Virus genome (UHGV): UHGV-1488538
Strand: one strand, 5' to 3'
Source of the DNA: a virus
DNA: 39,106 nt
Shown: positions 1-39,106 of the stretch, one piece after another
How positions within the stretch are numbered: the first letter of the stretch is position 1
How the letters are laid out: each line of letters opens with the position of its first letter
Program-made: the position numbers and the translations under genes
The notes under the pieces: generated by a model
The model's database searches: none
What the model was told of the DNA's origin: nothing
What the model saw: the letters and a program-made list of their open reading frames with translations, nothing else

Positions 1-79
1 TTATCAATGAAGTGAACGGTATTTCCCGCGTGGTGTATGACATCAGCGGCAAGCCACCAGCGACTATTGAGTGGGAATG
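1..79 (+). CDS. guaA: 3' end of host GMP synthase gene (partial CDS, last ~25 codons plus TGA)
   Basis: Frame starting at nt 3 translates to ...INEVNGISRVVYDISGKPPATIEWE*, which I recognise from memory as the conserved GuaA C-terminus; no start codon in window. Confidence 0.6.
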
Positions 80-82
80 ATT
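66..82. repeat. attL core: 17-bp direct repeat ATTGAGTGGGAATGATT (second copy at 39044-39060)
   Basis: Exact 17/17 identity at both ends of the window; overlaps the guaA stop codon; integrase gene lies immediately inside. Confidence 0.8.
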
Positions 83-128
83 AACAGCTAACTCATAGCA
101 ACTCATTCCTATTCAGATACTAATTTAA

Positions 129-153
129 CCCTCTGTTTTTACAGAGGGTTTTT
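129..153 (+). terminator. Rho-independent terminator (CCCTCTGT-tttt-ACAGAGGG followed by T-run)
   Basis: 8-bp perfect stem plus T-tract; a near-identical hairpin sits at 39086-39106 beyond attR. Confidence 0.6.
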
Positions 154-205
154 GTTTTTATGTATTCATTTCTATTCACTCTACACCATATTTTTCGTCG
201 GTACA

Positions 206-245
206 GGTGACGGTATTACCTTAAAGGTATACTCTCATACCGTCA
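206..245. promoter_or_regulatory. Putative integrase arm-type sites: GGTGACGGTAT at 206-216 and inverted TGACGGTAT at 237-245
   Basis: Same 11-mer recurs at 38962-38972 next to attR; typical arrangement of arm sites flanking a tyrosine-integrase att core. Confidence 0.45.
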
Positions 246-272
246 TGAAAATGGTTTCTATACGGGTGAATT

Positions 273-1529
273 GTGCTTACCGATACAAAATTAAAAAACC
301 TCAAGCCGCAGGACAAACTGTACAAGGTCTCCGATCGTGACGGGCTGTATGTAGCTGTGCTTACGTCAGGCACGGTCTCGTTTCGCTATGACTACCGTAT
401 CAACGGTCGCCGCGAAACACTGGTAATCGGGCAGTATGGGCGTGACGGTATCAGCCTGGCAGAAGCGCGAGAAGAACTGATTGCTGCAAAGAAGCTGCTT
501 AAAGCAGGCCAGTCACCGGCTGCGGCTAAACGTGACGGTATTAAAAAGATTCGTGGTGCCGAGACGTTTGCGGTACATACCGACAGTTATATGAAACACG
601 TCATCCTGGCTGACAGTACCCGCGCAATGAAGCAGGCGGTGATCGACCGTGACATACTTCCGGTTCTTGGCAACAAAATGATGGCTGAAATTACCACATC
701 AATGGTTCGTGATTTGTGTGACCGGATTGTCGAACGCGGTGGTCGGGCAACAGCAGTACAGGCCAGGGAGATCATCAGCAGCGTATACCGTCACGCCAAT
801 GACCGTGGTCATGGTTTGTTTAATCCTGCGGCTGACATTAAACCTTCGTCTATCGCCATATTTAAACCACGAGAGCGAACACTGACACCAGAAGAAATTG
901 GCCTGTTCTTCCGCACGCTGGATGCCATTGGTGCTATGGGCACTATGAAAATGGCTTTAAAGCTGGTGCTTATCACCATGGTTCGTAAGGGAGAATTCAC
1001 CAATGCAACGTGGGATGAAATAGATTTTAAAAAATGGACATGGACAATTCCTTCAGACCGCATGAAGGGAAGTCGGGCGCACGTTATTTACCTGCCTAAA
1101 CAGGCACAGGATATATTAGTCGGGTTGCAGATGTGCGCTGGTGGAAGTGAATATCTGGTTCCTGGTCGTTACAATTTCCGGAAGCCATTATCTAATGCCG
1201 CGCTGAACTCTCTGATCGACAGAACGGTGAAAATAATAAATGAAGATGGTGAGCATATTCAGGATTTTACTGTACATGATATGCGCCGTACAGCCAGTAC
1301 ATTGTTGCATGAGGCTGGTTATCCTTCAGACTGGATTGAAAAGGCTCTGGCACACGAGCAGAAAGGTGTGCGCGCCGTATATAACAAAGCGGAATACGCC
1401 AGACAGCGCGCCTACATGTTGCAGCAGTGGGCCGATATGATTGATTCCTGGATTAACGGGGAGCATACGGATCTGATTCCGTTCTCCCCGTCGAAGTTTG
1501 AGAAGTGGATGGAAGACAGTAATAAATAA
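273..1529 (+). CDS. int: Tyrosine integrase (P4-type)
   Basis: ORF track 418 aa; N-terminus LTDTKLKNLKPQDKLYKVSDRDGLYVAV... is a typical P4-family integrase N-terminal domain; adjacent to attL; GTG start, exact start uncertain. Confidence 0.9.
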   Translation: MLTDTKLKNLKPQDKLYKVSDRDGLYVAVLTSGTVSFRYDYRINGRRETLVIGQYGRDGISLAEAREELIAAKKLLKAGQSPAAAKRDGIKKIRGAETFAVHTDSYMKHVILADSTRAMKQAVIDRDILPVLGNKMMAEITTSMVRDLCDRIVERGGRATAVQAREIISSVYRHANDRGHGLFNPAADIKPSSIAIFKPRERTLTPEEIGLFFRTLDAIGAMGTMKMALKLVLITMVRKGEFTNATWDEIDFKKWTWTIPSDRMKGSRAHVIYLPKQAQDILVGLQMCAGGSEYLVPGRYNFRKPLSNAALNSLIDRTVKIINEDGEHIQDFTVHDMRRTASTLLHEAGYPSDWIEKALAHEQKGVRAVYNKAEYARQRAYMLQQWADMIDSWINGEHTDLIPFSPSKFEKWMEDSNK

Positions 1530-1531
1530 TT

Positions 1532-2191
1532 CTATCCTTCCTGGACTTTGGTAAGCGTCAGATTTCCGCAGAACACTGCGCCGGTGTCGATGTACATTTG
1601 GTTTGCATACACCAGTGGGTGATGTGCTGGCGTATGACCGAAGATGAACAAATCGGCACCGGTTATCTCCGAGACAATACCGTCCTGCGCGTCGCTAACC
1701 CGCTCACGATTCCATATCACCATTTCTTCCGGTACTGGCTTATCGAATGCGTATTCGTTGTGCGGGTAGTCTGCGTGGCAGATGACGACCTTCTTATTGC
1801 CGGTAACCAGTTCGATAATCATCGGGAGGTTGGTAACCTTTGGCAGAAGGTATTTGAGTTGCACATCCTGCTCAGAATCAAGTTGGTGCCACCATCCACC
1901 GCCGTTTGACATCCAATGTCCGAAACTTCCGCCGTTGACCAGTGCATCCAGCATCATCTGCTCATGGTTGCCACGAACAGCTCGGAACCACGGCATAGTA
2001 ATCAAATCCAGGCATTCGACGTTTTCAGCGCCGCGGTCAACAAGGTCACCAACGGAAATAAGCAAATCGCGCGCCGGGTCGAATGAAACTTTGTCGAGTT
2101 CGTTCATCAGCAGCGTGTAGCACCCATGCAGATCGCCGACGACGAAGATATTGCACCAGTCAGCGCCATTGATGCGTTGATATAGGTTCAT
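1532..2191 (-). CDS. Ser/Thr protein phosphatase (lambda PPase-like metallophosphoesterase)
   Basis: Motifs GDLHGC, GDLVDRG, GNHE and strong overall resemblance to lambda phosphatase as recalled; start placed at internal ATG (MNLYQ...) with GGGAG RBS; track ORF extends to 2311. Confidence 0.85.
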
Positions 2192-2838
2192 GCTGCACGC
2201 TCCCGCCCCTGGTTGTCTGTTGGTGACAGCGGAGCATTGCTGAATGCATTTGTTAATCCGCCGATATCCAACGCGTATCCAGGGTGTAGTTGCACTGCCG
2301 GGTCTTCGCACTGATTACCCCAAACATCGAAGCCATGAGACGTCTGGCGGGCGAACAGTTCAATGCGAGAAACATCGCCTAATAATTGCACAAGTTTTTC
2401 ACGAACGATATCTGGCTTTCTTGAATGCTCAAGCCGCGGTGCGGTAAATGACTGAACGATCCCTGCATTAATGCGCGTAGGTAGTTTTCCCTTTACCGCA
2501 AACAGGCAATCTTCACTATTGGCGCGAGTCATGTGTCCCATACCCATAACCAGTTTATCTGGTTGTCGACTACCACATTTTATCCACGTGAAGCCCTTCA
2601 TCGTCATCAGACGGAATCCCCAGGCTTCAACAACTTTTAGTGCTTCGAGTGGTTGTGTTGGCACCCACCACATGGCCAACAGACAGTTTTCATCGGCCAA
2701 ATCCCACACAGGAAGGCGGCAGATATCCAGCACACTCATAACCGGATATTTAAAACCGGCACCGCGATTACCATCTGCGGCTTTGTCCCGGTATACCCAG
2801 GGTGGATCTGCATAGATTAGTGTGTATTTCTTAGTCAT
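2188..2838 (-). CDS. DNA N6-adenine methyltransferase (MT-A70-like, DPPW motif)
   Basis: [12 protein letters not shown] motif; stop overlaps phosphatase start (ATGA coupling); start at ATG 2838 with GGGGTGG RBS (track ORF to 2850). Confidence 0.8.
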
Positions 2839-3130
2839 AAACCACCCCACAACATCCTATGCCGCTATAGTCGCCACGGCGAAGGCCGTTACCTTTTGTG
2901 ATACATTGGTCCCTGCGAACCGCGATCCTTGCACGTTCAACATCACCAGAAGCAACATCCATACACTGAAGCCAAAGGTGAGCGGCAATGCGGAACTGCC
3001 CTTTTTTCTCTCTTTCAATCGCGCGTTTTTCGATCTCTATCGCCGCAGGAGTAACGGCGATAACCTTTGAAGGACGGCGCATTGAAACCTTGTTCATGTG
3101 ATATTTTTCAAGTCGGCTTAACTTTCTCAC
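2831..3130 (-). CDS. Hypothetical protein (99 aa)
   Basis: ORF in operon context, overlaps methyltransferase start; no recognisable motif. Confidence 0.45.
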   Translation of the reverse strand: MRKLSRLEKYHMNKVSMRRPSKVIAVTPAAIEIEKRAIEREKKGQFRIAAHLWLQCMDVASGDVERARIAVRRDQCITKGNGLRRGDYSGIGCCGVVYD

Positions 3131-3239
3131 TTAATCCAACCCTCTCTGAAAATTAATGCCAGCAGATAAAGCCATGCTGAAACAGAGGCCAGGAATAAGT
3201 ACCATCCTGACCATTTGCTCCAGTGCCTTAGCAGCACAC

Positions 3240-3488
3240 TCATGCAGCGTTTCTCACAGGACGATATACACGTTGCTGAACAGGAGGCTTTTTACCCTGG
3301 AACTCTGCCGGGCTTGCTGCCTGACGTTCATCAAGCCAACGCTCAACTTCGTCACGGTTCCATGCGCAGCGTTTGTCAGTGATATACCAGCGTTTAGGAA
3401 ATTCACCTGCGCGCTCCATACGGTCGATAGTGCTCCATGACAGTGGCACCACCGCCAGGAGTTTCTTCTTATCTAATGCACCTTTCAT
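3240..3488 (-). CDS. AlpA-family DNA-binding protein / excisionase-like regulator
   Basis: 82 aa; ...LLAVVPLSWSTIDRMERAGEFPKRWYI... matches the AlpA/Vis-type HTH pattern. Confidence 0.75.
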   Translation of the reverse strand: MKGALDKKKLLAVVPLSWSTIDRMERAGEFPKRWYITDKRCAWNRDEVERWLDERQAASPAEFQGKKPPVQQRVYRPVRNAA

Positions 3489-3537
3489 AAATACCTCTCT
3501 TGGTTGCAGTGCGGCGCGTGTGGCGCCGCGGTGGTGG

Positions 3538-4455
3538 TTACATAGATGTTTCGTTTAATTCTTCCCGACGAACGCTGTAAACGTCGGTGGCTTTTGCCAG
3601 CAGTTCGTCATCATCTGAAAGTTTTTGTGCAATGTATTTGTAAGCCTTATCCAGTTCGGAGACAGTGCTGTAATTCATCGCTGCGCTGGTAAAGGCCATC
3701 AGCATTTCTTCTGGATCACGGCTATCCGCTTTACGCGTTTGCTCATCATGCTTTTTCACTGGTTTAGCGTTGATCAGACTGTTCATGCTGGATGCTGTGC
3801 CGTGCTTTGCCTGACTTCTTGGAGTTACGTCACGTTCAATAATGTCAGGTGAGTCGATATATTTACCTTCCATTTCCTCAGCTGTGGCTTGTTGACCAAT
3901 CTCCGGCCATGCTTTACGTAATGCCTGTGCCTCTGCGCATTTTGCCAACTGCGCATAAGGGCGCTTTTTCCACATGGCATTTGGTGCCGATGTGTCACGC
4001 CCCCCAGTTGCATAGTTCTCAATCCAGTATTCTTTGGCGCTAAACTCTACGATTTCCCCGCTTGCCATTCGCTTGCTGACGGTGTACTTACACCACTGAG
4101 GGAAGGTAACCTCCACGCCTGAAAGCGTTTGTGTTACATCTGGACCGAACTCAGGTTCATTAGCGCCTGCGTAATCGCCGGAACGGTAGGCCTGAATGCG
4201 ATAAAGTCCAATGCCAGGCATGACCACGTCGCGCCATTCATTCTTTCCACTCTTCGAGTCTTTAACACTCATTGGTACCAGGTGTACCGGCTTAAGAAGA
4301 GGATCGAGTTGACGCGCCCGGCAGTAATCGACTGCCATCATTACCGATTCATCTTTTGCCCCAGGGTAAATACTGTTTTTCAGAGCGCTCCATGTAACTT
4401 CATCGATTCCCCGAATAGCCAACACATCATTGGTGATTGCAATTTCGTTGCTCAT
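3538..4455 (-). CDS. RecT/Bet-family single-strand annealing protein
   Basis: Motifs GLYRIQAYRSG and WKKRPYAQLAKCAEAQALRKAW resemble the RecT/Bet signature; likely start ATG at 4455 overlaps exonuclease stop (ATGA); track ORF to 4482. Confidence 0.8.
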   Translation of the reverse strand: MSNEIAITNDVLAIRGIDEVTWSALKNSIYPGAKDESVMMAVDYCRARQLDPLLKPVHLVPMSVKDSKSGKNEWRDVVMPGIGLYRIQAYRSGDYAGANEPEFGPDVTQTLSGVEVTFPQWCKYTVSKRMASGEIVEFSAKEYWIENYATGGRDTSAPNAMWKKRPYAQLAKCAEAQALRKAWPEIGQQATAEEMEGKYIDSPDIIERDVTPRSQAKHGTASSMNSLINAKPVKKHDEQTRKADSRDPEEMLMAFTSAAMNYSTVSELDKAYKYIAQKLSDDDELLAKATDVYSVRREELNETSM

Positions 4456-5273
4456 ACGTACATATCCTGTTTGCGTGCCCACTCAGGGCGTTTAATAATT
4501 TCCACGCCGCCCCATTCATCGCTGATGCGGCATTCGTGATAGGTATTCAGATCCCGGCGGAACAGAGCGTGCCCGGCATCGACATCCGGCGCATCCAGCC
4601 CGAACACGCGTACCGGATACCGACCACAATCAATGCTTTCGCTCACGGCAAGAAAGAAAAAACCATGCGGCTGACCAGTAACCCTCATTGCGCCTTCGCG
4701 GTACATTGCGTCCTGCACGTGGTAGCGGAATTCCTCGATGTGACGTGCAAAACGGTCCATATCTGCAACCTTTTTCACGTCGACGATCACGTTGTGCTCG
4801 TTCAGCCATTTGTCTGGACGAATTCGGCACAACTCACCCGTCTCTTCATCGTTCCAGTACATTGATGCTTCGCAGTAACCAGGTGCTTCCAGCATCCAGC
4901 GTGCCGCCGGGTGAGCCATTGCGCTATCACGCATCAGCTCCAGTTTCCGCCACTGCTCGGCATCAAGTACCGTAATCCCCATATCCGCTACATCACGAAG
5001 AAATGCTTCTTCGTCAGCTTTACCTTGTTTCGTCCGACGATCGAACTTCGGTGAAACAATGAAGCGTTTGTCGAATTCTCCAGGCTCCAGAAGCAGACAG
5101 TGCAATGCGGTTCCCATATCCAGTGCAGACTTTTTCTCTTCGTCTTCTGGTGCTGCCTGAACCCATTTAAGAAGCGCCGGATTCTTGGCAACCATGTCCA
5201 GTTGCGACTTACTCACGCCGTCACCGGCGTGGTAGTCTTCGTTGCTGATGTCGAAATAAATTCCCGGTTTCAT
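4452..5273 (-). CDS. RecE-like exonuclease (PD-(D/E)XK)
   Basis: 273 aa, N-terminus MKPGIYFDISNEDYHAG typical of phage exonuclease VIII-like nucleases; partner of the annealing protein. Confidence 0.7.
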   Translation of the reverse strand: MKPGIYFDISNEDYHAGDGVSKSQLDMVAKNPALLKWVQAAPEDEEKKSALDMGTALHCLLLEPGEFDKRFIVSPKFDRRTKQGKADEEAFLRDVADMGITVLDAEQWRKLELMRDSAMAHPAARWMLEAPGYCEASMYWNDEETGELCRIRPDKWLNEHNVIVDVKKVADMDRFARHIEEFRYHVQDAMYREGAMRVTGQPHGFFFLAVSESIDCGRYPVRVFGLDAPDVDAGHALFRRDLNTYHECRISDEWGGVEIIKRPEWARKQDMYV

Positions 5274-5584
5274 GCCGCGTCCCTCTGTCCATCAAGCTGA
5301 TCCGCCAGATCCCAGCGCGCTATAATTGCCATTGCCTCGCGCCGGTAGGCATCCATCAGTTCTTCGAACTCAGGGCTGTCTTTAGCAGCCTCCAGCACTT
5401 CCTGACGAACGCCTTTGCCTGTTACAACGTCGAAAGTTGAGGACAGTTGATGAAGTCGGATGCTCTCAATCAGTTCAACTTGTCGGTCATATAGCTGTTC
5501 TGACAGGCGGTAGTCCTTGTCGAATGCCAGCATGATTTTTTGAAGATTTTTCTGCTGATTAACGTTCATTATCAGCCCTCCCAT
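5270..5584 (-). CDS. Hypothetical early protein (104 aa; possible start at 5569)
   Basis: ORF track; operon position between first leftward gene and exonuclease. Confidence 0.55.
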   Translation of the reverse strand: MGGLIMNVNQQKNLQKIMLAFDKDYRLSEQLYDRQVELIESIRLHQLSSTFDVVTGKGVRQEVLEAAKDSPEFEELMDAYRREAMAIIARWDLADQLDGQRDAA

Positions 5585-5724
5585 ATCTCGTTATCGTTGG
5601 CTACATCGCGAGCTTCTTTGCTGACGAAAGCCCACTTAATGCCTTCCTGTAAGGTGCGGAACTTCCAGCTCATGAATCCGCATGCAGTAACGCAGTACCA
5701 ACCGTTGATGATTTTCCACTGCAT
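5572..5724 (-). CDS. Small hypothetical protein (50 aa), first gene of leftward early operon
   Basis: Not in ORF track (<60 aa); ATG at 5724 preceded by GAGGT RBS; TGA-ta-ATG junction with next gene; product MQWKIINGWYCVTACGFMSWKF... Confidence 0.4.
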   Translation of the reverse strand: MQWKIINGWYCVTACGFMSWKFRTLQEGIKWAFVSKEARDVANDNEIWEG

Positions 5725-5743
5725 AACTTGTTACCTCGGTCTG

Positions 5744-5758
5744 TTACCGTTGAGGTAA
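5744..5758. promoter_or_regulatory. Operator TTACC-GTTGA-GGTAA (OL-like, over transcription start of leftward operon)
   Basis: Perfect 5+5 palindrome; lies just downstream of a TTGACA -35 (5781-5786, minus strand). Confidence 0.7.
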
Positions 5759-5805
5759 TAATTATGCGTATTTGGTTTGATGTCAATAGATATGAGTTAA
5801 AAAAA

Positions 5806-5820
5806 TTACCCATTAGGTAA
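5806..5820. promoter_or_regulatory. Operator TTACC-CATTA-GGTAA (OL-like, upstream of -35)
   Basis: Perfect palindrome about 20 bp upstream of the TTGACA -35. Confidence 0.7.
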
Positions 5821-5831
5821 TAGTATAGGCA

Positions 5832-5856
5832 ATAAAAAAGCCGCCAGAAGGCGGCT
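5832..5856 (-). terminator. Rho-independent terminator after repressor gene (GCCGCC-ttct-GGCGGC plus U-run on minus strand)
   Basis: 6-bp GC stem followed by T-tract on the minus strand, 20 bp past the repressor stop. Confidence 0.7.
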
Positions 5857-5877
5857 TACTTACTGAAGAGTATGATT

Positions 5878-6462
5878 TTATTGTTTGTTTTTTTCGTTCT
5901 GGTTGATGACAAATTCAATGTAACTTTCGATCTTTGCTTTCTCGGTTTCGGGTAACAATGCGTAGCGCGAGCGGTCATAGTTGATAGTCGCAGGGTCGTG
6001 CGGGTGAATCAGTAGTTCATATCCGTGACGCCCGAATGCGGATGCAACATTCTCCAGGGTGGAAATGGAAACGCTGACCTCATTGTTTAACAGGCGACTG
6101 ATTGTCACCTGGGCGACGCCGGATGCGCGGTGAAGTTTTCCCTGAGTTGAAAGGTCGCGGCTTTCACTCATCCAGCGTTCCAGGTTGTGAGCTGCCAGCT
6201 GACCAATGTCGCTTGGGCCGACAGGCTGAAAACCTTCCTGAGAAAGCGAGCGATCGATATCAAGCCAGTTACGGGGTTTATTGGCGGCAGCTTCAATTTT
6301 TCGCGCAACCTGGTCGCCGATAACCTTCTTGCCAAGAGCCCAGCGGTTTACCAGATTTGCCTGAGTTCCAAGTTTTTCTGCCATCCGCGTCTGAACACCA
6401 TTGAATTCACGGTCGATCAAGTCGTTGAGATTTTGCCTGCGGACGTCCTGGATACTTTTCAT
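5878..6462 (-). CDS. Immunity repressor, tandem HTH (XRE-like), no peptidase S24 domain
   Basis: 194 aa; two HTH-like segments (TRMAEKLGTQANLVNRWALGKK and ASGVAQVTISRLLNNEVSVSISTLENV); divergent from Cro-like gene with operator cluster between. Confidence 0.75.
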   Translation of the reverse strand: MKSIQDVRRQNLNDLIDREFNGVQTRMAEKLGTQANLVNRWALGKKVIGDQVARKIEAAANKPRNWLDIDRSLSQEGFQPVGPSDIGQLAAHNLERWMSESRDLSTQGKLHRASGVAQVTISRLLNNEVSVSISTLENVASAFGRHGYELLIHPHDPATINYDRSRYALLPETEKAKIESYIEFVINQNEKNKQ

Positions 6463-6517
6463 TTTCTGGAAAATCGCCTCATATATGAATCAGTAGATGA
6501 TTCAATTTAAAGCAATA

Positions 6518-6532
6518 TTACCCAACAGGTAA
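6518..6532. promoter_or_regulatory. Operator TTACC-CAACA-GGTAA (OR-like site 1)
   Basis: Perfect palindrome between divergent repressor and cro-like genes. Confidence 0.7.
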
Positions 6533-6534
6533 AT

Positions 6535-6549
6535 GCACCCCATAGGTAA
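6535..6549. promoter_or_regulatory. Degenerate operator GCACC-CCATA-GGTAA (OR-like site 2)
   Basis: One perfect half-site, 2 mismatches in the other; 3 bp from site 1. Confidence 0.4.
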
Positions 6550-6565
6550 CTATCCTTGATTTTTG

Positions 6566-6580
6566 TTACCTTATGGGTGA
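6566..6580. promoter_or_regulatory. Operator TTACC-TTATG-GGTGA (OR-like site 3, within spacer of putative cro promoter)
   Basis: 1 mismatch; sits between candidate -35 TTGATT (6556-6561) and -10 GAATAT (6579-6584). Confidence 0.55.
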
Positions 6581-6616
6581 ATATTTATTATCTGAAATAA
6601 ATATCAGGCAATAGCT

Positions 6617-6847
6617 ATGAGCGATAACGGACATTTCGATTTCAAAAAGCACTGGCTTGCACTTACTCCGGATGAGCGTGAAGCCTTCGCACAGGAAGCC
6701 GGAACGACGAGTCACTATATCCAGACTCACTTAACAGGTAAGCGCAAAATGCCAGGTAAGGTATTGATGAATGGGCTTTTTAAAGCCTGTAAAACAAGAC
6801 AATGGCTGCGCTCAAAAGCGGAACTGGCATACTTCTTCTACTCATGA
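6617..6847 (+). CDS. Cro-like small regulator (YdaS-like HTH)
   Basis: 76 aa; first rightward gene divergent from repressor. Confidence 0.6.
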   Translation: MSDNGHFDFKKHWLALTPDEREAFAQEAGTTSHYIQTHLTGKRKMPGKVLMNGLFKACKTRQWLRSKAELAYFFYS

Positions 6848-6869
6848 TATCTGGCAACAACCCTCTGTA

Positions 6870-6893
6870 GACCGCCATCCGGCGGTCTTTTCA
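6870..6893 (+). terminator. Rho-independent terminator after cro-like gene (GACCGCC-atcc-GGCGGTC-TTTT)
   Basis: 7-bp stem plus T-run; tR1-like position. Confidence 0.65.
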
Positions 6894-6902
6894 TATCTAT
6901 TC

Positions 6903-6917
6903 GTACCTCAAAGGTAA
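6903..6917. promoter_or_regulatory. Operator-like site GTACC-TCAAA-GGTAA
   Basis: 1 mismatch; immediately follows the terminator. Confidence 0.45.
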
Positions 6918-6997
6918 TAAAAAACCAAATCTGGTTGATCTTTTTTTTGTGTCAGCACAAAATAACCGTAATCCCAATACTAATAACAGGGCTTACC

Positions 6998-7198
6998 ATG
7001 GAAATCATTACACGTATTGATGCCGCAAAGCGCGGACTTAAACGCTACTACACCGGAAAACCATGTAAGCACGGACATGACAGTGAACGCTGGGTTTACA
7101 ACGGACACTGTGTTGAGTGCACCATGGAGTCAAACCGTCGCATCAGGGCAGAGATTAAGCAGATCATGATTAATTCCTCCCCACAACACTCAAGCTGA
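6998..7198 (+). CDS. Small Cys/His-rich protein (possible zinc-binding regulator, cII position)
   Basis: 66 aa from internal ATG; CKHGH...CVEC pattern; track ORF begins at 6935. Confidence 0.45.
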   Translation: MEIITRIDAAKRGLKRYYTGKPCKHGHDSERWVYNGHCVECTMESNRRIRAEIKQIMINSSPQHSS

Positions 7199-7213
7199 TA
7201 GCGGAGATTAATC

Positions 7214-8029
7214 ATGAGCAGACATGCAACAGATTGGGCCTGGGAGACAGATCCAGGTAGCTCATCATTAAAGCTCATACTGCTCTCGATGGCTGACAGA
7301 GCCGATGAATATAACCTCTGCTACCCCAGCATAGAACGCCTCGTTAAAGACACTTGCCTGAATAAAAAAACCGTGCAGGCCGGGCTTATATCGCTCATGA
7401 AAATGGGGCTTATTTCAGATACCGGAGAGAGAAAGGGAGCGACAAAAAGAGTGCGGGTTTTCTCTCTTAATATAACCAAAAACGGGAACATTAAAGGCAA
7501 CCGGGAGGGGGGCAATGAACCCGAAAACGGGAATATACCCGAAAACGGGAATATACCCAAAAACGGGATGTTGAATGATCCCAAAAACGGGATGTTGAAT
7601 GATCCCAAAAACGGGATCCAGAACCAGTCATATAACCAGTCATTTAACCAAGAGAGGGAGAGCAGGACAAAAAGCGGGGATTCTGTGCCTCATGACCCCG
7701 GAGCAAACAACGCCGTGATGAATAACTTTGTTCCTCCTGGTGGGCCAGGGCAATTAGGCAAATTTGTCATGCATGAACAATGGCAGCCATCAGATGACTT
7801 TCTTCGGAAAAGCTCATTGCAGGGGATCTACCTGGACAGTCTGCCAACGGCACAGGAACTTGCAGAGTTCAGAATTTACTGGATGGCTGAGGGTAAGGCA
7901 TACCATCAGGCACAGTGGGAGCAGAAGCTGGCAAGGCGGCTGCAGATTAGCAGACAGAAGCAATCAACATTACCTGATAACAACGTTCCGCACTGGAACA
8001 GCCCTGAAGCATGGGAGGATTTCTTGTGA
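7214..8029 (+). CDS. Replication initiation protein (O-like, N-terminal HTH, internal repeat linker)
   Basis: 271 aa; N-terminal HTH-like region; internal peptide repeats NGNIPENGNIPKNGMLNDPKNGMLNDPKNG encoded by DNA iterons; immediately upstream of P-like gene. Confidence 0.7.
   Translation: MSRHATDWAWETDPGSSSLKLILLSMADRADEYNLCYPSIERLVKDTCLNKKTVQAGLISLMKMGLISDTGERKGATKRVRVFSLNITKNGNIKGNREGGNEPENGNIPENGNIPKNGMLNDPKNGMLNDPKNGIQNQSYNQSFNQERESRTKSGDSVPHDPGANNAVMNNFVPPGGPGQLGKFVMHEQWQPSDDFLRKSSLQGIYLDSLPTAQELAEFRIYWMAEGKAYHQAQWEQKLARRLQISRQKQSTLPDNNVPHWNSPEAWEDFL
7476..7617. repeat. Iteron array (putative origin of replication) inside O-like gene: 6 copies of CC(C/G)AAAACGGGA core at 18/24-bp spacing
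   Basis: Direct tandem repeats visible at 7476, 7520, 7538, 7556, 7580, 7604; analogous to lambda ori within O. Confidence 0.6.
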
Positions 8030-8811
8030 ACAACGTTTTTACCGCGATACAAAACCGTGACGGAGAAGCCCTTTCTCGCATGTCAGGTTATGAGCATCAG
8101 TACGTCAACAATGACAATGTGGTGAACATGTCAGCAGAGAGGCTTGTTGATGCCCTTTTTAAACAGCTGAAACAACTGTTTCCGGCGGCAGTGGTAACCA
8201 ACCTGAAGACGCCAGAGCAGGAAGTTGCTGCAAAACAGCAGTGGATTGCTGCGTTTGCCGAAGGGGGGATCCGAACCCGTGAACAGGTTTCTGCTGGTAT
8301 GCGCCACGCCCGCGCCAGTGAATCTCCGTTCTGGCCGTCTCCAGGGCAATTTATCAAGTGGTGCAAAGACAGCAAGATGGTTCTTGGCGTCACCATTGAC
8401 GATGTGATGGCGGAGTTTCACCGGTACAGCAAGGAAAAAAGTTTATATCCTGGTGGTCCCGAAAGATTCCCGTGGCGACATCCGGTTATGTACTGGATCG
8501 TATGTGATACCCGCCGTGCAATGTATCAGCGCCAGCTTAGCGAGATTGAGGTTGAGAAACACGCACGCAGGCTGCTCGATGATTGGGCGAAAAAGGTGGC
8601 TTCCGGACAGCAGATACCCGATCCGGTGATCAGCATACAGGCAAAGCCAGAGCCCATGAGTACGCCTCCGGACACAGGGAGAGACGTTTACCATCCACCA
8701 GGGCGAAGTTTCGGGTGCATGCCTAACGCCGCCACCCTTGGGGGAATAACACCGGCGCAGTGGCTGATGGAGGAATACAGGCGGGGAAAGGCGGCAGGAT
8801 TTATCAAGTAA
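8011..8811 (+). CDS. Replication protein P-like helicase loader
   Basis: Segments QQWIAAFAEGGIRTREQVSAGMRHARASESPFWPSPGQFIKWC and SLYPGGPERFPW match lambda P as I recall it; probable true start GTG at 8026 with GGGAGGA RBS (GTGA overlap with O-like stop). Confidence 0.85.
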   Translation: MGGFLVNNVFTAIQNRDGEALSRMSGYEHQYVNNDNVVNMSAERLVDALFKQLKQLFPAAVVTNLKTPEQEVAAKQQWIAAFAEGGIRTREQVSAGMRHARASESPFWPSPGQFIKWCKDSKMVLGVTIDDVMAEFHRYSKEKSLYPGGPERFPWRHPVMYWIVCDTRRAMYQRQLSEIEVEKHARRLLDDWAKKVASGQQIPDPVISIQAKPEPMSTPPDTGRDVYHPPGRSFGCMPNAATLGGITPAQWLMEEYRRGKAAGFIK

Positions 8812-8814
8812 TAC

Positions 8815-8836
8815 CAGCGCGATAGCGCATTTTTTT
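8815..8836 (+). terminator. Weak terminator-like hairpin plus T7 run
   Basis: GCGC-gata-GCGC then TTTTTTT; short stem. Confidence 0.35.
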
Positions 8837-8848
8837 ACGCCTCGACAA

Positions 8849-8863
8849 TTACCTGTTAGGTAA
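8849..8863. promoter_or_regulatory. Operator TTACC-TGTTA-GGTAA
   Basis: Perfect palindrome about 20 bp upstream of candidate -35 TTGATT (8883-8888). Confidence 0.65.
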
Positions 8864-8910
8864 TAAAATATTCTAAAATCTATTGATTTCGTGTCTTATG
8901 TGGTTTTTAA

Positions 8911-8925
8911 TTACCTCAGGGGTAA
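8911..8925. promoter_or_regulatory. Operator TTACC-TCAGG-GGTAA overlapping RBS of gene 8929
   Basis: Perfect palindrome ending 3 nt before the ATG. Confidence 0.65.
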
Positions 8926-8928
8926 ATC

Positions 8929-9273
8929 ATGAGAAAACAGATACAGGCTCTTGGTCGACTCAAAACAGGTCAGATGAACAAAACAGAATCTGCGTATTGC
9001 CAGCACCTTGAGCAGCGTAAACGTGCAGGGGAAATCGCCTGGTATCGGTTCGAGGGTATCAAGCTGCGGTTAGCTGATAACACGTTTTATACGCCAGATT
9101 TCGCTGTGATGCTCGCCACCGGCGAGATGGAACTGCACGAAGTGAAAGGTTTCTGGACCGACGACGCCAGGGTGAAAACCAAAGTCGCCGCAGATCAGTA
9201 TCCGTTCCGAATCATCGGGGTAACGGTTAAGCCAAAGAAAGCAGGTGGTGGCTGGAACATCGAAGAGTTCTGA
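8929..9273 (+). CDS. Hypothetical protein, possible PD-(D/E)XK-type nuclease
   Basis: 114 aa; TPDFAV...ELHEVKG pattern suggests D...E.K nuclease motif; assignment tentative. Confidence 0.5.
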   Translation: MRKQIQALGRLKTGQMNKTESAYCQHLEQRKRAGEIAWYRFEGIKLRLADNTFYTPDFAVMLATGEMELHEVKGFWTDDARVKTKVAADQYPFRIIGVTVKPKKAGGGWNIEEF

Positions 9274-9334
9274 ATCGACGATCTTTTTAGTTATCAATGT
9301 AATCAATAAGTTATGTGGATAAGCGAGGGTAAAG

Positions 9335-9853
9335 ATGGAAAGTAATATCAAAGGGTTAGTTTCCGCCGGGCATGAGATGGCTTCGGAACTGAAAGCAGAA
9401 TGTGGTGCCGTTGATATGCGCAGTGTGGCAAAGCTGATCAGCGATTTGGCAACGCAACTGGAAGTGCAACTGGTGCGTGCTAATGCGCTGGCGGCGGAGA
9501 ATGCGGGGCTTAAACAGTCGGAGAAGGAATTTAATAACTTCTGTCGTCAGGAGTACTACGGTTGGGAGGACAACTTCACGGAAACTCCAGCCACCGATGC
9601 TTTTCTGGCTGAAATTCGTGCGGAGGCTCGCAACGAGGGGATTAACTATACCGCCAGCCGTCTTGCTGCTGCGTTCAATCACGGATTTATCAATAAGTCT
9701 TTGCGTGAAGTTTTCGACGTTACACGCATGATTTTGTCAGCGAAAGAAGAGTTGGTTAATGAAGCGCATCCGATTGATGGCCTGTCTGGTGAATATGCGG
9801 AGAAATCCCTTGAAGAATGGGCGGAACAGATTCGCAAAGGAGGCAAGCAGTGA
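9335..9853 (+). CDS. Hypothetical protein (172 aa)
   Basis: ORF track; operon context. Confidence 0.55.
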   Translation: MESNIKGLVSAGHEMASELKAECGAVDMRSVAKLISDLATQLEVQLVRANALAAENAGLKQSEKEFNNFCRQEYYGWEDNFTETPATDAFLAEIRAEARNEGINYTASRLAAAFNHGFINKSLREVFDVTRMILSAKEELVNEAHPIDGLSGEYAEKSLEEWAEQIRKGGKQ

Positions 9854-10149
9854 GTGTATATCTCATTGATAAACGTCGACGTGGGCAACAAATACCACCT
9901 GTAGGAATTCCGAATCACACATGGTTTTGCGTACTTGATATCGATGGTATGGATGCGTTGGTTGACACTCGTCATTACTGCGATACCGCAACAGCTACTC
10001 CGGCGAAAGCAAAGAAAATGGCTGCTCTGATAGAAAACTGGACTCCACCTGATGGTTGGTGCAATGGGAATGATCGAGATTGGCACGAAAAAATGAAGGG
10101 CTATATCTGTGATTTTTTACGTAAATGCAACGGCTTCAGGGTGATGTGA
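9850..10149 (+). CDS. Hypothetical protein (~99 aa)
   Basis: GTG start at 9850 preceded by AAAGGAGG RBS, GTGA overlap with upstream stop; track ORF starts 9817. Confidence 0.5.
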   Translation: MSVYLIDKRRRGQQIPPVGIPNHTWFCVLDIDGMDALVDTRHYCDTATATPAKAKKMAALIENWTPPDGWCNGNDRDWHEKMKGYICDFLRKCNGFRVM

Positions 10150-10150
10150 T

Positions 10151-10984
10151 ATGACCAAAATTAACTATCAGGCACTGCGTGAAAAGGCAGAGAAAGCAAC
10201 GTGTGGTGTGTGGTCGCTCGAATATGGAGAGGGCCGATTTGATGGTGATGATGCGCTAATTCATCGTGAAGTTGCTGGATATATTCCCATTTGCAGAATT
10301 GAAGGAGCGCATCCTGAAAGCGGTTTCGATGAAGATTTCCAAATAGAACAGCAGGCCAATGCTGAATTCATCGCCGCAGCCAATCCAGCTACCGTGCTGG
10401 CACTACTGGATGAACGAGAAAGAAACCAGCAATACATAAAACGCCGCGACCAGGAGAACGAGGATATTGCGCTAACGGTAGGGAAGCTGCGCGTTGAGCT
10501 GGAAGGCAAAGACAGCAAAATAGCCAATCTTACCGCCGAACGCGATGCTCTTCGTGAAGGTGAGATGGGCGACGCTAGGCATAGCAACACACGGGCCGCA
10601 GCTGATATCTACTTCCAACTGGTCGAGGAGTGCGAAATTCCTGCTGGCGGTTCTCTGGTCGAGTACGTTGACGATATGCGCGAGAAGCTGGAAGCCGCAG
10701 AGAAGCGCATTGCAGAACTGGAAGCACGGGAAATAAAACCAGCCAAAGGCGAAGTTCTTGTCGTTGTTTCTGGTTTTACTGGTTGCGGAAAAAGCGCCAT
10801 CGCCGGGGAAATAGAAATCGCGATGAAGGCTATTGGTGTACCGGTTCAGTGGACTAATGGCGATGTGGAAAAGCGCATGACAGGAGCTGACTGGCTGACA
10901 GCGATTGAGATGTACAAACCAACAGTGCGCATCGTGGAAGTTAATGTGCCACGCGCCCCTGGCATTCGCATCAAAGGAGAGTGA
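10151..10984 (+). CDS. Ead/Ea22-like protein
   Basis: 277 aa; N-terminus MTKINYQALREKAEKATCGVWSLEYGEG resembles the Ea22-like family as recalled; coiled-coil middle. Confidence 0.6.
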   Translation: MTKINYQALREKAEKATCGVWSLEYGEGRFDGDDALIHREVAGYIPICRIEGAHPESGFDEDFQIEQQANAEFIAAANPATVLALLDERERNQQYIKRRDQENEDIALTVGKLRVELEGKDSKIANLTAERDALREGEMGDARHSNTRAAADIYFQLVEECEIPAGGSLVEYVDDMREKLEAAEKRIAELEAREIKPAKGEVLVVVSGFTGCGKSAIAGEIEIAMKAIGVPVQWTNGDVEKRMTGADWLTAIEMYKPTVRIVEVNVPRAPGIRIKGE

Positions 10985-10985
10985 T

Positions 10986-11564
10986 ATGACTACTATAACC
11001 GATAAGAAACAGTATCCAGGCGAGCAATATCTTAATGAGCTAATCACCAACATAGAGTTTGCTGCAAGGGCACCAGTTGAAGTCGTGAGAGCGATGGCAG
11101 CAGAGCTACAGAAGCTGCGCGAAGCTGATAGTGCAGAACCTGTAAGCCAAACTTACAAGTTGCCTCCCCTGTCATCCAACGAAGTAAACGACGCGGCATG
11201 GAAATTACACGACATGCTGACTGAACATGGCCCGCTAAATGGGCGTCAGTTCAACAATCTGAAAGGTTGCTTCTATGAGGCATTAAAGGTCGCAATGCGC
11301 AACTATCCGGTAACTCCGGATAGTTGGATAAGCTGTAGTGAGCGAATGCCAGAAATGGGAGAGCGACAATGCTATGTGTTAGCTGCTGACTTTAAAAACA
11401 ACTACCCACCAGGCATCCCCAACACTCAGGTCGGCGTATATGGCGACTGGTTTAATGATGGCAAGCCCACTTGGGATGACGGTGGTGGCGAAGACCTGTA
11501 TCTCAAGGAGGTAACCCACTGGATGCCTCTACCAGAACCGCCGCAGGAGGTTAACCGTGGCTAA
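10986..11564 (+). CDS. DUF551-like phage protein
   Basis: 192 aa from internal ATG; C-terminal WISCSERMPE...THWMPLPEPP resembles DUF551; family assignment from memory. Confidence 0.5.
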   Translation: MTTITDKKQYPGEQYLNELITNIEFAARAPVEVVRAMAAELQKLREADSAEPVSQTYKLPPLSSNEVNDAAWKLHDMLTEHGPLNGRQFNNLKGCFYEALKVAMRNYPVTPDSWISCSERMPEMGERQCYVLAADFKNNYPPGIPNTQVGVYGDWFNDGKPTWDDGGGEDLYLKEVTHWMPLPEPPQEVNRG

Positions 11565-11838
11565 CCTGCAACTTGCCGTCAAAGGTGAATACTTCGATGC
11601 CATCATTCGCGGAGAGAAAACGGAAGAGTATCGCCTGTGTAATGACTACTGGAATAAGCGAATTATGTTCAGGGATTATGACCGCCTGATTATCACAAAG
11701 GGATATCCGAAGCGCGAAGACTTCAGTCGCAGAATTGACGTCCCGTATAACGGATATGAAATAAAGACAATCACACATCCGCACTTCGGTGATAAACCGG
11801 TAAAGGTGTTCGCGATAAAGGTAAATATTGATGGCTAA
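11557..11838 (+). CDS. Hypothetical protein, possibly ASCH-domain
   Basis: 93 aa; tentative. Confidence 0.45.
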   Translation: MANLQLAVKGEYFDAIIRGEKTEEYRLCNDYWNKRIMFRDYDRLIITKGYPKREDFSRRIDVPYNGYEIKTITHPHFGDKPVKVFAIKVNIDG

Positions 11839-12169
11839 ATCAGCAGCAGAGCGCAAAGCCGCTCAGAGAGCCAGACAAGCTGCATCTGGTGTGCGTAAGC
11901 TGGAGATTGTGCTTGATGCTCAGGAAATTGAAATTCTGGAGCGTAACTGTGCCACGCGTCGCCCCGGGCGTGCGCCTTACGAATTTGGTGAGTATATAGC
12001 GTTACTGATCCGCCAGGATGATGCACGCGTGCACGGGCGTATAAAATCGATCAGCAGAACACGTTGCGGTAAGTGCGGCGAGAGAGTTCCAGTTAATTCA
12101 TGTCCGTGTAATGGTGACTCACAATGCTGGGTGACTAAAGGCTGGCATGAAACGAAATTAATAGTGTGA
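11828..12169 (+). CDS. Hypothetical basic protein with C-terminal zinc-ribbon (CGKCG...CPCNG); candidate late regulator
   Basis: 113 aa; last gene before terminator and terminase operon. Confidence 0.5.
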   Translation: MMAKSAAERKAAQRARQAASGVRKLEIVLDAQEIEILERNCATRRPGRAPYEFGEYIALLIRQDDARVHGRIKSISRTRCGKCGERVPVNSCPCNGDSQCWVTKGWHETKLIV

Positions 12170-12177
12170 CATGTCAC
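12166..12177. repeat. 12-bp palindrome GTGACATGTCAC (copy 1 of 3)
   Basis: Exact; overlaps stop codon of gene 11828-12169. Confidence 0.7.
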
Positions 12178-12218
12178 GAGTAGATTATGCATGATGAATT
12201 TGACGGGTTTTGAATACT

Positions 12219-12245
12219 GCCGCCAACTATGGCGGCTTTATTTTG
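12219..12245 (+). terminator. Rho-independent terminator (GCCGCC-aactat-GGCGGC-TTTATTTT)
   Basis: 6-bp GC stem plus T-rich tail, immediately upstream of terminase operon. Confidence 0.7.
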
Positions 12246-12255
12246 CATGGTACTA

Positions 12256-12270
12256 TTACCACAACGGTAA
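12256..12270. promoter_or_regulatory. Operator TTACC-ACAAC-GGTAA in terminase 5' region
   Basis: Perfect palindrome 18 bp upstream of terminase small-subunit ATG. Confidence 0.65.
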
Positions 12271-12273
12271 CTA

Positions 12274-12288
12274 TTACCACGGTGGTTA
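12274..12288. promoter_or_regulatory. Operator-like TTACC-ACGGT-GGTTA overlapping terminase RBS and start
   Basis: 1 mismatch. Confidence 0.45.
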
Positions 12289-12884
12289 TGATGCCTGCTG
12301 AACCTAAAACCTATAAACGCAAATCAACGCAATTTAAGCCACTAACAGCAATGCAGGAGGCTTATTGCCAGTCATACATCAAAACGCCTGAAAACCAGAC
12401 TCAGGCAGCGATTAACGCAGGATTCTCCCCAAATACAGCGGCAGTTAAAGCCAGTGTCATGATGCGCGATGAACGCATTCAAAAACGGATTGCCGAGTTG
12501 ATGGAGGAGCGCAACAAACGAATGCGTGTCAGTGCTGATTACGTTCTCATGCGCCTGGTGGAGATCGACCAGATGGACGTGATCGACATCCTCAACGACG
12601 ATGGGAGCCTTAAACCAATCCGTGAGTGGCCGAAAATCTGGCGCACTACGCTTAGTGGCTTTGATCTGTCATCGACCATCATGAACATGAACGAGGATTC
12701 AATAGAGACAATCCTCAAAAAAATTAAATGGCCTGACAAGGTGAAGAACCTTGAGCTGATTGGTAAGCATGTTGATGTCAACGCATTCAAAGAACGTCTG
12801 GATGTTAATGTGAATGTGACAATTGCTGATCGCATAGCAGCAGCCAGGAAGCGACTCAAAGAACGTCAGGATGGTAATCAGTGA
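12288..12884 (+). CDS. Terminase small subunit
   Basis: Position immediately upstream of large terminase with 4-nt overlap; start at ATG 12288 (track ORF from 12210). Confidence 0.7.
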   Translation: MMPAEPKTYKRKSTQFKPLTAMQEAYCQSYIKTPENQTQAAINAGFSPNTAAVKASVMMRDERIQKRIAELMEERNKRMRVSADYVLMRLVEIDQMDVIDILNDDGSLKPIREWPKIWRTTLSGFDLSSTIMNMNEDSIETILKKIKWPDKVKNLELIGKHVDVNAFKERLDVNVNVTIADRIAAARKRLKERQDGNQ

Positions 12885-14356
12885 CAGATACAGCGTTATC
12901 TCCTGAAGAGCAGTTAATCGAGGATATTGCAGGGTTCACTCACGATCCGCTTGGCTATGCCCTCTATGCGTTCCCGTGGGGGGAAGATGGGACTGAACTG
13001 GCACATGCCACCGGTCCACGTCAGTGGCAGGCTGATGCGTTCCGAGAGATACGTGATCACCTGCAGAATCCAGAGACGCGCTATCAGCCGCTTATGCTGG
13101 CACGCGCTTCGGGTCACGGTATTGGTAAATCCGCATTCATCTCAATGCTGATCAACTGGGGCATGTCCACTTGCGAGGATTGTAAGGTTGTGGTGACCGC
13201 CAACACCGACAACCAGCTACGAACGAAGACCTGGCCGGAAATTATCAAGTGGTCGAACCTTGCTATCACGAAAGACTGGTTTACCTGTACCGCTACCGCG
13301 ATGTACAGCAATGATCCTGGACACGACAAGCGGTGGCGAGCTGACGCAATACCCTGGTCTGAGCACAACACTGAGGCATTCGCCGGACTACACAACGAGC
13401 GCAAACGCATCATCGTGGTATTCGATGAAGCGTCGAACATTGCGGATCTGGTGTGGGAAGTTGCTGAGGGTGCGCTTACGGACGAAGACACTGAGATTAT
13501 CTGGGTGGCGTTCGGAAACCCTACACGTAACACCGGGCGTTTTCGCGAATGTTTCCGCAAATATAAACACCGCTGGAAAACTGCGCAGATTGACAGCCGG
13601 ACGGTGGAAGGCACTAACAAACAGCAGTTGCAGAAATGGGTTGATGACTACGGGGAAGACAGCGACTTCGTTAAAATCCGTGTGCGCGGCATATTCCCGG
13701 ATGCATCTGAATTGCAGTTTATCCCTACCGGCCTTACTGACGAGGCAATGAAACGGGTGGTAACCGCTGCGCAGGTTGCACATGCTCCGGTGATAATCGG
13801 CGTTGACCCGGCATACTCCGGCGTTGATGACGCTGTGATATACCTGCGGCAGGGGCTGCACAGTAAGGTGCTGTGGACTGGCAACAAGACCACTGACGAT
13901 CTGATTATGGCGAAGCGTATCGCTGACTTTGAAGACCAGTACCAGGCTGACGCAGTGTTCATCGACTTCGGTTACGGAACTGGTCTGAAGTCAATCGGTG
14001 ATGGCTGGGGTCGTACATGGCAACTTGTTCCGTTCGGTGGCGCGTCTACTGACCCGCAGATGCTCAACAAGCGTGGGGAGATGTTCAACTCATGCAAGAC
14101 ATGGCTGAGGCTGGGCGGCATGCTGGATGACCAGGAAACAGCGGACGACCTGTCTGCGGCAGAGTACAAAGTTCGAGTGGACGGTAAAATCGTTATCGAA
14201 CCGAAGGAAGATATCAAGGAGCGGCTTGGGCGTTCTCCTGGTAAAGGCGATGCGCTACTGCTGACGTTTGCGTTCCCTGTGTCGAAGCGTCTGCGAATTC
14301 CCGGGCAGCAGAACCAGCAAGGCAAGGCCATCACAGATTACGATCCATATGCTTAA
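12881..14356 (+). CDS. Terminase large subunit
   Basis: 491 aa; Walker A-like GHGIGKS; size and position. Confidence 0.9.
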   Translation: MTDTALSPEEQLIEDIAGFTHDPLGYALYAFPWGEDGTELAHATGPRQWQADAFREIRDHLQNPETRYQPLMLARASGHGIGKSAFISMLINWGMSTCEDCKVVVTANTDNQLRTKTWPEIIKWSNLAITKDWFTCTATAMYSNDPGHDKRWRADAIPWSEHNTEAFAGLHNERKRIIVVFDEASNIADLVWEVAEGALTDEDTEIIWVAFGNPTRNTGRFRECFRKYKHRWKTAQIDSRTVEGTNKQQLQKWVDDYGEDSDFVKIRVRGIFPDASELQFIPTGLTDEAMKRVVTAAQVAHAPVIIGVDPAYSGVDDAVIYLRQGLHSKVLWTGNKTTDDLIMAKRIADFEDQYQADAVFIDFGYGTGLKSIGDGWGRTWQLVPFGGASTDPQMLNKRGEMFNSCKTWLRLGGMLDDQETADDLSAAEYKVRVDGKIVIEPKEDIKERLGRSPGKGDALLLTFAFPVSKRLRIPGQQNQQGKAITDYDPYA

Positions 14357-14407
14357 TCCGCTGGTGGGGATAATGTCGTTGATATCCTCTGATGAGGATA
14401 AAACAAA

Positions 14408-14431
14408 GCCAGCTCATCGGCTGGCTGTTTG
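14408..14431 (+). terminator. Terminator-like hairpin after terminase (GCCAGC-tcatcg-GCTGGC)
   Basis: 6-bp stem, weak T tail. Confidence 0.45.
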
Positions 14432-14442
14432 TGACATGTCAC
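14431..14442. repeat. 12-bp palindrome GTGACATGTCAC (copy 2 of 3)
   Basis: Exact; abuts terminator hairpin and 3' end of minus-strand moron. Confidence 0.7.
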
Positions 14443-14446
14443 GGTG

Positions 14447-14866
14447 TTACTTAATGGCATTAAATCCAGCGTTGATGGCTTCCGCAATATTGATGGCACT
14501 TGTTTTATCGAAGTGCCCATTCTGAATAAGCGCCGCATGCAGGCATTGTAACTTCATGTTGTATAAGTGTTCGCTCATGTAATCATTATCACTTTTTGCT
14601 TTAGCGTAAACAGCGCGAGAAATATCAAAAACATCGCCTTTTTCCATTTCAGAACGTTGTGCTGTTATCCAGTCATGGAACGTAACGCTAGTACCATGGT
14701 CTTCGCTAAGAGTTAACCCGGCCAGTCCCTCACTCTGAATTACTTCGTAATGCATTTCATTACCAGCAAAAACGCCATAAAAAATGCAGTCTTCAGCCTG
14801 AACGATACGAGAATATTTTAATGGCCATTCATTTAGATACTTAGCCAACATATCAATTGTCTTCAT
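14447..14866 (-). CDS. Hypothetical protein (139 aa), opposite-strand moron
   Basis: AAGGTGAG RBS; transcribed against flanking late genes. Confidence 0.6.
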   Translation of the reverse strand: MKTIDMLAKYLNEWPLKYSRIVQAEDCIFYGVFAGNEMHYEVIQSEGLAGLTLSEDHGTSVTFHDWITAQRSEMEKGDVFDISRAVYAKAKSDNDYMSEHLYNMKLQCLHAALIQNGHFDKTSAINIAEAINAGFNAIK

Positions 14867-14875
14867 GATCTCACC

Positions 14876-14900
14876 TTAAAAAATGCCCGGCGAACCGGGC
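14876..14900 (-). terminator. Hairpin GCCCGG-ttcg-CCGGGC plus U-run (minus strand)
   Basis: Directly upstream of moron RBS. Confidence 0.5.
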
Positions 14901-14977
14901 GAACTGGAAGCAATGAGTTATGCCTTCCGTGGCTGTACGGGTTTACAGCATGAAGTCATCGCAATGGCGTCCTGCTG

Positions 14978-15020
14978 TAAAAAGGGCGGTGATAGTCCTT
15001 CAAGGGAAACTATCACCGCC
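14978..15020 (-). terminator. Strong rho-independent terminator 3' of tRNA (12-bp stem GGCGGTGATAGT, U-run)
   Basis: 12-bp perfect inverted repeat followed by T-tract on the minus strand. Confidence 0.75.
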
Positions 15021-15063
15021 AAGCACCTGGAACTTCTGGCATCACGGTCCTTAGGCGTGATTC

Positions 15064-15140
15064 TGGCGTGGCATGCAGGATTCGAACCTGCGACCAACCG
15101 CTTAGAAGGCGGTTGCTCTGTCCAACTGAGCTAATGCCAC
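15064..15140 (-). tRNA. tRNA-Arg (anticodon UCU)
   Basis: 77-nt cloverleaf folded by hand on the minus strand: 7-bp acceptor stem GTGGCAT/ATGCCAC, D-arm GCTC/GAGC, anticodon stem ACCGC/GCGGT with loop CTTCTAA, T-arm GCAGG-TTCGAAT-CCTGC, encoded CCA. Confidence 0.9.
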
Positions 15141-15462
15141 AACGCTGAGAGCACTTAGCCTGTTAAGGCGCCACACTTTGTCGCGGCTCCATAAATGCTC
15201 TCATCGTTGTACCCTCGTCTCTTCCGAGGCGTCACACCGAATCGCCGGGATGGTGAATCCCCGTGCGCGGAATAAAACCGCTCGACTTGCACATTCCGGC
15301 TACCTGGTTCGTTTGCCACAGCCAGGGAGGGTGCCCCTTAAACGTATCCAGACCGCTATCGGCGCATGTGCCATACGCCGTACTGCTCAAAATAAAAGCT
15401 CACCCCACCTGTTCAATTTAACGACAAGCCAGTCAGGTTAATAACCGGAATGAACTCTTTGC

Positions 15463-15477
15463 TTACCTGAAGGGTAA
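15463..15477. promoter_or_regulatory. Operator TTACC-TGAAG-GGTAA upstream of virion operon
   Basis: Perfect palindrome about 90 bp upstream of first virion-module gene. Confidence 0.65.
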
Positions 15478-15567
15478 TAATTTGTGCGTTAAATGTCAAC
15501 TGTCTACGATAAATAAATCATATGTGGTTAAATTGGTAATAATTTAATTACGTACGGAGTCATTGAT

Positions 15568-15774
15568 ATGTGCATGGGTAGCTCACCATCAGTGCCTGCA
15601 ACACCAGAAGTTCAGGCAGCACCACAGGAGCAGGATGCCGCCGTTGTTGATGCCCGCGACGAAGAAACACGTCGCCGTCGCGCTGCTGCTGGTCGTAGTT
15701 CTACGCTGCTTACCGGTTCTCAGGGCGACACATCAACCGCTAATACCAGCGGTAAAACGCTGCTTGGTCAGTAA
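15568..15774 (+). CDS. Small hypothetical virion-module protein (68 aa)
   Basis: ORF track; first gene of virion operon. Confidence 0.5.
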   Translation: MCMGSSPSVPATPEVQAAPQEQDAAVVDARDEETRRRRAAAGRSSTLLTGSQGDTSTANTSGKTLLGQ

Positions 15775-15788
15775 CCGGAGTCATTGAA

Positions 15789-17468
15789 ATGGCGGAAACA
15801 ACTAAAGAGCGATTGAACAAACAGTTCGCACAACTTGAAAGCGAGCGTCAGTCGTTCGAGCCGCACTGGCGCGAGTTGAGTGATTACATCAACCCGCGTG
15901 GTTCCCGCTTTCTGACTTCTGAGGTCAACCGTAACGATCGACGCAATACACGCATTATTGATTCGACCGGGACTATGGCGGCGCGCACTCTCGCCAGCGG
16001 CATGATGTCAGGCATCACAAGCCCCGCGCGTCCGTGGTTTCGCCTGGCTACGCCAGATCCTGAAATGATGGATTATGGCCCTGTTAAGTTGTGGCTTGAG
16101 GCGGTGCAGAACCGCATGAACGATATGTTCAATAAGTCGAATCTCTACCAGTCTCTTCCGCAGTTATACGGAAGCCTCGGCACATACAGCACTGGTGCAA
16201 TGGCGGTGCTGGAGGATGACGAGGACATCATTCGCACAATGCCATTCCCGATAGGCAGTTACTACCTGGCTAACTCACCTCGTGGCAGTGTGGACACCTG
16301 TTTTCGCAAGTTCTCTATGACTGTTCGTCAGCTTGTTCAGGAGTTCGGGCTAAATAACGTCAGCGAATCTGTAAAAAGCATGTGGGAAAGCGGCACCTAC
16401 GAGAAGTGGATTGAAGTGATGCATTCGGTTTACCCGAACATTGACCGCGATACATCGAAGCTGGATAGCAAGAACAAGCCATTCAAATCGGTTTATTACG
16501 AGGTTGGTGGCGATAACGACAAGTTGTTGCGTGAGTCCGGATTCGATGAGTTTCCAATTATGGCTCCGCGCTGGGAAGTTAATGGCGAAGATGTTTATGG
16601 ATCATCATGCCCGGGTATGCTGGCGCTTGGACCTGTTAAGGCATTGCAGCTTCTCCAGAAGCGCAAGTCGCAGTTGATTGATAAAGCCACCAATCCGCCG
16701 ATGGTTGCTCCGACTTCCCTCAAGAATCAGCGTGCCTCCCTTCTTCCTGGCGACATCACGTATATCGATCAGATTACTGGTCAGGATGGCTTCAGGCCTG
16801 CTTATCTGGTTAACCCCAGTACAGCAGATTTGGTGGCAGACATTCAGGACACTCGTCAAATCATTAACAGCGCCTACTTCGTCGATCTGTTCATGATGTT
16901 GCAGAACATCAATACCCGCTCAATGCCTGTTGAAGCGGTGATCGAAATGAAAGAAGAAAAGCTTCTGATGTTGGGGCCGGTTCTGGAGCGTCTGAACGAC
17001 GAATGTCTTAATCCTCTCATTGACCGCGCTTTCTCGATGATGGTGCGTAAAAACATGCTGCCGCCACCGCCTGACGCGATGGAAGGCATTCCCCTGAAGG
17101 TCGAATACATTTCCGTCATGGCTCAGGCGCAGAAGTCTATCGGCCTGTCCAGTCTGGCGTCCACGGTTAACTTCATTGGTCAACTTGCGCAAGCGAAACC
17201 AGAAGCTCTCGACAAACTCAACGTTGATCAGGCGATCGATGCATTCGCTGATATGTCCGGAGTGTCTCCAACCGTCATTGTTCCGCAGGAACAGGTTGAG
17301 CAGGCTCGCCAGCAACGGGCACAGCAGCAACAGCAACAACAAATGATGGCGGTGGGGATGGCGGCGGCACAGGGTGCCAAGACGCTAAGCGAAGCTAAAA
17401 CTTCGGATCCGAGTGTTTTGACAGCTATGGCGAATGCAGTTAGTGGTCAGGGTGGGCAATCACAATGA
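15789..17468 (+). CDS. Portal (head-to-tail connector) protein, T7 gp8-like
   Basis: 559 aa; Gln-rich C-terminus QQRAQQQQQQQMMAVGMAAAQGA resembles the T7 connector C-terminus as recalled; gene order. Confidence 0.8.
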   Translation: MAETTKERLNKQFAQLESERQSFEPHWRELSDYINPRGSRFLTSEVNRNDRRNTRIIDSTGTMAARTLASGMMSGITSPARPWFRLATPDPEMMDYGPVKLWLEAVQNRMNDMFNKSNLYQSLPQLYGSLGTYSTGAMAVLEDDEDIIRTMPFPIGSYYLANSPRGSVDTCFRKFSMTVRQLVQEFGLNNVSESVKSMWESGTYEKWIEVMHSVYPNIDRDTSKLDSKNKPFKSVYYEVGGDNDKLLRESGFDEFPIMAPRWEVNGEDVYGSSCPGMLALGPVKALQLLQKRKSQLIDKATNPPMVAPTSLKNQRASLLPGDITYIDQITGQDGFRPAYLVNPSTADLVADIQDTRQIINSAYFVDLFMMLQNINTRSMPVEAVIEMKEEKLLMLGPVLERLNDECLNPLIDRAFSMMVRKNMLPPPPDAMEGIPLKVEYISVMAQAQKSIGLSSLASTVNFIGQLAQAKPEALDKLNVDQAIDAFADMSGVSPTVIVPQEQVEQARQQRAQQQQQQQMMAVGMAAAQGAKTLSEAKTSDPSVLTAMANAVSGQGGQSQ

Positions 17469-17761
17469 CAGATTACGAAGACGATCAACTGAAAGAAGAA
17501 AACGCCCGTAAGCAACGTGACATGGCGCAGCGTGAAATTGATGACATTCGCTTTGTCATGAGCAGTGAACAAGGGCGTCGCGTTGTCTGGTCGGTGCTGG
17601 AGAAAGGCCGTGTGTTTTCCGCTATCTCACCGATGGACGCTATGGCAATGGCATTTAATGAGGGGCAACGCAATCTGGCGCTGGAACTGTTTCAGCGCGT
17701 TATGGCGCATTGCCCTGAACAGTATTTGAAGATGGCCAAAGAGGCCAGTGAACAGGAGTGA
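17465..17761 (+). CDS. Hypothetical protein (98 aa)
   Basis: ORF track; ATGA overlap with portal stop. Confidence 0.55.
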   Translation: MTDYEDDQLKEENARKQRDMAQREIDDIRFVMSSEQGRRVVWSVLEKGRVFSAISPMDAMAMAFNEGQRNLALELFQRVMAHCPEQYLKMAKEASEQE

Positions 17762-17763
17762 TC

Positions 17764-18459
17764 ATGAATTTATTTGAGCGTTTGCTGTATCGCCGTCTTT
17801 GCAATGAGCAACCAGTCGATGGTGGAGCAGCTCCGGCTGCGTCAGAACCGTCAGCGCCTGCAGGTGATAACCCTGCTCCAGTTGGTGATCCATCACAACA
17901 GGAAGGTGATAAGCCACAACCTGTTGCTGATGGCGATAAACCTGCTGATGACAAAAAGCCTGAAAACGATAAGCAGGATGAAAAAAAGGACGGCGATAAA
18001 CCAGAGGGTGCGCCTGAAAAGTACGAGTTTCAGGCTGCCGAAGGCGTAGAGCTGGATACAGAAGCGTTGAAGGAATTCGAGCCGGTGGCGCGAGAACTAA
18101 ACCTGACCAACGAGCAAGCGCAAAAGCTGGTTGATGCTTATCCGAAGATTCTGGCAGGTGTTCAGCAGCGCCAGGCAGAAGCCTGGCAGAAAACAACCGA
18201 GCAGTGGGCTGCGGATGTAAAAGCTGACAAAGAAATCGGTGGCGACAAGTTGATTTCTAACCTTAGCGCCGCACAGCGTGCGCTTGACCAGTTCGGGACA
18301 CCTGAACTCAAAGAATATCTGAACACCACCGGGCTGGGTAATCACCCTGATCTGGTCAAAACGTTCGTGAAAATCGGAAAGGCGATGTCTGAAGATGGCA
18401 TGGTCACCGGTGGTAATGAAGGCCAGCGTAGTGCGGCCGAAGTGCTCTATGGCAAATAA
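17764..18459 (+). CDS. Scaffolding protein
   Basis: Acidic, Pro/Ala/Asp/Lys-rich low-complexity N-terminal half, helical C-terminus; between portal and capsid; AGGAG RBS before ATG 17764 (track start 17758 GTG). Confidence 0.7.
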   Translation: MNLFERLLYRRLCNEQPVDGGAAPAASEPSAPAGDNPAPVGDPSQQEGDKPQPVADGDKPADDKKPENDKQDEKKDGDKPEGAPEKYEFQAAEGVELDTEALKEFEPVARELNLTNEQAQKLVDAYPKILAGVQQRQAEAWQKTTEQWAADVKADKEIGGDKLISNLSAAQRALDQFGTPELKEYLNTTGLGNHPDLVKTFVKIGKAMSEDGMVTGGNEGQRSAAEVLYGK

Positions 18460-18467
18460 GAGAGGAA

Positions 18468-19460
18468 ATGACAATGGCTGTTAAAGGCTTAACTGCGCTA
18501 ACGCTGGCTGACTGGGGTAAGCGCGTCGATCCAAACGGGAAAGTCGATAAGATTATCGAGCTTCTCAGTCAAACCAACCCAATCCTTCAGGATATGCCTT
18601 TTGTTGAAGGAAACCTTCCTACCGGACACCGAACCACCATTCGTTCTGGTTTGCCTTCCGCTACTTGGCGTTTGCTGAACTATGGCGTACAACCGAGCAA
18701 ATCAACAACGGTGCAGGTCACTGATTCCATTGGCATGCTGGAAACCTATGCTGAAGTCGATAAGTCTCTGGCTGATCTGAACGGTAATACTGCCGAATTC
18801 CGCCTGTCTGAAGACCGAGCATTTATTGAAGCGATGAATCAGGCGATGGCGCAGACGCTGTTTTACGGTGATTCCAGCGTTAACCCTCAGCAGTTTATGG
18901 GACTGTCCTCCCGCTATTCCAGCCTGTCTGCGGGTAATGCTCAGAACATCATTGATGCTGGTGGCACGGGTACAGATAACACTTCAATCTGGTTAGTGGT
19001 GTGGGGCGAAAACACCGTGCATGGCATCTTCCCGAAAGGGCAGAAGGCTGGCATCCAGATGGAAGATAAAGGCCAGGTGACACTGGAAGATGCTAATGGC
19101 GGCAAGTACGAAGGTTATCGTACCCATTATAAGTGGGACAACGGGCTGACATTGCGTGACTGGCGCTATGTTGTTCGCATTGCAAACATCGATGTCAGCA
19201 ATCTTGACGCTCCTTCTACTGCTGCGAATATCGCAAAACTGATGATTCGTGCCCTTCATCGAATCCCAAATCGTGGGATGGGACGTCCTATTTTCTACAT
19301 GAACAGAACCATTAACGAAGTGCTTGACCTGCAATCTCTGGAGAAGAGTTCTCTGGCGATCAGCGTGAAAGAGACAGAAGGCGAATGGTGGACAGAACTT
19401 CGTGGTGTGCCGATTCGCGAAACTGACGCACTTCTGGAAACAGAAGCCCGCGTGGTGTAA
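18468..19460 (+). CDS. Major capsid protein
   Basis: 330 aa; position after scaffold; followed by stabilising hairpin 19477-19496. Confidence 0.8.
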   Translation: MTMAVKGLTALTLADWGKRVDPNGKVDKIIELLSQTNPILQDMPFVEGNLPTGHRTTIRSGLPSATWRLLNYGVQPSKSTTVQVTDSIGMLETYAEVDKSLADLNGNTAEFRLSEDRAFIEAMNQAMAQTLFYGDSSVNPQQFMGLSSRYSSLSAGNAQNIIDAGGTGTDNTSIWLVVWGENTVHGIFPKGQKAGIQMEDKGQVTLEDANGGKYEGYRTHYKWDNGLTLRDWRYVVRIANIDVSNLDAPSTAANIAKLMIRALHRIPNRGMGRPIFYMNRTINEVLDLQSLEKSSLAISVKETEGEWWTELRGVPIRETDALLETEARVV

Positions 19461-19511
19461 CGCCTGTTATTAACCTGTGGGTCGTAACAGACCCACTAAT
19501 GGAGAAAGAAG

Positions 19512-19949
19512 ATGATCACCGACAAACTGTTGATGTTCTCCGAAGCTCAGGCGGTTACGAATACCGCGGCTTCTACTGACGTAATCGATCTCGGTCCAAT
19601 TGACGGAAACCGTCGCGATATCGGTGTGGGTTACCCGCTTGAGTTTTGGGCGCTGGTTAACGAAGCCGCCACGGCAAGTGGTGAGGCAACTGTAAACATC
19701 CAGTTGCAGACGAGTGAGAATAACAGCTCATGGTCCACTATTTATGATAGTGGCGCACTGGCAAAGGCCACCCTGACAGCAGGTAAGCGAGTTGTTTCTG
19801 CAAAGGTGCCAGCCGGTGTTCAGCGATATCTGCGTGTTAACTACTCCGTCGCAACTGGCCCACTAACGGCTGGCAAATTCACTGCGGGTATCAATCTTGA
19901 TGTTGATGCCAATACGCCGTATCCGATCCGCTCAAAAGTAACTGGTTAA
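19512..19949 (+). CDS. Hypothetical virion protein (145 aa)
   Basis: ORF track; late operon. Confidence 0.55.
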   Translation: MITDKLLMFSEAQAVTNTAASTDVIDLGPIDGNRRDIGVGYPLEFWALVNEAATASGEATVNIQLQTSENNSSWSTIYDSGALAKATLTAGKRVVSAKVPAGVQRYLRVNYSVATGPLTAGKFTAGINLDVDANTPYPIRSKVTG

Positions 19950-19950
19950 G

Positions 19951-20295
19951 GTGATATTGATGTCAGGTGAGAAACCAAGATACCGCGTTCTGCGCCTCTC
20001 TCATATCCATAACACTCTGTGGCCGGAGGGGGCAGAAATCGAATACGAAGGTGAGCCTGGTAGCGCACTGGAACCTGTTAACGATGCAGCCAGACAGGCA
20101 AAAGCAAAGGTAGCGGGAAAGGTGTCAATGGCAGCAACCAGCACCAAAATCATCAACGATGTGTCAGATGATGGTGAACTGGATAAGCTCCGTGAAGAGT
20201 ACGAATTGCTCTTTAACGAGAAGCCACACCATAACGCCAAAGCAGAAACGCTTCGCGAGAAGATCGCAGATAAGCGTAAAGAACTGGGCGTGTAA
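19951..20295 (+). CDS. Hypothetical virion protein (114 aa)
   Basis: ORF track. Confidence 0.55.
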   Translation: MILMSGEKPRYRVLRLSHIHNTLWPEGAEIEYEGEPGSALEPVNDAARQAKAKVAGKVSMAATSTKIINDVSDDGELDKLREEYELLFNEKPHHNAKAETLREKIADKRKELGV

Positions 20296-20339
20296 GCCTC
20301 GCGAATCAGACAAGGGGCTTCGGCCCCTTTATTGCAGGA

Positions 20340-20669
20340 GTGTATATGGAACTCGTAAACCTCAAAACAGGCACTGACAGCTACCAGGATGAGAGCGGAG
20401 AAACCAGAACTCGCGATGAATACCCGTGGGGGCTGTGCATCACGCTGAATAACGACACATTGAATAAGCTGAAGGCGCAACCTAAGGGCGTCGGAACGGA
20501 AGTGATGATAACTGCAAAGGCTGTTATTCGAGGCCTGTCTGCCAGAGAAACTGACGATGGCGTTAATCGCAGCGCCGATCTGCAGATCACTGATATGGCG
20601 ATCGCTCCTGTTTCCGGGGATGTAGAAAAATCAGCGGCTGAAACTCTGTACGGTAACGGAGGTGAGTGA
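20340..20669 (+). CDS. Hypothetical virion protein (109 aa)
   Basis: ORF track. Confidence 0.55.
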   Translation: MYMELVNLKTGTDSYQDESGETRTRDEYPWGLCITLNNDTLNKLKAQPKGVGTEVMITAKAVIRGLSARETDDGVNRSADLQITDMAIAPVSGDVEKSAAETLYGNGGE

Positions 20670-21274
20670 TGGCCTCTGTAGTAGAGATCTGTAATCGTGC
20701 GCTGTCCAATATTGGCAACAGCCGCAGCATTAACAGCCTGACGGAAGCCAGCAAGGAAGCGGGGGAATGTTCGCTGCACTTTGAGGCCTGCCGTGATACT
20801 GTGCTTTCTGATTTTGACTGGAACTTTGCTACCAAACGCGTGGCGCTTGCAGATACGAGCAATCCACCGCCTGACTGGGAATATGCGTACCAGTACCCGT
20901 CAGATTGTCTGCGCATTACTGAAATTATGCTTCCTGGTGTACGCAATCCAACAGCAGCAATGCGCGTTCAGTACGAAGTTGGTGCAGACACCAACGGAAC
21001 AGGAAAGTTGATCTACACAGACCAGCCTCAGGCATGGCTCAAGTATGTCTCTCGCGTTACAGATGTGAACATGTTTGATGCCATTTTTATGGAGGCGTTG
21101 GCCTGGCGTCTTGCGGCAGCTATTAACATGGCGCTGACTGGGAATGCAGACCTCGGTACGTTTGCCCTCAATATGTACAATCGCGTGATTCTTAGTGCTG
21201 GCTCGCATAGCCAGAATGAATCACAGGAACCACAGCCACCGGTTGACGAGTTTACCATTGCGAGGTTGTCCTGA
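20666..21274 (+). CDS. Tail tubular protein A-like (T7 gp11-like)
   Basis: 202 aa; N-terminus ...ICNRALSNIGNSRSINSLTEA resembles T7 gp11 N-terminus as recalled; position. Confidence 0.6.
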   Translation: MMASVVEICNRALSNIGNSRSINSLTEASKEAGECSLHFEACRDTVLSDFDWNFATKRVALADTSNPPPDWEYAYQYPSDCLRITEIMLPGVRNPTAAMRVQYEVGADTNGTGKLIYTDQPQAWLKYVSRVTDVNMFDAIFMEALAWRLAAAINMALTGNADLGTFALNMYNRVILSAGSHSQNESQEPQPPVDEFTIARLS

Positions 21275-23745
21275 TGGCTATCAGTTGGATCCAGCCCAGC
21301 TTTGCTGGTGGTGAGATTGGACCGTCGTTGTACGGACGTATCGACATGGCGAAGTACCAGGTGGCATTGCGCAAGTGCGATAACTTTATCGTGCGGCAGT
21401 ATGGCGGCGTTGAGAATCGACCTGGTACGCGTTTTGTCGGTGCCGCCAAATATCCAAATCGGAAATGCCGCCTGATCCCGTTCCAGTTCTCGACGGTTCA
21501 GACTTATGCTCTGGAGTTCGGACACCAGTACATGCGCGTTATCAAAGATGGTGCGTTGGTGCTGAACAGCAGCAATGTTATTTATGAAATTTCCACGCCA
21601 TATACTGAAGCCGATCTGTTCCGAATTAAATTCACGCAAAGCGCAGACGTGCTTACGCTGGTTCATCCGGCATACCCGCCGAAAGAGTTGCGCCGCTATG
21701 CGCATGACAACTGGCAACTGGTTGATGTGGTAACGAAGAACGGGCCATTTGAAGATATCAATATTGACGAGTCAGTGACGGTTTATGCCAGCGCCAGCAC
21801 CGGGACAATTACGCTAACGGCAAGCGCCTCTATTTTTGGCGCGGAGCAGGTAGGCAAATTGTTCTATCTGGAACAGCCTGCAGTGGATTCTGTGCCGGTA
21901 TGGGAAACCAGTAAGAGTACGTCGATTGGCGATATTCGCCGAGCAGACAGTAACTACTATCGCGCCGTTAAAGCAGGCAAAACAGGTACTTTGCGCCCTT
22001 CGCATACAGAAGGCACATCATGGGATGGCTGGGGCGGATCCGGTGATGATGATACTGGCATTGAGTGGGAATATCTGCACAGTGGTTTTGGCATTGCCCG
22101 TATCACTGCTGCAAATGGAACTACTGCAACTGCCGAGGTGATTTCCTATATCCCTTCGCAGGTAGTTGGCGAGGATAATGCCAGCTATAAATGGGCTAAA
22201 TATGCCTGGAACAGTGTTAATGGTTATCCTGGCACTGTTGTTTATTATCAACAACGTCTTTACTTCGCCGCATCGACTGCGTTTCCTCAGACTATCTGGG
22301 CCAGCCGTACCGGGGATTATAAGGATTTTGGCAAAAGCAATCCTACGCAGGATGACGACAGAATTATCTACACCTATGCCGGGCGTCAGGTTAATGAGAT
22401 CCGTCACCTGATTGATGTTGGTTCGCTGGTGGCGCTGACTTCCGGAGGTGAGTACGTCATCACTGGCGACCAGAACAAAGTGCTTACCCCATCATCATTT
22501 GCATTCAGCTCTCAGGGATCAAATGGCTCGAGCAATGTCCCACCAATTGCCGTGGCGAATATTGCTCTGTTCGTCCAGGAGAAAGGCTGTGTTGTCCGTG
22601 ATCTGGCCTACTCATTCGATGTTGACGGCTATCAGGGGAACGACCTGACCATCCTTGCCAATCATCTTTTTCAGAAGCACAGTATTGTTGACTGGTGCTT
22701 CTCTATTGTCCCTTACTCCAGCGCCTTCTGCATTCGTGATGACGGTAAATTACTGGTGATGACCTATTTGCGTGATCAGCAGGTTTTTGCATGGGCACCA
22801 CAATCCAGTACCGGAAAATATGAAAGCACATGCAGTATCAGCGAAGGAAATGAAGATGCGGTGTATTTCGTCGTTAACCGAACCGTTAACGGGCAAACAG
22901 TGAGATACATCGAGCGACTGTCCAGCCGTTTATTTACCAGCGATGAAGATGCTTTCTTTGTTGATTCTGGCCTTAGCTATGATGGAAGAAATACGTCTGA
23001 CAGAACGATGACCATCACTGGTGGTTCTGGTGAATGGGATTACCGCGCGGAATATACAATCAGTGTTTCTGGTGGTGCGTACTTCACCAGTAGTGATGTC
23101 GGCGCGCAACTACAGTTCCCTTATACCGGAACTGATCCTGATACTGGTGATGAGGTGTCAAAAGAATTACGTTGCGACATTATTTCTGTAACCAGCAATA
23201 CCGCTGTAGTGGTTCGTGCTAACAGGAACGTCCCGCCATCCCTCAGGAATGTGGCCACCACGAACTGGCAGATGGCGCGCCGGACATTTGGAGGCCTGTC
23301 TCATCTTGAAGGCCAGACCGTAAACATTCTCTCTGATGCGAACGTGGAACCACAGAAAGTGGTTTCCGGAGGTGCCGTCACGCTGGAATCTCCGGGGGCT
23401 GTAGTTCACATCGGCCTGCCAATAACTGCTGAATTCGAAACACTGGATATCAACATTAACGGACAGGAAACGCTGCTGGACAAAAAACAGGTGATCCCGT
23501 CCGTTACTCTGGTTGTGAATGCCAGCCGCGGCATCTGGGCGACTACGCCCGGCGGTAAATGGTACGAATATCCACAGCGTGAATTCGAGTTCTACGATGA
23601 TCCTGTTGATGATGCTACCGGAAAAGTAGAAGTGAAACTGGACAGTAACTGGGGCAAAAACGGACGTGTAAAAATCCGTCAGCTTGACCCGTTGCCGCTG
23701 TCTGTTCTTGCCGTTATTCCTCGCCTTACTGTTGGGGGATTCTGA
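21274..23745 (+). CDS. Tail tubular protein B-like (T7 gp12-like)
   Basis: 823 aa; size and gene order only. Confidence 0.55.
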   Translation: MAISWIQPSFAGGEIGPSLYGRIDMAKYQVALRKCDNFIVRQYGGVENRPGTRFVGAAKYPNRKCRLIPFQFSTVQTYALEFGHQYMRVIKDGALVLNSSNVIYEISTPYTEADLFRIKFTQSADVLTLVHPAYPPKELRRYAHDNWQLVDVVTKNGPFEDINIDESVTVYASASTGTITLTASASIFGAEQVGKLFYLEQPAVDSVPVWETSKSTSIGDIRRADSNYYRAVKAGKTGTLRPSHTEGTSWDGWGGSGDDDTGIEWEYLHSGFGIARITAANGTTATAEVISYIPSQVVGEDNASYKWAKYAWNSVNGYPGTVVYYQQRLYFAASTAFPQTIWASRTGDYKDFGKSNPTQDDDRIIYTYAGRQVNEIRHLIDVGSLVALTSGGEYVITGDQNKVLTPSSFAFSSQGSNGSSNVPPIAVANIALFVQEKGCVVRDLAYSFDVDGYQGNDLTILANHLFQKHSIVDWCFSIVPYSSAFCIRDDGKLLVMTYLRDQQVFAWAPQSSTGKYESTCSISEGNEDAVYFVVNRTVNGQTVRYIERLSSRLFTSDEDAFFVDSGLSYDGRNTSDRTMTITGGSGEWDYRAEYTISVSGGAYFTSSDVGAQLQFPYTGTDPDTGDEVSKELRCDIISVTSNTAVVVRANRNVPPSLRNVATTNWQMARRTFGGLSHLEGQTVNILSDANVEPQKVVSGGAVTLESPGAVVHIGLPITAEFETLDININGQETLLDKKQVIPSVTLVVNASRGIWATTPGGKWYEYPQREFEFYDDPVDDATGKVEVKLDSNWGKNGRVKIRQLDPLPLSVLAVIPRLTVGGF

Positions 23746-24209
23746 TGATCGATGTTCGAATTATTCCCGCTACCGAAGAGCATCTTCAGATGATTTTGCC
23801 GGATGTTCGTCAGGCTGATATTGACGAACTGTATGCGGTATCGCTGATGACTACCGAAGATGCGCTGCGTGTTGGTCTGCGCACTGCGACTATGGCCTGG
23901 TCAGGGTTCGCGAACGGAGAGCTGGTAACCATGTTTGGTGTATCTCCGGCGTCAATGATCGGTGGCAATGGTACGCCATGGCTGGTCGGGACCAGCCGTA
24001 TTGAAAAATATCAGAAGACATTTCTGCGCCACTGCCGCCCTGTATTGCAGCAGATGCTGGCAGTTTATCCGCGCTTGGAAAACTACGTCGACGAGCGAAA
24101 CCATGTTGCCAAAGCATGGCTGCACTGGCTTGGATTCAGGCTTGAAGAAGCCGCGCCTTATGGTGCTCTTGGTCTTAATTTCCACAGATTTCACATGGAG
24201 AGAAAATAA
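23745..24209 (+). CDS. Hypothetical protein (154 aa), internal virion protein A position
   Basis: Gene order only. Confidence 0.5.
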   Translation: MIDVRIIPATEEHLQMILPDVRQADIDELYAVSLMTTEDALRVGLRTATMAWSGFANGELVTMFGVSPASMIGGNGTPWLVGTSRIEKYQKTFLRHCRPVLQQMLAVYPRLENYVDERNHVAKAWLHWLGFRLEEAAPYGALGLNFHRFHMERK

Positions 24210-24748
24210 TGTGTAACCCAGCCATCGCTTTGGTTGCCGTCACAGTGGCATCCACAGCCGCGTCAATGTACAGCCAGAGCAAGCAGGCAAAATACCAGTC
24301 AGCCATAGCTGATCGGAATGCTGAAATTGCTGAAGCTCAGGCACAGGATTCAATCAATCGTGGGAATATTGAAGCGGATCAGCGTCGTCGTGAAATGCGT
24401 CAACGCTCAGGCACTGCGGCGGCCACTATGGGGGCTACCGGTGCGGAATTAAGTAGCGGAACAGCTCTTGACGTTTTTGCGGATAATGCTCAGTTCGGCA
24501 CTCTTGATGCGTTAACGACAGTGAATAATGCTCAGCGTGAGGCATATGGGTATCAGGTTCAGGGAATGAATGCTCAGGCACAGGGGGCTGCTGCTCAGTC
24601 GGCTGCTAAATCATCGATGACCAGCACTTTGTTAACGGCACCACTAAAAGCATACGGTGCATACCAGATGGGCGGCGGAACGTGGAGCCCGTTCTCTCAG
24701 AAGGCTGCGCCGATTTCTGCTGCTGTTGGCACTCCAACCGGTCGATAA
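24209..24748 (+). CDS. Internal virion protein B (T7 gp14-like)
   Basis: 179 aa; starts MC..., Ala/Gln-rich, C-terminus KAAPISAAVGTPTGR closely resembles T7 gp14 C-terminus as recalled. Confidence 0.7.
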   Translation: MCNPAIALVAVTVASTAASMYSQSKQAKYQSAIADRNAEIAEAQAQDSINRGNIEADQRRREMRQRSGTAAATMGATGAELSSGTALDVFADNAQFGTLDALTTVNNAQREAYGYQVQGMNAQAQGAAAQSAAKSSMTSTLLTAPLKAYGAYQMGGGTWSPFSQKAAPISAAVGTPTGR

Positions 24749-24760
24749 GGGGATAATAAG

Positions 24761-27274
24761 ATGCCAGTTGTACCAACAACATCGGGCCGTCAGGTTCAGA
24801 GCAGAGGGATTTCGACGCAGGGATTCTCATCGTTTCAGACACCAAATGTCGGTGATGTACTTGGCGATGTTGCAGAGCAATATGCAGGTATTATTGCGCA
24901 GGCAAAACAGCGTGCGAATGTTGCTATGGCTCAGGATGCTTCTCTTAGCTTAAGCCAGATAAGCAGCGATCTGCTGAATAACCCTGAAACAGGTTTGCTT
25001 AACCTGCAAGGGAAAAATGCTATTGGAAAAGGTCAGGAGTATACGCAGCAGTTTGATGCTCAGGTCGAACAACTGGCTATGTCGCTGCCGGATGAACAGG
25101 CTCGTAATGCTTTCATGCAGCAGGCGCAGCAGCAGCGCATTCAGTTCACTACGCAGGCCGGGCGGCACGAGATAGGGCAAATAAATGCCTACGAAGAAGG
25201 CCAGTTTCAGGCTACGCTGCTGAACAATGGTAAAAATGCCGCAGCATTGTATGGCGACAACGCCGCATACGTATTGGCTAATAAGCAAACTTTCCAGCAA
25301 ATTGAGGATTACGGCATTGCACATGGCTGGAGTGACGAGCAAATCCAGGCCAAGAAAATCGAGTTTAAAGAAGCAACAGCAAAAGCAACTGCTCAAAATG
25401 CTATTGGAGCAAACTATCTTCAGGTAAGACAGCAAAACGGCGAGTTAAGCGATACTGCTGCTGGTTCTCGCCGTGCTGTAGCAGATAGTGGCTCTTCCGA
25501 TCGTACCCGCGGTATACGCAACAATAACCCCGGCAATCTTGAATACAGCAAAACTAATCCGTGGGTTGGGCAGACTGGTGATGATGGTCGCTTTGCCAAA
25601 TTCGAAACCCCTGAACACGGTATTCGTGCATTAGGGCGGAACCTGATGTCGTATCAGCGGCAGGGTATTGATACCGTCAGCGAGATAATTAATCGCTGGG
25701 CACCGCCTACTGATAAAAATGACACTATGTCGTATATCAAAGCAGTGTGCGAACAACTTGGCGTTTCTGCTGATGAGCCTCTCGATGCATCAAATCCTGA
25801 TACCCTGAAGGCGCTTTGTGCAGCCATTATCCATCATGAAAACGGTAGCCAGCCATACAGTGATCAGCAGTTAACTGCAGGTGTTAGTGCTGCGCTGGGG
25901 CTTTCTCAGCTACCGACAAAAAATAAACGTTATACCGGTGTAGCCTGGTTCGATGCTTTAAGTGAATCAGATCAGGCCAGCGTGTTGCGACAGACTGATG
26001 CACTAGCCAGACAACAGCAGGCTGAATATAAAACGATGCTCGACAGCCGGGTTCGCGATGCGACGGCTGCGTATATGCGTGGCATTGAATTTCCTAACCC
26101 ACCTGGTGAGGATGATTTTATTGCAGCTTATGGAGTCAGAGAAGGAAACCTGCGATATACCGAGTTTAAGAATACGCAGATCGCCGGACAGTATATAGGC
26201 TCTTTCCGCAACATGCCGACAAGCAGCATTACAGCATATGTTGAGCAATTACGCCCGGATACTGGTGATACAGGGGAGGGGTATGCGGCACGCGCAACTC
26301 TTTATGACAACGTTGTTTCGGCTGCAAATCAGGTGATAAAGCAGCGGCAGTCGGATCCTGTGCAGTTCTCTCTTGCCTCCGGACAGGCAAAGCCTATCGA
26401 CATGAGCAATAAGGATAACTTTGGACAGAGCGTTGCCTTGCGTGCCGCTCAGGTCAGTGACCTTGCTAAGTCATATGGCACTCCACTGACGTTCTTTTCC
26501 AAAGACGAGGCCAATCAGATCGGTGTTTTCTTTCGTGATGCTCCAGTTTCCCAACAGGCAGCATATCTCGATACCATCAGGCAGAGCACTGGTGGTGGGC
26601 AGGTGTATATGTCAGCACTACAGCAGATCAGTGCCAACGCTCCATCTGCTGCCGTTGCCGGGATACTGATGGATAAGCCTGGTGGTATTTTGGCAGAAAA
26701 AAACTGGTTTAATCCGGATGTTTCCGTGTCTCCTGAAACCGCTGCGCAGACAATTCTTGCTGGCGCGGCGGCTCGTAAAGGTACTGATGATGCGAAAGGT
26801 ATTCCGATGCCTAAAGATGCTGATCTTCGCCTTGAGTTTTCTGACATGGTGAAGGATGCATTTGCTGGTGACGCTCAGGGCGCATCAATGGCATACGAGA
26901 TCGCAAAGGATTATTACGCTGGTGTGATGGCGAAAAAAGGCGTGGTATCAGGCGAAATTGACAATGATGTCTGGAAACAGGCTGTTAACGTAGCTACAGG
27001 TGGCGTGCATGACTATAACGGAATGGGGAATGTCCTTTTGCCGTGGGGAATGTCTGCAGAGCAATTCGATAAGCAGGTTAATCAGGCTTGGAATGAACAA
27101 GTTGTCGGCTCCGGGATAAAAACACCGCCTGGTCAGTATGGTTTGCAAAGTTACGGCGATAGTCAGTACCTGGTGAAACTTGGTACTGGTTATCTGCTGA
27201 AAGATGATGGTTCTCCCGTTGTTCTTAATCTGACACAGAAGCGTCAGAGATTCTCCGGAGATATTCCGCAATGA
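24761..27274 (+). CDS. Internal virion/ejection protein (gp15-like), possible peptidoglycan-hydrolase domain
   Basis: 837 aa; segment RGIRNNNPGNLEYSKTNPWVGQTGDDGRFAKFETPEHGIRALGRNL reminiscent of phage structural lysozyme domains (tentative). Confidence 0.6.
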   Translation: MPVVPTTSGRQVQSRGISTQGFSSFQTPNVGDVLGDVAEQYAGIIAQAKQRANVAMAQDASLSLSQISSDLLNNPETGLLNLQGKNAIGKGQEYTQQFDAQVEQLAMSLPDEQARNAFMQQAQQQRIQFTTQAGRHEIGQINAYEEGQFQATLLNNGKNAAALYGDNAAYVLANKQTFQQIEDYGIAHGWSDEQIQAKKIEFKEATAKATAQNAIGANYLQVRQQNGELSDTAAGSRRAVADSGSSDRTRGIRNNNPGNLEYSKTNPWVGQTGDDGRFAKFETPEHGIRALGRNLMSYQRQGIDTVSEIINRWAPPTDKNDTMSYIKAVCEQLGVSADEPLDASNPDTLKALCAAIIHHENGSQPYSDQQLTAGVSAALGLSQLPTKNKRYTGVAWFDALSESDQASVLRQTDALARQQQAEYKTMLDSRVRDATAAYMRGIEFPNPPGEDDFIAAYGVREGNLRYTEFKNTQIAGQYIGSFRNMPTSSITAYVEQLRPDTGDTGEGYAARATLYDNVVSAANQVIKQRQSDPVQFSLASGQAKPIDMSNKDNFGQSVALRAAQVSDLAKSYGTPLTFFSKDEANQIGVFFRDAPVSQQAAYLDTIRQSTGGGQVYMSALQQISANAPSAAVAGILMDKPGGILAEKNWFNPDVSVSPETAAQTILAGAAARKGTDDAKGIPMPKDADLRLEFSDMVKDAFAGDAQGASMAYEIAKDYYAGVMAKKGVVSGEIDNDVWKQAVNVATGGVHDYNGMGNVLLPWGMSAEQFDKQVNQAWNEQVVGSGIKTPPGQYGLQSYGDSQYLVKLGTGYLLKDDGSPVVLNLTQKRQRFSGDIPQ

Positions 27275-29073
27275 GTTACTTTGGCCTTAATCCAGTAAAC
27301 CAGAATCAGCAGCTTGACGAAGCAGCATCAAATCCAGCTGGCTTTAACAGCGATGTTGGTTTTTTCGACAATGCTGTAGGAGCGGCATTGTCTGGTTTGT
27401 ACTCCGGGCTGGTGGCAAAGCCAGATCAGTTGCTATGGGCAGGGATGGATAAAATCGTATCCCCGATTGCTCAGTTTGTTAACGAAAACACCTCGATCAA
27501 TGACACTTCAGTTTCATACATTGCTGAGCAGAGAAAACTAGCAGAGCAGCAGGTTAAGCGGCTGACGCCTGATGCCGCGACAACCGGAACCGCCGGGCAG
27601 GTCCTTTATGGGTTGTTCGATATGGGCGGGCAGGCTGTTGTCGGTACAACGCTCGGTGGTCCGGTCGGAGGTGCTGCGGCGGTAACTTCTCTACAGGGTT
27701 TTTCTGAGTTTGAACGGCTTACAGCACAGGGTGTTGATTTCAGGACGGCGCAGGAAGCGGGATTAGTGCAGGGTATTACTGCTGGTGCCGGAACACTGAT
27801 CCCTATGAGCCTCGGGTTACGTGCTGGTGGTGCGCTGGCGGAAGGTGTGGCGGCTCAGCTTGCGCGGACGGGTGAAAGTTCAGTGCGACGCGCCGCAGCA
27901 ACAGCAGTACGTGCAACGCCAGATATTGCCTATGCCGCAGGTACAAATATTGCGTTCGGTATGGCACAGCGTGGGCTTACTGCAAAAACGCTTCGTGATG
28001 GTGGCTATAGCGAAATGGCTAACCAGTATGATGTGTTGGATCGACAGGCAATTGCTATTGATGCTGTTCTTGGGGTGGCGTTTGGTGGTGTCGGCAGATT
28101 TATTAACTCTCGCGGCGAGTCTACAAGCGCACCAAATTTTTCACCAGTTGATATCGATGCTGCACTGGCGGCGAATGCCGCTCATCATGCTGAAATTGAT
28201 ATTGCTCCCGGCGTGCCGATCAACGTGCTTTCGCGTAATTCGCACATTCAGGCTCTGCGAAAAGCCATGTCTGATGTTAGCCAGGGGAGACCTGTAGACG
28301 TTGCCAGCATTGTTGAGTCTGCATCTTTCAGTGAAATTCCTGGACGCAAGAGTCTGCTGTCTCAGGCAGTTAATGAGGCTCTGTCATCTGTAGATGATGG
28401 AGTAACGGCGCGCGCTATAGAAAATCGGTTGCTTGAAGAACAGGCCGCGCAGCTTTTGCCGCGTGGCGATAGACAGGTTTACCAGTCTGAAATCGCTAAT
28501 AGCCAACGAATTATTGAAAATCTCACTGAACAGCGCGCACAAATTCTTGCAGAAGATCCAGCCGGTAGCGGTAAGGCTTTATCTCGTGCTCGATCAGATA
28601 AACAGGCCAGACTTCGCGATATTGACCAACGAATCCGGCAGGCACAAGAACGCCTGGAATTTTCTCGTAACGCGTTGGCACCGCATGAGCCTGGCGGTCA
28701 GTTTTTTGAAGCTCGAGCAGAACTGGCTCGGAGACAGCAGGCAGAAAGTGAACTTAATGCTCAGGCTGTTTCATTCTATAAAACAGCAGAGGTCAGGACG
28801 CCAGACGAAGTAGCTCCTTTTGAGCCTGATAAAATATTGCAACAGGCAGAACAAAAAATGATGTCAGATCAGGCAGGAGATATTGATTTGCGCATAGCTG
28901 AAGACTCGCTGCTTGAATCACCTGACATGATAATCACCGTGCTGGATGATGATGGTAATCCACAATCGCGCAGTGCGCGTGAAGCACTGGATGAAGCGAA
29001 CAGGGAAAGTGAGCAGGCAATACAGGATTCCAGCCTGTTTGATGTCGCTGTGGCGTGTTTCTTGAGAGGTTAA
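27271..29073 (+). CDS. Internal virion/ejection protein
   Basis: 600 aa; gene order. Confidence 0.55.
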   Translation: MSYFGLNPVNQNQQLDEAASNPAGFNSDVGFFDNAVGAALSGLYSGLVAKPDQLLWAGMDKIVSPIAQFVNENTSINDTSVSYIAEQRKLAEQQVKRLTPDAATTGTAGQVLYGLFDMGGQAVVGTTLGGPVGGAAAVTSLQGFSEFERLTAQGVDFRTAQEAGLVQGITAGAGTLIPMSLGLRAGGALAEGVAAQLARTGESSVRRAAATAVRATPDIAYAAGTNIAFGMAQRGLTAKTLRDGGYSEMANQYDVLDRQAIAIDAVLGVAFGGVGRFINSRGESTSAPNFSPVDIDAALAANAAHHAEIDIAPGVPINVLSRNSHIQALRKAMSDVSQGRPVDVASIVESASFSEIPGRKSLLSQAVNEALSSVDDGVTARAIENRLLEEQAAQLLPRGDRQVYQSEIANSQRIIENLTEQRAQILAEDPAGSGKALSRARSDKQARLRDIDQRIRQAQERLEFSRNALAPHEPGGQFFEARAELARRQQAESELNAQAVSFYKTAEVRTPDEVAPFEPDKILQQAEQKMMSDQAGDIDLRIAEDSLLESPDMIITVLDDDGNPQSRSAREALDEANRESEQAIQDSSLFDVAVACFLRG

Positions 29074-29078
29074 ATTAA

Positions 29079-31553
29079 ATGAGACAGGAATGTATACAAG
29101 CGGTTCAGCAGGCGGCGCAGCGCATGTTAACGGCGCGAGAAATACAGAACATTGAAGACCGCATTTATCGAAATATGCGCTCCATTGCTCGTGATGACCC
29201 TATGTCGTGGCGACAACTTTCCGAATCAGAGCGGCTATATCGAGCAGCACAATTGGCATCTGAAGAATTACAGCGAGAAGCGGCATTAAAGAAACGTCGT
29301 GTGGCTCTCACTATAGCCGCGCGTCAGAGATTGGATAAATTTATCAATAGCTATCAAGGGGCTGATGGGAAACTTGGCGCTCTTAACCGTACTATAGCTT
29401 TTAATGCAGACGGTAAATCTAATTTCCTCTCTGTTGAATCCAGAACAAAAGCCACCCGTGATTATGCATTGAGTCAATTGCAGGAGGCATTCGAAGCAGT
29501 TGATCCTCGCTTTTTTGGTCTGTTTGAAGATGAAGCGGGCGTACGTGACCTGGTATATGAAATGCGGGGGCAAAATACTGGCAATGCTAAAGCAAGAAAC
29601 GGTGCTAAGGCGTGGAGAGAAGTTACAGAGCTGCTGCGCCGCCGGTTTAATGATGCTGGTGGGGACATTGGCTATCTCGAAAACTGGGGGATCCCTCAAC
29701 ATCATTCTATGGAAAAGGTTGGGGCAGTATCAAAGGATAAGTGGGTTAGCGATGTTATAGGTAAGCTGGATCGCAAATATTATATCCGAGCCGATGGACA
29801 ACTGATGAACGATGCAGAGTTGTCTTCATTTCTTGGAGAGGCTTATAACACGATCGCTACTGGTGGGCTGAATAAGCTTACTGATACCGGAATGCGAATT
29901 TCCGGCGCACGTGCTAACCGTGGTAATGCATCACGACAGATACATTTCAAAGATGCAGATTCCTATCTGCAATATCAGCAACTTTATGGCGATCGCTCTC
30001 TATGGGAAATCATGGTCTGTCACCTGGAAGGTATCAGTAAAGATATTGCACTGGTGGAAACATATGGCCCAAACCCCGATCATGTTTTCCGCTCTCTTCT
30101 TGATCAGGTGAAGGCAGAAACGGCAACAGTTAACCCGAGTAAAACCGGTAAAGTCGAGCGGCTGGCGAACAACACAGAGAATCTGTACAACTTTATTTCC
30201 GGAAAGACACAGCCTGTAGCGAATCCGCACATCGCGCGATGGTCTGACAATATCCGCAACTGGCTGGTTGCCAGCAGACTCGGATCCGCGTTGCTGTCAT
30301 CGTTCTCTGATCTTGGAACCATGTATCTGTCTGCGAAGGTTACCAACCTTCCAATGAACCAGTTATTCCGCAACCAGCTTGAAGCTATGGACCCAACGAA
30401 CCGTACAGAACTTGCGCGGGCGCGCCGCGCTGGTCTGGCGATGGAATCTCTACTTGGCAGCGTTAACCGCTGGGCGATGGATAATATGGGGCCGTCAGTG
30501 TCTCGTTGGGCGGCAACGGCGGTAATGCGTGCCAGTGGGCTTACAGCATGGTCAGATGCGCACAAGCGCGCCTATGGCGTAACCATGATGGGAAGCCTGG
30601 GAGAAGTAGTGTCACGGACACCAGACCTTCGTAGCCTCGATGACTCTGATTTTCGTATCCTGAAAAGCAAAGGGATTACTGACACAGACTGGAGCGTATG
30701 GAAGCTGGCGAAACAGGAGGACTGGGGGAACGGTAATAATACGATGCTGACACCGGAAAGCATTATGCGTATCCCTGATTCAGCAGTTAAACATCTTGGT
30801 GAGCCTGAACGCGTGAAATTTGAGGCAATGCGTAAACTGCTCGGTGCCGTAACTGAAGAAGTTGATATGGCTGTTATTACACCGGGAGCACGTGAGCAAC
30901 TGATAACCGGTTCTGGTATTCAGCGTGGAACATGGAAAGGTGAATTAACGAGAAGTGTTTTCCTGTTTAAATCGTTCCCTATCTCGGTTGTTATGCGTCA
31001 CTGGTCACGCGCTATGGGTATGCCGTCTGCTGGTGGGCGTGCGGCATATATTGCGACGTTTATTGCCAGTACGACCATTCTTGGCGCTTTGTCGCAGCAA
31101 CTTAACGACCTTGCGTCTGGTCGTAATCCTCGAGAGATGACAGGAGAAGATGCCGCAAAATTCTGGCTTGGTGCTCTACTGAAAGGTGGTGGTCTTGGCC
31201 TTTACGGTGACTTTTTATTGTCAGATCACACTAGGTACGGAAGCGGCGCGCTGGCGTCGATGCTTGGCCCGGTAGCTGGTCTGGTTGATGACGTAGTGAA
31301 GATTGCTCAGGGCATACCGTTAAATGCTGTGGAAGGGAAGAGTGAGCAGACTGGTGGTGATCTGGTGAAGCTGGGGAAAGGTTTGATGCCTGGTGCGAAT
31401 CTCTGGTACTTGAAGGCGGCTCTCGATCACATGATCTTTAACCAGATGCAGGAGTATTTTTCACCAGGCTATTTGCGTAAAATGGAGCAACGTTCGAAGA
31501 AAGAGTTTAACCAGACATACTGGTGGCGACCACAGGATGTCACTCCGCAATAA
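29079..31553 (+). CDS. Internal virion/ejection protein (gp16-like)
   Basis: 824 aa; gene order. Confidence 0.55.
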   Translation: MRQECIQAVQQAAQRMLTAREIQNIEDRIYRNMRSIARDDPMSWRQLSESERLYRAAQLASEELQREAALKKRRVALTIAARQRLDKFINSYQGADGKLGALNRTIAFNADGKSNFLSVESRTKATRDYALSQLQEAFEAVDPRFFGLFEDEAGVRDLVYEMRGQNTGNAKARNGAKAWREVTELLRRRFNDAGGDIGYLENWGIPQHHSMEKVGAVSKDKWVSDVIGKLDRKYYIRADGQLMNDAELSSFLGEAYNTIATGGLNKLTDTGMRISGARANRGNASRQIHFKDADSYLQYQQLYGDRSLWEIMVCHLEGISKDIALVETYGPNPDHVFRSLLDQVKAETATVNPSKTGKVERLANNTENLYNFISGKTQPVANPHIARWSDNIRNWLVASRLGSALLSSFSDLGTMYLSAKVTNLPMNQLFRNQLEAMDPTNRTELARARRAGLAMESLLGSVNRWAMDNMGPSVSRWAATAVMRASGLTAWSDAHKRAYGVTMMGSLGEVVSRTPDLRSLDDSDFRILKSKGITDTDWSVWKLAKQEDWGNGNNTMLTPESIMRIPDSAVKHLGEPERVKFEAMRKLLGAVTEEVDMAVITPGAREQLITGSGIQRGTWKGELTRSVFLFKSFPISVVMRHWSRAMGMPSAGGRAAYIATFIASTTILGALSQQLNDLASGRNPREMTGEDAAKFWLGALLKGGGLGLYGDFLLSDHTRYGSGALASMLGPVAGLVDDVVKIAQGIPLNAVEGKSEQTGGDLVKLGKGLMPGANLWYLKAALDHMIFNQMQEYFSPGYLRKMEQRSKKEFNQTYWWRPQDVTPQ

Positions 31554-31561
31554 AAGGAGAT

Positions 31562-31687
31562 ATGATGGTTCAAATAACTTTTATTGTACTAATATGTGCA
31601 GCGTTTTTATGCTATTCATACATTTTGATAAAAATGGGTTTCAATTGGAATCTCTGTTGCGTGCAGCGGCATGGTTCGGCTTTGTAG
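31562..31687 (+). CDS. Small hydrophobic peptide (41 aa), putative membrane protein
   Basis: AAGGAGA RBS then ATGATG; product MMVQITFIVLICAAFLCYSYILIKMG...; alternative overlapping track ORF 31537-31725 in another frame. Confidence 0.3.
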   Translation: MMVQITFIVLICAAFLCYSYILIKMGFNWNLCCVQRHGSAL

Positions 31688-31772
31688 TATTCGGAATTGT
31701 ATTGTTCGGAAGAATAATAAAATAACTAGTTAATTTGTGGATTGGTGCTGTTTTTCCATGATAGGGGTAATT

Positions 31773-32153
31773 ATGAGAAAAGTATTTTTGATTTTTGGAT
31801 TTATGCTTCTCGTTGGATGCCAGTCAGCTGCACAGTTTGAAAGAAATATGCTTACGTGGCGCGGGCAGAGTATAGACGCAATGGTTCAGCAGTGGGGGTA
31901 TCCTCAGGGAGAGCTTACATCTCCAGATGGAAACAGAGTGTATGTTTACTCAAGCTCTGGTAGTTATAACGTACCACAAACCACAACGTATAATACTACG
32001 TCTAATCTAATTGGTAATACTATATATTCAAACACATACGCAACAACTGATGGCGGTTATACACTCCATTTCAGTTGCTCTGTTTACGTTGAGTTTGGTG
32101 CTGATAAGATTATTAAAAATGTTACATGGCGCGGTAATAATTGCGTTGCGTGA
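31773..32153 (+). CDS. Lipoprotein (signal peptide plus lipobox LLVGC), moron
   Basis: MRKVFLIFGFMLLVGCQS...; AGGGG RBS; AT-rich relative to surroundings; track ORF from 31737. Confidence 0.7.
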   Translation: MRKVFLIFGFMLLVGCQSAAQFERNMLTWRGQSIDAMVQQWGYPQGELTSPDGNRVYVYSSSGSYNVPQTTTYNTTSNLIGNTIYSNTYATTDGGYTLHFSCSVYVEFGADKIIKNVTWRGNNCVA

Positions 32154-32161
32154 CATGTCAC
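32150..32161. repeat. 12-bp palindrome GTGACATGTCAC (copy 3 of 3)
   Basis: Exact; overlaps lipoprotein stop codon, abuts terminator. Confidence 0.7.
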
Positions 32162-32162
32162 A

Positions 32163-32186
32163 GGCCGCTTTCGCGGCCTTGTTTTT
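32163..32186 (+). terminator. Rho-independent terminator (GGCCGC-tttc-GCGGCC-TTGTTTTT)
   Basis: 6-bp GC stem plus T-run. Confidence 0.7.
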
Positions 32187-32225
32187 AACGAATGCCACCG
32201 CCGCCAGGGCGGGAATCCGCAGACA

Positions 32226-32248
32226 CAAAAAAGCCCGCGTCGCGGGCT
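32226..32248 (-). terminator. Rho-independent terminator on minus strand (GCCCGCG hairpin plus U-run)
   Basis: Convergent with the previous terminator; follows the 211-aa gene. Confidence 0.65.
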
Positions 32249-32255
32249 TAAAGAA

Positions 32256-32891
32256 CTATTTTATTGGCAGCTTATGCTTTGAAATTATGGCCAATCTGTT
32301 TTGGAAGTTTTCCGCATCACCCCACAACCAGGTTTCACCTTTCTCAAGCTCTTCCTCGTTATTCATCTCTATCAGCTCGCATGTCATCATGTCGTAACCA
32401 TAGAGGTGGAGGCCAAGTTCCAGTGCGTCATACATGCGAGCCTGCCAGAACGACATGCCTTCATGAGTCTGGTTGCGATCTGACACGATGATATCGTACC
32501 GTTCCAAGAGGTAGTTCATGAAGATGATGCCGGCGAAATCATGAAGCACAGCACGATGCTTAGGCTTCTGGGTTCTCCATACCAATATCTGCGTGACAGG
32601 ACGGCAGTTAAGATAGCTGTCAGGCTGGATAATGACACGATTGTAATACACTACCTCTTCGGTGAGGTCATTTATCAATGACAGTTCAAAGTGCGCCTGT
32701 GGAATCTCGCCTTTCTTACGATCGTCTACACGGACAACGCGGTATCCAGGAGCCAGAGAAACGCCTTTGACATCAGATGTGACATCGTTGCCGTTCACTA
32801 ACTCTGAATACAGGGCGCGGTTGTCTGGAGTTTCGTTCAGATGAGCGAAAACCTCAGTTACCTTTGCCGGATTCAGCAGTTGTTGTGGCAT
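32256..32891 (-). CDS. Hypothetical protein (211 aa), immI-region gene of unknown function
   Basis: ORF track; own upstream operator sites. Confidence 0.6.
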   Translation of the reverse strand: MPQQLLNPAKVTEVFAHLNETPDNRALYSELVNGNDVTSDVKGVSLAPGYRVVRVDDRKKGEIPQAHFELSLINDLTEEVVYYNRVIIQPDSYLNCRPVTQILVWRTQKPKHRAVLHDFAGIIFMNYLLERYDIIVSDRNQTHEGMSFWQARMYDALELGLHLYGYDMMTCELIEMNNEEELEKGETWLWGDAENFQNRLAIISKHKLPIK

Positions 32892-32932
32892 ACATCACCT
32901 CATAATATATAGATGCTTCTTTAAGCGGGATT

Positions 32933-32947
32933 TACCATTAGGGTAAA
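32933..32947. promoter_or_regulatory. Operator TTACC-ATTAG-GGTAA upstream of 211-aa gene
   Basis: Perfect palindrome about 42 bp upstream of start; coordinates +/-1. Confidence 0.65.
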
Positions 32948-33032
32948 TGAACTATCCGAATGTTAAACGCCTTCGTACTCGTCAAATTTTCTCATGTGGG
33001 CTCCTCCTGTATCGGTGCCTAATCGCTATGGA

Positions 33033-33047
33033 TCACCCGTAAGGTAA
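33033..33047. promoter_or_regulatory. Operator-like TCACC-CGTAA-GGTAA
   Basis: 1 mismatch. Confidence 0.45.
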
Positions 33048-33120
33048 TAGTACTCTATTCACCCCCCTGTCTGCAATCGTACAGAATTATTTAAAGGCAC
33101 ATCCCTGTGCCGCCGTTCTG

Positions 33121-33831
33121 TCAGAAGAACCCTGCCTTGTCGTTGATGTACTCCGCGTGGGTCTGGATATCACGCAGGCATTTGCTCACACCGACGATGT
33201 AGCAGAACATGGTGGTCAGCTCCGCCGCCGCGCCCGATACATCGTGCCCGTCTTCCTGTAACTGGTTCAGCAGATTCATCAGCAGTGAGTTCTCCGTCAG
33301 GCCGAGAACACCAGACGGCGAATGAATCAGGCTGCGGTAGCCGGGCTTCAGTGGGGCGCTGTAGGTTTTGTTCTCTATCTTCATCGCCTGCATTACTGCT
33401 GACGCCGTGGCGTTGGCTACCTGGTCGGCAACCATCTTTATGCGTTCTTCCTGCGGGAGCGAGTTTTTAATGTAACTTCCGGTGCGGCGGATCTGAGGAA
33501 GAACCTCACCTGTAACCCATTTACGAAAGCGGTAGGGGATAGTGCCTGGTGTCACTGCGTCGCGGCAGCGGAGGATCAGTGTGTAGAGGCCTGACTCGGA
33601 GATAATGTTGATCTCTTTTACTCGGCTGTCAAAAATTGCACGATGTTCATGCCCTATGTTGAACATAGACCTTTCATCATCATCCAGTTTTTCAAGTGCT
33701 TGGGTGACGTTTTGGATACGCAGCGCACTACAAACGTCTTGGGCTACAAACCATGGTTGGCCATCGATAATGATGGAACGGATAGGGTTAACAGATTCAA
33801 ATTTGAAGATGGCAGTTTGAGCATTAGCCAT
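33121..33831 (-). CDS. Antirepressor (Bro-N/KilA-N N-terminal domain plus C-terminal domain)
   Basis: N-terminus FKFESVNPIRSIIIDGQPWFVAQDVCSALRI is a classic Bro-N/Ant signature; start at ATG 33831 with GGAG RBS (track GTG at 33846). Confidence 0.8.
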   Translation of the reverse strand: MANAQTAIFKFESVNPIRSIIIDGQPWFVAQDVCSALRIQNVTQALEKLDDDERSMFNIGHEHRAIFDSRVKEINIISESGLYTLILRCRDAVTPGTIPYRFRKWVTGEVLPQIRRTGSYIKNSLPQEERIKMVADQVANATASAVMQAMKIENKTYSAPLKPGYRSLIHSPSGVLGLTENSLLMNLLNQLQEDGHDVSGAAAELTTMFCYIVGVSKCLRDIQTHAEYINDKAGFF

Positions 33832-33859
33832 GGTGGTTATCTCCACTTAGTGATTTTAA

Positions 33860-33890
33860 TCACCACCGCAACGCCAATTACTGGTGGTGA
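33860..33890 (-). promoter_or_regulatory. Leader hairpin TCACCACC/GGTGGTGA with alternative pairing to ACCACC at ant start codon
   Basis: 8-bp inverted repeat; a third complementary hexamer lies immediately 5' of the ant ATG. Confidence 0.4.
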
Positions 33891-33986
33891 ACTGGACAAG
33901 GTTGGCGTACCGGCCTAAGTGGTACCGGCGTCCTTTCGGACCCCTGCCCAGCCCACCATAATTCGGATATAGCTGTGCTTAACGCA

Positions 33987-34010
33987 TAAAAAAACCACGT
34001 CTGGCGTGGT
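33987..34010 (-). terminator. Intrinsic terminator within ant leader (ACCACG-ccaga-CGTGGT plus U7)
   Basis: Hairpin followed by 7 T on minus strand. Confidence 0.55.
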
Positions 34011-34026
34011 ATGCGCCACTTAGTAA

Positions 34027-34128
34027 CCCGGGACGCCAATCCCGGCACTGGATTTTGCCAGTGCCCGATTACTATGGCACAAGAGGAGTGCGATGTAAAT
34101 TTACTGCAAAGGTAAATATAAGCACTCC
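34027..34128 (-). ncRNA. Candidate structured RNA / cis-regulatory leader upstream of antirepressor
   Basis: Three hairpins (34083-34128 AGGAGTGC...GCACTCCT; 34044-34065 GGCACTGG...CCAGTGCC; 34028-34045 CCGGG...CCCGG) then terminator; no ORF. Confidence 0.4.
34101..34115. promoter_or_regulatory. Operator-like TTACT-GCAAA-GGTAA inside leader hairpin
   Basis: 1 mismatch. Confidence 0.4.
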
Positions 34129-34146
34129 TATTGGTAATTTCAAATC

Positions 34147-34419
34147 TTATCTGGTTTGTTTTCGTAATTGTTCGGCACAATAGTCGAGATGTGTTTGCAG
34201 ATCCTGCATAGACATCTGTGAGCTGGTGACGTAGTTAATCAGTGCAGTCAGTTCGGCAAGTGGGCCATCGACATTAAATCCATCCTTATCGAGATCCCGG
34301 AGTAATTTCATCAAGTGCGATCCCTCCACCAGTGACCTGACGCCTCCCGGCGTGTGAATCCTTTCGGTAAATCCCTCTTCCAGTGGATAGTGATACTGCT
34401 GCATCTTAATCTTCTCCAT
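34147..34419 (-). CDS. Small protein homologous to antirepressor C-terminal domain; LexA-controlled (candidate SOS antirepressor)
   Basis: 90 aa; about 45% identity by eye to Ant residues ~170-241 (IH.P.GV..L.E.S.LM.LL..L..DG..V.G..AELT, D.QTH..Y); LexA box directly upstream. Confidence 0.7.
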   Translation of the reverse strand: MEKIKMQQYHYPLEEGFTERIHTPGGVRSLVEGSHLMKLLRDLDKDGFNVDGPLAELTALINYVTSSQMSMQDLQTHLDYCAEQLRKQTR

Positions 34420-34424
34420 GCAAT

Positions 34425-34444
34425 AACTGTATATTTATACAGTA
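34425..34444. promoter_or_regulatory. LexA (SOS) box AACTGTATATTTATACAGTA
   Basis: CTGT-N8-ACAG with AT-rich spacer, near-consensus; overlaps putative -10 of small ant-like gene. Confidence 0.8.
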
Positions 34445-34481
34445 GCAAATAATTTGTTTGCTATCCAGCACGTTTTGCAAA

Positions 34482-34496
34482 TTACCTGAAAGGTAA
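34482..34496. promoter_or_regulatory. Operator TTACC-TGAAA-GGTAA
   Basis: Perfect palindrome between LexA box and tailspike gene. Confidence 0.65.
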
Positions 34497-34600
34497 TATC
34501 TATTCATATTCACAGTCTTTCTATCCATATATGGTTTTTTGGGTAATAGAATAACCAGATATGCGGCGCAACGGGTGCTGCGACTATCTGGAGATTTAAC

Positions 34601-37063
34601 ATGACGGTCTCAACCGAAGTTGACCACAACGAATACACAGGTAACGGCGTTACGACATCATTTCCGTATACCTTCCGTATTTTCAAAAAATCCGACCTGG
34701 TTGTTCAGGTGTCTGACCTTAACGGTAACGTTACAAAACTAGTGCTGGATGCTGGTTATACGGTAACAGGGGCGGGAACTTATAGTGGCGGTGCAGTGGT
34801 TCTTCCGTCGCCGCTTGCTGCTGGCTGGCGAATCACGATAGAGCGTGTGCTTGATGTGGTGCAGGAGACTGATCTTCGCAATCAGGGAAAATTTTTCCCC
34901 GAAGTTCATGAGGATGCATTTGACTACCTGACGATGCTGATCCAGCGATGTTTTGGGTGGTTCAGACGTGCATTGATGAAACCATCTTTGCTTGCAAAAT
35001 ATTACGATGCAAAGCAAAACAGAATATCTAACCTTGCCGATCCATCACTTGAGCAGGACGCTGTAAATAATCGCTCAATGCGTAATTATGTCGATGCTGC
35101 AATCGCCGGAGTTATTGGTGGTTTTGGTTGGTTTATTCAGTATGGTTCTGGAGCGGTATACAGAACGTTCCAGGATAAGATGCGTGATGGTGTCAGCATT
35201 AAGGATTTTGGAGCTCAAAATGGAATCTTAAATGATAACAAGGATGCTTTTACAAAATCATTACATTCGTTTAGCAGTGTTTTTGTTCCGGAAGGGGTAT
35301 TCAATACATCTTTAGTTTCTCTTTCACGTTGTGGCTTGTACGGAACAGGTGGGGGAACGATAAAACAGTATGACAGAGATGGTAATCATCTGGTTTTTAA
35401 CATGCCCGATGGTGGCATGCTTAGTACGCTAACAATTATGGGAAATAAATCAGATGATAGTGTGCAGGGACACCAGGTGTCATTTTCAGGTGGCCATGAT
35501 GTATCGGTTAAAAATATCAGATTTACAAATACGCGAGGACCAGGATTTAGCTTGATCGCTTATCCGGATAATGGTATTCCGTCAGGTTACATTGTTAGAG
35601 ATATAAGAGGAGAGTATTTAGGGTTCGCAAATAATAAAAAAGCAGGTTGTGTGCTTTTTGATTCATCGCAAAATACGCTAATTGATGGTGTGATAGCCAG
35701 AAATTATCCTCAGTTTGGTGCAGTGGAACTTAAAACAGCAGCAAAATATAACATTGTCAGCAATGTTATTGGTGAAGAGTGTCAGCACGTTGTTTACAAT
35801 GGAACTGAGACGGAAACTGCCCCAACGAATAATATCATTAGCAGTGTAATGGCTAACAACCCAAAATACGCCGCAGTAGTTGTTGGCAAGGGGACTGGTA
35901 ACCTGATTTCGGATGTGCTGGTTGATTACTCTGAATCGGACGCAAAGCAGGCGCACGGCGTCACCGTTCAGGGAAATAATAATATTGCCAGTAATATTCT
36001 AATGACTGGGTGTGATGGGAAAAATGAATCAGGAGATCTGCAGGCATCTACAACCATTCGTTTCTTAGATGCTGCACGCAGTAATTATGCGTCAATATTC
36101 CCCATGTATAGTTCTTCCGGCGTGGTTACCTTCGAGGAAGGGTGTATCAGGAACTTTGTTGAAATTAAACATCCGGGTGACAGAAATAATATTCTGAGTT
36201 CTGCATCAGCGGTGACTGGTATTTCCAGTATAGACGGCACTACAAATAGCAATGTTGTTCACGTCCCTGCGCTTGGTCAGTACGTTGGGACTATGTCAGG
36301 GCGTTTTGAATGGTGGGTTAAATATTTTAACCTTGCTAACCAGACGCTTGTTTCTGCAGATAAATTCAGAATGCTTGCTGAAGGCGATGTATCTCTGGCT
36401 GTGGGAGGCGGTATAAGTTCGCAATTGAAATTATTCAATAGTGATAATACTAAAGGCACTATGTCGCTAATAAATGGAAATATTCGAATATCTACTGGAA
36501 ATTCAGAATATATACAGTTTTCTGATTCAGCCATGACACCATCGACAACGAATACTTATTCTCTTGGGTTGGCTGGTCGTGCATGGTCGGGGGGATTTAC
36601 CCAGTCAGCGTTTACGGTGCTGTCCGATGCGCGTTTCAAGACTGCTCCAGAGGTTATTGATGAGAAAATACTGGACGCATGGGAAAGAGTGGAATGGGTT
36701 TCATACCAGTACCTTGACAGGATCGAAGTGAAAGGTAAAGACGGAGCAAGATGGCACTTTGGTGCAGTTGCGCAGCATGTTATCAGTGTATTTCAGAATG
36801 AAGGCATAGATGTGTCACGACTGGCATTTATCTGTTATGACAAGTGGAATGAGACCCCGGCAGAATACAGGGATGTGACGGAAGAAGAGCATTCTGCAGG
36901 AGTTTACCCACTTATACAGACAAAGGTTCTGGTACGCGAAGCCGTCGAGGCTGGTGAATGTTACGGTATCCGTTATGAAGAGGCTCTGATTCTGGAATCT
37001 GCGATGATGAGACGCAGGGTTAAAAAGCTGGAAGAGCAAGTTTTGCAATTAACAGGGAATTGA
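34601..37063 (+). CDS. Tailspike with beta-helix depolymerase-like centre and C-terminal self-cleaving chaperone (S74-like) domain
   Basis: 820 aa; C-terminal LSDARFKTAPEVIDEKILDAWERVEWVSYQY... and coiled-coil tail match the intramolecular chaperone autoproteolysis domain. Confidence 0.8.
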   Translation: MTVSTEVDHNEYTGNGVTTSFPYTFRIFKKSDLVVQVSDLNGNVTKLVLDAGYTVTGAGTYSGGAVVLPSPLAAGWRITIERVLDVVQETDLRNQGKFFPEVHEDAFDYLTMLIQRCFGWFRRALMKPSLLAKYYDAKQNRISNLADPSLEQDAVNNRSMRNYVDAAIAGVIGGFGWFIQYGSGAVYRTFQDKMRDGVSIKDFGAQNGILNDNKDAFTKSLHSFSSVFVPEGVFNTSLVSLSRCGLYGTGGGTIKQYDRDGNHLVFNMPDGGMLSTLTIMGNKSDDSVQGHQVSFSGGHDVSVKNIRFTNTRGPGFSLIAYPDNGIPSGYIVRDIRGEYLGFANNKKAGCVLFDSSQNTLIDGVIARNYPQFGAVELKTAAKYNIVSNVIGEECQHVVYNGTETETAPTNNIISSVMANNPKYAAVVVGKGTGNLISDVLVDYSESDAKQAHGVTVQGNNNIASNILMTGCDGKNESGDLQASTTIRFLDAARSNYASIFPMYSSSGVVTFEEGCIRNFVEIKHPGDRNNILSSASAVTGISSIDGTTNSNVVHVPALGQYVGTMSGRFEWWVKYFNLANQTLVSADKFRMLAEGDVSLAVGGGISSQLKLFNSDNTKGTMSLINGNIRISTGNSEYIQFSDSAMTPSTTNTYSLGLAGRAWSGGFTQSAFTVLSDARFKTAPEVIDEKILDAWERVEWVSYQYLDRIEVKGKDGARWHFGAVAQHVISVFQNEGIDVSRLAFICYDKWNETPAEYRDVTEEEHSAGVYPLIQTKVLVREAVEAGECYGIRYEEALILESAMMRRRVKKLEEQVLQLTGN

Positions 37064-37135
37064 ACCGTAAATGGTGTGTTGTTGCGCGGTATACTTTTCC
37101 TGAAGCAGGGTGTTTGCAAATAAACGGGTTTCGTT

Positions 37136-37540
37136 ATGTCATTCCAACTAACCAATGAAACTTCAAATCAGTGGCTTAGTGTTAGTTCTCTTGCTGCGGT
37201 TATTGCAGGTGTCCCTCCGGAGGTTGCTTTGGGGGCTTTGGCTGGGGCGGTAATTTTTGTTACCTCTGCGGTAGAGTATCCTATTCGTCGTCGTGTACTC
37301 TTGTCGATGCTTAGCTTTCTCTGCGGCCTTCTTTTTTATAAACCAGCAGCATCAATTCTTATCGGCATAGCCAGCCTGATCCCTACCATCACGCAGGACT
37401 CTTTTGAAAAAGGGATTGTTTTCTCAGCTGGCGCATTCGTGTCAGCAATTGTTGCTGTGCGTATTGGTATATGGCTCTATCACCGTTCCGATAATCCACG
37501 CGAGTTAATTCCGGGGAGAAAAGACGATGGTAACGCATGA
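37136..37540 (+). CDS. Holin-like membrane protein (134 aa)
   Basis: Multiple hydrophobic segments; first gene of lysis cassette. Confidence 0.5.
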   Translation: MSFQLTNETSNQWLSVSSLAAVIAGVPPEVALGALAGAVIFVTSAVEYPIRRRVLLSMLSFLCGLLFYKPAASILIGIASLIPTITQDSFEKGIVFSAGAFVSAIVAVRIGIWLYHRSDNPRELIPGRKDDGNA

Positions 37541-37835
37541 GTTTTTTTTGCTTATCACCAATGCAGTTATTTGTACTGGCATAGCAATTCGCGTTGTCAC
37601 ATTCCGGCGTAACGGATCTCAACATCGAAGATGGGGAGGGTGGCTTGCTTATTTCCTTATTGTTGCTGCGGCAAGTATTCCTGTTCGTGTCGTCTATGCA
37701 ATCTGGTTACGCACGCCAATGGCTGTGGATTTATCTGAGGTCATTATCAACGCTGTCATGCTTGCCGCGGTTATTAAAACACGCGGTAACGTTGTTCATA
37801 TTTTCAAAATATCGAGGTCTAAACATGGAGATTAA
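37527..37835 (+). CDS. Holin/antiholin-like membrane protein (102 aa)
   Basis: Hydrophobic helices, directly upstream of endolysin. Confidence 0.5.
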   Translation: MVTHEFFLLITNAVICTGIAIRVVTFRRNGSQHRRWGGWLAYFLIVAAASIPVRVVYAIWLRTPMAVDLSEVIINAVMLAAVIKTRGNVVHIFKISRSKHGD

Positions 37836-38454
37836 ACAATTCCAGCGAGCTGCTGGTATTAGCGAGGCGCTGGCCGCACGCTGGTTCTCGCATATAACGT
37901 CTGCGATGAAAGAGTTTGGTATCAGCAAACCCGAAGATCAGGCAATGTTTATTGCTCAGGTCGGGCATGAGTCTGGTGGCTTCAACCGGTTGCAGGAAAA
38001 TTTCAACTACAGCGTCACCGGACTGGCTAACTTCGTTCGGGCTGGGCGTCTCACCCAGGGACAGGCTAACGCACTGGGCCGCCGTGCTGGTGAGCCACCA
38101 TTGCCACTCGAGCGCCAGCGCGCGATCGCAAATCTGGTGTACAGCAAACGCATGGGTAACAATGCCTCTGGTGATGGCTGGAATTACCGTGGTCGCGGAC
38201 TTATCCAGATTACCGGTTTGAATAACTATCGTGACTGTGGAAACGGTCTTAAGGTTGACCTGCTGGAGAGTCCTGAACTGCTGGCGCAGGACGAATACGC
38301 GGCTCGTAGCGCGGCGTGGTTCTTTGCCAGCAAAGGATGCATGAAGTATACCGGCGATATTGCACGTGTAACTCTGATTATCAATGGTGGCCGGAACGGC
38401 ATCGACGACCGGCGCGCGCGGTACGTCACTGCCAGTAAGGTGCTGGCTATATGA
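37825..38454 (+). CDS. Endolysin, glycoside hydrolase family 19 (chitinase-like lysozyme)
   Basis: FIAQVGHESGGF...YRGRGLIQITGLNNY motifs; start at ATG 37825 (track ORF begins 37594 in same frame). Confidence 0.85.
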   Translation: MEIKQFQRAAGISEALAARWFSHITSAMKEFGISKPEDQAMFIAQVGHESGGFNRLQENFNYSVTGLANFVRAGRLTQGQANALGRRAGEPPLPLERQRAIANLVYSKRMGNNASGDGWNYRGRGLIQITGLNNYRDCGNGLKVDLLESPELLAQDEYAARSAAWFFASKGCMKYTGDIARVTLIINGGRNGIDDRRARYVTASKVLAI

Positions 38455-38933
38455 TCTGGGCATTCGTAAAAGCATATTGGAAACAGATGCTTATTGTGTT
38501 GATGCTTGCTGCTCTGTTCATCGTCGGAGTGGTTTCCTGGAATATACACGGCAGTCGCCAGTACGATGCCGGGTATGCGCAGGCGGAAGAAGACCGCAAA
38601 GCCGAAGAAGACAAAGTTCGTCAGTACTACGAACAGGAGAAAGTGGCCAATGAACGTGAAGCTCAGCAGAGGATCGACCAGGCGCGCAATGATGCTCTTG
38701 ATGCTGCCGCTCGCGCTGGCCGGTTGCAGCAACAACTCTTTGCCATCCGTGAGCAGCTCAGGCAGTATAACGCCATTGTCGGCGCTGGGACGTCAGCCGC
38801 AGACACCGGAGTTTTGCTTGCCGACGTGCTCAGCAAATCTCTCGAGAGAAACAGACAACTGGCAGAGTATGCTGACCGGGCAGCCGAAGCCGGAAGAGTC
38901 TGCGAAAAACAGTACGACACACTGACCAGATAG
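38451..38933 (+). CDS. Rz: i-spanin (Rz-like)
   Basis: N-terminal TM helix, coiled-coil periplasmic domain; ATGA overlap with endolysin. Confidence 0.8.
   Translation: MIWAFVKAYWKQMLIVLMLAALFIVGVVSWNIHGSRQYDAGYAQAEEDRKAEEDKVRQYYEQEKVANEREAQQRIDQARNDALDAAARAGRLQQQLFAIREQLRQYNAIVGAGTSAADTGVLLADVLSKSLERNRQLAEYADRAAEAGRVCEKQYDTLTR
38689..38925 (+). CDS. Rz1: o-spanin (Rz1-like lipoprotein) embedded in +1 frame of Rz
   Basis: MMLLMLPLALAGCSNNS lipobox; Pro-rich; entirely within Rz gene. Confidence 0.75.
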   Translation: MMLLMLPLALAGCSNNSLPSVSSSGSITPLSALGRQPQTPEFCLPTCSANLSRETDNWQSMLTGQPKPEESAKNSTTH

Positions 38934-38961
38934 CATGGCATTTTTCATGGTACTGATTTCC

Positions 38962-38972
38962 GGTGACGGTAT
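38962..38972. promoter_or_regulatory. Putative integrase arm-type site GGTGACGGTAT (right arm)
   Basis: Identical 11-mer to 206-216. Confidence 0.4.
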
Positions 38973-39043
38973 ATAAAACGGTACGAGAAAAATTCATCTT
39001 TGGAAAAATGTTATCACTCAATTAGTTATGGTGTCCGTAAATA

Positions 39044-39060
39044 ATTGAGTGGGAATGATT
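39044..39060. repeat. attR core: 17-bp direct repeat ATTGAGTGGGAATGATT
   Basis: Exact copy of 66-82; followed by a host-type terminator hairpin 39086-39106. Confidence 0.8.
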
Positions 39061-39106
39061 TGACCCTGCACTATGAATGAACAAAACCCTCTGTTACTAC
39101 AGAGGG

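Follow-up and report, generated by a model that had tools for sequence, protein, structure and literature searches.

A phiV10/epsilon15-type prophage in the last codons of Escherichia coli guaA: core, terminators and predicted recombination sites

Introduction

What becomes of a host gene, and of the terminator behind it, when a prophage lies in its last codons? Attachment sites (attP) that restore the end of the gene entered by a phage belong to Campbell's model of integration. Phage 21 and e14 at icd, and P4 and P22 at tRNA genes, insert at 3′ ends and provide a replacement end (Campbell's reviews); in 3′-end integrators such as phage 21/e14, the end of the target gene is repeated in the attP, and the gene still functions.

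The question is raised here by a stretch of 39,106 nucleotides, UHGV virus genome UHGV-1488538, which was analysed over its whole length and is referred to below as the window. It opens with the 3′ end of guaA, the gene for GMP synthase, and closes a short distance beyond a second copy of a 17-bp segment from that gene end. An earlier note, prepared from the letters alone, had drawn attention to four elements of this locus (the core, a pair of hairpins, an arm-type repeat and an operator-like palindrome), and all four were found within 1-2 nt of where they had been placed. With a probability of roughly 0.93, the window represents a phiV10/epsilon15-type (Uetakevirus) prophage, with attL at the left, that entered the last codons of E. 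coli guaA by Campbell-type site-specific recombination. The features on which this reading draws, together with those that bear on the control of recombination, are collected in Table 1.

Table 1. Features of the attachment region and neighbouring genes, in window coordinates
Feature	Coordinates	Strand	Remarks
Host guaA (GMP synthase), 3′ end	1-80	+	Frame from position 3; TGA stop at 78-80
Core (identity segment) of attL, ATTGAGTGGGAATGATT	66-82	+	Exact repeat; identical to the published attP/attB core (PMC9782041)
P′-arm element TCATTCCTATTCA	103-115	+	Inverted repeat of core positions 68-80 (TGAGTGGGAATGA); predicted RNA stem of 13 bp, guaA stop codon included
Phage-borne intrinsic terminator (predicted)	127-159	+	Stem 127-136/141-150, 4-nt loop, T-run to 159
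Arm-type repeat of the P′ arm, GGTGACGGTAT	206-216	+	Predicted site of the Int N-terminal domain; preceded by CGGTAC at 199-204
Palindrome ATTACC-TTAAA-GGTATA (ATTACCTTAAAGGTATA)	215-231		TACCTTAAAGGTA at 217-229; candidate -10 TATACT at 228-233
Inverted partial arm-type repeat	237-245	-	ATACCGTCA on the + strand; moderately conserved, 0.66-1.0 per position
int, P4-type tyrosine integrase	273-1529	+	GTG start, 418 aa; phiV10 annotation
In-gene copy of GTGACGGTAT	442-451	+	Exact; codons R-D-G-I; integrase site in epsilon15
In-gene copy of GTGACGGTAT	532-541	+	Exact; codons R-D-G-I; integrase site in epsilon15
AlpA/Vis-family ORF	3240-3488	-	Pfam Phage_AlpA, E 6e-5; phiV10p36 carries the annotation AlpA family protein
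Rz-like spanin, last gene of the late/lysis operon	38451-38933	+	Reads toward attR; from ORF list and phiV10/epsilon15 annotation
Arm-type repeat of the P arm, GGTGACGGTAT followed by ACGGTA	38962-38983	+	Annotated integrase site in epsilon15
IHF-like sites of the P arm	39012-39028	+	Each one mismatch from WATCAANNNNTTR; IHF annotated at the equivalent place in epsilon15
Core (identity segment) of attR	39044-39060	+	Exact repeat
Native guaA intrinsic terminator hairpin	39085-39106	+	As in empty E. coli sites and in a lysogen

The Prophage and Its Target

Translation of window positions 3-80 gives INEVNGISRVVYDISGKPPATIEWE followed by a stop, ending in ...GKPPATIEWE, and the flank matches a stretch annotated as guaA in E. 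coli genomes. The 17-mer core occurs exactly twice in the window, even when two mismatches are allowed, against an expectation of 0.01 copies, and the two copies bound a prophage body of 83-39043. The window accordingly consists of the guaA 3′ end, a prophage of 38,978 bp measured from core to core, and the native region downstream of guaA, with attR, the right junction, at the opposite end of the window from attL. Positions 83-3000 are 98-99% identical, over the parts covered, to phiV10-like phages, phiV10, ZX5, PAS61 and TL-2011b among them (query coverage was 100% in two records and 77% in the rest), and about 81% identical to epsilon15/SPN1S-like phages.

The parental sites of the recombination were reconstructed by joining the ends of host and phage. 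A synthetic attB of 128 nt, made from flanks 1-82 and 39061-39106, was found contiguous and at 100% identity in empty E. coli sites; 4571 of 5426 complete E. coli genomes hold such a copy in one piece, and the attL junction was present in 569 of the 5426. The empty site has one copy of the core together with the native terminator, and in one E. coli lysogen the native hairpin comes after attR, with TTTTTT and then yfgI behind it. A synthetic attP, assembled from prophage ends 38701-39060 and 83-400, aligned across the core without interruption to the free phage phiV10, to which it is 98% identical, so the junction expected of an excised circle has its counterpart in silico; the attP of the window is likewise 97.8% identical to that of ZX5. 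With a flank that is guaA, an attB contiguous in empty sites and an attP contiguous in phiV10, the integration into the guaA 3′ end proposed in the earlier note is borne out.

The guaA attachment site of phiV10-type phages is itself already known, having been published and verified by experiment. The attB, attL and attR of ZX5 (vB_EcoP_ZX5) were amplified by PCR and subjected to Sanger sequencing, which placed the core attgagtgggaatgatt at the guaA 3′ end, approximately 190 bp upstream of int, and the same core sequence is stated to be proven for phiV10 and epsilon15 (PMC9782041). Phage TL-2011b was likewise placed at guaA (PMC3293862).

Position of Strand Exchange

As had been noted, the core comprises the last four guaA codons (I-E-W-E) and the TGA stop; it extends 2 nt beyond. 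Since this shared segment spans the stop codon, guaA is intact after insertion, and its coding sequence is unchanged in E. coli. A lysogen of Klebsiella permits the exchange to be placed more narrowly. Its attL (...ACGATTGAGTGGGAATGATTAACGG) and attR (GTAAATAATTGAGTGGGAGTAATCC) have only the first 11 nt of the core, ATTGAGTGGGA, in common, and the exchange there consequently fell within the equivalent of positions 66-76, upstream of the stop codon. In that lysogen the host GAG-TAA was replaced by the GAA-TGA of the phage, a synonymous change of the last codon together with a swapped stop. Crossover inside 66-76 is therefore most likely for the window as well. This interval includes GAGTGGGA at 69-76, and GAGTGGGA is the crossover sequence of GIsul2, another guaA integrator (PMC9376610). 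Int would thus exchange strands inside a short sequence shared by phage and host, 17 bp here, and would probably do so in the 11 nt that encode the near-universal C-terminus of GuaA, IEWE.

The conservation of this gene end reaches far beyond the enterobacteria. In a genome-wide scan, the 15-mer ATTGAGTGGGAATGA retrieved guaA ends from many phyla, and P4-type integrases with 46-55% identity to that of the window were found approximately 240-260 nt past the guaA stop in Citrobacter, Pseudomonas, Halopseudomonas, Xanthobacter, Komagataeibacter and others. Taken together, the conserved 15-mer and the related integrases beside guaA point to the end of this gene as a widely used and highly conserved landing pad.

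The Integrase and Its Predicted Binding Sites

The Int protein has the architecture of a heterobivalent integrase, with Pfam domains Arm-DNA-bind_3 (E 4e-20), Phage_int_M (5e-12) and Phage_integrase (1e-19). Candidate catalytic motifs of the R-K-HxxR-H-Y type, VRKGE, HDMRR, LAHE and VYNKAEY, were picked out of its translation by inspection. The genes and sites are arranged in the order Rz, attP, terminator and int, with int pointing away from attP. The AlpA/Vis-family ORF is likely to encode the excisionase (recombination directionality factor), as judged from its family.

The 11-mer GGTGACGGTAT, which the earlier note had placed at both junctions as an arm-type repeat, is present in exact form in each arm (206-216 and 38962-38972). 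The 10-mer GTGACGGTAT occurs in five exact copies in the 39 kb, compared with 0.05 expected, and all of them lie in the att/int region: at 207, 442, 532 and 38963 on the plus strand, and at 785 on the minus strand. Conservation of the two copies outside the gene is close to complete. Among 44 distinct relatives, T208-T216 of the P′ copy (core TGACGGTAT) scored 0.98-1.0 per position, that is, invariant or nearly so, and in the P arm the 24-nt block CCGGTGACGGTATATAAAACGGTA (38960-38983) is nearly invariant in eight phages, the one substitution being that of Tyrion. Repeats unlike the core are hence found on both arms, at 38963 (P) and 207 (P′), with further copies at 442 and 532, which is the arrangement of a complex attP. 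The GenBank record of epsilon15 carries four protein_bind sites labelled 'integrase' at the equivalent positions, all of them GTGACGGTAT, as well as three IHF sites and two RNase III sites at equivalent places. In the P arm, CACTCAATTA (39015-39024) recurs in inverted form as TAATTGAGTG (39042-39051).

The two copies inside int were examined by a scan for conservation at synonymous positions, involving 160 four-codon windows and 27 distinct int genes, with a gene-wide mean major-codon frequency of 0.72. The copy at 442 was the top-ranked window of the gene (major-codon frequency 1.0), and that at 532 stood near the top (0.94-0.97). A Mann-Whitney rank test of the 8 in-gene codons against 83 others returned p = 3e-4, a value that is indicative only because the sequences are phylogenetically non-independent. 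A degenerate copy, CGTGACGGGCTG at 336-347, had a major-codon frequency of 0.94. The minus-strand copy at 785-794 is exact in the window, and its synonymous sites are not conserved in relatives; it was dropped from the list of supported sites for that reason.

These observations lend support to the reading of GTGACGGTAT as the arm-type site of Int, which is suggested jointly by its conservation, by the Arm-DNA-bind_3 domain and by the epsilon15 annotation. The arm-binding domain of Int would then occupy the direct repeats at 38963 in the P arm and at 207 in the P′ arm, and probably also the two copies in its own gene (442 and 532). An unlikely alternative is that GTGACGGTAT is bound by the AlpA-type excisionase, by a host factor or by some other protein in place of Int, or that the in-gene copies are a mere coding repeat. 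Excisionases too are known to bind direct repeats, within one arm, whereas the copies here stand in direct orientation on both arms of attP, as expected of Int arm sites, and Int possesses the domain to bind them. As for a coding repeat, both in-gene copies do encode the same tetrapeptide, R-D-G-I, and constraint on the protein would explain part of their conservation; it would not extend to the synonymous positions, which are frozen, nor to the non-coding copies, which are invariant or nearly so. The frozen synonymous positions thus support the in-gene copies as DNA sites, and evidence of this kind was, as far as can be seen, apparently unavailable for them before. With Int placed on the repeats of the two arms, the IHF-like sites of the P arm and the AlpA/Vis-type excisionase would complete the recombination machinery.

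The Operator-Like Palindrome of the P′ Arm

The earlier note had described the palindrome at 215-231 as an operator-like copy that overlaps the arm repeat, and the two do have 2 nt in common. Whether it serves as an operator is a separate matter. The motif TACC-N5-GGTA, which forms its inner part, occurs 12 times in the window where 0.23 would be expected (50-fold enriched), and in epsilon15 seven repressor sites are annotated with the extended form ATTACC-N5-GGTAAT. To this consensus, of which an example stands at 5805-5821, 215-231 has two mismatches, both outside a left half that is perfect. The right half reads GGTAT, whereas among the remaining 11 exact TACC-N5-GGTA sites it is GGTAA in ten and GGTAG in one, at 37261; measured against the inner half-sites of Uetakevirus operators, TTACC and GGTAA, the palindrome has TTACC and GGTAT and so departs from them. 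Among 44 relatives, both half-sites are invariant, the deviant T included, and the 5-nt spacer is variable. The palindrome also overlaps a -10-like hexamer, TATACT here and TATAAT in epsilon15. A scan of positions 1-600 for sigma-70 consensus promoters yielded none for int.

Tentatively, and at somewhat less than an even chance, 215-231 may be regarded as a weak but genuine operator of the repressor encoded by the prophage ORF at 5878-6462, by which int would be shut off and Int perhaps be blocked at the adjoining P′ arm site. The perfect ATTACC half with its exact TACC-N5-GGTA interior, the 50-fold enrichment of a motif that belongs to the annotated repressor-site type of epsilon15, and the position of the site just upstream of the int start and across the -10-like hexamer are all in keeping with this proposal. 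So is the combination of invariant half-sites and variable spacer, the signature of a protein that reads half-sites, and a match with no more than two mismatches in the 190-nt P′ arm would be expected about 0.007 times by chance, as calculated from base frequencies. Against it stand the GGTAT of the right half in every relative, which would still be compatible with weak or cooperative binding, and the annotation of epsilon15, where the equivalent of 215-231 is omitted from the seven repressor sites. Comparison with heteroimmune phages was uninformative, since epsilon15 and a Klebsiella prophage share TTACC-N5-GGTAA with the window and all relatives examined have the same operator motif.

The same GGTAT suggests another origin for the palindrome. 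It recurs as the 3′ end of the arm repeat and in the P-arm sequence GGTAT-N7-GGTAC, and the palindrome could accordingly be a by-product of arm-type elements; failing an operator, it would be put together from arm-type sites or the sites of other proteins. The reservation of the earlier note, that this copy may not be a repressor site, runs counter to the operator proposal and is a reasonable one. Should the operator be genuine after all, the P′ arm might function as a combined switch for recombination and regulation, in which a repressor at 215-231 silences int and denies Int the attL until induction, and the in-gene copies of GTGACGGTAT (442 and 532) either extend the functional attP by approximately 460 bp or act as autoregulatory roadblocks for Int. 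This larger scheme is speculative, and its odds are low.

Terminators and an RNA Stem Downstream of guaA

A hairpin, CCCTCTGT-TTTT-ACAGAGGG at 129-148, follows the core on the phage side and leads into a T-run. The terminator scan returned it as 127-150, with a 10-bp stem and the tail TTTGTTTTTA, and its predicted fold has a free energy of -15.9 kcal/mol (z -5.7). A GC-rich stem-loop directly before a T-run is the form of an intrinsic terminator, and such a structure is found at 127-159. The GenBank records of both phiV10 and epsilon15 annotate a terminator, that of epsilon15 as rho-independent, and it is kept in the attP of eight Uetakevirus genomes with hosts from four genera (E. coli, Salmonella, Enterobacter and Klebsiella). 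Beyond attR, the native hairpin reads CCCTCTGT-TACT-ACAGAGGG at 39087-39106 (-17.9 kcal/mol). The window stops at its stem; the T-run TTTTTT is visible in the empty site and in a real lysogen. The near-identity of the hairpins behind attL and attR, reported previously, is confirmed: by local alignment 25 of 27 positions are identical, a score that none of 2000 shuffles reached. In the lysogen of Klebsiella pneumoniae, the native guaA terminator has the same 8-bp stem with a third loop, GTTT.

The surroundings of the two hairpins differ. The distance from core to hairpin is 46 nt in the phage and 26 nt in the host, and no similarity to host spacers was found for the phage spacer (83-128). Two candidate observations concerning the host side were rejected. 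The sequence AAGCCCGCGTAACTGCGGGCTTTT that follows attR in some genomes had been considered as a native flank of Klebsiella/Citrobacter type; at two such loci (L171 and L234), another P4-type int lies approximately 380 nt past the core, which identifies AAGCCCGCGTAACTGCGGGCTTTT as part of a second island in tandem. The idea that the phage terminator matches only hosts of E. coli type was also discarded, given the same CCCTCTGT stem in the native terminator of the Klebsiella lysogen.

The best explanation of these data would be an old capture of host flank, in line with Campbell's model, through which the phage lineage came to carry a homologue of the enterobacterial guaA terminator. That the likeness arose by convergence or chance, without homology, is improbable. 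Terminators are short and have a generic architecture in common, and in another family of guaA-integrating islands the same place is taken by a terminator of unrelated sequence, GCCCGCG...CGCGGGC, from which it follows that identity with the host copy is functionally unnecessary. Neither point accounts for an identity of 25/27 that takes in an identical 8-bp stem and its flanks, for the failure of all 2000 shuffles to match the score, or for the fact that in E. coli and Klebsiella alike this stem is that of the native guaA terminator. That both hairpins were made by the integration event, as part of a duplicated target, was suggested by their resemblance to a direct repeat, nearly identical in its two copies, that would bracket the prophage just inside and just outside the cores, and is refuted by the attP and attB comparisons: the P′ copy is present in free phiV10 and seven other Uetakevirus genomes, the empty site has exactly one copy, and the two differ in spacing (46 versus 26 nt) and loop (TTTT versus TACT) and have unrelated spacers.

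The terminator that the earlier note called duplicated was not, then, duplicated by integration; the phage has one homologue and the host the other. The statement in that note that a replacement 3′ end and terminator come from the phage stands, with qualifications: the 3′ UTR and terminator are swapped, and in the Klebsiella lysogen the end of the gene is replaced too, but the coding sequence of E. coli is unchanged. With a homologous terminator on the phage side, the consequences for transcription can be proposed. Everything past the guaA stop is phage DNA in the lysogen, and the phage accordingly carries an intrinsic terminator of its own at 127-159. In the lysogen, this terminator would stop guaBA transcripts short of int, a gene that shares the strand of guaA at a distance of 190 nt from the core, and would so protect it from read-through. 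This element would also, in the free phage, end the lysis operon of which Rz is the last gene; in the lysogen, the displaced native terminator would take over this function.

Between the stop codon and the terminator lies a further element of the transcript. The pairing of 68-80 with 103-115 is present in the minimum-free-energy fold of the attL transcript. In the 44 relatives, 95% of cells preserve it, compared with 36-48% for slid controls, and the changes that do occur in the stem are for the most part C/T facing G. In the record of epsilon15, the corresponding stretch bears the annotation 'RNaseIII'.

Relation to Other Integration Systems

The closest relatives of the locus are those of phiV10, epsilon15 and vB_EcoP_ZX5, which have the same 17-bp core and share the order Rz, attP, terminator and int with the window. 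The whole attP of phiV10 and ZX5 is 96-98% identical to that of the window, and in epsilon15 the same four GTGACGGTAT sites, the IHF sites and the terminator are annotated as they are found here. The differences from these phages are at strain level only; the P arm, for instance, shows a few substitutions. None is structural.

With complex attP sites of the lambda type, the locus has in common a heterobivalent integrase with an N-terminal arm-binding domain, a separate excisionase (putative in this case), direct arm-type repeats on both arms, and IHF-like sites between the arm sites and the core. Unlike lambda, the locus has an Int of the P4 subfamily (Arm-DNA-bind_3) and a putative excisionase of AlpA/Vis type, the predicted arm sites reach approximately 460 bp into the int coding region, and the target is the 3′ end of a protein gene whereas that of the lambda type is intergenic. 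Furthermore, attP lies upstream of int, and the locus is consequently, in contrast to lambda, without the geometry for sib-like retroregulation.

Compared with phage 21/e14, P4 and P22, the coding overlap is short, only four codons and the stop. It is identical in E. coli, and in Klebsiella one synonymous codon and the stop are swapped. The locus differs from theirs also in an extra homologous block, the terminator, which is separated from the core by an unrelated spacer.

The same target is used by GIsul2 and related guaA islands, which have P4-type integrases, and the GIsul2 crossover GAGTGGGA falls inside the core of the window (PMC9376610). The integrases beside guaA, 46-55% identical to Int of the window, are distributed over many Pseudomonadota, and a terminator lies between core and int in each. 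Elements of the GIsul2 type are islands or integrative mobilizable elements, not phages, and their P′ arm and terminator are unrelated to those of the Uetakevirus.

Significance

For a locus whose attachment site had been established in its relatives, the gain is mainly one of correct annotation: the boundaries of the prophage are set, and guaA is shown to be intact. To this are added several refinements, namely the limit of 11 nt for the crossover, the in-gene arm-type copies that appear to be under selection, the predicted and conserved RNA stem over the guaA stop, and the host-homologous terminator, and these may be of use in the design of integration vectors based on this Int and in the study of excision control. 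More broadly, the gene end that encodes IEWE and the stop emerges as a common landing pad, shared by the P4-type integrases of a broad family whose carriers range from phages to resistance islands such as GIsul2.

Predicted Arm-Type Sites and Conserved Elements of the P' Arm

Copies of the arm-type repeat GTGACGGTAT, the predicted site for the N-terminal domain of Int, are also present within the coding region of the integrase gene, int (Table). At these copies the synonymous positions are frozen and, when the whole of int was scanned, the segments containing them were found at or near the top of the ranking for synonymous conservation. This suggests that the in-gene copies may serve as DNA sites bound by Int, reaching approximately 460 bp from the core. 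Closer to the core, the end of guaA and the P' arm contribute the two halves of a predicted RNA stem, the pairing of which is preserved in 95% of cells among 44 relatives; the changes that do occur are C/T opposite G, and the epsilon15 annotation places an RNase III site at the equivalent stretch. The P'-arm block CTATTCACTCTA did not vary in an alignment of eight phages and was highly conserved in a second alignment, of 46 sequences.

Table. Coordinates of features (window positions unless a contig is named)
Feature	Position	Location
Inverted repeat/predicted RNA stem, 13 bp	68-80 with 103-115	Last guaA codons and stop, with P'-arm element
CTATTCACTCTA block	172-183	P' arm
GTGACGGTAT-type copies	336-347, 442-451, 532-541	int coding region
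ATTACC-N5-GGTAAT-type palindromes	5743-8926, 12255-12289, 15462, 32931-33048, 34481	
Array of ~6 direct repeats, 18-24-nt unit AATATACCCRAAAACGGGAAT	7468-7620	Within ORF 7214-8029
Region with IS200C insertion	L002 1640-2240	Empty site, E. coli 2017C-4173W12

Repeats Elsewhere in the Prophage

About a dozen operator-type palindromes are dispersed over the prophage, some within or beside structural genes; TACC-N5-GGTA matched the window 12 times against 0.23 expected. The AATATACCCRAAAACGGGAAT array is likely an iteron-type replication origin.

Occupancy of the guaA Site

In some E. coli, a copy of IS200C lies immediately 3' of the native guaA terminator, and hence the sequence beyond the T-run differs from that of other strains. 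Behind some Uetakevirus prophages (IMG/VR contigs L171 and L234), a second guaA-targeting island follows in tandem; its own P4-type integrase gene lies approximately 380 nt beyond the attR core, and between core and int it has its own terminator, AAGCCCGCGTAACTGCGGGCTTTT, which is unrelated to that of the Uetakevirus prophage. Genome contigs from Citrobacter, Pseudomonas, Halopseudomonas, Xanthobacter, Komagataeibacter, Bradyrhizobium, and others (L023, L038, L049, L052, L073, L086, L101, and L118) encode integrases 46-55% identical to that of the window, and in each case guaA lies just upstream, its stop codon separated from the integrase by approximately 240-260 nt. These guaA-adjacent enzymes constitute a broad guaA-specific integrase family.

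Follow-up and report, generated by a model that had tools for sequence, protein, structure and literature searches.

The closest described systems to the locus studied here are the lysis-lysogeny switches of the phages SPC32H (PDB 5D50, 5D4Z) and ε15. The lysogeny repressor Rep of SPC32H assembles as a tetramer on palindromic DNA sites, and this tetramer is disassembled by the antirepressor Ant (PMC9638917; PMC9986798). In the phage ZX5, over-expression of the repressor lowered endolysin and holin transcripts by about 99.97-99.99% (PMC9782041). The RefSeq record of ε15 (NC_004775.2) carries seven sites with the sequence ATTACC-N5-GGTAAT, each labelled 'protein_bind, repressor, lysogeny'.

The window analysed here, a stretch of 39,106 nucleotides, is the prophage of a phiV10/ε15-like podovirus (Uetakevirus), with guaA as its integration site, and along it the palindrome TTACC-N5-GGTAA recurs. 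Its copies are very probably operators of the prophage's own lysogeny repressor Rep (5878-6462), a member of the ε15/SPC32H family. Since the same motif is annotated as repressor-binding at the same genome positions in ε15, the finding is correct but not new: the sites are predicted operators of the known Rep/Ant/LexA lysis-lysogeny switch, and the motif is a predicted genus-wide Uetakevirus operator, already annotated in this sister phage. The original prediction did not recognise the motif from the operators of lambda, P22 or 434; the half-site is indeed unrelated to that of lambda, but novelty does not follow for a genus-wide operator. Full-text literature searches on the motif and on Uetakevirus repressor sites returned nothing specific.

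Recurrence of the palindrome between genes

Exact copies of TTACCNNNNNGGTAA start at 5744, 5806, 6518, 8849, 8911, 12256, 15463, 32932 and 34482 (n=9, against 0.01 expected), and copies with at most one mismatch number 17 (0.52 expected); none of 100 dinucleotide shuffles attained either count. The one-mismatch copies are those at 216, 6566, 6903, 12274, 33033 and 34101, plus 34714 and 37260. A recurrence of about 16 intergenic copies, rare by chance, had been claimed from the sequence, and this figure agrees with our set of nine exact, six one-mismatch and one two-mismatch intergenic copies. Eight of the nine exact positions given were right, the ninth ('32933') being 32932; the six one-mismatch positions were also right, with 34714 and 37260 missing from the list, and the supposed half-site at 6535 in fact spans all 15 positions of the motif, two of them mismatched (GCACCCCATAGGTAA, 6535-6549). 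The consensus reads a-TTACC-N5(A/T-rich)-GGTAA-t, with ACC and GGT invariant in all 16 members of the intergenic set.

Intergenic DNA makes up 8.0% of the window by the gene calls used here, and contains all nine exact copies (P about 1e-10); of the 17 copies within one mismatch, 15 are located there (P about 4e-15). The claim that no copy falls in coding DNA therefore stands for the listed copies under these gene calls and fails for the unlisted 34714 (tailspike gene) and 37260 (membrane-protein gene). We rejected both of these as operators, as they are intragenic, have no counterpart in relatives and fit chance in number. A wider, degenerate operator set was also rejected, because two-mismatch copies across the window are as dense within genes as between them; the site at 6535 was kept as an exception because it is syntenic with an exact ε15 site. 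The choice of start codon matters for the terminase small subunit gene (terS), since the TTG used in the phiV10 and PAS61 records (window 12210) would place the copies at 12256 and 12274 inside the coding sequence. The terS starts of ε15, SPC32H and Tyrion fall just past the second site (window ATG 12288/12291), and phiV10 and PAS61 are probably annotated with a start 26-27 codons upstream of the true one, which buries two operators in the gene.

The shuffles also bear on whether the copies could be due to chance, base composition or host-factor sites, as does a count in host DNA that had been suggested alongside them. In 100 kb of E. coli K-12 the motif is scarce, with one exact and four one-mismatch copies, all five within genes. 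The exact K-12 copy lends this reading some substance, but no shuffle reaches the observed counts, the host copies are all intragenic and the synteny of the prophage sites extends to phages from four host genera. Shuffles and synteny together refute chance and host factors for practical purposes.

Among palindromes of 5-N-5 form, this one stands far ahead of all others in enrichment in phiV10 (8 copies), ε15 (11), Tyrion (9) and the Klebsiella phage BUCT711 (9), and it is also the most enriched in SPC32H-type phages and six enterobacterial prophages, at the same gene distances. Six of the seven annotated ε15 sites are matched here at equal gene-relative distance (terS, head operon, ant/tailspike, two at PL and the middle operon); the third ε15 PL site has no counterpart because the phage here has two PL sites. 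Relative to the DUF1064/RuvC gene, sites are conserved at -73 and -11; the distance is -112 to -114 for the tailspike gene, -26 to -28 for terS and +62/63 for rep.

Predicted operators and promoter-like sites along the prophage

The features of the immunity region are as follows, with strand given for genes and promoters.

5744..5758: downstream OL operator (exact), conserved in all relatives
5758..5786, minus strand: PL promoter-like site (TTGACA, 17 nt, AATTAT)
5806..5820: upstream OL operator (exact), 19 nt upstream of the PL -35 and 62 bp from 5744
5878..6462, minus strand: rep, lysogeny repressor, with an N-terminal HTH domain and a C-terminal HTH_3-like domain
6518..6532: OR site 1 (exact), closest to rep
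6535..6549: OR site 2 (two mismatches, GCACC...GGTAA), 17 bp from site 1
6556..6591, plus strand: PR promoter region, with a conserved -35 TTGATT (6556-6561)
6566..6580: OR site 3 (one mismatch, GGTGA), within the PR core
6617..6847, plus strand: cro-like small regulator (phrog_35 'transcriptional repressor', E=5.6e-13)
6903..6917: one-mismatch site (GTACC), just past the terminator of the cro-like gene

Both parts of the proposed likeness to OL and OR were borne out. Two sites (5744, 5806) flank the PL -35 (TTGACA, 5786-5781) and -10 (AATTAT, 5763-5758), of which TTGACA and ATTAT are kept in five genomes, and a tripartite OR (6518, 6535, 6566) lies between the divergent repressor and cro-like genes, its third site overlapping the PR core, which is an arrangement of the lambda type. 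The OL operators are spaced 62 +/-1 bp apart in all relatives, and the first T of the 5744..5758 operator is the last base of the PL -10. At OR, the 17-bp spacing of the middle site recurs in ε15, SPC32H and BUCT711, where that copy is exact. The promoter scan at PR picks TTGTTA, 17 nt, TATTAT (6563-6591) instead of the conserved hexamer. The site at 6903 has the same mismatch at the same distance in Tyrion and a counterpart in BUCT711. A separate palindrome, CTGAAATAAATATCAG (6594-6609), lies at the PR +1 and is conserved only in Tyrion.

Outside this region, the following sites were assigned.

216..230: one-mismatch copy (GGTAT), 50 bp upstream of int, operator status uncertain
8849..8863: upstream operator (exact) of the DUF1064 (middle) operon
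8883..8911, plus strand: DUF1064 promoter-like site (TTGATT, 17 nt, TTTAAT), read from the sequence
8911..8925: downstream DUF1064 operator (exact), 62 bp from 8849, overlapping the ribosome-binding region of the gene at 8929
12256..12270: terS operator (exact), 26 bp upstream of the gene; ε15 counterpart annotated as repressor-binding
12274..12288: adjacent terS operator (one mismatch), 18 bp from 12256, ending at the terS ATG
15463..15477: head operon operator (exact), 98 bp upstream; ε15 counterpart annotated as repressor-binding
32932..32946: operator (exact) upstream of a gene for 211 aa (32891 leftward) in a mosaic region
33033..33047: one-mismatch site (TCACC), 101 bp from 32932
34101..34115: one-mismatch operator, abutting the -10 of a promoter-like site that faces the Bro-N/Ant gene
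34482..34496: ant/tailspike operator (exact) between divergent genes; ε15 counterpart annotated as repressor-binding

The DUF1064 promoter has the geometry of PL, with a two-operator layout that is shared base for base and has 62 bp between operators; no description of this shared layout was found in the literature searched. The promoter scan missed it owing to the T at position 2 of the -10 and listed TCGACA, 16 nt, TAAAAT (8842-8869), the -35 of which is not conserved in relatives. The head-operon operator keeps its distance of -98 in five of five genomes, and a promoter-like site on the minus strand (TTGACA, 17 nt, TACCCT) runs into it. Facing the Bro-N/Ant gene is TTGAAA, 17 nt, TATATT (34143-34115, minus strand), and Tyrion has an exact copy in place of the 34101 site. 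The copy at 216 carries the same mismatch at -50 in all relatives, yet is ambiguous as an operator because it overlaps an integrase arm-type repeat (GTGACGGTAT); its counterpart has no repressor-site annotation in the ε15 record.

Taken together, the sites are predicted to act on PL and PR, on the middle operon and terS, on the head and ant/tailspike regions, and on a likely second antirepressor gene. At four promoters (PL, PR, DUF1064 and Bro), operators touch or overlap promoter-like hexamers. No promoter emerged from the sigma-70 scan at 15463 (plus strand), 32932/33033 or 34482, and candidate hexamers at 12256 and 216 were read by eye, outside that scan. For 12256, 216, 15463 (rightward), 32932/33033 and 34482 we infer possible roles from synteny.

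Such contacts with promoters might also be expected if the motif were an intrinsic promoter element, for example a sequence recognised by RNA polymerase together with a phage-encoded factor. GGTAAT(A) often reads into a -10-like hexamer, several -10s end on the first T of the motif, and a second conserved element (ATATGTGGTT) stands beside some sites. However, the motif is a symmetric palindrome, typical of binding by a dimeric HTH protein, and its copies variously precede the -35, fall within the core of the promoter, follow the -10 or cover a ribosome-binding site, which is not expected of a core promoter element. We consider a promoter element highly improbable, and read the copies as repressor operators.

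The repressor, Ant and a likely second antirepressor

The protein encoded at 5878-6462 had been named as the candidate binder, a choice upheld by its homology to SPC32H Rep (PDB 5D50_A, E=4e-42), which is full-length (residues 1-190 of the 194 aa aligned), and by the annotation of the homologous ε15 sites as repressor-binding. Its description as a tandem-HTH protein fits the sequence, but the C-terminal domain of the SPC32H homologue is a tetramerisation and Ant-binding domain (PMC9986798). Pfam gives HTH families only for Rep, and no S24 peptidase (autocleavage) domain was found in it. Rep has 100% identity with the repressors of phiV10 and ZX5, whereas it shares only 42% identity overall with that of ε15, the C-terminal domain being the most diverged. 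The N-terminal domain of SPC32H Rep is reportedly the DNA-binding one. Here, Reps only 42-78% identical all have the same putative recognition helix, NLVNRW (residues 36-41), and its match to an invariant half-site is counted in support of Rep as the binder. Each full-length Rep locus that was found, in genomes of Superficieibacter, Erwinia, Klebsiella, Citrobacter and Scandinavium, carries the motif. In distant homologues that have the N-terminal domain only (Paraburkholderia, Hydrogenovibrio, Thiomicrospira), helix 3 differs and TTACC palindromes were not found nearby, and an alternative operator could not be called for these. From sequence and homology, Rep would bind exactly these predicted operators.

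Conservation is shared by other regulators of the prophage, and the main binder could instead be one of them, with the cro-like protein (6617-6847) the leading candidate and a gp49-like regulator (11831-12169) another. The former belongs to a 'transcriptional repressor' family, is 76% identical to ε15 gp39 and is conserved as well as the motif, and the latter matches the 'transcriptional regulator' family phrog_536. In lambdoid phages, operators are common to Cro and CI, which we count towards this alternative. Because the cro-like protein is conserved more than Rep (76% versus 42% to ε15), co-conservation alone does not single out Rep; no solved-structure homologue of the cro-like protein was found. 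Against this, the ε15 record assigns the sites to the repressor, a Rep homologue is reported on palindromic sites, the sites flank rep in a classic autoregulatory layout, and Rep over-expression alone silences late transcripts (ZX5). A main binder other than Rep is very improbable, while the cro-like protein is a possible second binder of the same sites, and such joint binding would fit control by Rep and not displace it.

ant and the putative second antirepressor gene lie near the ant/tailspike operator.

33121..33846, minus strand: Bro-N protein (Pfam Bro-N, E=1e-19) with an Ant-homologous C-terminal domain
34147..34419, minus strand: ant, SPC32H-type small antirepressor (PDB 5D50_E, E=1.7e-47)
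34425..34444: LexA box AACTGTATATTTATACAGTA (consensus), directly upstream of ant

Ant is near-identical to 5D50_E over 83 residues of the alignment. The LexA box before its gene is conserved in ε15, SPC32H and Tyrion, and ant is said to be under LexA control. Residues 156-233 of the Bro-N protein are 42% identical to Ant (E=6e-17), with phrog_450 common to both, and this Bro-N/Ant fusion is likely to be a second antirepressor under Rep control.

A predicted genome-wide switch and its relatives

Based on the motif statistics, site positions, synteny, Rep/Ant homology, LexA box and promoter-like hexamers, and on published work for how Ant acts and how tetramers bind palindromic sites, we propose the following switch. 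With its two domains, Rep would assemble as a tetramer on palindromic DNA and stay uncleaved during the SOS response. In the lysogen, it would occupy about 15 operators at or beside the promoters of nearly every transcription unit, holding PL at two sites that flank the -35 and -10, and PR/PRM at three adjacent sites. Further occupancy is predicted after the cro-like gene, at the DUF1064 operon (two sites, PL-like), at terS (two adjacent sites), in the head region, at the mosaic gene, the Bro-N/Ant fusion gene and the ant/tailspike divergent region, and possibly at int. Upon DNA damage, LexA would leave its box before ant and Ant would be produced, bind the C-terminal domain of Rep and cause the tetramer to fall apart, so that all operators would be vacated together. 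De-repression of the Bro-N/Ant gene may then reinforce the switch in a feed-forward manner.

This arrangement is most similar to those of ε15 and SPC32H, with which it shares the TTACC/GGTAA half-sites, the 5-bp spacer, syntenic positions, a linked full-length Rep homologue, a homologous Ant and the LexA box before ant, as expected of a Uetakevirus Rep-operator system. It differs from ε15 in having two PL sites and not three, a middle OR site that has degenerated to two mismatches, and extra sites in the mosaic region (32932, 33033) and before the Bro-N/Ant gene (34101), whereas no copy here within one mismatch corresponds to the ε15 site that precedes the lysis cassette. As in lambda, divergent repressor and cro-like genes enclose three operators, the leftward early promoter has operators of its own and promoters would be occluded. 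Unlike in lambda, Rep lacks an S24 autocleavage domain and would be inactivated by an antirepressor, as its homologue is, and operators extend into the packaging, head and tailspike regions as well.

The C1 repressor of P1 likewise acts at operators scattered over the genome, controlling many transcription units, and has an antirepressor system; one lysogeny repressor on many scattered units with an antirepressor present is also the pattern here, although the 17-mer operators of P1 are asymmetric and its C1 is not related to Rep. The stoperators bound by gp71 of L5 are asymmetric, orientation-dependent and situated within transcribed regions. The sites here resemble them in being many and genome-wide, and those at 8911 and 12256/12274, downstream of promoters, could act as roadblocks; however, they are palindromic, at promoters and intergenic in 15 of 17 cases (at most one mismatch), which sets them apart from stoperators of the L5 type.

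The discovery value is small, as what is on record for ε15 and SPC32H already covers the motif, its spread over the genome and the Rep/Ant/LexA switch. The annotation value lies in the operators being unannotated in the records of phiV10 and PAS61 (phiV10 lineage), and the site map provides a list of predicted Rep-controlled promoters for phiV10-based reporter-phage engineering and induction studies. It also adds testable details to a known switch, namely the conserved 62-bp two-operator promoter layout and a Rep-controlled second antirepressor.

Two further proposals, which we regard as jointly rather doubtful, are that the genus forms one immunity group and that a single Rep tetramer clamps the 62-bp operator pairs. 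No description of either was found in the literature searched, and primary papers may contain one or the other. In the clamp, a tetramer would span an operator, 19 nt, the -35, 17 nt and a -10 fused to the second operator, and the promoter would be wrapped at PL and DUF1064, as opposed to the cooperative dimers of the lambda style. Uetakeviruses of Escherichia, Salmonella, Klebsiella and Enterobacter would share the operator half-site and the recognition helix; from one half-site and an invariant recognition helix, despite repressor identity of 42%, a single DNA-level immunity group would follow, and specificity would then sit in the C-terminal domain of Rep and its pairing with Ant.

Palindrome counts and the probable operator set

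In the window, the palindrome TTACC-N5-GGTAA occurs in nine exact copies (TTACCNNNNNGGTAA; sites 5744, 5806, 6518, 8849, 8911, 12256, 15463, 32932 and 34482, named by their start coordinates), whereas 0.01 are expected and none of the dinucleotide-preserving shuffles reached nine. With up to one mismatch allowed, the count rises to 17, where such shuffles predict 0.52. With gene calls transferred from related records, intergenic DNA makes up 8.0% of the window but holds all nine exact copies (P about 1e-10) and 15/17 copies with up to one mismatch (P about 4e-15); the other two, at 34714 and 37260, lie within genes, a number equal to the chance expectation. Two-mismatch copies showed no intergenic enrichment in the window, which leaves a real set of about 16 sites. 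The consensus of 16 sites is a-TTACC-N5-GGTAA-t, with ACC and GGT invariant and a spacer of 68% A+T. In 100 kb of the E. coli K-12 chromosome we counted one exact and four one-mismatch copies, every one inside genes.

These counts bear out the set of about 16 sites in the original prediction, as well as its excess over shuffled sequence and the lack of a similar density in the host. Its positions were correct except for 32933, which should read 32932, and its list omitted 34714 and 37260, so that the claimed absence from coding DNA holds for exact copies and fails for these two. Site 6535, described as a half-site, is present as a full 15-mer carrying two mismatches.

The weakest member of the set is site 216, which overlaps the integrase arm-type repeat GTGACGGTAT, so labelled after the ε15 annotation. 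This repeat recurs upstream of int and inside it (442-451, 532-541; inverted at 237-245 and 785-794), and at the corresponding spot ε15 is annotated with integrase and RNase III sites and no repressor site. Together, copies 207-216 and 237-245 make a 9-bp inverted repeat around the one-mismatch site 216, enclosing a -10-like TATACT (228-233).

Probable operators at promoters and gene starts

Probable operators and promoter-like sequences in the window
PL (leftward promoter by the repressor gene rep), minus strand: operator 5820-5806, 19 nt, TTGACA 5786-5781, 17 nt, AATTAT 5763-5758
Rep/cro-like intergenic region: sites 6518, 6535 and 6566, with spacings of 17 and 31 bp
DUF1064 operon promoter (middle operon, gene at 8929), plus strand: operator 8849-8863, 19 nt, TTGATT, 17 nt, TTTAAT, operator 8911-8925
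15471-15499, minus strand: head-region promoter-like site, TTGACA, 17 nt, TACCCT; -10 inside operator 15463
34143-34115, minus strand: promoter-like site facing the Bro-N gene, TTGAAA, 17 nt, TATATT; -10 abuts operator 34101-34115

The OL-like pair predicted around a TTGACA -35 was recovered at PL, where operators 5744 and 5806 flank the hexamers and operator 5758-5744 opens with the final T of the -10. The DUF1064 promoter repeats this layout base for base on the opposite strand, operator 8911-8925 starting on the last T of TTTAAT, and its TTGA and -10 are conserved in relatives. At both promoters the operators lie 62 bp apart centre to centre (61-63) in all 11 related genomes or prophages examined. 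An alternative -35 at 8842, proposed by the scan tool for the DUF1064 promoter, was rejected as unconserved in relatives. The predicted OR-like triplet (6518, 6535, 6566) likewise lies between the divergent rep and cro-like genes, its third site falling within the core of PR, the rightward promoter of the cro-like gene (6617-6847, plus strand), which has a conserved -35, TTGATT, at 6556-6561. It is unlikely that the palindrome is itself a core promoter element, because the motif is symmetric and its position varies relative to the hexamers. Just 3′ of the PR -10 is a near-palindrome, CTGAAATAAATATCAG (6594-6609), kept in Tyrion but in none of ε15, SPC32H and BUCT711. Its outline, CTG-N10-CAG, is that of a weak LexA-like site; alternatively, the cro-like protein might bind there.

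The head-region site at 15471-15499, whose TTGACA/TACCCT arrangement is also seen at the ε15 head-region operator, suggests a leftward, repressor-controlled promoter for the p03-like gene; in SPC32H, the equivalent region contains a tRNA-Arg gene. The C-terminal domain of the Bro-N protein (33121-33846, minus strand) shares 42% identity with Ant, the small antirepressor (E=6e-17); this and the operator abutting its promoter-like site suggest a second, repressor-controlled antirepressor that would reinforce induction after Ant has acted. Site 34482 is in the intergenic region from which ant and the tailspike gene diverge. No sigma-70-like promoter was placed at 32932/33033, nor rightward for the head and tailspike genes. 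Sites 12256 and 12274 run up to the start codon of terS, the terminase small subunit gene. The phiV10 and PAS61 records start terS from a TTG (window 12210), which puts both operators inside the CDS, whereas in ε15, SPC32H and Tyrion the start codon comes immediately after the second operator (ATG at window 12288 or 12291); the gene as called in phiV10-type records looks 26-27 codons too long at its start.

A second conserved element, (c)ATATGTGGTT, is present at 8898-8907, 15522-15531 and 34529-34538, and also at 9313; 3-9 nt further downstream comes an operator or an isolated GGTAAT half-site. The element precedes the DUF1064 gene, the tailspike gene and the head operon; upstream of the head operon, the 60 bp after it hardly vary among five phages. 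It might bind an activator or belong to a late promoter.

Conservation of the sites, the repressor and the antirepressor

The immunity region is 97-98% identical to those of phiV10-like Escherichia podoviruses of the genus Uetakevirus, among them phiV10, PAS61, ZX5 and TL-2011b. A 17-bp attachment core, ATTGAGTGGGAATGATT, is found at both ends (66-82 and 39044-39060) and is reported for integration of phiV10, ε15 and ZX5 at the 3′ end of guaA (PMC9782041); the window thus holds an entire prophage inserted at that end of guaA, flanked by short stretches of host DNA.

When all 5-N(0-12)-5 palindromes were counted de novo in each genome, TTACC-N5-GGTAA stood far above every other in phiV10 (8 copies; repressor 100% identical to that of the window, Rep), ε15 (11; 42%), Enterobacter phage Tyrion (9; 78%) and Klebsiella phage BUCT711 (9; 45%). 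The sites are syntenic to the base.

Site positions shared among relatives
Upstream of the head operon: -98, identical in 5/5 genomes
Upstream of the DUF1064 or RuvC gene: -73 and -11, in 5/5 genomes, whichever gene comes next
Upstream of the tailspike gene: -112 to -114
Upstream of terS: -26/-28 and -8/-10
From the rep start: +62/63
Upstream of int: -50, with a GGTAT mismatch every time

This synteny, together with the shuffles and host counts, excludes chance copies or host-factor sites. In ε15 (NC_004775.2), seven 'protein_bind / repressor / lysogeny' features carry the sequence (A)TTACC-N5-GGTAAT. Six of the seven have a window counterpart, the exception being a third PL site, since the window phage has two. 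A scan of one genome per bacterial species added six full-length Rep homologues (Superficieibacter, Erwinia, Klebsiella, two in Citrobacter, Scandinavium), each locus with 4-8 exact copies within 6 kb in an unchanged layout. Five distant homologues, matching in the N-terminal domain only, have a different helix 3 and no palindrome copies. Across five aligned Reps, N36-L-V-N-R-W41 is invariant at overall identities down to 42%; lying inside the Cro-like HTH match, it is likely the recognition helix, and its invariance fits that of the half-site.

Rep (194 aa, 5878-6462, minus strand) is the tandem-HTH repressor originally predicted, with HTH-type Pfam matches only (YdaS/Cro-like, residues 21-61; HTH_3, 106-147), no S24 peptidase domain in Pfam, and alignment of residues 1-190 to the Salmonella phage SPC32H repressor (PDB 5D50 chain A, E=4e-42). 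Ant (90 aa, 34147-34419, minus strand) matches the SPC32H antirepressor (5D50 chain E, E=1.7e-47), near-identical across 83 aligned residues. Identity is only about 42% for Rep, and this includes the C-terminal domain to which Ant binds in SPC32H; the rates of divergence of the two partners differ greatly. A consensus LexA box, AACTGTATATTTATACAGTA (34425-34444), lies 5 bases upstream of the ant start codon and is also kept in ε15, SPC32H and Tyrion. Kim & Ryu (2013) reportedly found that SPC32H Rep is uncleaved in the SOS response and that ant is under LexA repression.

The cro-like protein may bind the same sites: it matches a 'transcriptional repressor' PHROG, and at 76% identity to ε15 gp39, co-conservation is no argument against it. 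With operators shared as in lambda, such binding would complement rather than replace that of Rep.

Predicted control of the lytic units

By every feature that sequence can test, the window sites fit the ε15/SPC32H Rep operator family, and the best-supported reading is that they are Rep operators of the known Rep/Ant/LexA switch. The motif, originally not recognised from lambda, P22 or 434 operators, already carries annotation in ε15 at these positions, and the structure of the repressor/antirepressor pair has been characterised. Operator features are absent from the phiV10 and PAS61 records, and the ZX5 paper leaves operators undefined (PMC9782041). The immunity region shares the OR/OL layout of lambda, but Rep falls outside the lambda CI family, since it has no S24 domain and an antirepressor inactivates it. 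The operators of P1 C1 are spread genome-wide, which the window resembles.

According to secondary literature (PMC9638917, PMC9986798), SPC32H Rep acts as a tetramer on palindromic DNA sites, its DNA-binding pairs drawn from different dimers, while dimers bind weakly; the C-terminal domain serves both tetramerisation and Ant binding (PMC9986798). Because the tetramer has two DNA-binding pairs and the spacing, about six helical turns, is strictly conserved, one Rep tetramer could bridge each 62-bp pair. In the lysogen, we propose that Rep tetramers would occupy operators at or beside the early-left, early-right, middle, packaging, head, tailspike/ant and Bro-Ant promoters. Occupancy of all these units agrees with ZX5, whose repressor, reported identical to that of phiV10, abolished free phage when over-expressed and lowered endolysin transcripts by 99.99% and holin transcripts by 99.97% (PMC9782041); by tblastn, the phiV10 and ZX5 repressors are each 100% identical to Rep. 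From the literature and homology, SOS induction would remove LexA from the ant promoter, and Ant would then disassemble Rep, releasing every unit together.

Follow-up and report, generated by a model that had tools for sequence, protein, structure and literature searches.

A putative antirepressor-controlled immunity repressor of the SPC32H type, lacking an S24 domain, in a phiV10-like Escherichia coli podophage

The Immunity Region

The DNA analyzed here (UHGV virus genome UHGV-1488538; 39,106 nt, hereafter the window) is a phiV10-like temperate podophage of the epsilon15 group, genus Uetakevirus. Its immunity region (5600-7000) is about 98% identical to that of Escherichia phage phiV10, which has a genome of 39,104 bp, and other E. 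coli members of Uetakevirus are similarly close to the window. The gene order is that of phiV10 and of Salmonella phage SPC32H.

The repressor gene, rep, is separated by a 154-bp intergenic region from a divergent cro-like gene, and is followed directly by a strong intrinsic terminator (Table 1). Beyond the terminator, a PL-like promoter reads into the recombination genes, and the pair of palindromes that flanks it, with the same 62-bp spacing, is also found in SPC32H and phiV10. The rep/cro-like intergenic region holds an OR-like arrangement of three palindromic sites, and this three-site layout (spacing of 17 and about 30 bp) is kept in SPC32H, Klebsiella phage BUCT711, and Enterobacter phage Tyrion.

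Table 1. Features of the immunity region, the ant region, and the second antirepressor module, in window positions.
Feature	Position	Strand	Evidence and details
PL-like region	5744-5820	-	Promoter TTGACA-17-AATTAT, 5786 to 5758, 10/12 matches (promoter scan)
PL-like palindromes TTACCGTTGAGGTAA and TTACCCATTAGGTAA	5744-5758; 5806-5820		First abuts the -10; 62 bp apart, flanking the promoter
Intrinsic terminator directly after rep	5838-5857	-	8-pair stem (6 G-C) and T run; terminator in phiV10 annotation
rep, immunity repressor, 194 aa	5878-6462	-	ORF; ATG at 6462, TAA stop 5878-5880
Rep C-terminal module, codons 153-194	5881-6006	-	By homology, equivalent of SPC32H Rep CAD 'TetDloop'
Rep second XRE-type five-helix HTH-fold domain, codons 85-152	6007-6210	-	Pfam HTH_3/HTH_26, model, 5D4Z alignment
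Rep N-terminal HTH domain, codons 1-70	6253-6462	-	Weak YdaS/HTH_3; DNA-binding by homology
OR-like region, rep/cro-like intergenic	6518-6591	.	Palindromes 6518-6532, 6535-6549 (2 mismatches), 6566-6580
PR-like promoter	6563-6591	+	TTGTTA-17-TATTAT; overlapped by palindrome 6566-6580
cro-like small regulator, divergent from rep	6617-6847	+	phrog_35 'transcriptional repressor', E=5.6e-13
Terminator after cro-like gene	6869-6888
Second antirepressor, Bro-N and C-terminal Ant-like domain	33121-33846	-	Pfam Bro-N, E=1e-19
Leader of second antirepressor gene	33880-34143	-	Promoter TTGAAA-17-TATATT, 34143 to 34115 (promoter scan)
C4 antisense RNA	33880-33963	-	Rfam RF01695, 66 bits (gathering score 45)
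isrK-family RNA	33988-34064	-	Rfam, 67.7 bits (gathering score 50)
Operator-like palindrome TTACTGCAAAGGTAA in second-antirepressor leader	34101-34115		Perfect palindrome at the equivalent phiV10 site
ant, small antirepressor, 85 aa	34147-34404	-	E=1.7e-47 to PDB 5D50_E
LexA box AACTGTATATTTATACAGTA (plus strand)	34425-34444	.	18/20 of LexA consensus; 21 bases upstream of ant start codon
Palindrome TTACCTGAAAGGTAA, probable Rep operator	34482-34496	.	Between ant and tailspike gene; place kept in SPC32H and phiV10

The 194-aa rep product shows 100% tblastn identity to phiV10 p40, to ORF21 of phage vB_EcoP_ZX5, and to others. In GenBank (DQ126339), p40 is annotated as 'putative transcriptional repressor; two helix-turn-helix motifs (PF01381)'. 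Overexpression of ZX5 ORF21 lowered free phage to zero, and the transcripts for holin and for endolysin fell by 99.97-99.99% (Li et al., 2022; PMC9782041). The position of the gene, the annotation of the identical phiV10 protein, and the overexpression of the identical ZX5 protein support rep as the immunity repressor (CI-equivalent), and the first-pass annotation, which had called it so, holds on the same three grounds. That the ORF instead encodes another HTH protein, such as a toxin-antitoxin antidote or an accessory regulator, is very unlikely. The identical protein is labelled 'plasmid maintenance system antidote protein VapI' in one phage record, and Rep has weak matches to HigA, HipB, and VapB models, all far below the cut-offs, but no toxin gene adjoins rep, the neighbouring genes are without a Pfam family, and the locus has the classical immunity layout of three candidate operators and a divergent cro-like gene. 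Furthermore, Rep has an orthologue whose repressor role is proven genetically (see below), and an antidote reading sits poorly with the loss of free phage and lytic transcripts caused by the ZX5 protein.

Domain Architecture of Rep

Whole Rep scored 38.5 bits against Pfam family HTH_3 (PF01381) (E=1.2e-9; gathering cut-off 23), the match falling into two stretches, and YdaS_toxin, an HTH family, matched residues 21-61. When segments were scanned separately, residues 82-156 passed the cut-offs of both HTH_3 (26.9 bits, cut-off 23) and HTH_26 (26.3 bits, cut-off 22), residues 1-80 gave weaker, sub-threshold scores (HTH_3 16.0 bits, YdaS 20.5 bits), and residues 147-194 had no Pfam match. The NCBIfam search of Rep returned sub-threshold matches alone (RstR, HigA, TreR). 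For the N-terminal segment, homology was clear both to the corresponding domain of SPC32H Rep (E=1.6e-18) and to phage repressor PHROGs.

An AlphaFold2 model of Rep that drew on 26 homologues has a mean pLDDT of 77; it shows nothing but helices and coil, and no beta-rich domain. Helical bundles occupy residues 4-59 and 85-151, with a disordered linker at 74-83, and a long C-terminal helix spans 172-193. Against the PDB, Foldseek matched the model best to 5D50 and 5D4Z and then to XRE-type HTH proteins, further matches being NHTF, SinR, Stl, DdrO, and HigA. The second domain is formed by helices 85-100, 107-114, 118-125, 133-142, and 147-151 and aligns to 5D4Z (Rep 92-198). In the N-terminal domain, NLVNRW is the candidate recognition-helix motif, with N36, R40, and W41 invariant across the 26 homologues.

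Rep also carries a third, non-HTH module at residues about 153-194, which had been missed in the first-pass annotation. As a monomer this module was modelled at low confidence (pLDDT about 50-70; low at 157-164), and its residues Y162, L170, and F184 are invariant among homologues.

An origin of the two HTH segments by recent internal duplication was considered and rejected: BLASTP of residues 1-78 against 83-158 gave a 19-residue match (E=0.02) located outside the HTH helices. Judged by sequence, the two segments are different HTH-type domains and not a repeat.

Absence of Self-Cleavage Features

The Peptidase_S24 family (PF00717) gave no match to Rep even at E<=10, and none of the dipeptides AG, CG, and GG occurs in all 194 residues. 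No LexA or CI chain was found among the 50 Foldseek matches listed for the model, and the S24 domain is absent from all 86 Rep homologues in a large protein database, most full-length homologues having 190-200 aa. Rep is not an S24 repressor, since both the S24 domain and the cleavage site were looked for and are absent. The lack of an S24 or autocleavage domain had already been proposed from the sequence, together with a domain search as the way to verify it; the Pfam scan, the missing AG and CG dipeptides, the all-helical model, and the homologues (0/86 with S24) agree with the proposal, and the search yielded two HTH-like segments with no cryptic S24 detected.

Rep differs from lambda CI, P22 C2, and LexA, which are S24 self-cleaving proteins, in having neither this domain nor a cleavage site, and its oligomerisation module is also different from theirs. 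The likeness to lambda CI-type repressors lies in its role, in its position in the immunity region, and in the three-site operator region before a cro-like gene.

RecA-dependent self-cleavage of Rep through a cryptic or highly diverged C-terminal protease module is extremely improbable. Such a module would have to lie in the stretch without an assigned family that follows the second HTH domain, and no actual support for it was found; an S24 fold needs roughly 110 residues or more, and the stretch, of only about 40 residues, is too short for it. The results of the preceding searches, at the S24, dipeptide, Foldseek, and homologue levels, and the all-helical model likewise stand against it. In addition, according to Kim and Ryu, the SPC32H orthologue reportedly stays uncut in the SOS response, and what inactivates it is Ant, an antirepressor repressed by LexA.

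Another route that would dispense with an antirepressor is cutting of an XRE-type repressor by a dedicated ImmA/IrrE-type protease, as in ICEBs1 ImmR/ImmA and DdrO/IrrE. DdrO and similar XRE repressors are indeed among the distant structural matches of Rep, but no metalloprotease gene adjoins rep and none is annotated anywhere in phiV10, two antirepressor genes being present instead; this route, too, has next to no probability. A COG2856/M78 metalloprotease was not found in the flanking ORFs (5572-5724, 5270-5584, 6617-6847, and 6935-7198), all without a significant Pfam family.

Relationship to the Rep/Ant System of SPC32H

The lytic switch of SPC32H, formed by Rep and Ant, is the subject of Kim and Ryu (2013; J Virol 87:11775) and Kim et al. 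(2016; PNAS 113:E2480). Papers that cite this work describe SPC32H Rep as binding DNA through its N-terminal domain, dimerising through the middle one, and forming tetramers and binding Ant through the C-terminal one; the Rep tetramer is described there as targeting palindromic sites, and a tetrameric Ant as binding two Rep dimers and breaking the Rep tetramer. Likewise, a review citing Kim and Ryu (2013) states for several Salmonella prophages that self-cleavage of LexA leads to production of an antirepressor, which inhibits the repressor by protein-protein contact.

Rep of the window is homologous to SPC32H Rep (PDB 5D50_A) over its full length (phmmer E=4e-42, 42% identity; residues 1-190 aligned to 2-197 of 199). 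Identity is 54% in the N-terminal segment, 32% in the middle, and 43% in the C-terminal segment; the middle domain has thus strongly diverged. The two chains have in common the three-segment layout of N-terminal HTH, middle HTH-fold domain, and C-terminal module, the fold of the last being uncertain in the monomer model. The gene order is also that of SPC32H: ant is flanked by the structural module and the tailspike gene, and rep and the cro-like gene point away from each other. Near-full-length Rep homologues were found in 36 phage records; Ant homologues occur in 35, and the two sets of records are nearly identical.

By every sequence-level criterion, Rep of the window is a member of the SPC32H-type Rep family, that is, a Uetakevirus immunity repressor. 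What is shared with SPC32H comprises full-length Rep (42%) and Ant (88%), the three-module Rep, gene order, the LexA box, and palindrome spacings; the differences are that the window belongs to an E. coli phage whereas SPC32H is a Salmonella podophage, and that a module of isrK/C4 RNA and a Bro-N protein with an Ant-like domain (Bro-N::Ant) is present in the window, phiV10, and ZX5 but not in the SPC32H record.

By homology, the second HTH-fold domain of Rep would be a dimerisation module, DNA would be bound by the N-terminal HTH only, and the C-terminal module would serve both for tetramerisation and as the target of the antirepressor. The description of Rep as a tandem-HTH protein in the first-pass annotation thus needs qualification: Pfam and the model both give two HTH-like segments, but these are not two DNA-binding heads, the second being a dimerisation domain in SPC32H. 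We infer non-cleavage, tetramerisation, and Ant binding of the window Rep from a homologue with which it is 42% identical.

The Small Antirepressor Ant and Its LexA Box

Ant of the window is 88% identical to SPC32H Ant (76/86 aligned positions). Alignment of the upstream regions places the true start of ant at the ATG at 34404, which is preceded by GGAG; the ORF finder lists the ATG at 34419, which is an unlikely start. The LexA box upstream of ant is the only match to the full consensus in the window, with 0 such matches in 100 shuffles, and it is kept in SPC32H and phiV10; the sequence TACTGTATAAATATACAGT, read on the ant strand, is conserved in the window, phiV10, and SPC32H. It is only the full 20-base LexA consensus that singles out this site, the loose pattern CTGT-N8-ACAG with <=1 mismatch giving 15 sites in the window against 13.75 expected, which is not above chance.

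The Ant homologue, the LexA box, and the co-occurrence of Rep and Ant support a link between this type of repressor and a LexA-controlled ant gene. The ant-like gene under LexA control that had been postulated from the sequence corresponds to an 88%-identical Ant preceded by a near-consensus, unique LexA box; the accompanying proposal, induction by an antirepressor, gains support from homology to SPC32H Rep/Ant, from the same LexA box, and from the shared occurrence of the two genes. As judged from these sequence data, the agent that switches Rep off is almost certainly an antirepressor under LexA control.

Combinations of a non-cleavable repressor with a LexA-repressed small antirepressor, as here, are described for Gifsy-1/Gifsy-3 and for coliphage 186 Tum (Lemire et al., 2011; Shearwin et al., 1998). 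This likeness concerns how the system works and not family membership. Kim and Ryu are said to have found SPC32H Ant structurally distinct from the Gifsy and 186 antirepressors.

Candidate Operators of Rep

The palindrome TTACC-N5-GGTAA occurs at 17 sites in the window with <=1 mismatch, against 0.52 expected by chance. Together with one two-mismatch site in the OR-like region, 18 sites are counted, 15-16 of which, on a crude gene map, fall in non-coding DNA, which makes up roughly 9% of the window. Besides those of the immunity region, a pair 62 bp apart (8849 and 8911) precedes the gene at 8929-9273, and a site at 6903 lies just past the terminator of the cro-like gene, upstream of the gene at 6998-7198. 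Sites 12256 and 12274 are upstream of the terminase genes, 15463 is ahead of the head-gene cluster, and 216 is ahead of the integrase gene, while 32932 and 33033 are located downstream of the Bro-N gene and 34101 downstream of ant. Sites and spacings are the same in phiV10 and SPC32H.

Two sites with one mismatch each, at 34714 in the tailspike gene and at 37260 in a holin-like gene, are probably chance matches; in phiV10 the lysis-cassette palindrome is elsewhere than at 37260.

The (A)TTACC-N5-GGTAA(T) palindromes are most probably Rep operators that mark most transcription-unit starts, and their pairing fits a Rep tetramer bridging two palindromes. The Cro-like protein or another phage regulator could share or own these sites. 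A literature search for the operator sequence returned nothing relevant.

A bivalent repressor, in which both HTH domains contact DNA, the middle one reading a second half-site or helping to loop DNA, is improbable, if less so than the alternatives weighed above. Of the two domains, the middle one resembles DNA-binding HTH families (HTH_3, HTH_26, LacI-type HTH) more closely, and in the ZX5 study the second HTH was assumed to contact DNA (PMC9782041). This conflicts with the published descriptions of SPC32H Rep, which credit the N-terminal domains with DNA binding and the middle domain with dimerisation. Moreover, only one kind of over-represented palindrome was noticed near promoters, and its half-site is constant along with the N-terminal NLVNRW motif among Reps that are otherwise 42-100% identical. 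Operator binding by the N-terminal domains is the reading followed below.

The Second Antirepressor Module

Downstream of ant lies a second antirepressor gene, whose leader contains a promoter, an operator-like palindrome, and genes for isrK-family and C4 RNAs. The C4 RNA ends 34 bases upstream of the GTG at 33846, the earliest start codon open to Bro-N::Ant, and 49 bases upstream of the ATG at 33831, which follows GGAG and is the likely start of Bro-N::Ant. Residues 160-236 of the protein match 5D50_E (E=1.3e-13) and are 40% identical to the small Ant of the window. The protein is 81% identical to ZX5 ORF4, an 'anti-repressor', and the two do not differ over the aligned C-terminal ~150 residues; ORF4 overexpression decreased prophage counts about 1000-fold (PMC9782041). 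No gene of the Bro-N::Ant type was found in the SPC32H annotation. Bro-N::Ant probably feeds into the same repressor, Rep.

RNA genes of the isrK/C4 families also precede an antirepressor gene in immI of P1/P7 (C4 antisense RNA-icd-ant) and in isrK-anrP of Gifsy-1. The second antirepressor of the window differs from these systems in being a Bro-N protein with a C-terminal domain homologous to SPC32H-type Ant, and its control by RNA is putative.

A Model for Repression and Induction

The best explanation of the locus, and a highly probable one, is that Rep is the CI-equivalent, an immunity repressor without S24 that is controlled by an antirepressor through an SPC32H-like mechanism. As shown by sequence and model, Rep consists of an N-terminal HTH, then, past a flexible linker, a second HTH-fold domain of the XRE type, and a short C-terminal module; by analogy with SPC32H, the middle domain would form dimers and the C-terminal module would join two dimers into a tetramer. 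The N-terminal domains would bind palindromic operators near the PL-like and PR-like promoters and where other transcription units begin, and this binding would keep the prophage silent. Upon DNA damage, Rep would stay uncut, while RecA-stimulated cleavage of host LexA would free the ant promoter. The 85-aa Ant would then bind the C-terminal module of Rep, capture its N-terminal domains, split the tetramer, and remove Rep from DNA. The gene of a second antirepressor, with its Ant-like domain on a Bro-N protein, is preceded by a probable Rep operator as well as by the isrK/C4 RNA genes.

More tentatively, and with somewhat less than an even chance of being right, Rep may be the hub of a two-tier circuit, in which LexA-gated Ant starts induction, Bro-N::Ant, gated by the Rep operator and isrK/C4, locks it in or acts as an anti-immunity function against related prophages, and ~15 operators silence nearly all units directly. 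If such a circuit exists, silencing by Rep would not be limited to the PL-like and PR-like promoters. Parts of it may already be contained in published SPC32H/epsilon15 work.

Significance

The system is already known: the identical protein carries the GenBank note on two helix-turn-helix motifs and was tested in ZX5, and the SPC32H orthologue has been dissected genetically and solved structurally. Beyond correct annotation, the finding matters little. In the records of both phiV10 and ZX5, the small LexA-controlled Ant is labelled 'hypothetical protein', and neither source explicitly connects the repressor with this small Ant or with the structure from SPC32H. Modest material for follow-up is offered by a probable operator palindrome that recurs across the genus where nearly all transcription units start, and by a second, putatively RNA-gated protein with an Ant domain.

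The SPC32H-type Rep/Ant switch, in which SOS is sensed by LexA and an antirepressor and not by self-cleavage of the repressor, appears on sequence grounds to extend to the phiV10 group of E. coli O157 phages. Phages of this group are in use for reporter and typing purposes, which gives practical value to knowing how obligately lytic or non-inducible forms could be made; this would need deletion of rep, or deletion of ant together with the Bro-N::Ant gene.

Putative antirepressors of the phage

The window encodes two putative antirepressors of the immunity repressor Rep (Table below). The phiV10 and ZX5 records, like most related ones, label the small LexA-controlled Ant solely as "hypothetical protein", and in the ZX5 study the Bro-N protein alone was considered as antirepressor (PMC9782041). 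Between E. coli and Salmonella phages, Ant shares 88% identity, whereas its target Rep (5878-6462) shares 42%. This conservation of Ant far beyond that of Rep suggests either that antirepression cross-reacts among related prophages or that the immunity region has undergone mosaic exchange.

The Bro-N domain protein, with its C-terminal ~80 residues homologous to the SPC32H-type small Ant, is predicted from this homology to be a second antirepressor built on the Rep-binding fold of small Ant. It is 81% identical to ORF4 of ZX5, which has been assayed as an antirepressor (PMC9782041); SPC32H, in contrast, has no annotated counterpart. The stretch 33880-34143 (-) is a predicted RNA-controlled antirepressor leader of the P1 immI/Gifsy-1 isrK type, resembling those systems in the placement of isrK and C4 RNAs ahead of an antirepressor gene, here that of the Bro-N protein.

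Features of the window and positions of homologues
Feature	Position	Strand	Remarks
Small LexA-controlled Ant homologue	34147-34404	-	also L001 20543-20800; L006 2001-2258
Promoter-like site	34143 to 34115	-	ahead of isrK/C4 RNAs, abutting operator-like palindrome
isrK-family RNA	33988-34064	-	between ant and Bro-N gene
C4 antisense RNA	33880-33963	-	between ant and Bro-N gene
Bro-N domain protein	33121-33846	-	
211-aa ORF, phrog_1349	32256-32891	-	between structural genes and Bro-N gene
tRNA-Arg (anticodon TCT)	15064-15140	-	
RecE-like exonuclease ORF	4452-5273	-	
RecT-like ORF	3538-4482	-	
Operator-like palindromes, 15 bp each	216, 5744, 5806, 6518, 6535, 6566, 6903, 8849, 8911, 12256, 12274, 15463, 32932, 33033, 34101, 34482		

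Differences from related phages

The tRNA-Arg gene is shared with SPC32H and ZX5 but is not annotated in phiV10. The RecT-like and RecE-like ORFs occupy two distinct, overlapping reading frames (3538-5273, -), whereas phiV10 is annotated with one fused "recET" gene. In 34601-37540, an 820-aa tailspike is followed directly by a holin-like gene; the O-antigen acetylase gene that phiV10 and SPC32H carry at this place is absent. No Pfam family was found for the 211-aa ORF.

Operator-like palindromes

The palindrome (A)TTACC-N5-GGTAA(T) is over-represented ~30-fold in the window, where nearly all copies are intergenic. At the starts of transcription units the sites are often paired, 62 bp or 17-18 bp apart, and both positions and spacings are kept in phiV10, SPC32H, Klebsiella phage BUCT711, and Enterobacter phage Tyrion. 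The palindrome is probably the operator of Rep, and perhaps Cro uses it as well; such a role would imply that most promoters of the phage are repressed directly.

Follow-up and report, generated by a model that had tools for sequence, protein, structure and literature searches.

Genes of the replication locus

The window, as the whole stretch of 39,106 bp analysed here is called, is a phiV10/epsilon15-like temperate phage (Uetakevirus) with E. coli as its host. A gene on the + strand at 7214-8029, recognized from the ORF list and from Pfam, PHROG and PDB matches, encodes a replication initiator of 271 amino acids. This gene is 96-99.5% identical to that of phiV10, PAS61, EC.W1-9 and other Uetakevirus (epsilon15-like) phages, and it was found in 424 of 5,426 complete E. 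coli genomes. The product is made up of an N-terminal HTH_36 winged-helix domain (residues ~1-88), a linker encoded by iterons (residues ~87-150) and a DnaT-like C-terminal domain (residues ~180-265, nt 7751-8008). Pfam placed PF13730 (HTH_36) at residues 18-67 (1.8e-10; 40.9 bits, the cut-off being 25) and PF17948 (DnaT DNA-binding domain) at residues 184-252 (1.2e-15), and PHROG 1032, 'replication initiation protein', was matched over the full length (residues 1-269, 2.5e-108). With PF13730 above the gathering score and a full-length PHROG match, the protein belongs to the HTH_36-type phage initiators, a widespread family. Its homologues number at least 876. An AlphaFold2 model of the protein, computed from the single sequence, had a mean pLDDT of 38.

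The C-terminal 85 residues correspond to the ssDNA-binding domain of E. coli DnaT (primosomal protein I): the PDB DnaT C-domain chains 4ou6, 6aep and 9zbt matched residues 180-265 with E values of ~1e-20. In contrast, the N-terminal two thirds of the initiator, i.e. the HTH_36 domain and the iteron-encoded linker, are unrelated to DnaT. The names 'primosomal protein I / DnaT' found in databases cover one domain of the initiator only, and the annotation would be corrected to 'origin-binding initiator with a DnaT-like C-domain'.

An earlier note, made from the letters of the window alone, had called the gene O-like. The match to PHROG 1032 bears out that it encodes a replication initiator, but assignment to the lambda O family did not hold. 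Lambda O, P22 gp18 and phi80 gp15 all match PF04492 (Phage_rep_O), whereas in the initiator Pfam detected PF13730 and PF17948 only and no PF04492, and BLASTP of the initiator against the three proteins returned nothing. The only connection was at the level of profiles. When 21 HTH_36 N-domains were compared with lambda O, P22 gp18 and phi80 gp15 by profile-profile alignment (hhalign), a remote match spanning the HTH and the wing (45 columns) was obtained with 81% probability (E 1.2e-5). This match, taken together with the near-identical phi80 iteron (see below), suggests remote common ancestry rather than convergence of the HTH_36 N-domain and the lambda O/P22/phi80 domains.

The next gene, at 8011-8811 on the + strand, encodes a lambda-P-type helicase loader (PF06992, 9.8e-57; PHROG 109, 3.2e-92). 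Translation of the loader probably begins at the GTG at 8026, which overlaps the initiator stop codon as GTGA, as in the phiV10 annotation. Upstream of the initiator gene lie a divergent repressor-like gene and small cro/cII-like genes. The locus is thus organized as a lambdoid-style early-right replication module whose initiator lies outside the lambda O family.

Dyad iterons in the linker-coding part of the initiator gene

Between the HTH_36 and the DnaT-like domains, at 7472-7618, the initiator gene contains an array of direct repeats. Six such repeats with a CC(C/G) core had been proposed; six exact copies are indeed present, all on the + strand, at 7476, 7521, 7539, 7557, 7581 and 7605 (span 7476-7616), but the variable base of the core is A or G, the core being CC(A/G)AAAACGGGA. 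A search with CCNAAAACGGGA allowing up to one mismatch gave six matches in the 39,106-bp window, all six exact, and a second repeat search returned the identical six copies. The chance expectation for the repeat core was 0.49 ± 0.67, none of 100 shuffled sequences reached six, and no further match (up to one mismatch) and no second array were detected on either strand of the whole window. The copies are spaced by 45, 18, 18, 24 and 24 bp. The 18/24-bp periodicity given in the earlier note therefore applies to the later copies but not to the first gap, and the first copy stands apart from the rest. Tandem Repeats Finder resolved the same region into an 18-bp unit (2.8 copies, 7519-7568, 96% match) and a 24-bp unit (2.6 copies, 7556-7617, 100% match), followed by a 12-bp unit (2.4 copies, 7622-7650, 94% match). 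All repeat units are in frame within the ORF 7214-8029, as had been claimed, and encode the linker peptide NEPENGNIPENGNIPKNGMLNDPKNGMLNDPKNGIQNQSYNQSFNQ.

The iteron unit is an 18-bp dyad in which two 6-bp arms flank an A-rich spacer of 6 bp. The dyad is perfect in the terminal iteron 6 (GATCCC-AAAAAC-GGGATC, 7601-7618), whose register with the following 12-mers is fixed. The left-hand iterons are imperfect, with three to five of the six arm pairs. Iteron 1 (ATAACC-AAAAAC-GGGAAC, 7472-7489; 3/6 arm pairs) is isolated, 45 bp before iteron 2 (GAACCC-GAAAAC-GGGAAT, 7517-7534), which contains CCCGAAAACGGGAA, a 14-mer common to the phi80 iteron. Iteron 3 (ATACCC-GAAAAC-GGGAAT, 7535-7552) has five of the six arm pairs and iteron 4 (ATACCC-AAAAAC-GGGATG, 7553-7570) has three, while iteron 5 (GATCCC-AAAAAC-GGGATG, 7577-7594; 5/6) belongs to a 24-bp unit with a conserved TTGAAT spacer. 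All six lie on the + strand.

The array was compared in 80 IMG/VR relatives, phiV10, BP9 and the closest proteins in a large protein database. Near-identical prophages carry 5 to 11 iterons, and the number changes only by whole 18- or 24-bp units: one or two 18-bp units may be added, the 24-bp unit is present in one to seven copies, and in phiV10 there is one additional 12-mer. As a result of these changes the initiator varies between 263 (BP9, 792-nt gene) and 311 amino acids among close relatives. The three right-hand iterons are almost invariant, and most of the polymorphism falls in the stretch that separates iteron 1 from iteron 2.

Because all units of the window are read in one frame, the window alone cannot separate selection on the DNA from selection on the peptide. 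Homologues were defined as distant relatives of the N-domain (42-70% identity) and comprised phages (PPompW, Edwardsiella GF-2, Vibrio Her, Acinetobacter Ab105-2phi and AP22) as well as 27 loci in bacterial genomes (Gamma-, Beta- and Alphaproteobacteria, Desulfovibrio) found by a scan with a three-sequence alignment. All of the approximately 25 homologues with an intact N-domain had 3-10 dyad repeats at gene nt ~260-540, directly after the N-domain, and those with an array at the matching gene position come from four proteobacterial classes. When repeat spacings of up to 40 nt were considered, 40 of 105 were not multiples of three (17 nt in 21 cases, 22 nt in eight, 23 nt in five, and others including 25 nt). 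In these lineages the motif is thus translated in different frames, which excludes a purely peptide-level repeat.

The arms of the dyads covary. The inner CC..GG pairs were kept in ~90% of 137 iteron copies, and the outer arms vary in concert around a spacer that remains A-rich (ATCCC/GGGAT, ACCC/GGGT, CCCCC/GGGGG, GTACC/GGTAC); divergent arms are GTCGG/CCGAC in lineage L110 and GTGCC/GGCAC in L111. Pairing was evaluated on the last iteron of each lineage, picked by its position and not by symmetry. In these terminal iterons 73.9% of the cells pair, compared to 59.2 ± 2.7% when the right arms were shuffled among lineages (0/500), the covariation score was 0.327 vs 0.114 (none of 500 shuffles reached it) with double changes at all six positions, and controls slid along the sequence gave 19-48%. 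A between-lineage shuffle of the modal iterons gave 3.92 vs 3.18 ± 0.17 paired positions (1/10,000); as the compared lineages are related, these shuffle statistics overstate independence and are indicative rather than exact probabilities. A palindrome statistic that counted nine pairs around the best consensus axis did not discriminate the iterons from random 32-mers. With an asymmetric 6-nt spacer and a freely chosen axis this statistic is uninformative, and the test in the fixed 6+6+6 register was used in its place.

Phage GF-2 carries a natural chimera. Its initiator gene encodes an HTH_36 N-domain, contains its own iterons (TCCCAAAATTGGGA) and 12/13-mers (see below), and then continues with the right-arm palindrome of the lambda ori (TCCGAGAATTCTGACGAATCCTCAGAC); the C-terminal half of the protein is 62% identical to residues 156-299 of lambda O. 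From this structure it follows that the N-domain-plus-iteron cassette fills the lambda N-domain-plus-iteron slot in an otherwise lambda-type origin and initiator. Taking into account that the position of the array is kept, that the arms covary, that the repeats are read in several frames and that the cassette occurs in the GF-2 chimera, these comparisons show that the DNA of the array is under selection, apparently as a protein-binding dyad.

Tandem 12/13-mers and the DNA to the right of the array

The iterons had been reported to be followed by a duplicated CCAGTCAT-TAACC element, the whole feature ending at 7617. The element is present, but it extends beyond that end: three tandem 12-mers, AGAACCAGTCAT, ATAACCAGTCAT and the degenerate TTAACCAAGAGA, were recognized by Tandem Repeats Finder and by family conservation at 7620-7655 on the + strand. 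Exact copies of the 12-bp element AACCAGTCAT were found in the whole window at 7622 and 7634 only. With one mismatch the window-wide count was 7, not above chance (2.75 expected), so that the significance of the 12-mer rests on the relatives and not on the window alone.

In the relatives the duplicated element turned out to be a family-wide tandem repeat whose register to the last iteron is fixed. The 12-mers of the window are the local form of a 12/13-mer with the consensus (A/T)GAAYC-W-R-Y-CA. The window has both the dyad-iteron array and the tandem GAAYC...CA 12/13-mers at fixed distance. Of the 21 lineages aligned, 20 have CAGAAYC..YCA behind the terminal iteron at a constant distance, the first base of AAYC lying exactly 15 nt after the spacer begins. 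C+12 and A+15 were kept in all 21 lineages, A+16, C+18, C+22 and A+23 in 20 of them, and several of these columns are more conserved than the iteron arms. As judged from the aligned lineages, the 12/13-mer is the most conserved piece of the cassette. It is repeated two to four times, with a spacing of 12 nt in 17 cases and of 13 nt in 16 cases; where the spacing is 13 nt, one copy is read as NQS and the next, of identical DNA, as EPV, i.e. in two codon phases. The motif was 14-fold enriched in nt 250-650 of the homologue genes (4.7 per kb, vs 0.34 per kb in the remainder of the loci, both strands counted). It is kept regardless of whether the C-terminal domain is DnaT-like, lambda-O-like or other, and it is found both where the next gene codes for a P-type loader and where it codes for a DnaB-type helicase.

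Downstream of the 12-mers lies a purine-rich tract (AAGAGAGGGAGAGCAGGACAAAAAGCGGGGA, 7650-7681, + strand), which in the window is not AT-rich; the interval 7650-7690 is 73% purine and 54% GC. Many relatives have at this position, after the 12/13-mers, an A-rich tract with an AT fraction of 0.78-0.85 (40-mer). A lambda-like AT-rich tract (~40 bp, ~80% AT) was not found to the right of the iterons in the window: the most AT-rich 40-mer after the array has an AT fraction of 0.62, compared to 0.80 in lambda and P22. By nearest-neighbour calculation, the duplex stability of the 12-mer region deviated by only z = +1.4. The least stable 40-mer within the gene is at 7457-7496, at iteron 1, and the least stable duplexes nearby are intergenic, at 8845-8890 and 6565-6605. 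Matches to DnaA boxes were not enriched in the window and none was near the array, and the lambda right-arm palindrome GAGAATTCTGRCGAATCCTC had no match in the window with up to three mismatches. The cumulative GC skew has its minimum at 6-7 kb, which coincides with the switch of transcription direction; being confounded with this switch, it was set aside as evidence.

The array as a probable replication origin

To have the origin inside the initiator gene is an ordinary arrangement, known from lambda. The placement of the array was correctly likened to that of lambda in the earlier note: the iterons are in the inter-domain linker, as in the O-type genes of lambda, phi80 and P22. The lambda ori consists of direct dyad repeats (ATCCCTC-AAAAC-GAGGGAT, four copies) located where the initiator gene encodes the linker. 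To their right the top strand is A/purine-rich, and the gene immediately downstream codes for a P-type loader; in all these respects the window is alike. It differs from lambda in the N-terminal domain (PF13730 instead of PF04492), in the C-terminal domain (DnaT-like instead of lambda-O-like), in the geometry of the dyad (6+6+6 instead of 7+5+7) and in the number of copies (six, all in frame, and 5-11 in relatives, instead of four). The window is also without the 80% AT tract and the right-arm palindrome, and has the tandem 12-mers in addition.

The closest likeness of the iterons themselves is to phi80, where TTCCC-GAAAAC-GGGAA is annotated as the gp15 binding site: it has the same arm, 6-nt spacer and arm, and shares the 14-mer CCCGAAAACGGGAA with iterons 2 and 3 of the window. 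The phi80 sites are also inside the initiator gene and are followed by the P-like gene 14. However, gp15 belongs to PF04492 and has no pairwise similarity to the initiator of the window (E = 18), there are four copies with 20-21 bp spacing, and no GAAYC 12/13-mers are found after the last phi80 iteron but an AT-rich tract and a lambda-type palindrome, both of which are absent in the window. In P22 a rep_origin is annotated inside the initiator gene 18, the iterons are dyads (GGTAAA-ACA-TTTACC), and directly after the last of them there is one copy of GAATCAGTCA, followed by repeated A-rich 13-mers. P22 differs from the window in its PF04492 initiator, its DnaB-type helicase partner (gene 12) and the sequence of its iterons. 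Iteron plasmids (RK2, F, R6K, pPS10) resemble the window in that arrays of 17-22-bp initiator sites adjoin short tandem 12/13-mers. In contrast to these plasmids, the window has no Rep_3-type initiator as judged by Pfam and no DnaA boxes near the array, and the array lies inside a coding sequence. Plasmid initiators bind the 13-mer repeats of the unwinding element as single strands.

It is highly probable, as far as comparison of sequences can tell, that the array is the replication origin of this phiV10/epsilon15-like phage, located within the stretch of its own initiator gene that encodes the linker. That the array would mark the origin had been suggested before, and the suggestion gains support from the homologues, the covariation, the reading frames and GF-2. 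The identity of the initiator, the P-like loader gene immediately downstream and the uniqueness of the array in the window were counted in favour of an origin; the missing lambda-like AT tract, the imperfect left-hand dyads and the phiV10 record, which has no origin annotated at this locus, were counted against it. The comparisons support the view that the feature would work like the ori of lambda and phi80, yet by sequence the initiator is no member of the lambda O family, since both the family of the DNA-binding domain and the C-terminal domain differ.

From these data we infer the following mechanism. Dimers of the N-terminal HTH_36 domain would bind the six 18-bp dyad iterons and form a nucleoprotein complex similar to the lambda 'O-some'. 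This complex would open or mark the adjacent DNA, i.e. the tandem 12-mers, which stand in rigid register with the last iteron, and then the purine-rich tract. The DnaT-like C-terminal domain, together with the lambda-P-type loader from the next gene, would bring in the host DnaB. By analogy with the 13-mers of plasmid and chromosomal unwinding elements, the 12/13-mers are proposed to serve as an opening or loading element.

A different explanation would be that the repeats are only low-complexity coding sequence prone to slippage, which determines how long a flexible linker is and has no function at the DNA level, the origin being elsewhere, e.g. in an AT-rich intergenic region. Such a repeat would account for the observations that every unit is in frame in the window and in close relatives and that the number of copies varies between 5 and 11 without apparent consequence, and the intergenic location of the least stable duplexes (see above) would fit an origin outside the gene. 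In other lineages, however, the motif occurs at spacings of 17, 22, 23 or 25 nt and is read in different frames. The arms of the dyad units covary, the gp15 binding sites annotated in phi80 match the motif, and the core is unique in the window. Taking both sides into account, a coding repeat appears quite unlikely. If the repeats acted as RNA, hairpins between neighbouring units could affect transcription, by attenuation or termination, or regulate how the initiator is translated. Neighbouring arms do form hairpins, and on the - strand these are followed by T-runs in a terminator-like manner at 7607-7588 and 7583-7564, but the number of terminator-like sites (4) was not above that in shuffled sequences (2.9), the hairpins of the sense strand are followed by A-runs and not by U-runs, and the conserved centre of symmetry is the spacer and not an inter-unit stem, the arms covarying within units. 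A scan of promoters and terminators gave nothing above chance. A role as RNA is therefore highly improbable.

Binding of the initiator to the repeats is also compatible with a mainly regulatory role (titration, autoregulation, handcuffing), strand opening taking place at a separate site. Iterons of plasmids have dual roles, in initiation and in regulation such as titration and handcuffing, and this precedent, the highly variable copy number of the array and the fact that no strong unwinding element adjoins it would all agree with regulation. But the array and the 12/13-mers, joined in many relatives by the A-rich tract, are conserved together as a single cassette whose parts keep a rigid register. 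In GF-2 the iteron half of a lambda-type ori is exchanged for this cassette, directly beside the lambda right arm, and no second array is present in the window. We therefore regard a mainly regulatory function as unlikely, and an origin at the array as the preferred reading.

With the array as the origin, the probable origin of the phiV10/epsilon15 (Uetakevirus) group would be located. Literature searches, which did not cover the original epsilon15 and phiV10 genome papers, returned no description of an origin for phiV10, epsilon15 or other HTH_36-type phage initiators. phiV10 has served for E. coli O157 both as a reporter phage and for delivery, and knowledge of its ori would help the engineering of the phage for this host. 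The iteron design of lambda and phi80 is shared by a second family of initiators, seemingly unrelated in sequence. The one part that may be new is the conserved 12/13-mer, which is flagged here and whose function can be tested directly. It is possible, though we hold this with more doubt than confidence, that the 12/13-mers are a previously undescribed, sequence-specific origin element of the large HTH_36-type family, which would replace the AT-rich unwinding tract of lambda and be recognized, single- or double-stranded, by a conserved part of the initiator. In that case the HTH_36-type family would represent a distinct class of origins and not a copy of lambda.

The lineages with the most divergent iteron arms (L110, L111 and L113) are those whose N-domain is without the DTGERKG wing motif. 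With n = 3, this coincidence is suggestive of a correspondence between protein and DNA, and the covarying protein-iteron pairs may provide a natural series for studying the specificity of winged-helix domains.

Variation in iteron number and the spacer between iterons

Among the closest relatives of the initiator found in the protein database, the near-identical proteins of E. coli prophages (P0001-P0016) are 271, 279, 287, 291, 292 or 311 amino acids long. These lengths differ solely because the genes contain different numbers of 24-bp or 18-bp units, and the variable unit number results in arrays of 5 to 11 iterons. The 24-bp unit (window 7556-7617) encodes MLNDPKNG. Relative to the window, the phiV10 array has one additional 12-mer and the BP9 array one 24-bp unit less.

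Iterons spaced 24 bp apart are separated by the spacer TTGAAT, which occurs at 7571-7576 and 7595-7600. In the alignment of relatives most lineages kept this spacer, including those with different iteron arms, and position -9, which lies in the spacer, was A in all 21 lineages aligned at the terminal iteron.

Similarity to the phi80, lambda and P22 origins

The gp15 binding sites annotated in phi80 (8664-8740 of its locus) read TTCCC-GAAAAC-GGGAA and have a 14-mer in common with iterons 2 and 3 of the window. Despite this 14-mer, gp15, a PF04492 protein, has no pairwise similarity to the initiator of the window, which belongs to PF13730. The initiator of Edwardsiella phage GF-2 (1501-2343 of its locus) is a natural chimera, in which an HTH_36 N-domain is combined with a lambda-type C-half displaying 62% identity to residues 156-299 of lambda O. 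In the gene, the part encoding the HTH_36 domain is followed by the gene's own iterons, the 12/13-mers and then the right palindrome of lambda ori. P22 has a single GAATCAGTCA copy immediately 3' of its last iteron (about 1912-1925 of its locus); this copy is similar to the HTH_36-family 12/13-mers and shares their codon phase (NQS).

Antisense strand and flanking features of the array

On the minus strand of 7564-7607, the arms of adjacent iterons pair as hairpins followed by a T-run, which were flagged as terminator-like. Sites of this kind showed no excess in the array region over shuffled sequences. Two long antisense ORFs pass through the repeats on the same strand, one of 95 aa (7321-7608) and one of 50 aa (7491-7643), and both are almost certainly repeat artefacts.

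The cumulative GC skew of the whole window (1-39106) has its minimum at 6-7 kb, adjoining the array. This minimum is not diagnostic, because gene direction changes from leftward to rightward at the same place. Immediately upstream of the initiator gene, a small plus-strand ORF (6935-7198) encodes a Cys/His-rich product (…CKHGH…CVEC…), which matched PHROG 1081 (function unknown) and no Pfam family, and which is kept in phiV10 (gp42) and epsilon15.

The initiator gene in unusual records

The 138-kb BP9 record (PP488543.1), labelled 'Vequintavirus', carries at its end (131937-138295) a phiV10-like early region of about 6 kb with recombination genes, repressor, initiator and P-like gene; such an ending suggests a chimeric assembly or contamination. 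The initiator gene is also present in PH444, an unannotated record of 114.9 kb. In a Granulosicoccaceae MAG (L104, 1501-1950) stop codons end the initiator ORF shortly after the array, where the 12/13-mer spacings are 14 and 13 nt, so that the gene is a pseudogene or the repeats contain a sequencing error. In CP025713.1 (YDC107_2) the initiator match is broken into three pieces, and the features annotated under it include a 'putative membrane protein'.

Follow-up and report, generated by a model that had tools for sequence, protein, structure and literature searches.

Results

The window, a 39,106-nt stretch of DNA, is an epsilon15/phiV10-like (Uetakevirus) prophage and contains exactly three copies of the perfect 12-bp palindrome GTGACATGTCAC (Table 1). 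No copy appeared in any of 100 dinucleotide-preserving shuffles, and a scan of the window with up to two mismatches allowed gave only one extra match, at 17517, which is at chance level. The palindrome, first reported in a sequence-only reading of this DNA, is genuine and strongly conserved. As that reading had also described, copies 1 and 3 overlap the stops of the last early gene and of the lipoprotein moron, respectively, and copies 1 and 2 flank the terminase genes. Both stops are TGA, and the terminase small subunit is a Pfam Terminase_2 protein. The name lipoprotein moron is correct, since the product of ORF 31737/31773-32153 carries a lipobox (MRKVFLIFGFMLLVG followed by C).

Table 1. 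Palindrome copies and neighbouring features in the window
Feature	Position	Strand	Remarks
Gene for the presumed cognate protein (epsilon15 gp49/PhiV10p55 family, phrog_536)	11831-12169	+	112 aa; stop overlaps copy 1
Palindrome copy 1 (tGTGACATGTCACg)	12166-12177		Holds TGA stop of the gp49-like gene
Intrinsic terminator, end of early-right operon	12219-12244	+	7-pair stem, 6 GC, TTTATTTT; hairpin 12219-12236 with T-run; 41 nt past copy 1
TTACC-N5-GGTAA inverted repeat (context only)	12256-12270		Upstream of terminase small subunit gene; matches repressor-binding site predicted by the epsilon15 depositors
Intrinsic terminator of minus-strand accessory gene	14400-14426	-	Hairpin 14426-14407 with TTGTTTT; 4 nt from copy 2; hairpin common to the terminase operon end
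Palindrome copy 2 (tGTGACATGTCACg)	14431-14442		Between terminase large subunit gene and convergent minus-strand accessory gene
Variable accessory gene, phrog_4846, function not assigned	14447-14866	-	TAA stop 5 nt from copy 2; slot filled by other genes in relatives
Variable lipoprotein moron, phrog_3716	31773-32153 (alternative start 31737)	+	Ends inside copy 3
Palindrome copy 3 (cGTGACATGTCACa)	32150-32161		Holds TGA stop of the lipoprotein moron; abuts terminator
Intrinsic terminator abutting copy 3	32162-32187	+	Hairpin 32162-32179 with TGTTTTT

A terminator had been placed beside every copy, and this holds for all three, except that the one at copy 1 is near rather than abutting, and the one at copy 2 is mainly the terminator of the opposite-strand gene, as judged from its good T-run on the minus strand. 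Reading along the upstream gene, one meets stop codon, palindrome, and terminator in this order at every copy. The palindrome itself was rejected as an intrinsic terminator, because the 12-mer folds at -1.2 kcal/mol, the same as shuffled sequences, and the true terminators are separate adjacent hairpins. The TTACC-N5-GGTAA repeat suggests that the operon following copy 1 has its own control.

All three copies are found at the same junctions in PAS61, epsilon15, and SPN1S. Over the terminase region, epsilon15 shares only about 80% identity with the window, yet it keeps three exact copies, and SPN1S keeps all three despite a replaced N-terminus in its gp49 homologue. PhiV10 contains two exact copies and, at the copy 1 position across the record ends, one copy with a single mismatch (GTGACATGTTAC). 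Copy 2 is conserved in phiV10 as well as in PAS61, epsilon15, and SPN1S, whereas TL-2011b has kept the copy 1 position and lost copy 2. When module breakpoints in related prophages were compared with the palindrome, as the sequence-only reading had proposed, homology was found to break at the palindrome in most loci. In an anchored flank comparison, both flanks of copy 1 were homologous in 17 loci and the gp49 side only in 38; for copy 2, one flank only was homologous in 17 loci and both in 1; and for copy 3, the terminator side only in 14 loci and both in 1. Copy 3, together with its GGCCGC..GCGGCC hairpin, is conserved behind at least seven different upstream genes, and at least eight unrelated genes abut copy 2 at a nearly fixed distance. 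Consistently, BLAST matches to related phages begin or end at window positions 32149 and 32180.

The palindrome is coupled to homologues of the gene whose stop it overlaps at copy 1. In 70 species-dereplicated loci (789 kb in total) selected by gp49 homology alone, down to 43% identity, a perfect GTGAC-NN-GTCAC lies within -30 to +45 nt of the homologue stop in 52, against a chance expectation of 7e-5 per locus, and a site with one mismatch in three more. The offset from the stop varies (-3 in 31 loci, +5 in 13, +24 in 3, and others), which indicates that the site is not a by-product of coding sequence. In all, 18 of the 70 loci have no perfect site near the stop; six loci without a site there carry one within a ydaT-like gene 3-6 kb upstream, and about ten have none within 6 kb. 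The spacing is highly specific, with 74 sites having a 2-bp spacer versus 0-3 for spacers of 0, 1, and 3-6 bp, and only 0-1 sites having the half-sites in inverted order in these loci. Among 86 sites, the stem positions are invariant, the central positions vary with AT favoured, and the flanking position is Y/R in 95%, giving the fuller consensus Y-GTGAC-NN-GTCAC-R. A terminator-like site was found within 60 nt of 29 of the 74 sites (39%), compared with 16-18% of control positions. Separately regulated units, such as terS, LexA-box genes, xis-int, and toxin-antitoxin modules, follow downstream of the gp49 homologues, and the same site is retained across proteins that are only about 30% identical and across phage families.

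N15, phiKO2, and Vibrio phage K233, which are unrelated to the window phage and carry distant gp49 homologues, contain three sites each, where about 0.04 per 40 kb would be expected. The N15 sites lie in the immA region, repA, and gene 46, one of them overlapping the gene 46 stop, and those of phiKO2 are at homologous positions; in K233, one site precedes terS by 20 nt. In a Yersinia P2-like phage, a single site falls on the stop of the gp49 homologue. The centre dinucleotide is genome-specific: AT in all three sites of the window, TG/CA in all three of N15 and of phiKO2, and AC, AC, and GC in K233. Seven of the nine sites in the window, N15, and K233 are intergenic, the exceptions being inside repA of N15 and 21 nt inside a gene 3' end of K233. 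Several sites in N15, phiKO2, and K233 are located 1-10 nt ahead of a ribosome-binding site, a position that would also be compatible with repressing the next gene or with a function in RNA.

The gp49-like protein has a basic N-terminal helix (AERKAAQRARQ), a core resembling ribbon-helix-helix (RHH) proteins, and a Cys-rich C-terminus. It has no sequence match in Pfam, NCBIfam, or PDB and no recognisable catalytic domain. Its AF2 model (mean pLDDT 90) has RHH proteins as top structural matches, and as modelled the protein appears to be RHH-like in fold class. Its phage homologues in the phage database belong to phages of Vibrio, Enterobacterales, and Aeromonas, clades that have MatP.

Removing one central base, a T, from the consensus matS (GTGACATTGTCAC) gives the palindrome, and the half-sites are identical; the remark that it was not recognised as a known host-factor site therefore needs qualifying. 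MatS is a 13-bp motif, GTGAC[AG]N[TC]GTCAC (PMC3603311, PMC8669397). The palindrome is not matS itself, because each of the three copies measures 12 bp around a 2-bp centre and the gp49 loci contain 74 of the 12-bp sites versus no 13-bp matS site in 789 kb. In a 213-kb sample of the E. coli chromosome, which includes 100 kb of Ter with one true matS, GTGAC-N2-GTCAC was absent (95% upper bound about one site per 70 kb). The motif is not common in this sample of host DNA, which also argues against a host repeated element, either REP/BIME-like or a genome-wide motif. Neither of the two outcomes that the sequence-only reading had named as refuting was seen, since homologous phages carry the motif at corresponding junctions and the sampled host DNA lacks it. 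The prophage is integrated beside guaA, at 2.63 Mb in MG1655 coordinates and outside Ter, and the sites move with the phages, plasmid prophages included, rather than being confined to Ter. No sequence homology between the gp49-like protein and MatP was detectable (hhalign probability 0.16%). MatP, the organiser of the Ter macrodomain in E. coli, is built of a four-helix bundle and a coiled coil; the gp49-like model has neither of these, and has the Cys-rich C-terminus instead.

Discussion

From the co-occurrence of site and gene, we infer that the palindrome is rather likely to be an operator, located where operons end and recognised by the gp49-family protein, which might act there as a boundary element. 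Among the functions that the sequence-only reading had offered, a protein-binding site gains support, as the site is genetically linked in many groups of phages to a single family of small RHH-like proteins; the presumed partner is a phage protein rather than a host factor. A gp49 dimer, joined through the RHH-like core, would read the two GTGAC half-sites at the fixed 2-bp spacing. Each phage carrying the gene keeps few sites, typically three, almost always in the rare non-coding gaps that end transcription units; in the window these are the end of the early-right operon, the convergent junction of the terminase genes and the accessory gene, and the end of the virion operon. Bound gp49 might then serve as a roadblock or insulator which, together with the neighbouring intrinsic terminator, blocks RNA polymerase from passing between separately regulated modules, and it might additionally bridge sites. 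At copies 2 and 3, where the palindrome lies 1-4 nt before the hairpin, a protein is not obviously needed. The homologue loci that lack a perfect site near the stop, and the retention of all three sites by SPN1S in spite of the altered N-terminus of its homologue, also weigh against the operator reading. Since 12-14 bp are held constant while the surrounding DNA diverges, the sites would become recombination points for related phages, which would explain why accessory genes change exactly at the palindrome. The role in mosaic junctions is probably a consequence of the operator role.

Like the RHH repressor-operator pairs Arc/Mnt of P22, CopG, and the ParD/TacA antitoxins, the predicted pair would combine a small RHH-type protein with a short palindromic operator adjoining its gene. 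Unlike in those systems, the sites are at the 3' end of the gene and at operon ends rather than at the promoter, the half-sites rather than the centre are invariant, and the protein has an extra zinc-finger-like domain. In classical RHH operators the beta-ribbon contacts the centre of the site, which here is the variable part, so GTGAC would need to be read by parts of gp49 other than the beta-ribbon. The proposed mode of action is analogous to that of protein roadblocks and insulators such as lac repressor or CodY/CcpA, in which a protein tightly bound within a transcription unit or at its end halts elongating RNA polymerase from either direction, but the gp49 sites are paired with intrinsic terminators in only 39% of cases. 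To our knowledge, no dedicated phage boundary protein of the roadblock kind has been described.

If gp49 binds these sites, the two would form a new protein-operator pair without a Pfam family, for which we found no literature, common to epsilon15-like podoviruses, N15-like plasmid prophages, P2-like and lambdoid prophages, and Vibrio phages, with an unusually constant specificity. It would also provide a testable molecular basis for the insulation of separately regulated modules in tightly packed phage genomes, and for the fact that mosaic junctions and the insertion points of accessory genes keep recurring in the same places. As a landmark, the motif is of practical use for locating slots for accessory genes in these prophages, many of them resident in pathogenic E. 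coli and Salmonella.

The breaks in homology at the palindrome, with unrelated genes abutting copies 2 and 3 at a near-fixed distance, would also fit a site that serves primarily for recombination, either as a short conserved boundary for accessory-gene exchange or as the target of a site-specific recombinase, with protein binding being secondary; these phages do encode RecE/RecT- or Bet-type recombinases. The sequence-only reading had raised such a junction, and the exchange of genes at the palindrome is indeed observed, but recombination is quite unlikely to be the primary function, because the sites are held at identical positions where both flanks are homologous (the 17 loci for copy 1, and all three copies in epsilon15 versus the E. 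coli phages), they also occur within conserved genes that form no junction (repA of N15 and phiKO2, and the ydaT-like genes), and no dedicated recombinase travels with them. Moreover, the strict 2-bp spacing and the Y/R flanks resemble protein recognition, and the coupled gene encodes one small protein with no sign of a catalytic domain. Hendrix and colleagues have reportedly described conserved boundary sequences where the mosaic modules of lambdoid phages join, as well as morons. Those share with the present case the accessory genes with their own terminators between conserved modules and the breakpoints at a short conserved sequence, and differ in that here one specific palindrome recurs in phage families that are unrelated and is linked to the gene of a specific protein. 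The identity of the half-sites with those of matS, and the occurrence of gp49 homologues in phages of clades with MatP, would instead suit a host protein site, most obviously one for MatP (GTGAC-RNY-GTCAC), through which the phage directly uses or perturbs host chromosome organisation. This is highly improbable given the 2-bp rather than 3-bp spacer, the coupling of the site to a phage gene rather than to the host, the location of the prophage outside Ter, and the lack of 12-bp sites in the sampled E. coli chromosome, Ter included. Prophages are also reported to avoid matS (PMC3603311). There is a small chance that gp49 and GTGAC-N2-GTCAC are a phage counterpart of MatP/matS, a dedicated system for organising or insulating DNA in which few sites would partition the phage chromosome into domains by bridging or looping through the zinc-finger-like domain, or that they interact with host Ter biology (MatP, MukBEF, divisome); the phage pair differs from the host one in its 12-bp site with a 2-bp centre (13 bp with RNY in matS), and in being phage-borne and outside Ter. 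The one-base difference might then hide the phage sites from MatP, in keeping with the report that prophages avoid true matS, and this near-identity raises the question of whether phages are deliberately one base off a host chromosome-organising signal.

We consider a packaging-related signal, i.e., a pac recognition site or an accessory terminase site, extremely improbable. This had been suggested from the bracketing of the terminase genes by copies 1 and 2, to which the K233 site upstream of terS may be added, but it finds no support in the cos phages N15 and phiKO2, whose sites are far from cos and terS, or in the homologue loci, most of which do not adjoin terminase genes but frequently have xis-int, LexA-box genes, or toxin-antitoxin modules as neighbours. 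A pac/cos site would be expected only once, within or next to the gene for the terminase small subunit, and to be specific to the packaging type, whereas three dispersed copies in variable neighbourhoods were found. Finally, the element might act in RNA. As a small hairpin or linear motif in the transcript (GUGACAUGUCAC), it would be bound by a host factor or by gp49 through its arginine-rich N-terminus, and would govern termination, processing, or the translation of the gene that follows. The location of all three copies just 5' of terminator hairpins in the direction of transcription, the sites before ribosome-binding sites in N15, phiKO2, and K233, the basic helix that starts gp49, and the identical RNA that an AT-centred palindrome gives from either strand all speak for this, but we judge it very unlikely, as the 12-mer hairpin is no more stable than shuffled sequences, matches no Rfam family, and shows zero covariation in its stem. 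The invariant stem and varying would-be loop are the opposite of the pattern in typical hairpins bound by arginine-rich motifs, and asymmetric centres are found facing either way with respect to transcription: close relatives have AC or GT at one and the same position, and N15 site 2 is reversed compared with sites 1 and 3. On these last two grounds, a nut/boxB-type antitermination site was rejected. The arrangement does recall lambda N/nut boxB and Q/qut in that the regulator is the last early gene, directly before a terminator and the late genes, and has an arginine-rich N-terminus, but it differs in that a hairpin with a covarying stem and a conserved loop is lacking, the promoter geometry is not fixed, and sites also lie at the far end of the late operon and at convergent junctions. 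N15 has its own Q-like gene, which is located elsewhere in its genome.

Results

An exact scan of the window found the 12-mer palindrome GTGACATGTCAC three times (copies 1, 2 and 3 in the table). None of 100 dinucleotide-preserving shuffles of the window contained it, and allowing up to two mismatches added a single match, which is at chance level. At all three copies the order, along the direction of the upstream gene, is stop codon, palindrome and intrinsic terminator. The sequence-only reading had placed each copy next to a terminator, and this holds for all three with the amendment that the terminator of copy 1 is near (41 nt further on) rather than abutting; the terminator of copy 2 is present 4 nt away, with a good T-run on the minus strand.

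The window is an epsilon15/phiV10-like podovirus prophage of the genus Uetakevirus. Its terminase region shares 95-98% identity with that of PAS61, HEMP4, the O157 typing phages 9 and 10, and phiV10. Prophages of this type are integrated beside guaA in E. coli chromosomes. Exact copies stand at the corresponding three junctions in PAS61, epsilon15 and SPN1S alike; over the terminase region epsilon15 matches the window at only ~80% identity, and the flanks of its sites differ. phiV10 has two exact copies plus GTGACATGTTAC across the ends of its record, and in TL-2011b copy 2 is gone together with the replaced junction. The epsilon15 record, which is richly annotated with terminators and with repressor, IHF and RNase III sites, has no feature at the palindrome positions, and a literature search found the 12-mer and five variants of it in no relevant paper.

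Positions of the features discussed (L-numbers denote comparison loci or genomes)
Feature	Genome or locus	Position (strand)	Context
Copy 1	Window	12166-12177	Holds TGA of ORF 11831-12169; terminator 12219-12236 (+)
Copy 2	Window	14431-14442	5 nt past TAA of ORF 14447-14866 (-); terminator 14426-14407 (-)
Copy 3	Window	32150-32161	Holds TGA of lipoprotein gene 31773-32153; terminator 32162-32179 abutting
TTACC-N5-GGTAA inverted repeat	Window	12256-12270	After copy 1 and its terminator, just upstream of terminase small subunit gene
Intrinsic terminator, strong	Window	6869-6888 (+)	Right after cro-like gene
Intrinsic terminator, strong	Window	5838-5857 (-)	Right after repressor gene
tRNA gene	Window	15067-15140 (-)	Gap between post-terminase accessory genes and portal gene; annotated as tRNA-Arg in related phages/prophages
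isrK-like RNA	Window	33988-34064 (-)	Rfam match
C4 antisense RNA	Window	33880-33963 (-)	Rfam match
Antirepressor-like gene	Window	33121-33846 (-)	Homologous to Bro-N domain protein/anti-repressor annotations in relatives
LexA box CTGTATATTTATACAG	Window	34427-34442	Near-consensus
Identical 20-mers TGGGATCATTCAACATCCCG	Window	7564-7607 (-)	Two, 24 nt apart, in ORF 7214-8029
gp49 homologue	SPN1S (L205)	38348-38656	N-terminus replaced
13-bp matS-type motif GTGACACCGTCAC	Vibrio phage K233 (L201)	19491	Besides three 12-bp sites
GTGACATGTCAC in ydaT-like gene	L149; L154; L163; L168; L170; L180	584; 3447; 780; 2723; 2138; 1420	Near 3' end of gene
Arrays of 5-8 GTGAC/GTCAC half-sites	L023; L042; L052; L071; L109	~10760-10870; ~755-800; ~3140-3185; ~1890-1960; ~10810-10900	GC-rich IMG/VR phages
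LexA box next to gp49 homologue	L125, L126, L132	~6380-6410
LexA box next to gp49 homologue	L131	~6585-6615
LexA box next to gp49 homologue	L006, L007, L010
LexA box next to gp49 homologue	Yersinia P2-like phage (L202)	~8640	tum-like position
LexA box next to gp49 homologue	N15 (L196)	39564	~300 nt downstream, at the presumed AntC gene

The ORF ending in copy 1 encodes a member of the epsilon15 gp49 family, to which PhiV10p55 also belongs and which corresponds to phrog_536, and had no match in Pfam, NCBIfam or PDB sequences. A 14-mer scan of IMG/VR, sorted by context, gave a total near chance expectation (itself a rough estimate); in the contigs selected by motif, each gp49 homologue ends in or just before the palindrome, even with unrelated DNA downstream. 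Motif-selection bias was avoided by picking 70 loci by gp49 homology alone (43-79% identity) from species-dereplicated bacterial genomes, a set drawn with a narrower gp49 alignment and thereby biased toward Enterobacterales (genera including Citrobacter, Klebsiella, Pantoea, Erwinia, Pectobacterium, Xenorhabdus, Photorhabdus, Providencia, Serratia, Rahnella and Yersinia). A perfect GTGAC-NN-GTCAC lies at -30 to +45 nt from the homologue's stop in 52 of these 70 loci, with three more at one mismatch, against a chance of ~7e-5 per locus. Because the offset from the stop varies (-3 in 31 loci, +5 in 13, +24 in three, and a few others, with two copies at some loci), the element is independent of the coding sequence. 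Together with the shuffles, these counts exclude chance or a coding by-product as the origin of the palindrome.

Across 789 kb of gp49 loci, 74 sites have a 2-bp spacer versus 0-3 for spacers of 0, 1, 3, 4, 5 and 6 bp, and the inverted half-site order occurs 0-1 times. The centre is AT in 60 sites; GT, CT, AC, AG and GC also occur. In 95% of 86 sites the 12-mer is flanked directly by a pyrimidine at its 5' end and a purine at its 3' end, which makes the element effectively 14 bp long. In Morganella, Xenorhabdus, Providencia and Yersinia prophages with no site at the stop of the gp49 homologue, a ydaT-like gene (Pfam YdaT_toxin) holds an exact GTGACATGTCAC close to its 3' end; there the palindrome encodes ..G(R/C)DMS.. 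and is kept while the flanking codons diverge.

Distant gp49 homologues (31-41% identity) are found in phages of very different types. In N15 the homologue is gene 46, and the genome contains three sites with a 2-bp spacer and no more, each reading GTGACTGGTCAC on one strand or the other: one overlaps the stop of gene 46, another separates gene 33 from the immA antirepressor operon, and the third is within repA. phiKO2 has sites at the positions homologous to these three; the partition sites annotated in it consist of another palindrome, GTGCGACCACGGTCGCAC, and a partition site was rejected as the identity of the element. Vibrio phage K233 has three sites (GTGACACGTCAC twice, GTGACGCGTCAC once), two of them ~20 nt upstream of start codons, that of terS among them, and a Yersinia P2-like phage has one, on the stop codon of its gp49 homologue. 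The expectation is ~0.04 such sites per 40 kb. The centre dinucleotide is common within one genome and different between phage groups, which is the pattern that one protein with several sites per genome would give. Arrays of GTGAC half-sites in GC-rich IMG/VR phages were set aside: they lie inside coding sequence, look like iterons unrelated to the gp49 system, and are probably origin iterons; by eye, the gene holding the L023 array resembles a DUF1376/YdaU-like replication gene.

The window, N15 and K233 genomes are mostly coding; seven of their nine sites are intergenic, the exceptions being the repA site of N15 and a K233 site that lies in a gene, 21 nt from its 3' end. Of 74 sites, 29 have a terminator-like structure no more than 60 nt away, versus 16-18% of random positions or stop codons; the association of site and terminator is thus real but partial. 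What lies just downstream of gp49 homologues varies, each case being a separately regulated unit: terminase genes, LexA-box genes (including UmuD-like), xis-int, PrtN-like genes and toxin-antitoxin pairs. A late-promoter activator site was rejected, as only 19 of 107 unique flanks have a promoter-like match within 128 nt, at no preferred distance, and a GTGACA-18-CATGAT match at copy 1 is no better than chance.

The gp49 family is small, with 149 representatives at 50% clustering among 1.84 billion proteins. Its members, of ~110-130 aa, combine a basic helix at the N-terminus with a core of the conserved pattern (R/K)K-x-E-x-x-L ... PY..EY...LI and a Cys-rich C-terminus, where C79 and C82 never vary and C99 and P87 hardly do. 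AF2 modelling of gp49 was poor with an alignment of close homologues (pLDDT 61) and good with a diverse one. A PDB profile search returned only zinc-finger matches, all insignificant, and the only Foldseek match among viral structures was a fragment of the same family. PADLOC, run on the gp49-like protein and the products of five neighbouring genes (both accessory genes, at copies 2 and 3, among them), found no defence matches. The SPN1S homologue has a replaced N-terminus (MATTTTRRQNLL...) without the basic helix, and all three palindromes of this phage are still intact.

Discussion

The palindrome is probably a protein operator, with the gp49 family as its putative binding partner, as judged from the comparative evidence. 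On the best-supported reading, the sites would form an operator set for an uncharacterised RHH-like (ribbon-helix-helix), zinc-finger-like protein of the phage, encoded by a gene that itself ends in one of the sites; they would stand at operon boundaries and be used secondarily as recombination junctions. The phenomenon is real and more general than the sequence-only reading could show. The protein family has no Pfam entry.

Action at the RNA level is less likely. Several sites lie just before ribosome-binding sites and the gp49 N-terminus is arginine-rich, but the hairpin of the 12-mer is marginal (-1.2 kcal/mol, equal to shuffled sequence), the centre varies while the stem never covaries, and asymmetric centres are found pointing either way with respect to transcription. 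Moreover, a whole-window Rfam scan found no known RNA family at the palindrome, its only matches being tRNA, isrK and C4 RNA elsewhere. A packaging role, proposed from the sequence alone, is not supported.

The proposal that module breakpoints coincide with the palindrome was borne out when sites were aligned on the palindrome and their 60-nt flanks compared with those of the window, since homology is one-sided at most loci. At copy 1 both flanks are homologous in 17 loci and the gp49 side only in 38; at copy 2 the terminator side only in 15, the other side only in two and both in one; and at copy 3 the terminator side only in 14 and both in one. Copy 3 is the end point of at least seven unrelated genes, and at least eight finish within ~5 nt of copy 2. 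Nevertheless, we read this junction pattern as a likely consequence of the site and not its function, because sites persist where both flanks are homologous, occur in conserved genes without a junction (repA of N15 and phiKO2, the ydaT-like gene), follow protein-like spacing rules, and travel with no recombinase. Breaks in homology cluster where the window's gp49 gene starts (11825) as well.

The putative operator resembles matS, the site bound by host MatP in the Ter macrodomain, which reads GTGAC[AG]N[TC]GTCAC with the E. coli consensus GTGACATTGTCAC (PMC3603311, PMC8669397) and which prophages are reported not to carry (PMC3603311). The phage site is consensus matS with one central base removed. 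gp49 was rejected as a MatP homologue, with an hhalign probability of 0.16% against E. coli MatP and no detectable sequence homology. No 13-bp matS-type site occurs in the 789 kb of gp49 loci, the prophage lies outside Ter, and E. coli chromosome sequence totalling 213 kb, of which 100 kb is Ter containing one true matS, has no 12-bp site. The palindrome is therefore neither matS nor a common host motif. A literature search for phage matS-like or MatP-like elements found no paper. The one true 13-bp matS-type motif of K233 sets it apart from enterobacterial prophages, which are reported to avoid matS.

A boundary or roadblock effect of the bound protein is possible but rather doubtful. The strong terminators after the cro-like and repressor genes lie within the early operons, which suggests that read-through or antitermination is needed for the downstream early genes; given the one after the cro-like gene, early in the right operon, downstream early transcription may be antiterminated. 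Speculatively, since an antiterminated polymerase can pass intrinsic terminators, there would be a reason for a protein barrier at the end of an operon. The inverted repeat upstream of the terminase small subunit gene matches a site annotated by the epsilon15 depositors as repressor-binding, upstream of terS, and the repressor may control the late operons directly.

The gp49 homologue and its site directly precede a LexA-box promoter in several unrelated phage groups, with the box TACTGTttaaatgtACAGTA in Citrobacter, Kluyvera and Erwinia-type prophages. On its minus strand, the window has a control region like that of the P1 immI/N15 immA antirepressors, with the isrK-like and C4 RNAs upstream of the antirepressor-like gene, and copy 3 lies ~70 nt past the terminator closing this operon. 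The paired 20-mers, flagged as terminator-like, look more like origin iterons; homologues of the ORF in which they lie are annotated as DnaT-like replication initiation proteins.

Follow-up and report, generated by a model that had tools for sequence, protein, structure and literature searches.

The 39,106-nucleotide stretch of DNA analysed here (UHGV virus genome UHGV-1488538; hereafter, the window) combines lambda-like early genes with virion genes that follow the order of T7, and the question is whether these two parts were recently joined or belong to an established phage lineage. The original prediction described a mosaic of lambdoid early genes joined to a T7-like virion module; both parts are present, but the T7 relation proved to be ancient, with no recent junction. 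On the sequence evidence, the window very probably represents a single temperate podophage, apparently complete, that belongs to the epsilon15/phiV10 group (genus Uetakevirus) and is integrated in guaA of E. coli, a reading to which we assign a probability of about 95% and which no result of the analysis contradicts. A phiV10-like prophage in guaA is an ordinary member of this well-known group, and both the T7-type tail and portal relation and the lambdoid early genes have been published before for epsilon15-like phages. Features are on the forward strand unless marked as reverse.

Prophage Boundaries and Relationship to phiV10

The window begins with the 3′-end of host guaA (1–80), identified by translation, with codons finishing at position 80. 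A 17-bp direct repeat, ATTGAGTGGGAATGATT, forms the attL core at 66–82, where it overlaps the final guaA codons and stop, and a second exact copy forms the attR core at 39044–39060; this is the single pair of exact copies in the window (chance expectation, 0.01), and an identical core was reported for phage ZX5 (PMC9782041). Since the core includes the stop codon, guaA is left intact. A tyrosine integrase gene with P4-type arm-binding and catalytic domains lies at 273–1529 (Pfam PF13356, PF22022, and PF00589) and shows 98% nucleotide identity to that of phiV10; the guaB-guaA-integrase arrangement is likewise annotated in E. coli ECSC054.

In megablast searches, the virion block (12288–31553) matched phiV10, HEMP4, PAS61, ZX5, and phiv142-3 at approximately 97% identity with 94–96% coverage, and epsilon15 at 76%, while phiV10 and PAS61 covered 77–80% of the early region at 97.6–97.8% identity. 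Most virion proteins are 94–100% identical to their phiV10 counterparts (BLASTP), and a 500-nt sliding identity profile was used for the comparison with phiV10 along the window. The gene set is complete, intact, and fully collinear with phiV10-type phages. Whole-genome comparison and the att repeats thereby bear out the proposal of an epsilon15/phiV10-type podophage in guaA.

Departures from phiV10 at the RecT/RecE junction, in the gp14–gp15 patch, and in the tailspike could be taken to suggest a defective or cryptic phiV10-like remnant that has lost particle formation. This appears unlikely, because the phiV10 virion, lysis, replication, and integration genes all have full-length intact counterparts, both att cores are intact, and the divergent patches are allelic replacements that are also found in other loci and in the cultured phages HEMP4 and PAS61.

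Regions Flanking the Virion Block

The reverse-strand early genes comprise a NinI-like Ser/Thr phosphatase of the calcineurin-like phosphoesterase type (1532–2311; PF00149 Metallophos, E = 2e-15); an MT-A70 adenine methyltransferase, a PerC-like activator, and an AlpA/Xis-like regulator (2188–3488; PF05063, PF06069, and PF05930), a region in which PADLOC labels MTase_II; a RecT annealing protein (3538–4482; PF03837); a PDDEXK RecE-type exonuclease (4452–5273; PF12684); and a repressor (5878–6462; HTH_3 and phrog_35, transcriptional repressor). A Cro-like gene (6617–6847; HTH_3) diverges from the repressor, and this region matches phiV10 p40/p41. An HTH_36/DnaT-domain replication initiator (7214–8029; PF13730 and PF17948), a lambda P-like helicase loader (8011–8811; PF06992, E = 1e-56), and accessory genes (8929–12169; DUF1064, DUF7739, Ead/Ea22, DUF551, ASCH, and a regulator, by Pfam) complete the region. 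The phosphatase gene shows 79% nucleotide identity to NinI of the lambdoid phages HK225 and phi80 and 99% to PAS61, and has no match in the phiV10 genome, relative to which it is an insert; segments of the accessory region are 92–96% identical to DNA of Stx-converting and other lambdoid phages. Of the lambda-like genes originally proposed, the phosphatase, P, and RecT are present, but the recombination pair consists of RecT and a RecE-type PDDEXK exonuclease and not of Bet/Exo. Pfam revealed no homologue of the N or Q antiterminators in the early region. Continuing exchange with lambdoid prophages keeps this region lambdoid in character.

On the other side of the virion block, a variable region (31537–34419), mostly unlike phiV10 and including a small membrane ORF, contains a lipoprotein-like ORF (31737–32153) and a reverse-strand ORF (32256–32891), both taken from the ORF list, and reverse-strand genes for a Bro-N/Ant antirepressor (33121–33846; PF02498 and PHROG anti-repressor families) and a paralogue of the antirepressor C-terminal domain (34147–34419; PHROG anti-repressor families). 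The tailspike (34601–37063; PF13229 and PF13884) combines a conserved N-terminal adaptor domain, a beta-helix, and a Peptidase_S74 chaperone. Its N-terminal 165 residues share 68–70% identity with the tailspikes of phiV10 and epsilon15; the sequence beyond them had no match in the phage collection, but 68 of the 5426 complete genomes of E. coli carry it. The oac (O-acetyltransferase) gene is absent from the window. The lysis cassette (37136–38933; PF16931, PF05449, PF00182, and PF10721) consists of two holin-family genes, a GH19 endolysin, and an Rz-type spanin, in agreement with the RefSeq annotation in ECSC054.

A P22-like displacement of the tailspike and lysis genes behind an immI region had been suggested; the antirepressor-tailspike-att layout holds, but P22 lysis genes do not lie behind immI, and the search for the arc and mnt genes that a true immI would contain gave neither, the only immI-like genes being of Bro-N/Ant type. 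The position of the Bro-N/Ant gene, after the genes for the internal proteins and before the tailspike, together with the parallel between phiV10 (tailspike, then O-antigen conversion gene and att/int) and P22 (gene 16, immI, gene 9, gtr, and att), might point to a P22-like (Lederbergvirus) prophage. Such an identity is highly improbable: BLASTP against P22 portal, coat, scaffold, gp4, gp10, gp26, gp7, gp20, gp16, and tailspike gave nothing significant, the adaptor model matches P22 gp4 merely at E = 0.5 versus 5e-6 for T7 gp11, and the lysis genes are located elsewhere than in P22.

Organization of the Virion Block

The virion genes occur in the order small terminase, large terminase, portal, Bbp19-like protein, scaffold-position protein, capsid, three small genes of decoration or unknown type, adaptor, nozzle, and five internal-protein genes. 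The small terminase gene extends from 12210 or 12288 to 12884 (PF03592), 12288 being an in-frame ATG inside the ORF 12210–12884, and the large terminase gene occupies 12881–14356 (phrog_2); both show 99–100% amino-acid identity to phiV10, and no T7 terminase families were matched in Pfam, unlike T7 gp19. The terminase genes (12210–14356) thus lie upstream of the portal gene, which starts at 15789, as predicted, and a reverse ORF and a tRNA-Arg (TCT) gene (15064–15140, reverse; ARAGORN) stand between them and the portal. The portal (15789–17468) belongs to the family of T7 gp8 (PF12236, E = 5e-187; hhalign with gp8, 98.9%), and its sequence also matches the Carin-1 portal (8ck0).

A Bbp19-like small protein without a T7 counterpart follows (17465–17761; PF25181). 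The next gene (17758–18459), named 'peptidase' in databases, encodes an acidic protein of 233 residues (pI 4.6) whose N-terminal third is rich in Pro, Ala, Glu, Asp, and Lys; in the AF2 model, residues 16–85 are disordered and residues 86–215 are all-alpha with pLDDT above 90. Searches of Pfam, NCBIfam, and PDB by sequence and fold gave no match, and hhalign detected no similarity to T7 gp9; its position, composition, and predicted all-alpha fold nevertheless suggest a scaffolding protein. The major capsid protein (18468–19460; PF20911) is of the epsilon15 gp7/BPP-1 family with the HK97 fold, matching BPP-1 (3j4u) at 430 bits and epsilon15 (3j40) at 285 bits, and falls outside the T7 Gp10A family by Pfam and hhalign. 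A Bbp16-like cement protein (19512–19949), a gp9-like protein (19951–20295), and a gp10-like capsid-stapling protein (20340–20669) were assigned in the adjoining region from PF21190, PF21628, and phrog_590. No T7-family signal was found for the capsid, the decoration proteins, the scaffold-position gene, or the terminase.

The tail adaptor (20666–21274), a homologue of tubular protein A or gatekeeper, was recognized from its AF2 fold (pLDDT 80): Foldseek matched the model to the Carin-1 connector (8ck1_E; E = 1.6e-14, TM 0.83), to T7 gp11 (7box_M; E = 5e-6, TM approximately 0.6), and to KP32 tubular A. The nozzle (21274–23745), a tubular protein B homologue, matches the Carin-1 'Tail Nozzle' (8ck1_A; E = 2e-217) and T7 gp12 (hhalign 86.8%, positions 331–442 against 427–536), and its homologues are annotated as tail tubular B or nozzle. 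It is followed by a homologue of T7 gp13, internal virion protein A (23745–24209; phrog_308; hhalign 92.2%), and of T7 gp14, by homology the outer-membrane pore ejection protein (24209–24748; 179 residues), which scores 32.8 bits for PF24072 (cutoff, 27), the family shared with T7 gp14. The predicted gp14-like C-terminus, KAAPISAAVGTPTGR, was located exactly (residues 165–179, nucleotides 24701–24745), and 10 of its last 13 residues agree with the T7 gp14 C-terminus, TKAPIVAAKGTKTGR; both proteins also have MC at the N-terminus. Identity of this protein to phiV10 p17 is only 64%. The gp14 gene is a mosaic hotspot.

The remaining internal proteins are gp15L (24761–27274), an epsilon15 gp16-like protein (27271–29073; phrog_1145; 32% identity), and an epsilon15 gp17-like protein of 824 residues (29079–31553; phrog_684), whose stop codon ends the block at 31553. 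A lytic transglycosylase domain at approximately residues 249–403 of gp15L is supported by PDB and PHROGs matches (9vvp_L, Gp29 N-terminus, E = 9e-39; also endolysin 7q47), with a weak hhalign match to the N-terminal SLT region of T7 gp16. The gp16-like protein has no detectable T7 counterpart (hhalign), and homology of gp15L or the gp16-like protein to T7 gp15 is weak or undetected by the same method. The gp17-like protein is a proposed homologue of T7 gp16/IVP-D, a relation asserted for epsilon15 gp17 (PMC4819975). In place of the predicted four internal proteins 13–16, there are five genes after the nozzle.

Extent of the Relationship to T7

A 13 × 11 profile-profile matrix of window virion proteins and T7 proteins (hhalign) gave strong scores solely on the syntenic pairs portal-gp8, nozzle-gp12, and gp13L-gp13, and weak best-in-row scores for adaptor-gp11 (P = 0.003) and for the gp17-like protein with the C-terminal region of T7 gp16 (P = 0.002). 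The small-profile comparison scored the gp14 pair at just 0.8% although Pfam detects gp14, so negative cells carry limited weight as evidence of absence. Matching assignments for epsilon15 gp11, gp12, gp13, gp14, and gp17 were given by Hardies et al. 2016 (PMC4819975), and the solved Carin-1 tail names the homologues of the window proteins connector and nozzle. Protein searches of the virion genes against T7, epsilon15, and P22 gave phiV10/epsilon15 matches and no significant whole-protein BLASTP hit to T7 or P22. The claimed absence of an RNA polymerase gene was upheld: the large ORFs gave no Pfam hit for one, tblastn with T7 RNA polymerase reached E = 0.8 at best, and no T7 promoter occurs in the window at up to 3 mismatches.

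A recent chimera, in which a lambdoid prophage gained a lytic T7-like (Autographiviridae) structural module and lost the RNA polymerase, is refuted: the portal-to-internal-protein order does parallel T7 and gp14 ends in nearly the same peptide as its T7 counterpart, but when each virion protein was compared with the T7 proteome by BLASTP nothing beyond this 13-residue tail was significant, no match exists to seven of the nine T7 structural Pfam families, and the architecture is common to phiV10 (97%) and, at lower identity, to epsilon15, BPP-1, Carin-1, and Pelagibacter phages, so that the virion arrangement must be old. The T7 resemblance goes back to a distant common ancestry of the portal, tail, and ejectosome genes, for which 'T7-like virion module without RNA polymerase' is a fair description; the T7-type reading of the block stands for gene order and, remotely, for these genes, but not for the capsid, decoration, scaffold-position, and terminase genes.

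Proposed Life Cycle

The following cycle is suggested by homology and by published work on epsilon15, T7, and BPP-1. The integrase would insert the phage at the last guaA codons, and lysogeny would be governed by a CI/Cro-type switch with input from the Bro-N antirepressor. Host RNA polymerase would carry out all transcription, and replication would depend on the DnaT-domain initiator and the lambda P-type helicase loader. DNA would be packaged by the non-T7 terminase into a BPP-1/epsilon15-type HK97-fold capsid, built with a T7-type portal and an acidic helical scaffold-like protein and strengthened by the cement protein and the stapling protein. An adaptor ring and nozzle of T7 architecture, bearing O-antigen-specific beta-helix tailspikes, would make up the tail. 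At infection, the ejected gp14-like pore former, the lytic transglycosylase-domain protein, and two large helical proteins may form a trans-envelope channel as in T7, and holins, the GH19 endolysin, and the spanin would lyse the cell.

Comparison with Known Phages

The closest relatives are phiV10 (DQ126339/NC_007804), HEMP4, vB_EcoP_PAS61, vB_EcoP_ZX5, and phiv142-3, which are of the same size (39.1 kb), collinear, and 97–99% identical to the window throughout the virion block and in most of the early genes; they have the same tRNA-Arg and lysis cassette, and ZX5 shares the guaA att core. However, phiV10 has p32 in place of the NinI-like phosphatase, and its record shows a RecT-exonuclease fusion where the window has two separate genes. 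The window also differs from phiV10 in its divergent gp14 allele (64% amino-acid identity) and gp15 N-terminal half, between gp17 and the tailspike, in the receptor-binding part of the tailspike, and in lacking oac. Epsilon15 (NC_004775) shares gene order throughout, the integration target, and the gp14 C-terminal peptide; its portal, adaptor, nozzle, and terminase are 80–95% identical in protein sequence to those of the window, whereas its capsid, cement, gp9, and gp10 proteins are only 37–43% and gp16 and gp17 only 28–32% identical, and its serotype-conversion genes are different. The window capsid protein is nearer to that of Bordetella phage BPP-1.

BPP-1, Cobetia phage Carin-1, Pelagibacter HTVC010P-type phages, and Pseudomonas Ab31/AF form a wider epsilon15 structural homology group with the same module order: portal, small protein, gp6-like protein, capsid, cement, adaptor, nozzle, acetyltransferase-like protein, gp14-like protein, lysozyme-bearing protein, and large internal protein. 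The solved BPP-1 capsid and Carin-1 tail are matched by window proteins in sequence. Identities are 30–45%, conservation does not extend to the C-terminal peptide of gp14, and hosts, early regions, and tail fibres are unlike those of the window.

P22 parallels the window only in its antirepressor-tailspike-att layout. Lambdoid phages (lambda, HK225, phi80, and Stx-converting phages) share the lambda P-family helicase loader, the NinI-type phosphatase, Ea22/Ead/DUF551 genes (92–96% identical segments), and a divergent repressor/cro pair, but the window has an HTH_36/DnaT-domain protein instead of an O-type initiator, RecET-type recombination as opposed to Exo/Bet or Erf of lambdoid phages and P22, and no lambdoid or P22 virion genes.

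Unlike T7 (Autographiviridae), the window is temperate with an integrase, lacks the RNA polymerase and T7 promoters, has an upstream terminase of another family, a capsid of another Pfam family with extra cement and staple proteins, a scaffold-position protein unrelated to gp9, and five genes, not four, after the nozzle; T7 lacks counterparts of the Bbp19-like, Bbp16-like, gp9-like, and gp10-like genes, and its receptor-binding protein is a fibre as opposed to a tailspike. The two share the order portal, scaffold position, capsid, adaptor, nozzle, gp13, gp14, large internal proteins, fibre, and holin, and a lytic transglycosylase domain among the internal proteins, carried in the window by gp15L and not by the gp16 homologue.

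Identity of the Prophage and Its Integration Site

The window holds a phiV10-like Uetakevirus prophage integrated at guaA, which is a kind of phage already known. In a megablast search, 94–96% of the virion block (12288–31553) was covered at approximately 97% identity by several Uetakevirus phages (HEMP4, vB_EcoP_PAS61, vB_EcoP_ZX5, phiv142-3, phiV10, and two O157 typing phages), in agreement with the original prediction, which had likened the integration and overall size to epsilon15/phiV10-type podophages. Enterobacter phage Tyrion matched the block at 81%, and Salmonella phage epsilon15 at about 76% identity over 49% of the block. In the early region (1–12287), phiV10 and PAS61 cover 77–80% at 97.6–97.8% identity. 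The Uetakevirus gene order is kept one-to-one relative to the phiV10 and epsilon15 records (TerS-TerL-portal-...-gp17, tailspike, lysis, att/int, and early genes), and within the virion block the phiV10 coordinate plus 12169 gives the window coordinate.

The encoded proteins are 94–100% identical to those of phiV10, except for two internal-protein homologs, gp14L (24209–24748; 64%) and gp15L (89%), and the tailspike (34601–37063), which is alike only in its N-terminal 165 residues. A 500-nt sliding comparison located the departures from phiV10 at 1501–2000 (a phosphatase insert), about 3800–4500 (the RecT/exonuclease junction, almost without a phiV10 match), 19001–19500 (86%), 24001–26000 (68–92%), 31550–33000, 35000–37000 (no match), and the lysis genes (83–93%). 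A tRNA-Arg(TCT) gene on the minus strand (15064–15140) overlaps an 83-aa open reading frame (ORF) on the plus strand (14883–15134); the phiV10 RefSeq record shows an ORF at this site, hypothetical protein p04, whereas other relatives annotate the tRNA there.

The window consists of a single prophage flanked on both sides by a few dozen host bases. The C-terminus of GMP synthase (guaA) is encoded at 3–80, and a 17-bp core, ATTGAGTGGGAATGATT, occurs in exact copies at 66–82, across the guaA stop codon that ends at 80, and at 39044–39060, where 0.01 matches would be expected by chance. The att core is identical to that published for Escherichia phage vB_EcoP_ZX5, whose integration site is likewise the 3′-end of guaA (PMC9782041). 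The guaA locus of Escherichia coli ECSC054 holds a prophage with the same tailspike as the window, flanked in the RefSeq annotation by guaB-guaA-integrase on one side and by an Rz-like gene-yfgI on the other. An arrangement of tandem prophages was ruled out because just one att pair is present.

Capsid, Terminase, and Scaffold-Position Proteins

The original prediction had described the virion genes as a T7-like module, which holds for the portal, tail, and ejection proteins and fails in the Pfam and hhalign comparisons for the capsid, the terminase, and the protein at the scaffold position. No window protein matched the Pfam models for the T7-type capsid (Gp10A-like), scaffold (Phage_T7_Capsid), or terminase (Terminase-T7 RNaseH-like), and hhalign scores against the T7 counterparts were 2.3% for the major capsid protein, 0.2% for the scaffold-position protein, and 18% for TerL. 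The families identified were PF03592 for TerS, PF25181 (Bbp19-like) for the small protein after the portal, PF20911 (epsilon15 GP7) for the capsid, PF21190 (Bbp16-like) for the cement protein, and PF21628 (gp10-like) for the stapling protein; T7 lacks the cement and staple proteins. The terminase genes do lie upstream, as had been claimed, and they belong to a family other than that of T7.

The capsid protein (18468–19460) is only 43% identical to that of epsilon15, whereas the portal and tail proteins are 80–88% identical, and it scores 430 bits against the Bordetella phage BPP-1 structure (3j4u) versus 285 bits against epsilon15 gp7 (3j40). Judged from sequence similarity, this nearer relationship to BPP-1 points to an old replacement of the head shell within the genus.

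Most records label the scaffold-position protein (233 aa; 17758–18459), encoded between the portal and capsid genes, as a protease or peptidase, and some as a “capsid assembly protein.” Searches of Pfam, NCBIfam, and the PDB with the single sequence, 54 diverse members, and a profile gave no match. The protein has a pI of 4.6 and an N-terminal third rich in Pro, Ala, Glu, Asp, and Lys, and in the predicted structure a disordered stretch precedes an all-alpha domain modeled with confidence. Foldseek searches with this model found no match in the PDB and, in BFVD, only proteins of the same family, unnamed or called “putative protease.” The protease label was therefore judged unsupported, as no protease family, motif, or fold was found by Pfam, NCBIfam, PDB sequence, or Foldseek searches. 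The protein also shows no homology to T7 gp9 by hhalign; as a guess at function, the earlier name “scaffold” is nevertheless the better of the two, and the protein is a putative scaffold. The family annotated as “peptidase/endoprotease” comprises 13,766 cluster representatives at E ≤ 0.001, and on the predicted fold this large family may in reality consist of scaffolding proteins.

Relationship of the Portal, Tail, and Ejection Proteins to T7

The T7-like order proposed from the portal to the internal proteins was found: the adaptor, nozzle, gp13-like protein, and gp14-like protein follow in sequence, and after them come a protein with a transglycosylase domain and large helical proteins. Close kinship to either T7 or P22 was rejected, since BLASTP of all 27 late-region proteins against both proteomes gave nothing significant apart from a 13-residue tail of gp14. 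The relationship is visible at the level of families. The portal (15789–17468) matches PF12236 (E = 5e-187), and in a control scan of T7's own proteins, gp8 and gp14 fell in PF12236 and PF24072, as do their counterparts in the window; the T7 scaffold, capsid, gp11, gp12, gp13, gp16 SLT domain, and terminase belong to Pfam families that the window proteins do not reach.

For remote comparison, profiles were drawn from annotated phage records in place of homolog lists: those for the scaffold-position protein and nozzle contained only relatives at least 80% identical and were too shallow, and that for the adaptor, the source of alignment A2, extended down to about 50% identity. Window-side profiles combined the window with epsilon15, Carin-1, BPP-1, HTVC024P, Ab31, Bolivar, KL4, SC2, and Piluca, T7-side profiles combined T7 with 17 T7-group contigs, and all 13 × 11 pairs were compared by hhalign. 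Strong scores fell on syntenic pairs only: portal-gp8 (98.9%), gp13L-gp13 (92.2%), and nozzle-gp12 (86.8%; 331–442 versus 427–536), the last over the same central domain as in Hardies et al. Weak scores that were nevertheless the best in their rows were obtained for the adaptor with gp11 (P = 0.003), gp17L with the C-terminal region of gp16 (P = 0.002), gp15L with the N-terminal transglycosylase region of gp16 (P = 0.004), and TerL with gp19 in the Walker region; the remaining cells were all ≤2.3%. Because hhalign missed gp14 (0.8%) although Pfam detects the family, negative cells were treated as weak.

The adaptor (20666–21274) and nozzle (21274–23745) do not match the T7 gp11 and gp12 Pfam models (PF17212 and PF25675); by the nozzle profile and the adaptor fold they are probably homologous to gp11 and gp12, though not members of the curated T7 families. 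For the adaptor, a structure modeled with AlphaFold (pLDDT 80) matched in Foldseek the Carin-1 connector 8ck1_E (E = 1.6e-14, TM 0.83), the Legionella phage LME-1 adaptor, T7 gp11 (E = 5e-6, TM about 0.6), and KP32 tail tubular protein A, with P22 gp4 reaching only E = 0.5. The nozzle matches the solved Carin-1 “Tail Nozzle” in the PDB at 2e-217; a literature search on PDB ids 8CK0, 8CK1, and 8CJZ found no paper, and the name Carin-1 is taken from the Foldseek description.

In epsilon15, gp11 and gp12 have been identified as tubular A and tubular B, and three further proteins as internal virion proteins, namely gp13 (IVP-A), gp14 (IVP-B), and gp17 (IVP-D); IVP-C was not detectable, and the terminase and capsid have been placed with siphoviruses (Hardies et al., 2016; PMC4819975). 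The remote-homology results for the window reproduce these assignments. The same study lists epsilon15 gp12 and gp17 in a podovirus “transient tail” structural homology group, and the defining features of that group, tubular A and tubular B in synteny with an operon of internal virion proteins (A, B, C-like, and D), occur in the window. The resemblance to T7 is an ancient, published relationship that covers only the proteins of the portal, tail, and ejection apparatus. A review gives different epsilon15 proteins: Table 1 of PMC8954989 lists gp11 (229 aa), gp12 (499 aa), and gp13 (708 aa) as gp14-, gp15-, and gp16-like, whereas in the epsilon15 record these proteins have 201, 825, and 154 aa; the tabulated entries look like another phage's proteins.

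Among the internal proteins, gp15L carries a lytic transglycosylase domain at residues 249–403, similar to the N-terminus of phage E1004 Gp29. No counterpart of T7 gp15 was detected among them, and a PDB sequence search with gp17L gave no match; its weak assignment as the T7 gp16 counterpart derives mainly from PMC4819975, together with the hhalign value of P = 0.002.

Variation of the gp14-Like Protein

The 179-aa product of gp14L matches PF24072 (T7_gp14) at 32.8 bits against a cutoff of 27, and 10 of its last 13 residues match the last 13 of T7 gp14; the gp14-like peptide quoted in the original prediction is its exact C-terminus. The gene (24209–24748) is a mosaic hotspot. Among 80 viral contigs found by a nozzle search (loci L005–L084), with nozzles 99–100% identical to that of the window, gp14 ranges from 61% to 100% identity to the window's, and at least three alleles can be told apart by their C-terminal tails (...KAAPISAAVGTPTGR, ...APIGAAAGTRLPGGL, and ...SDSRFKIGGY).

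The tail KAPIxAAxGTxTGR of the window and epsilon15 proteins is nearly exact in T7 and its close relatives, and is absent both in distant members of the epsilon15 group (Carin-1, BPP-1, HTVC024P, and Ab31) and in two distant T7-group loci (L101 and L102). This distribution would be in keeping with a short interaction peptide, specific to enterobacteria, that was transferred laterally or retained convergently, and less so with simple vertical descent. That gp14, the outer-membrane-pore ejection protein, is a modular, quickly exchanged determinant of host adaptation seems unlikely.

Early Region

Pfam searches of the early region identified a Metallophos phosphatase, an MT-A70 methylase, PerC and AlpA regulators, RecT with a PDDEXK exonuclease, an HTH repressor, an HTH_36/DnaT-domain initiator, and a homolog of lambda P (PF06992, E = 1e-56). 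The phosphatase DNA is 79% identical to ninI of HK225 and phi80, and the Ea22/DUF551 stretch has 92–96% identical segments in hundreds of Stx-converting and other lambdoid phages, lambda included, which suggests that sequence has been exchanged with the lambdoid pool of nin/ea genes. The earlier phrase “lambdoid early genes” is therefore fair, with recombination excepted: RecT (PF03837) and the PDDEXK DUF3799 exonuclease form a pair of the RecET type and not of the Red type (Exo/Bet). The initiator also differs from lambda, which has O in place of the HTH_36 and DnaT-domain protein. RecT and the exonuclease (3538–5273) are encoded by separate overlapping ORFs, as in epsilon15, whereas the phiV10 record has a single 1761-nt RecE-RecT fusion.

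Variable Region, Tailspike, and Lysis Genes

A small membrane ORF and a lipoprotein-like ORF come after gp17L and before the tailspike; on the minus strand, this interval also has a further ORF, a Bro-N/Ant antirepressor, and a paralog of the antirepressor C-terminal domain. The lipoprotein-like ORF (31737–32153) has an internal Met followed by RKVFLIFGFMLLVGC, belongs to phrog_3716, and is absent in phiV10; its position just after the last internal-protein gene corresponds roughly to that of sieA in P22. The paralog, a 90-aa ORF (34147–34419, minus strand), is a stand-alone version of the C-terminal domain (phrog_450 and phrog_15539) of the 241-aa Bro-N antirepressor (33121–33846, minus strand). 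PADLOC identified no defense genes among the variable-region ORFs, its sole hit being the early-region methyltransferase.

No Arc- or Mnt-like ORF was recognized among the ORFs in 31500–34650 that reach 35 aa or more, five of which were family-scanned (31537–31725, 31737–32153, 32256–32891, 33121–33846, and 34147–34419); of the P22 immI cassette (mnt-arc-ant), only Bro-N/Ant-type genes were found. The P22-like layout proposed for the immI, tailspike, and lysis genes stands for the succession antirepressor-tailspike-att and not for the lysis genes. Downstream of the tailspike are these lysis genes: two of the holin family, one for a GH19 endolysin, and one for a spanin.

The tailspike has a conserved N-terminal adaptor domain, a beta-helix, and a Peptidase_S74 chaperone. 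Its 165 N-terminal residues are all that it has in common with either phiV10 or epsilon15, and the receptor-binding beta-helix part had no match in 50,697 phage records; this part was found at ≥99% identity in 68 of 5426 complete E. coli genomes. An oac (O-acetyltransferase) gene, which follows the tailspike in phiV10, is absent here. Because the tailspike is unlike that of phiV10 and oac is missing, the prophage probably differs from phiV10 in its O-antigen specificity and probably lacks immunity based on O-acetylation.

Implications and Comparison with Known Systems

The discovery value of these results is small: the phage type is well characterized, and the link of its tail and ejection genes to T7 has been in print since 2016. 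A reading of the raw sequence was nevertheless able to recognize the phiV10-like architecture, and the analysis draws attention to a “peptidase” label, probably wrong, that is carried across thousands of database entries. phiV10 has been engineered as a reporter, and the difference in tailspike and oac would matter for any use of such prophages in typing or as engineered reporters.

As the original prediction stated, there is no RNA polymerase gene: no ORF gave a family hit, and the best tblastn match to T7 RNA polymerase had E = 0.8. A search allowing up to three mismatches likewise found no T7 promoter in the window. T7-like phages (Autographiviridae) have their own single-subunit RNA polymerase with cognate promoters, whereas the window has neither and, unlike T7, carries an integrase and a full lysogeny module.
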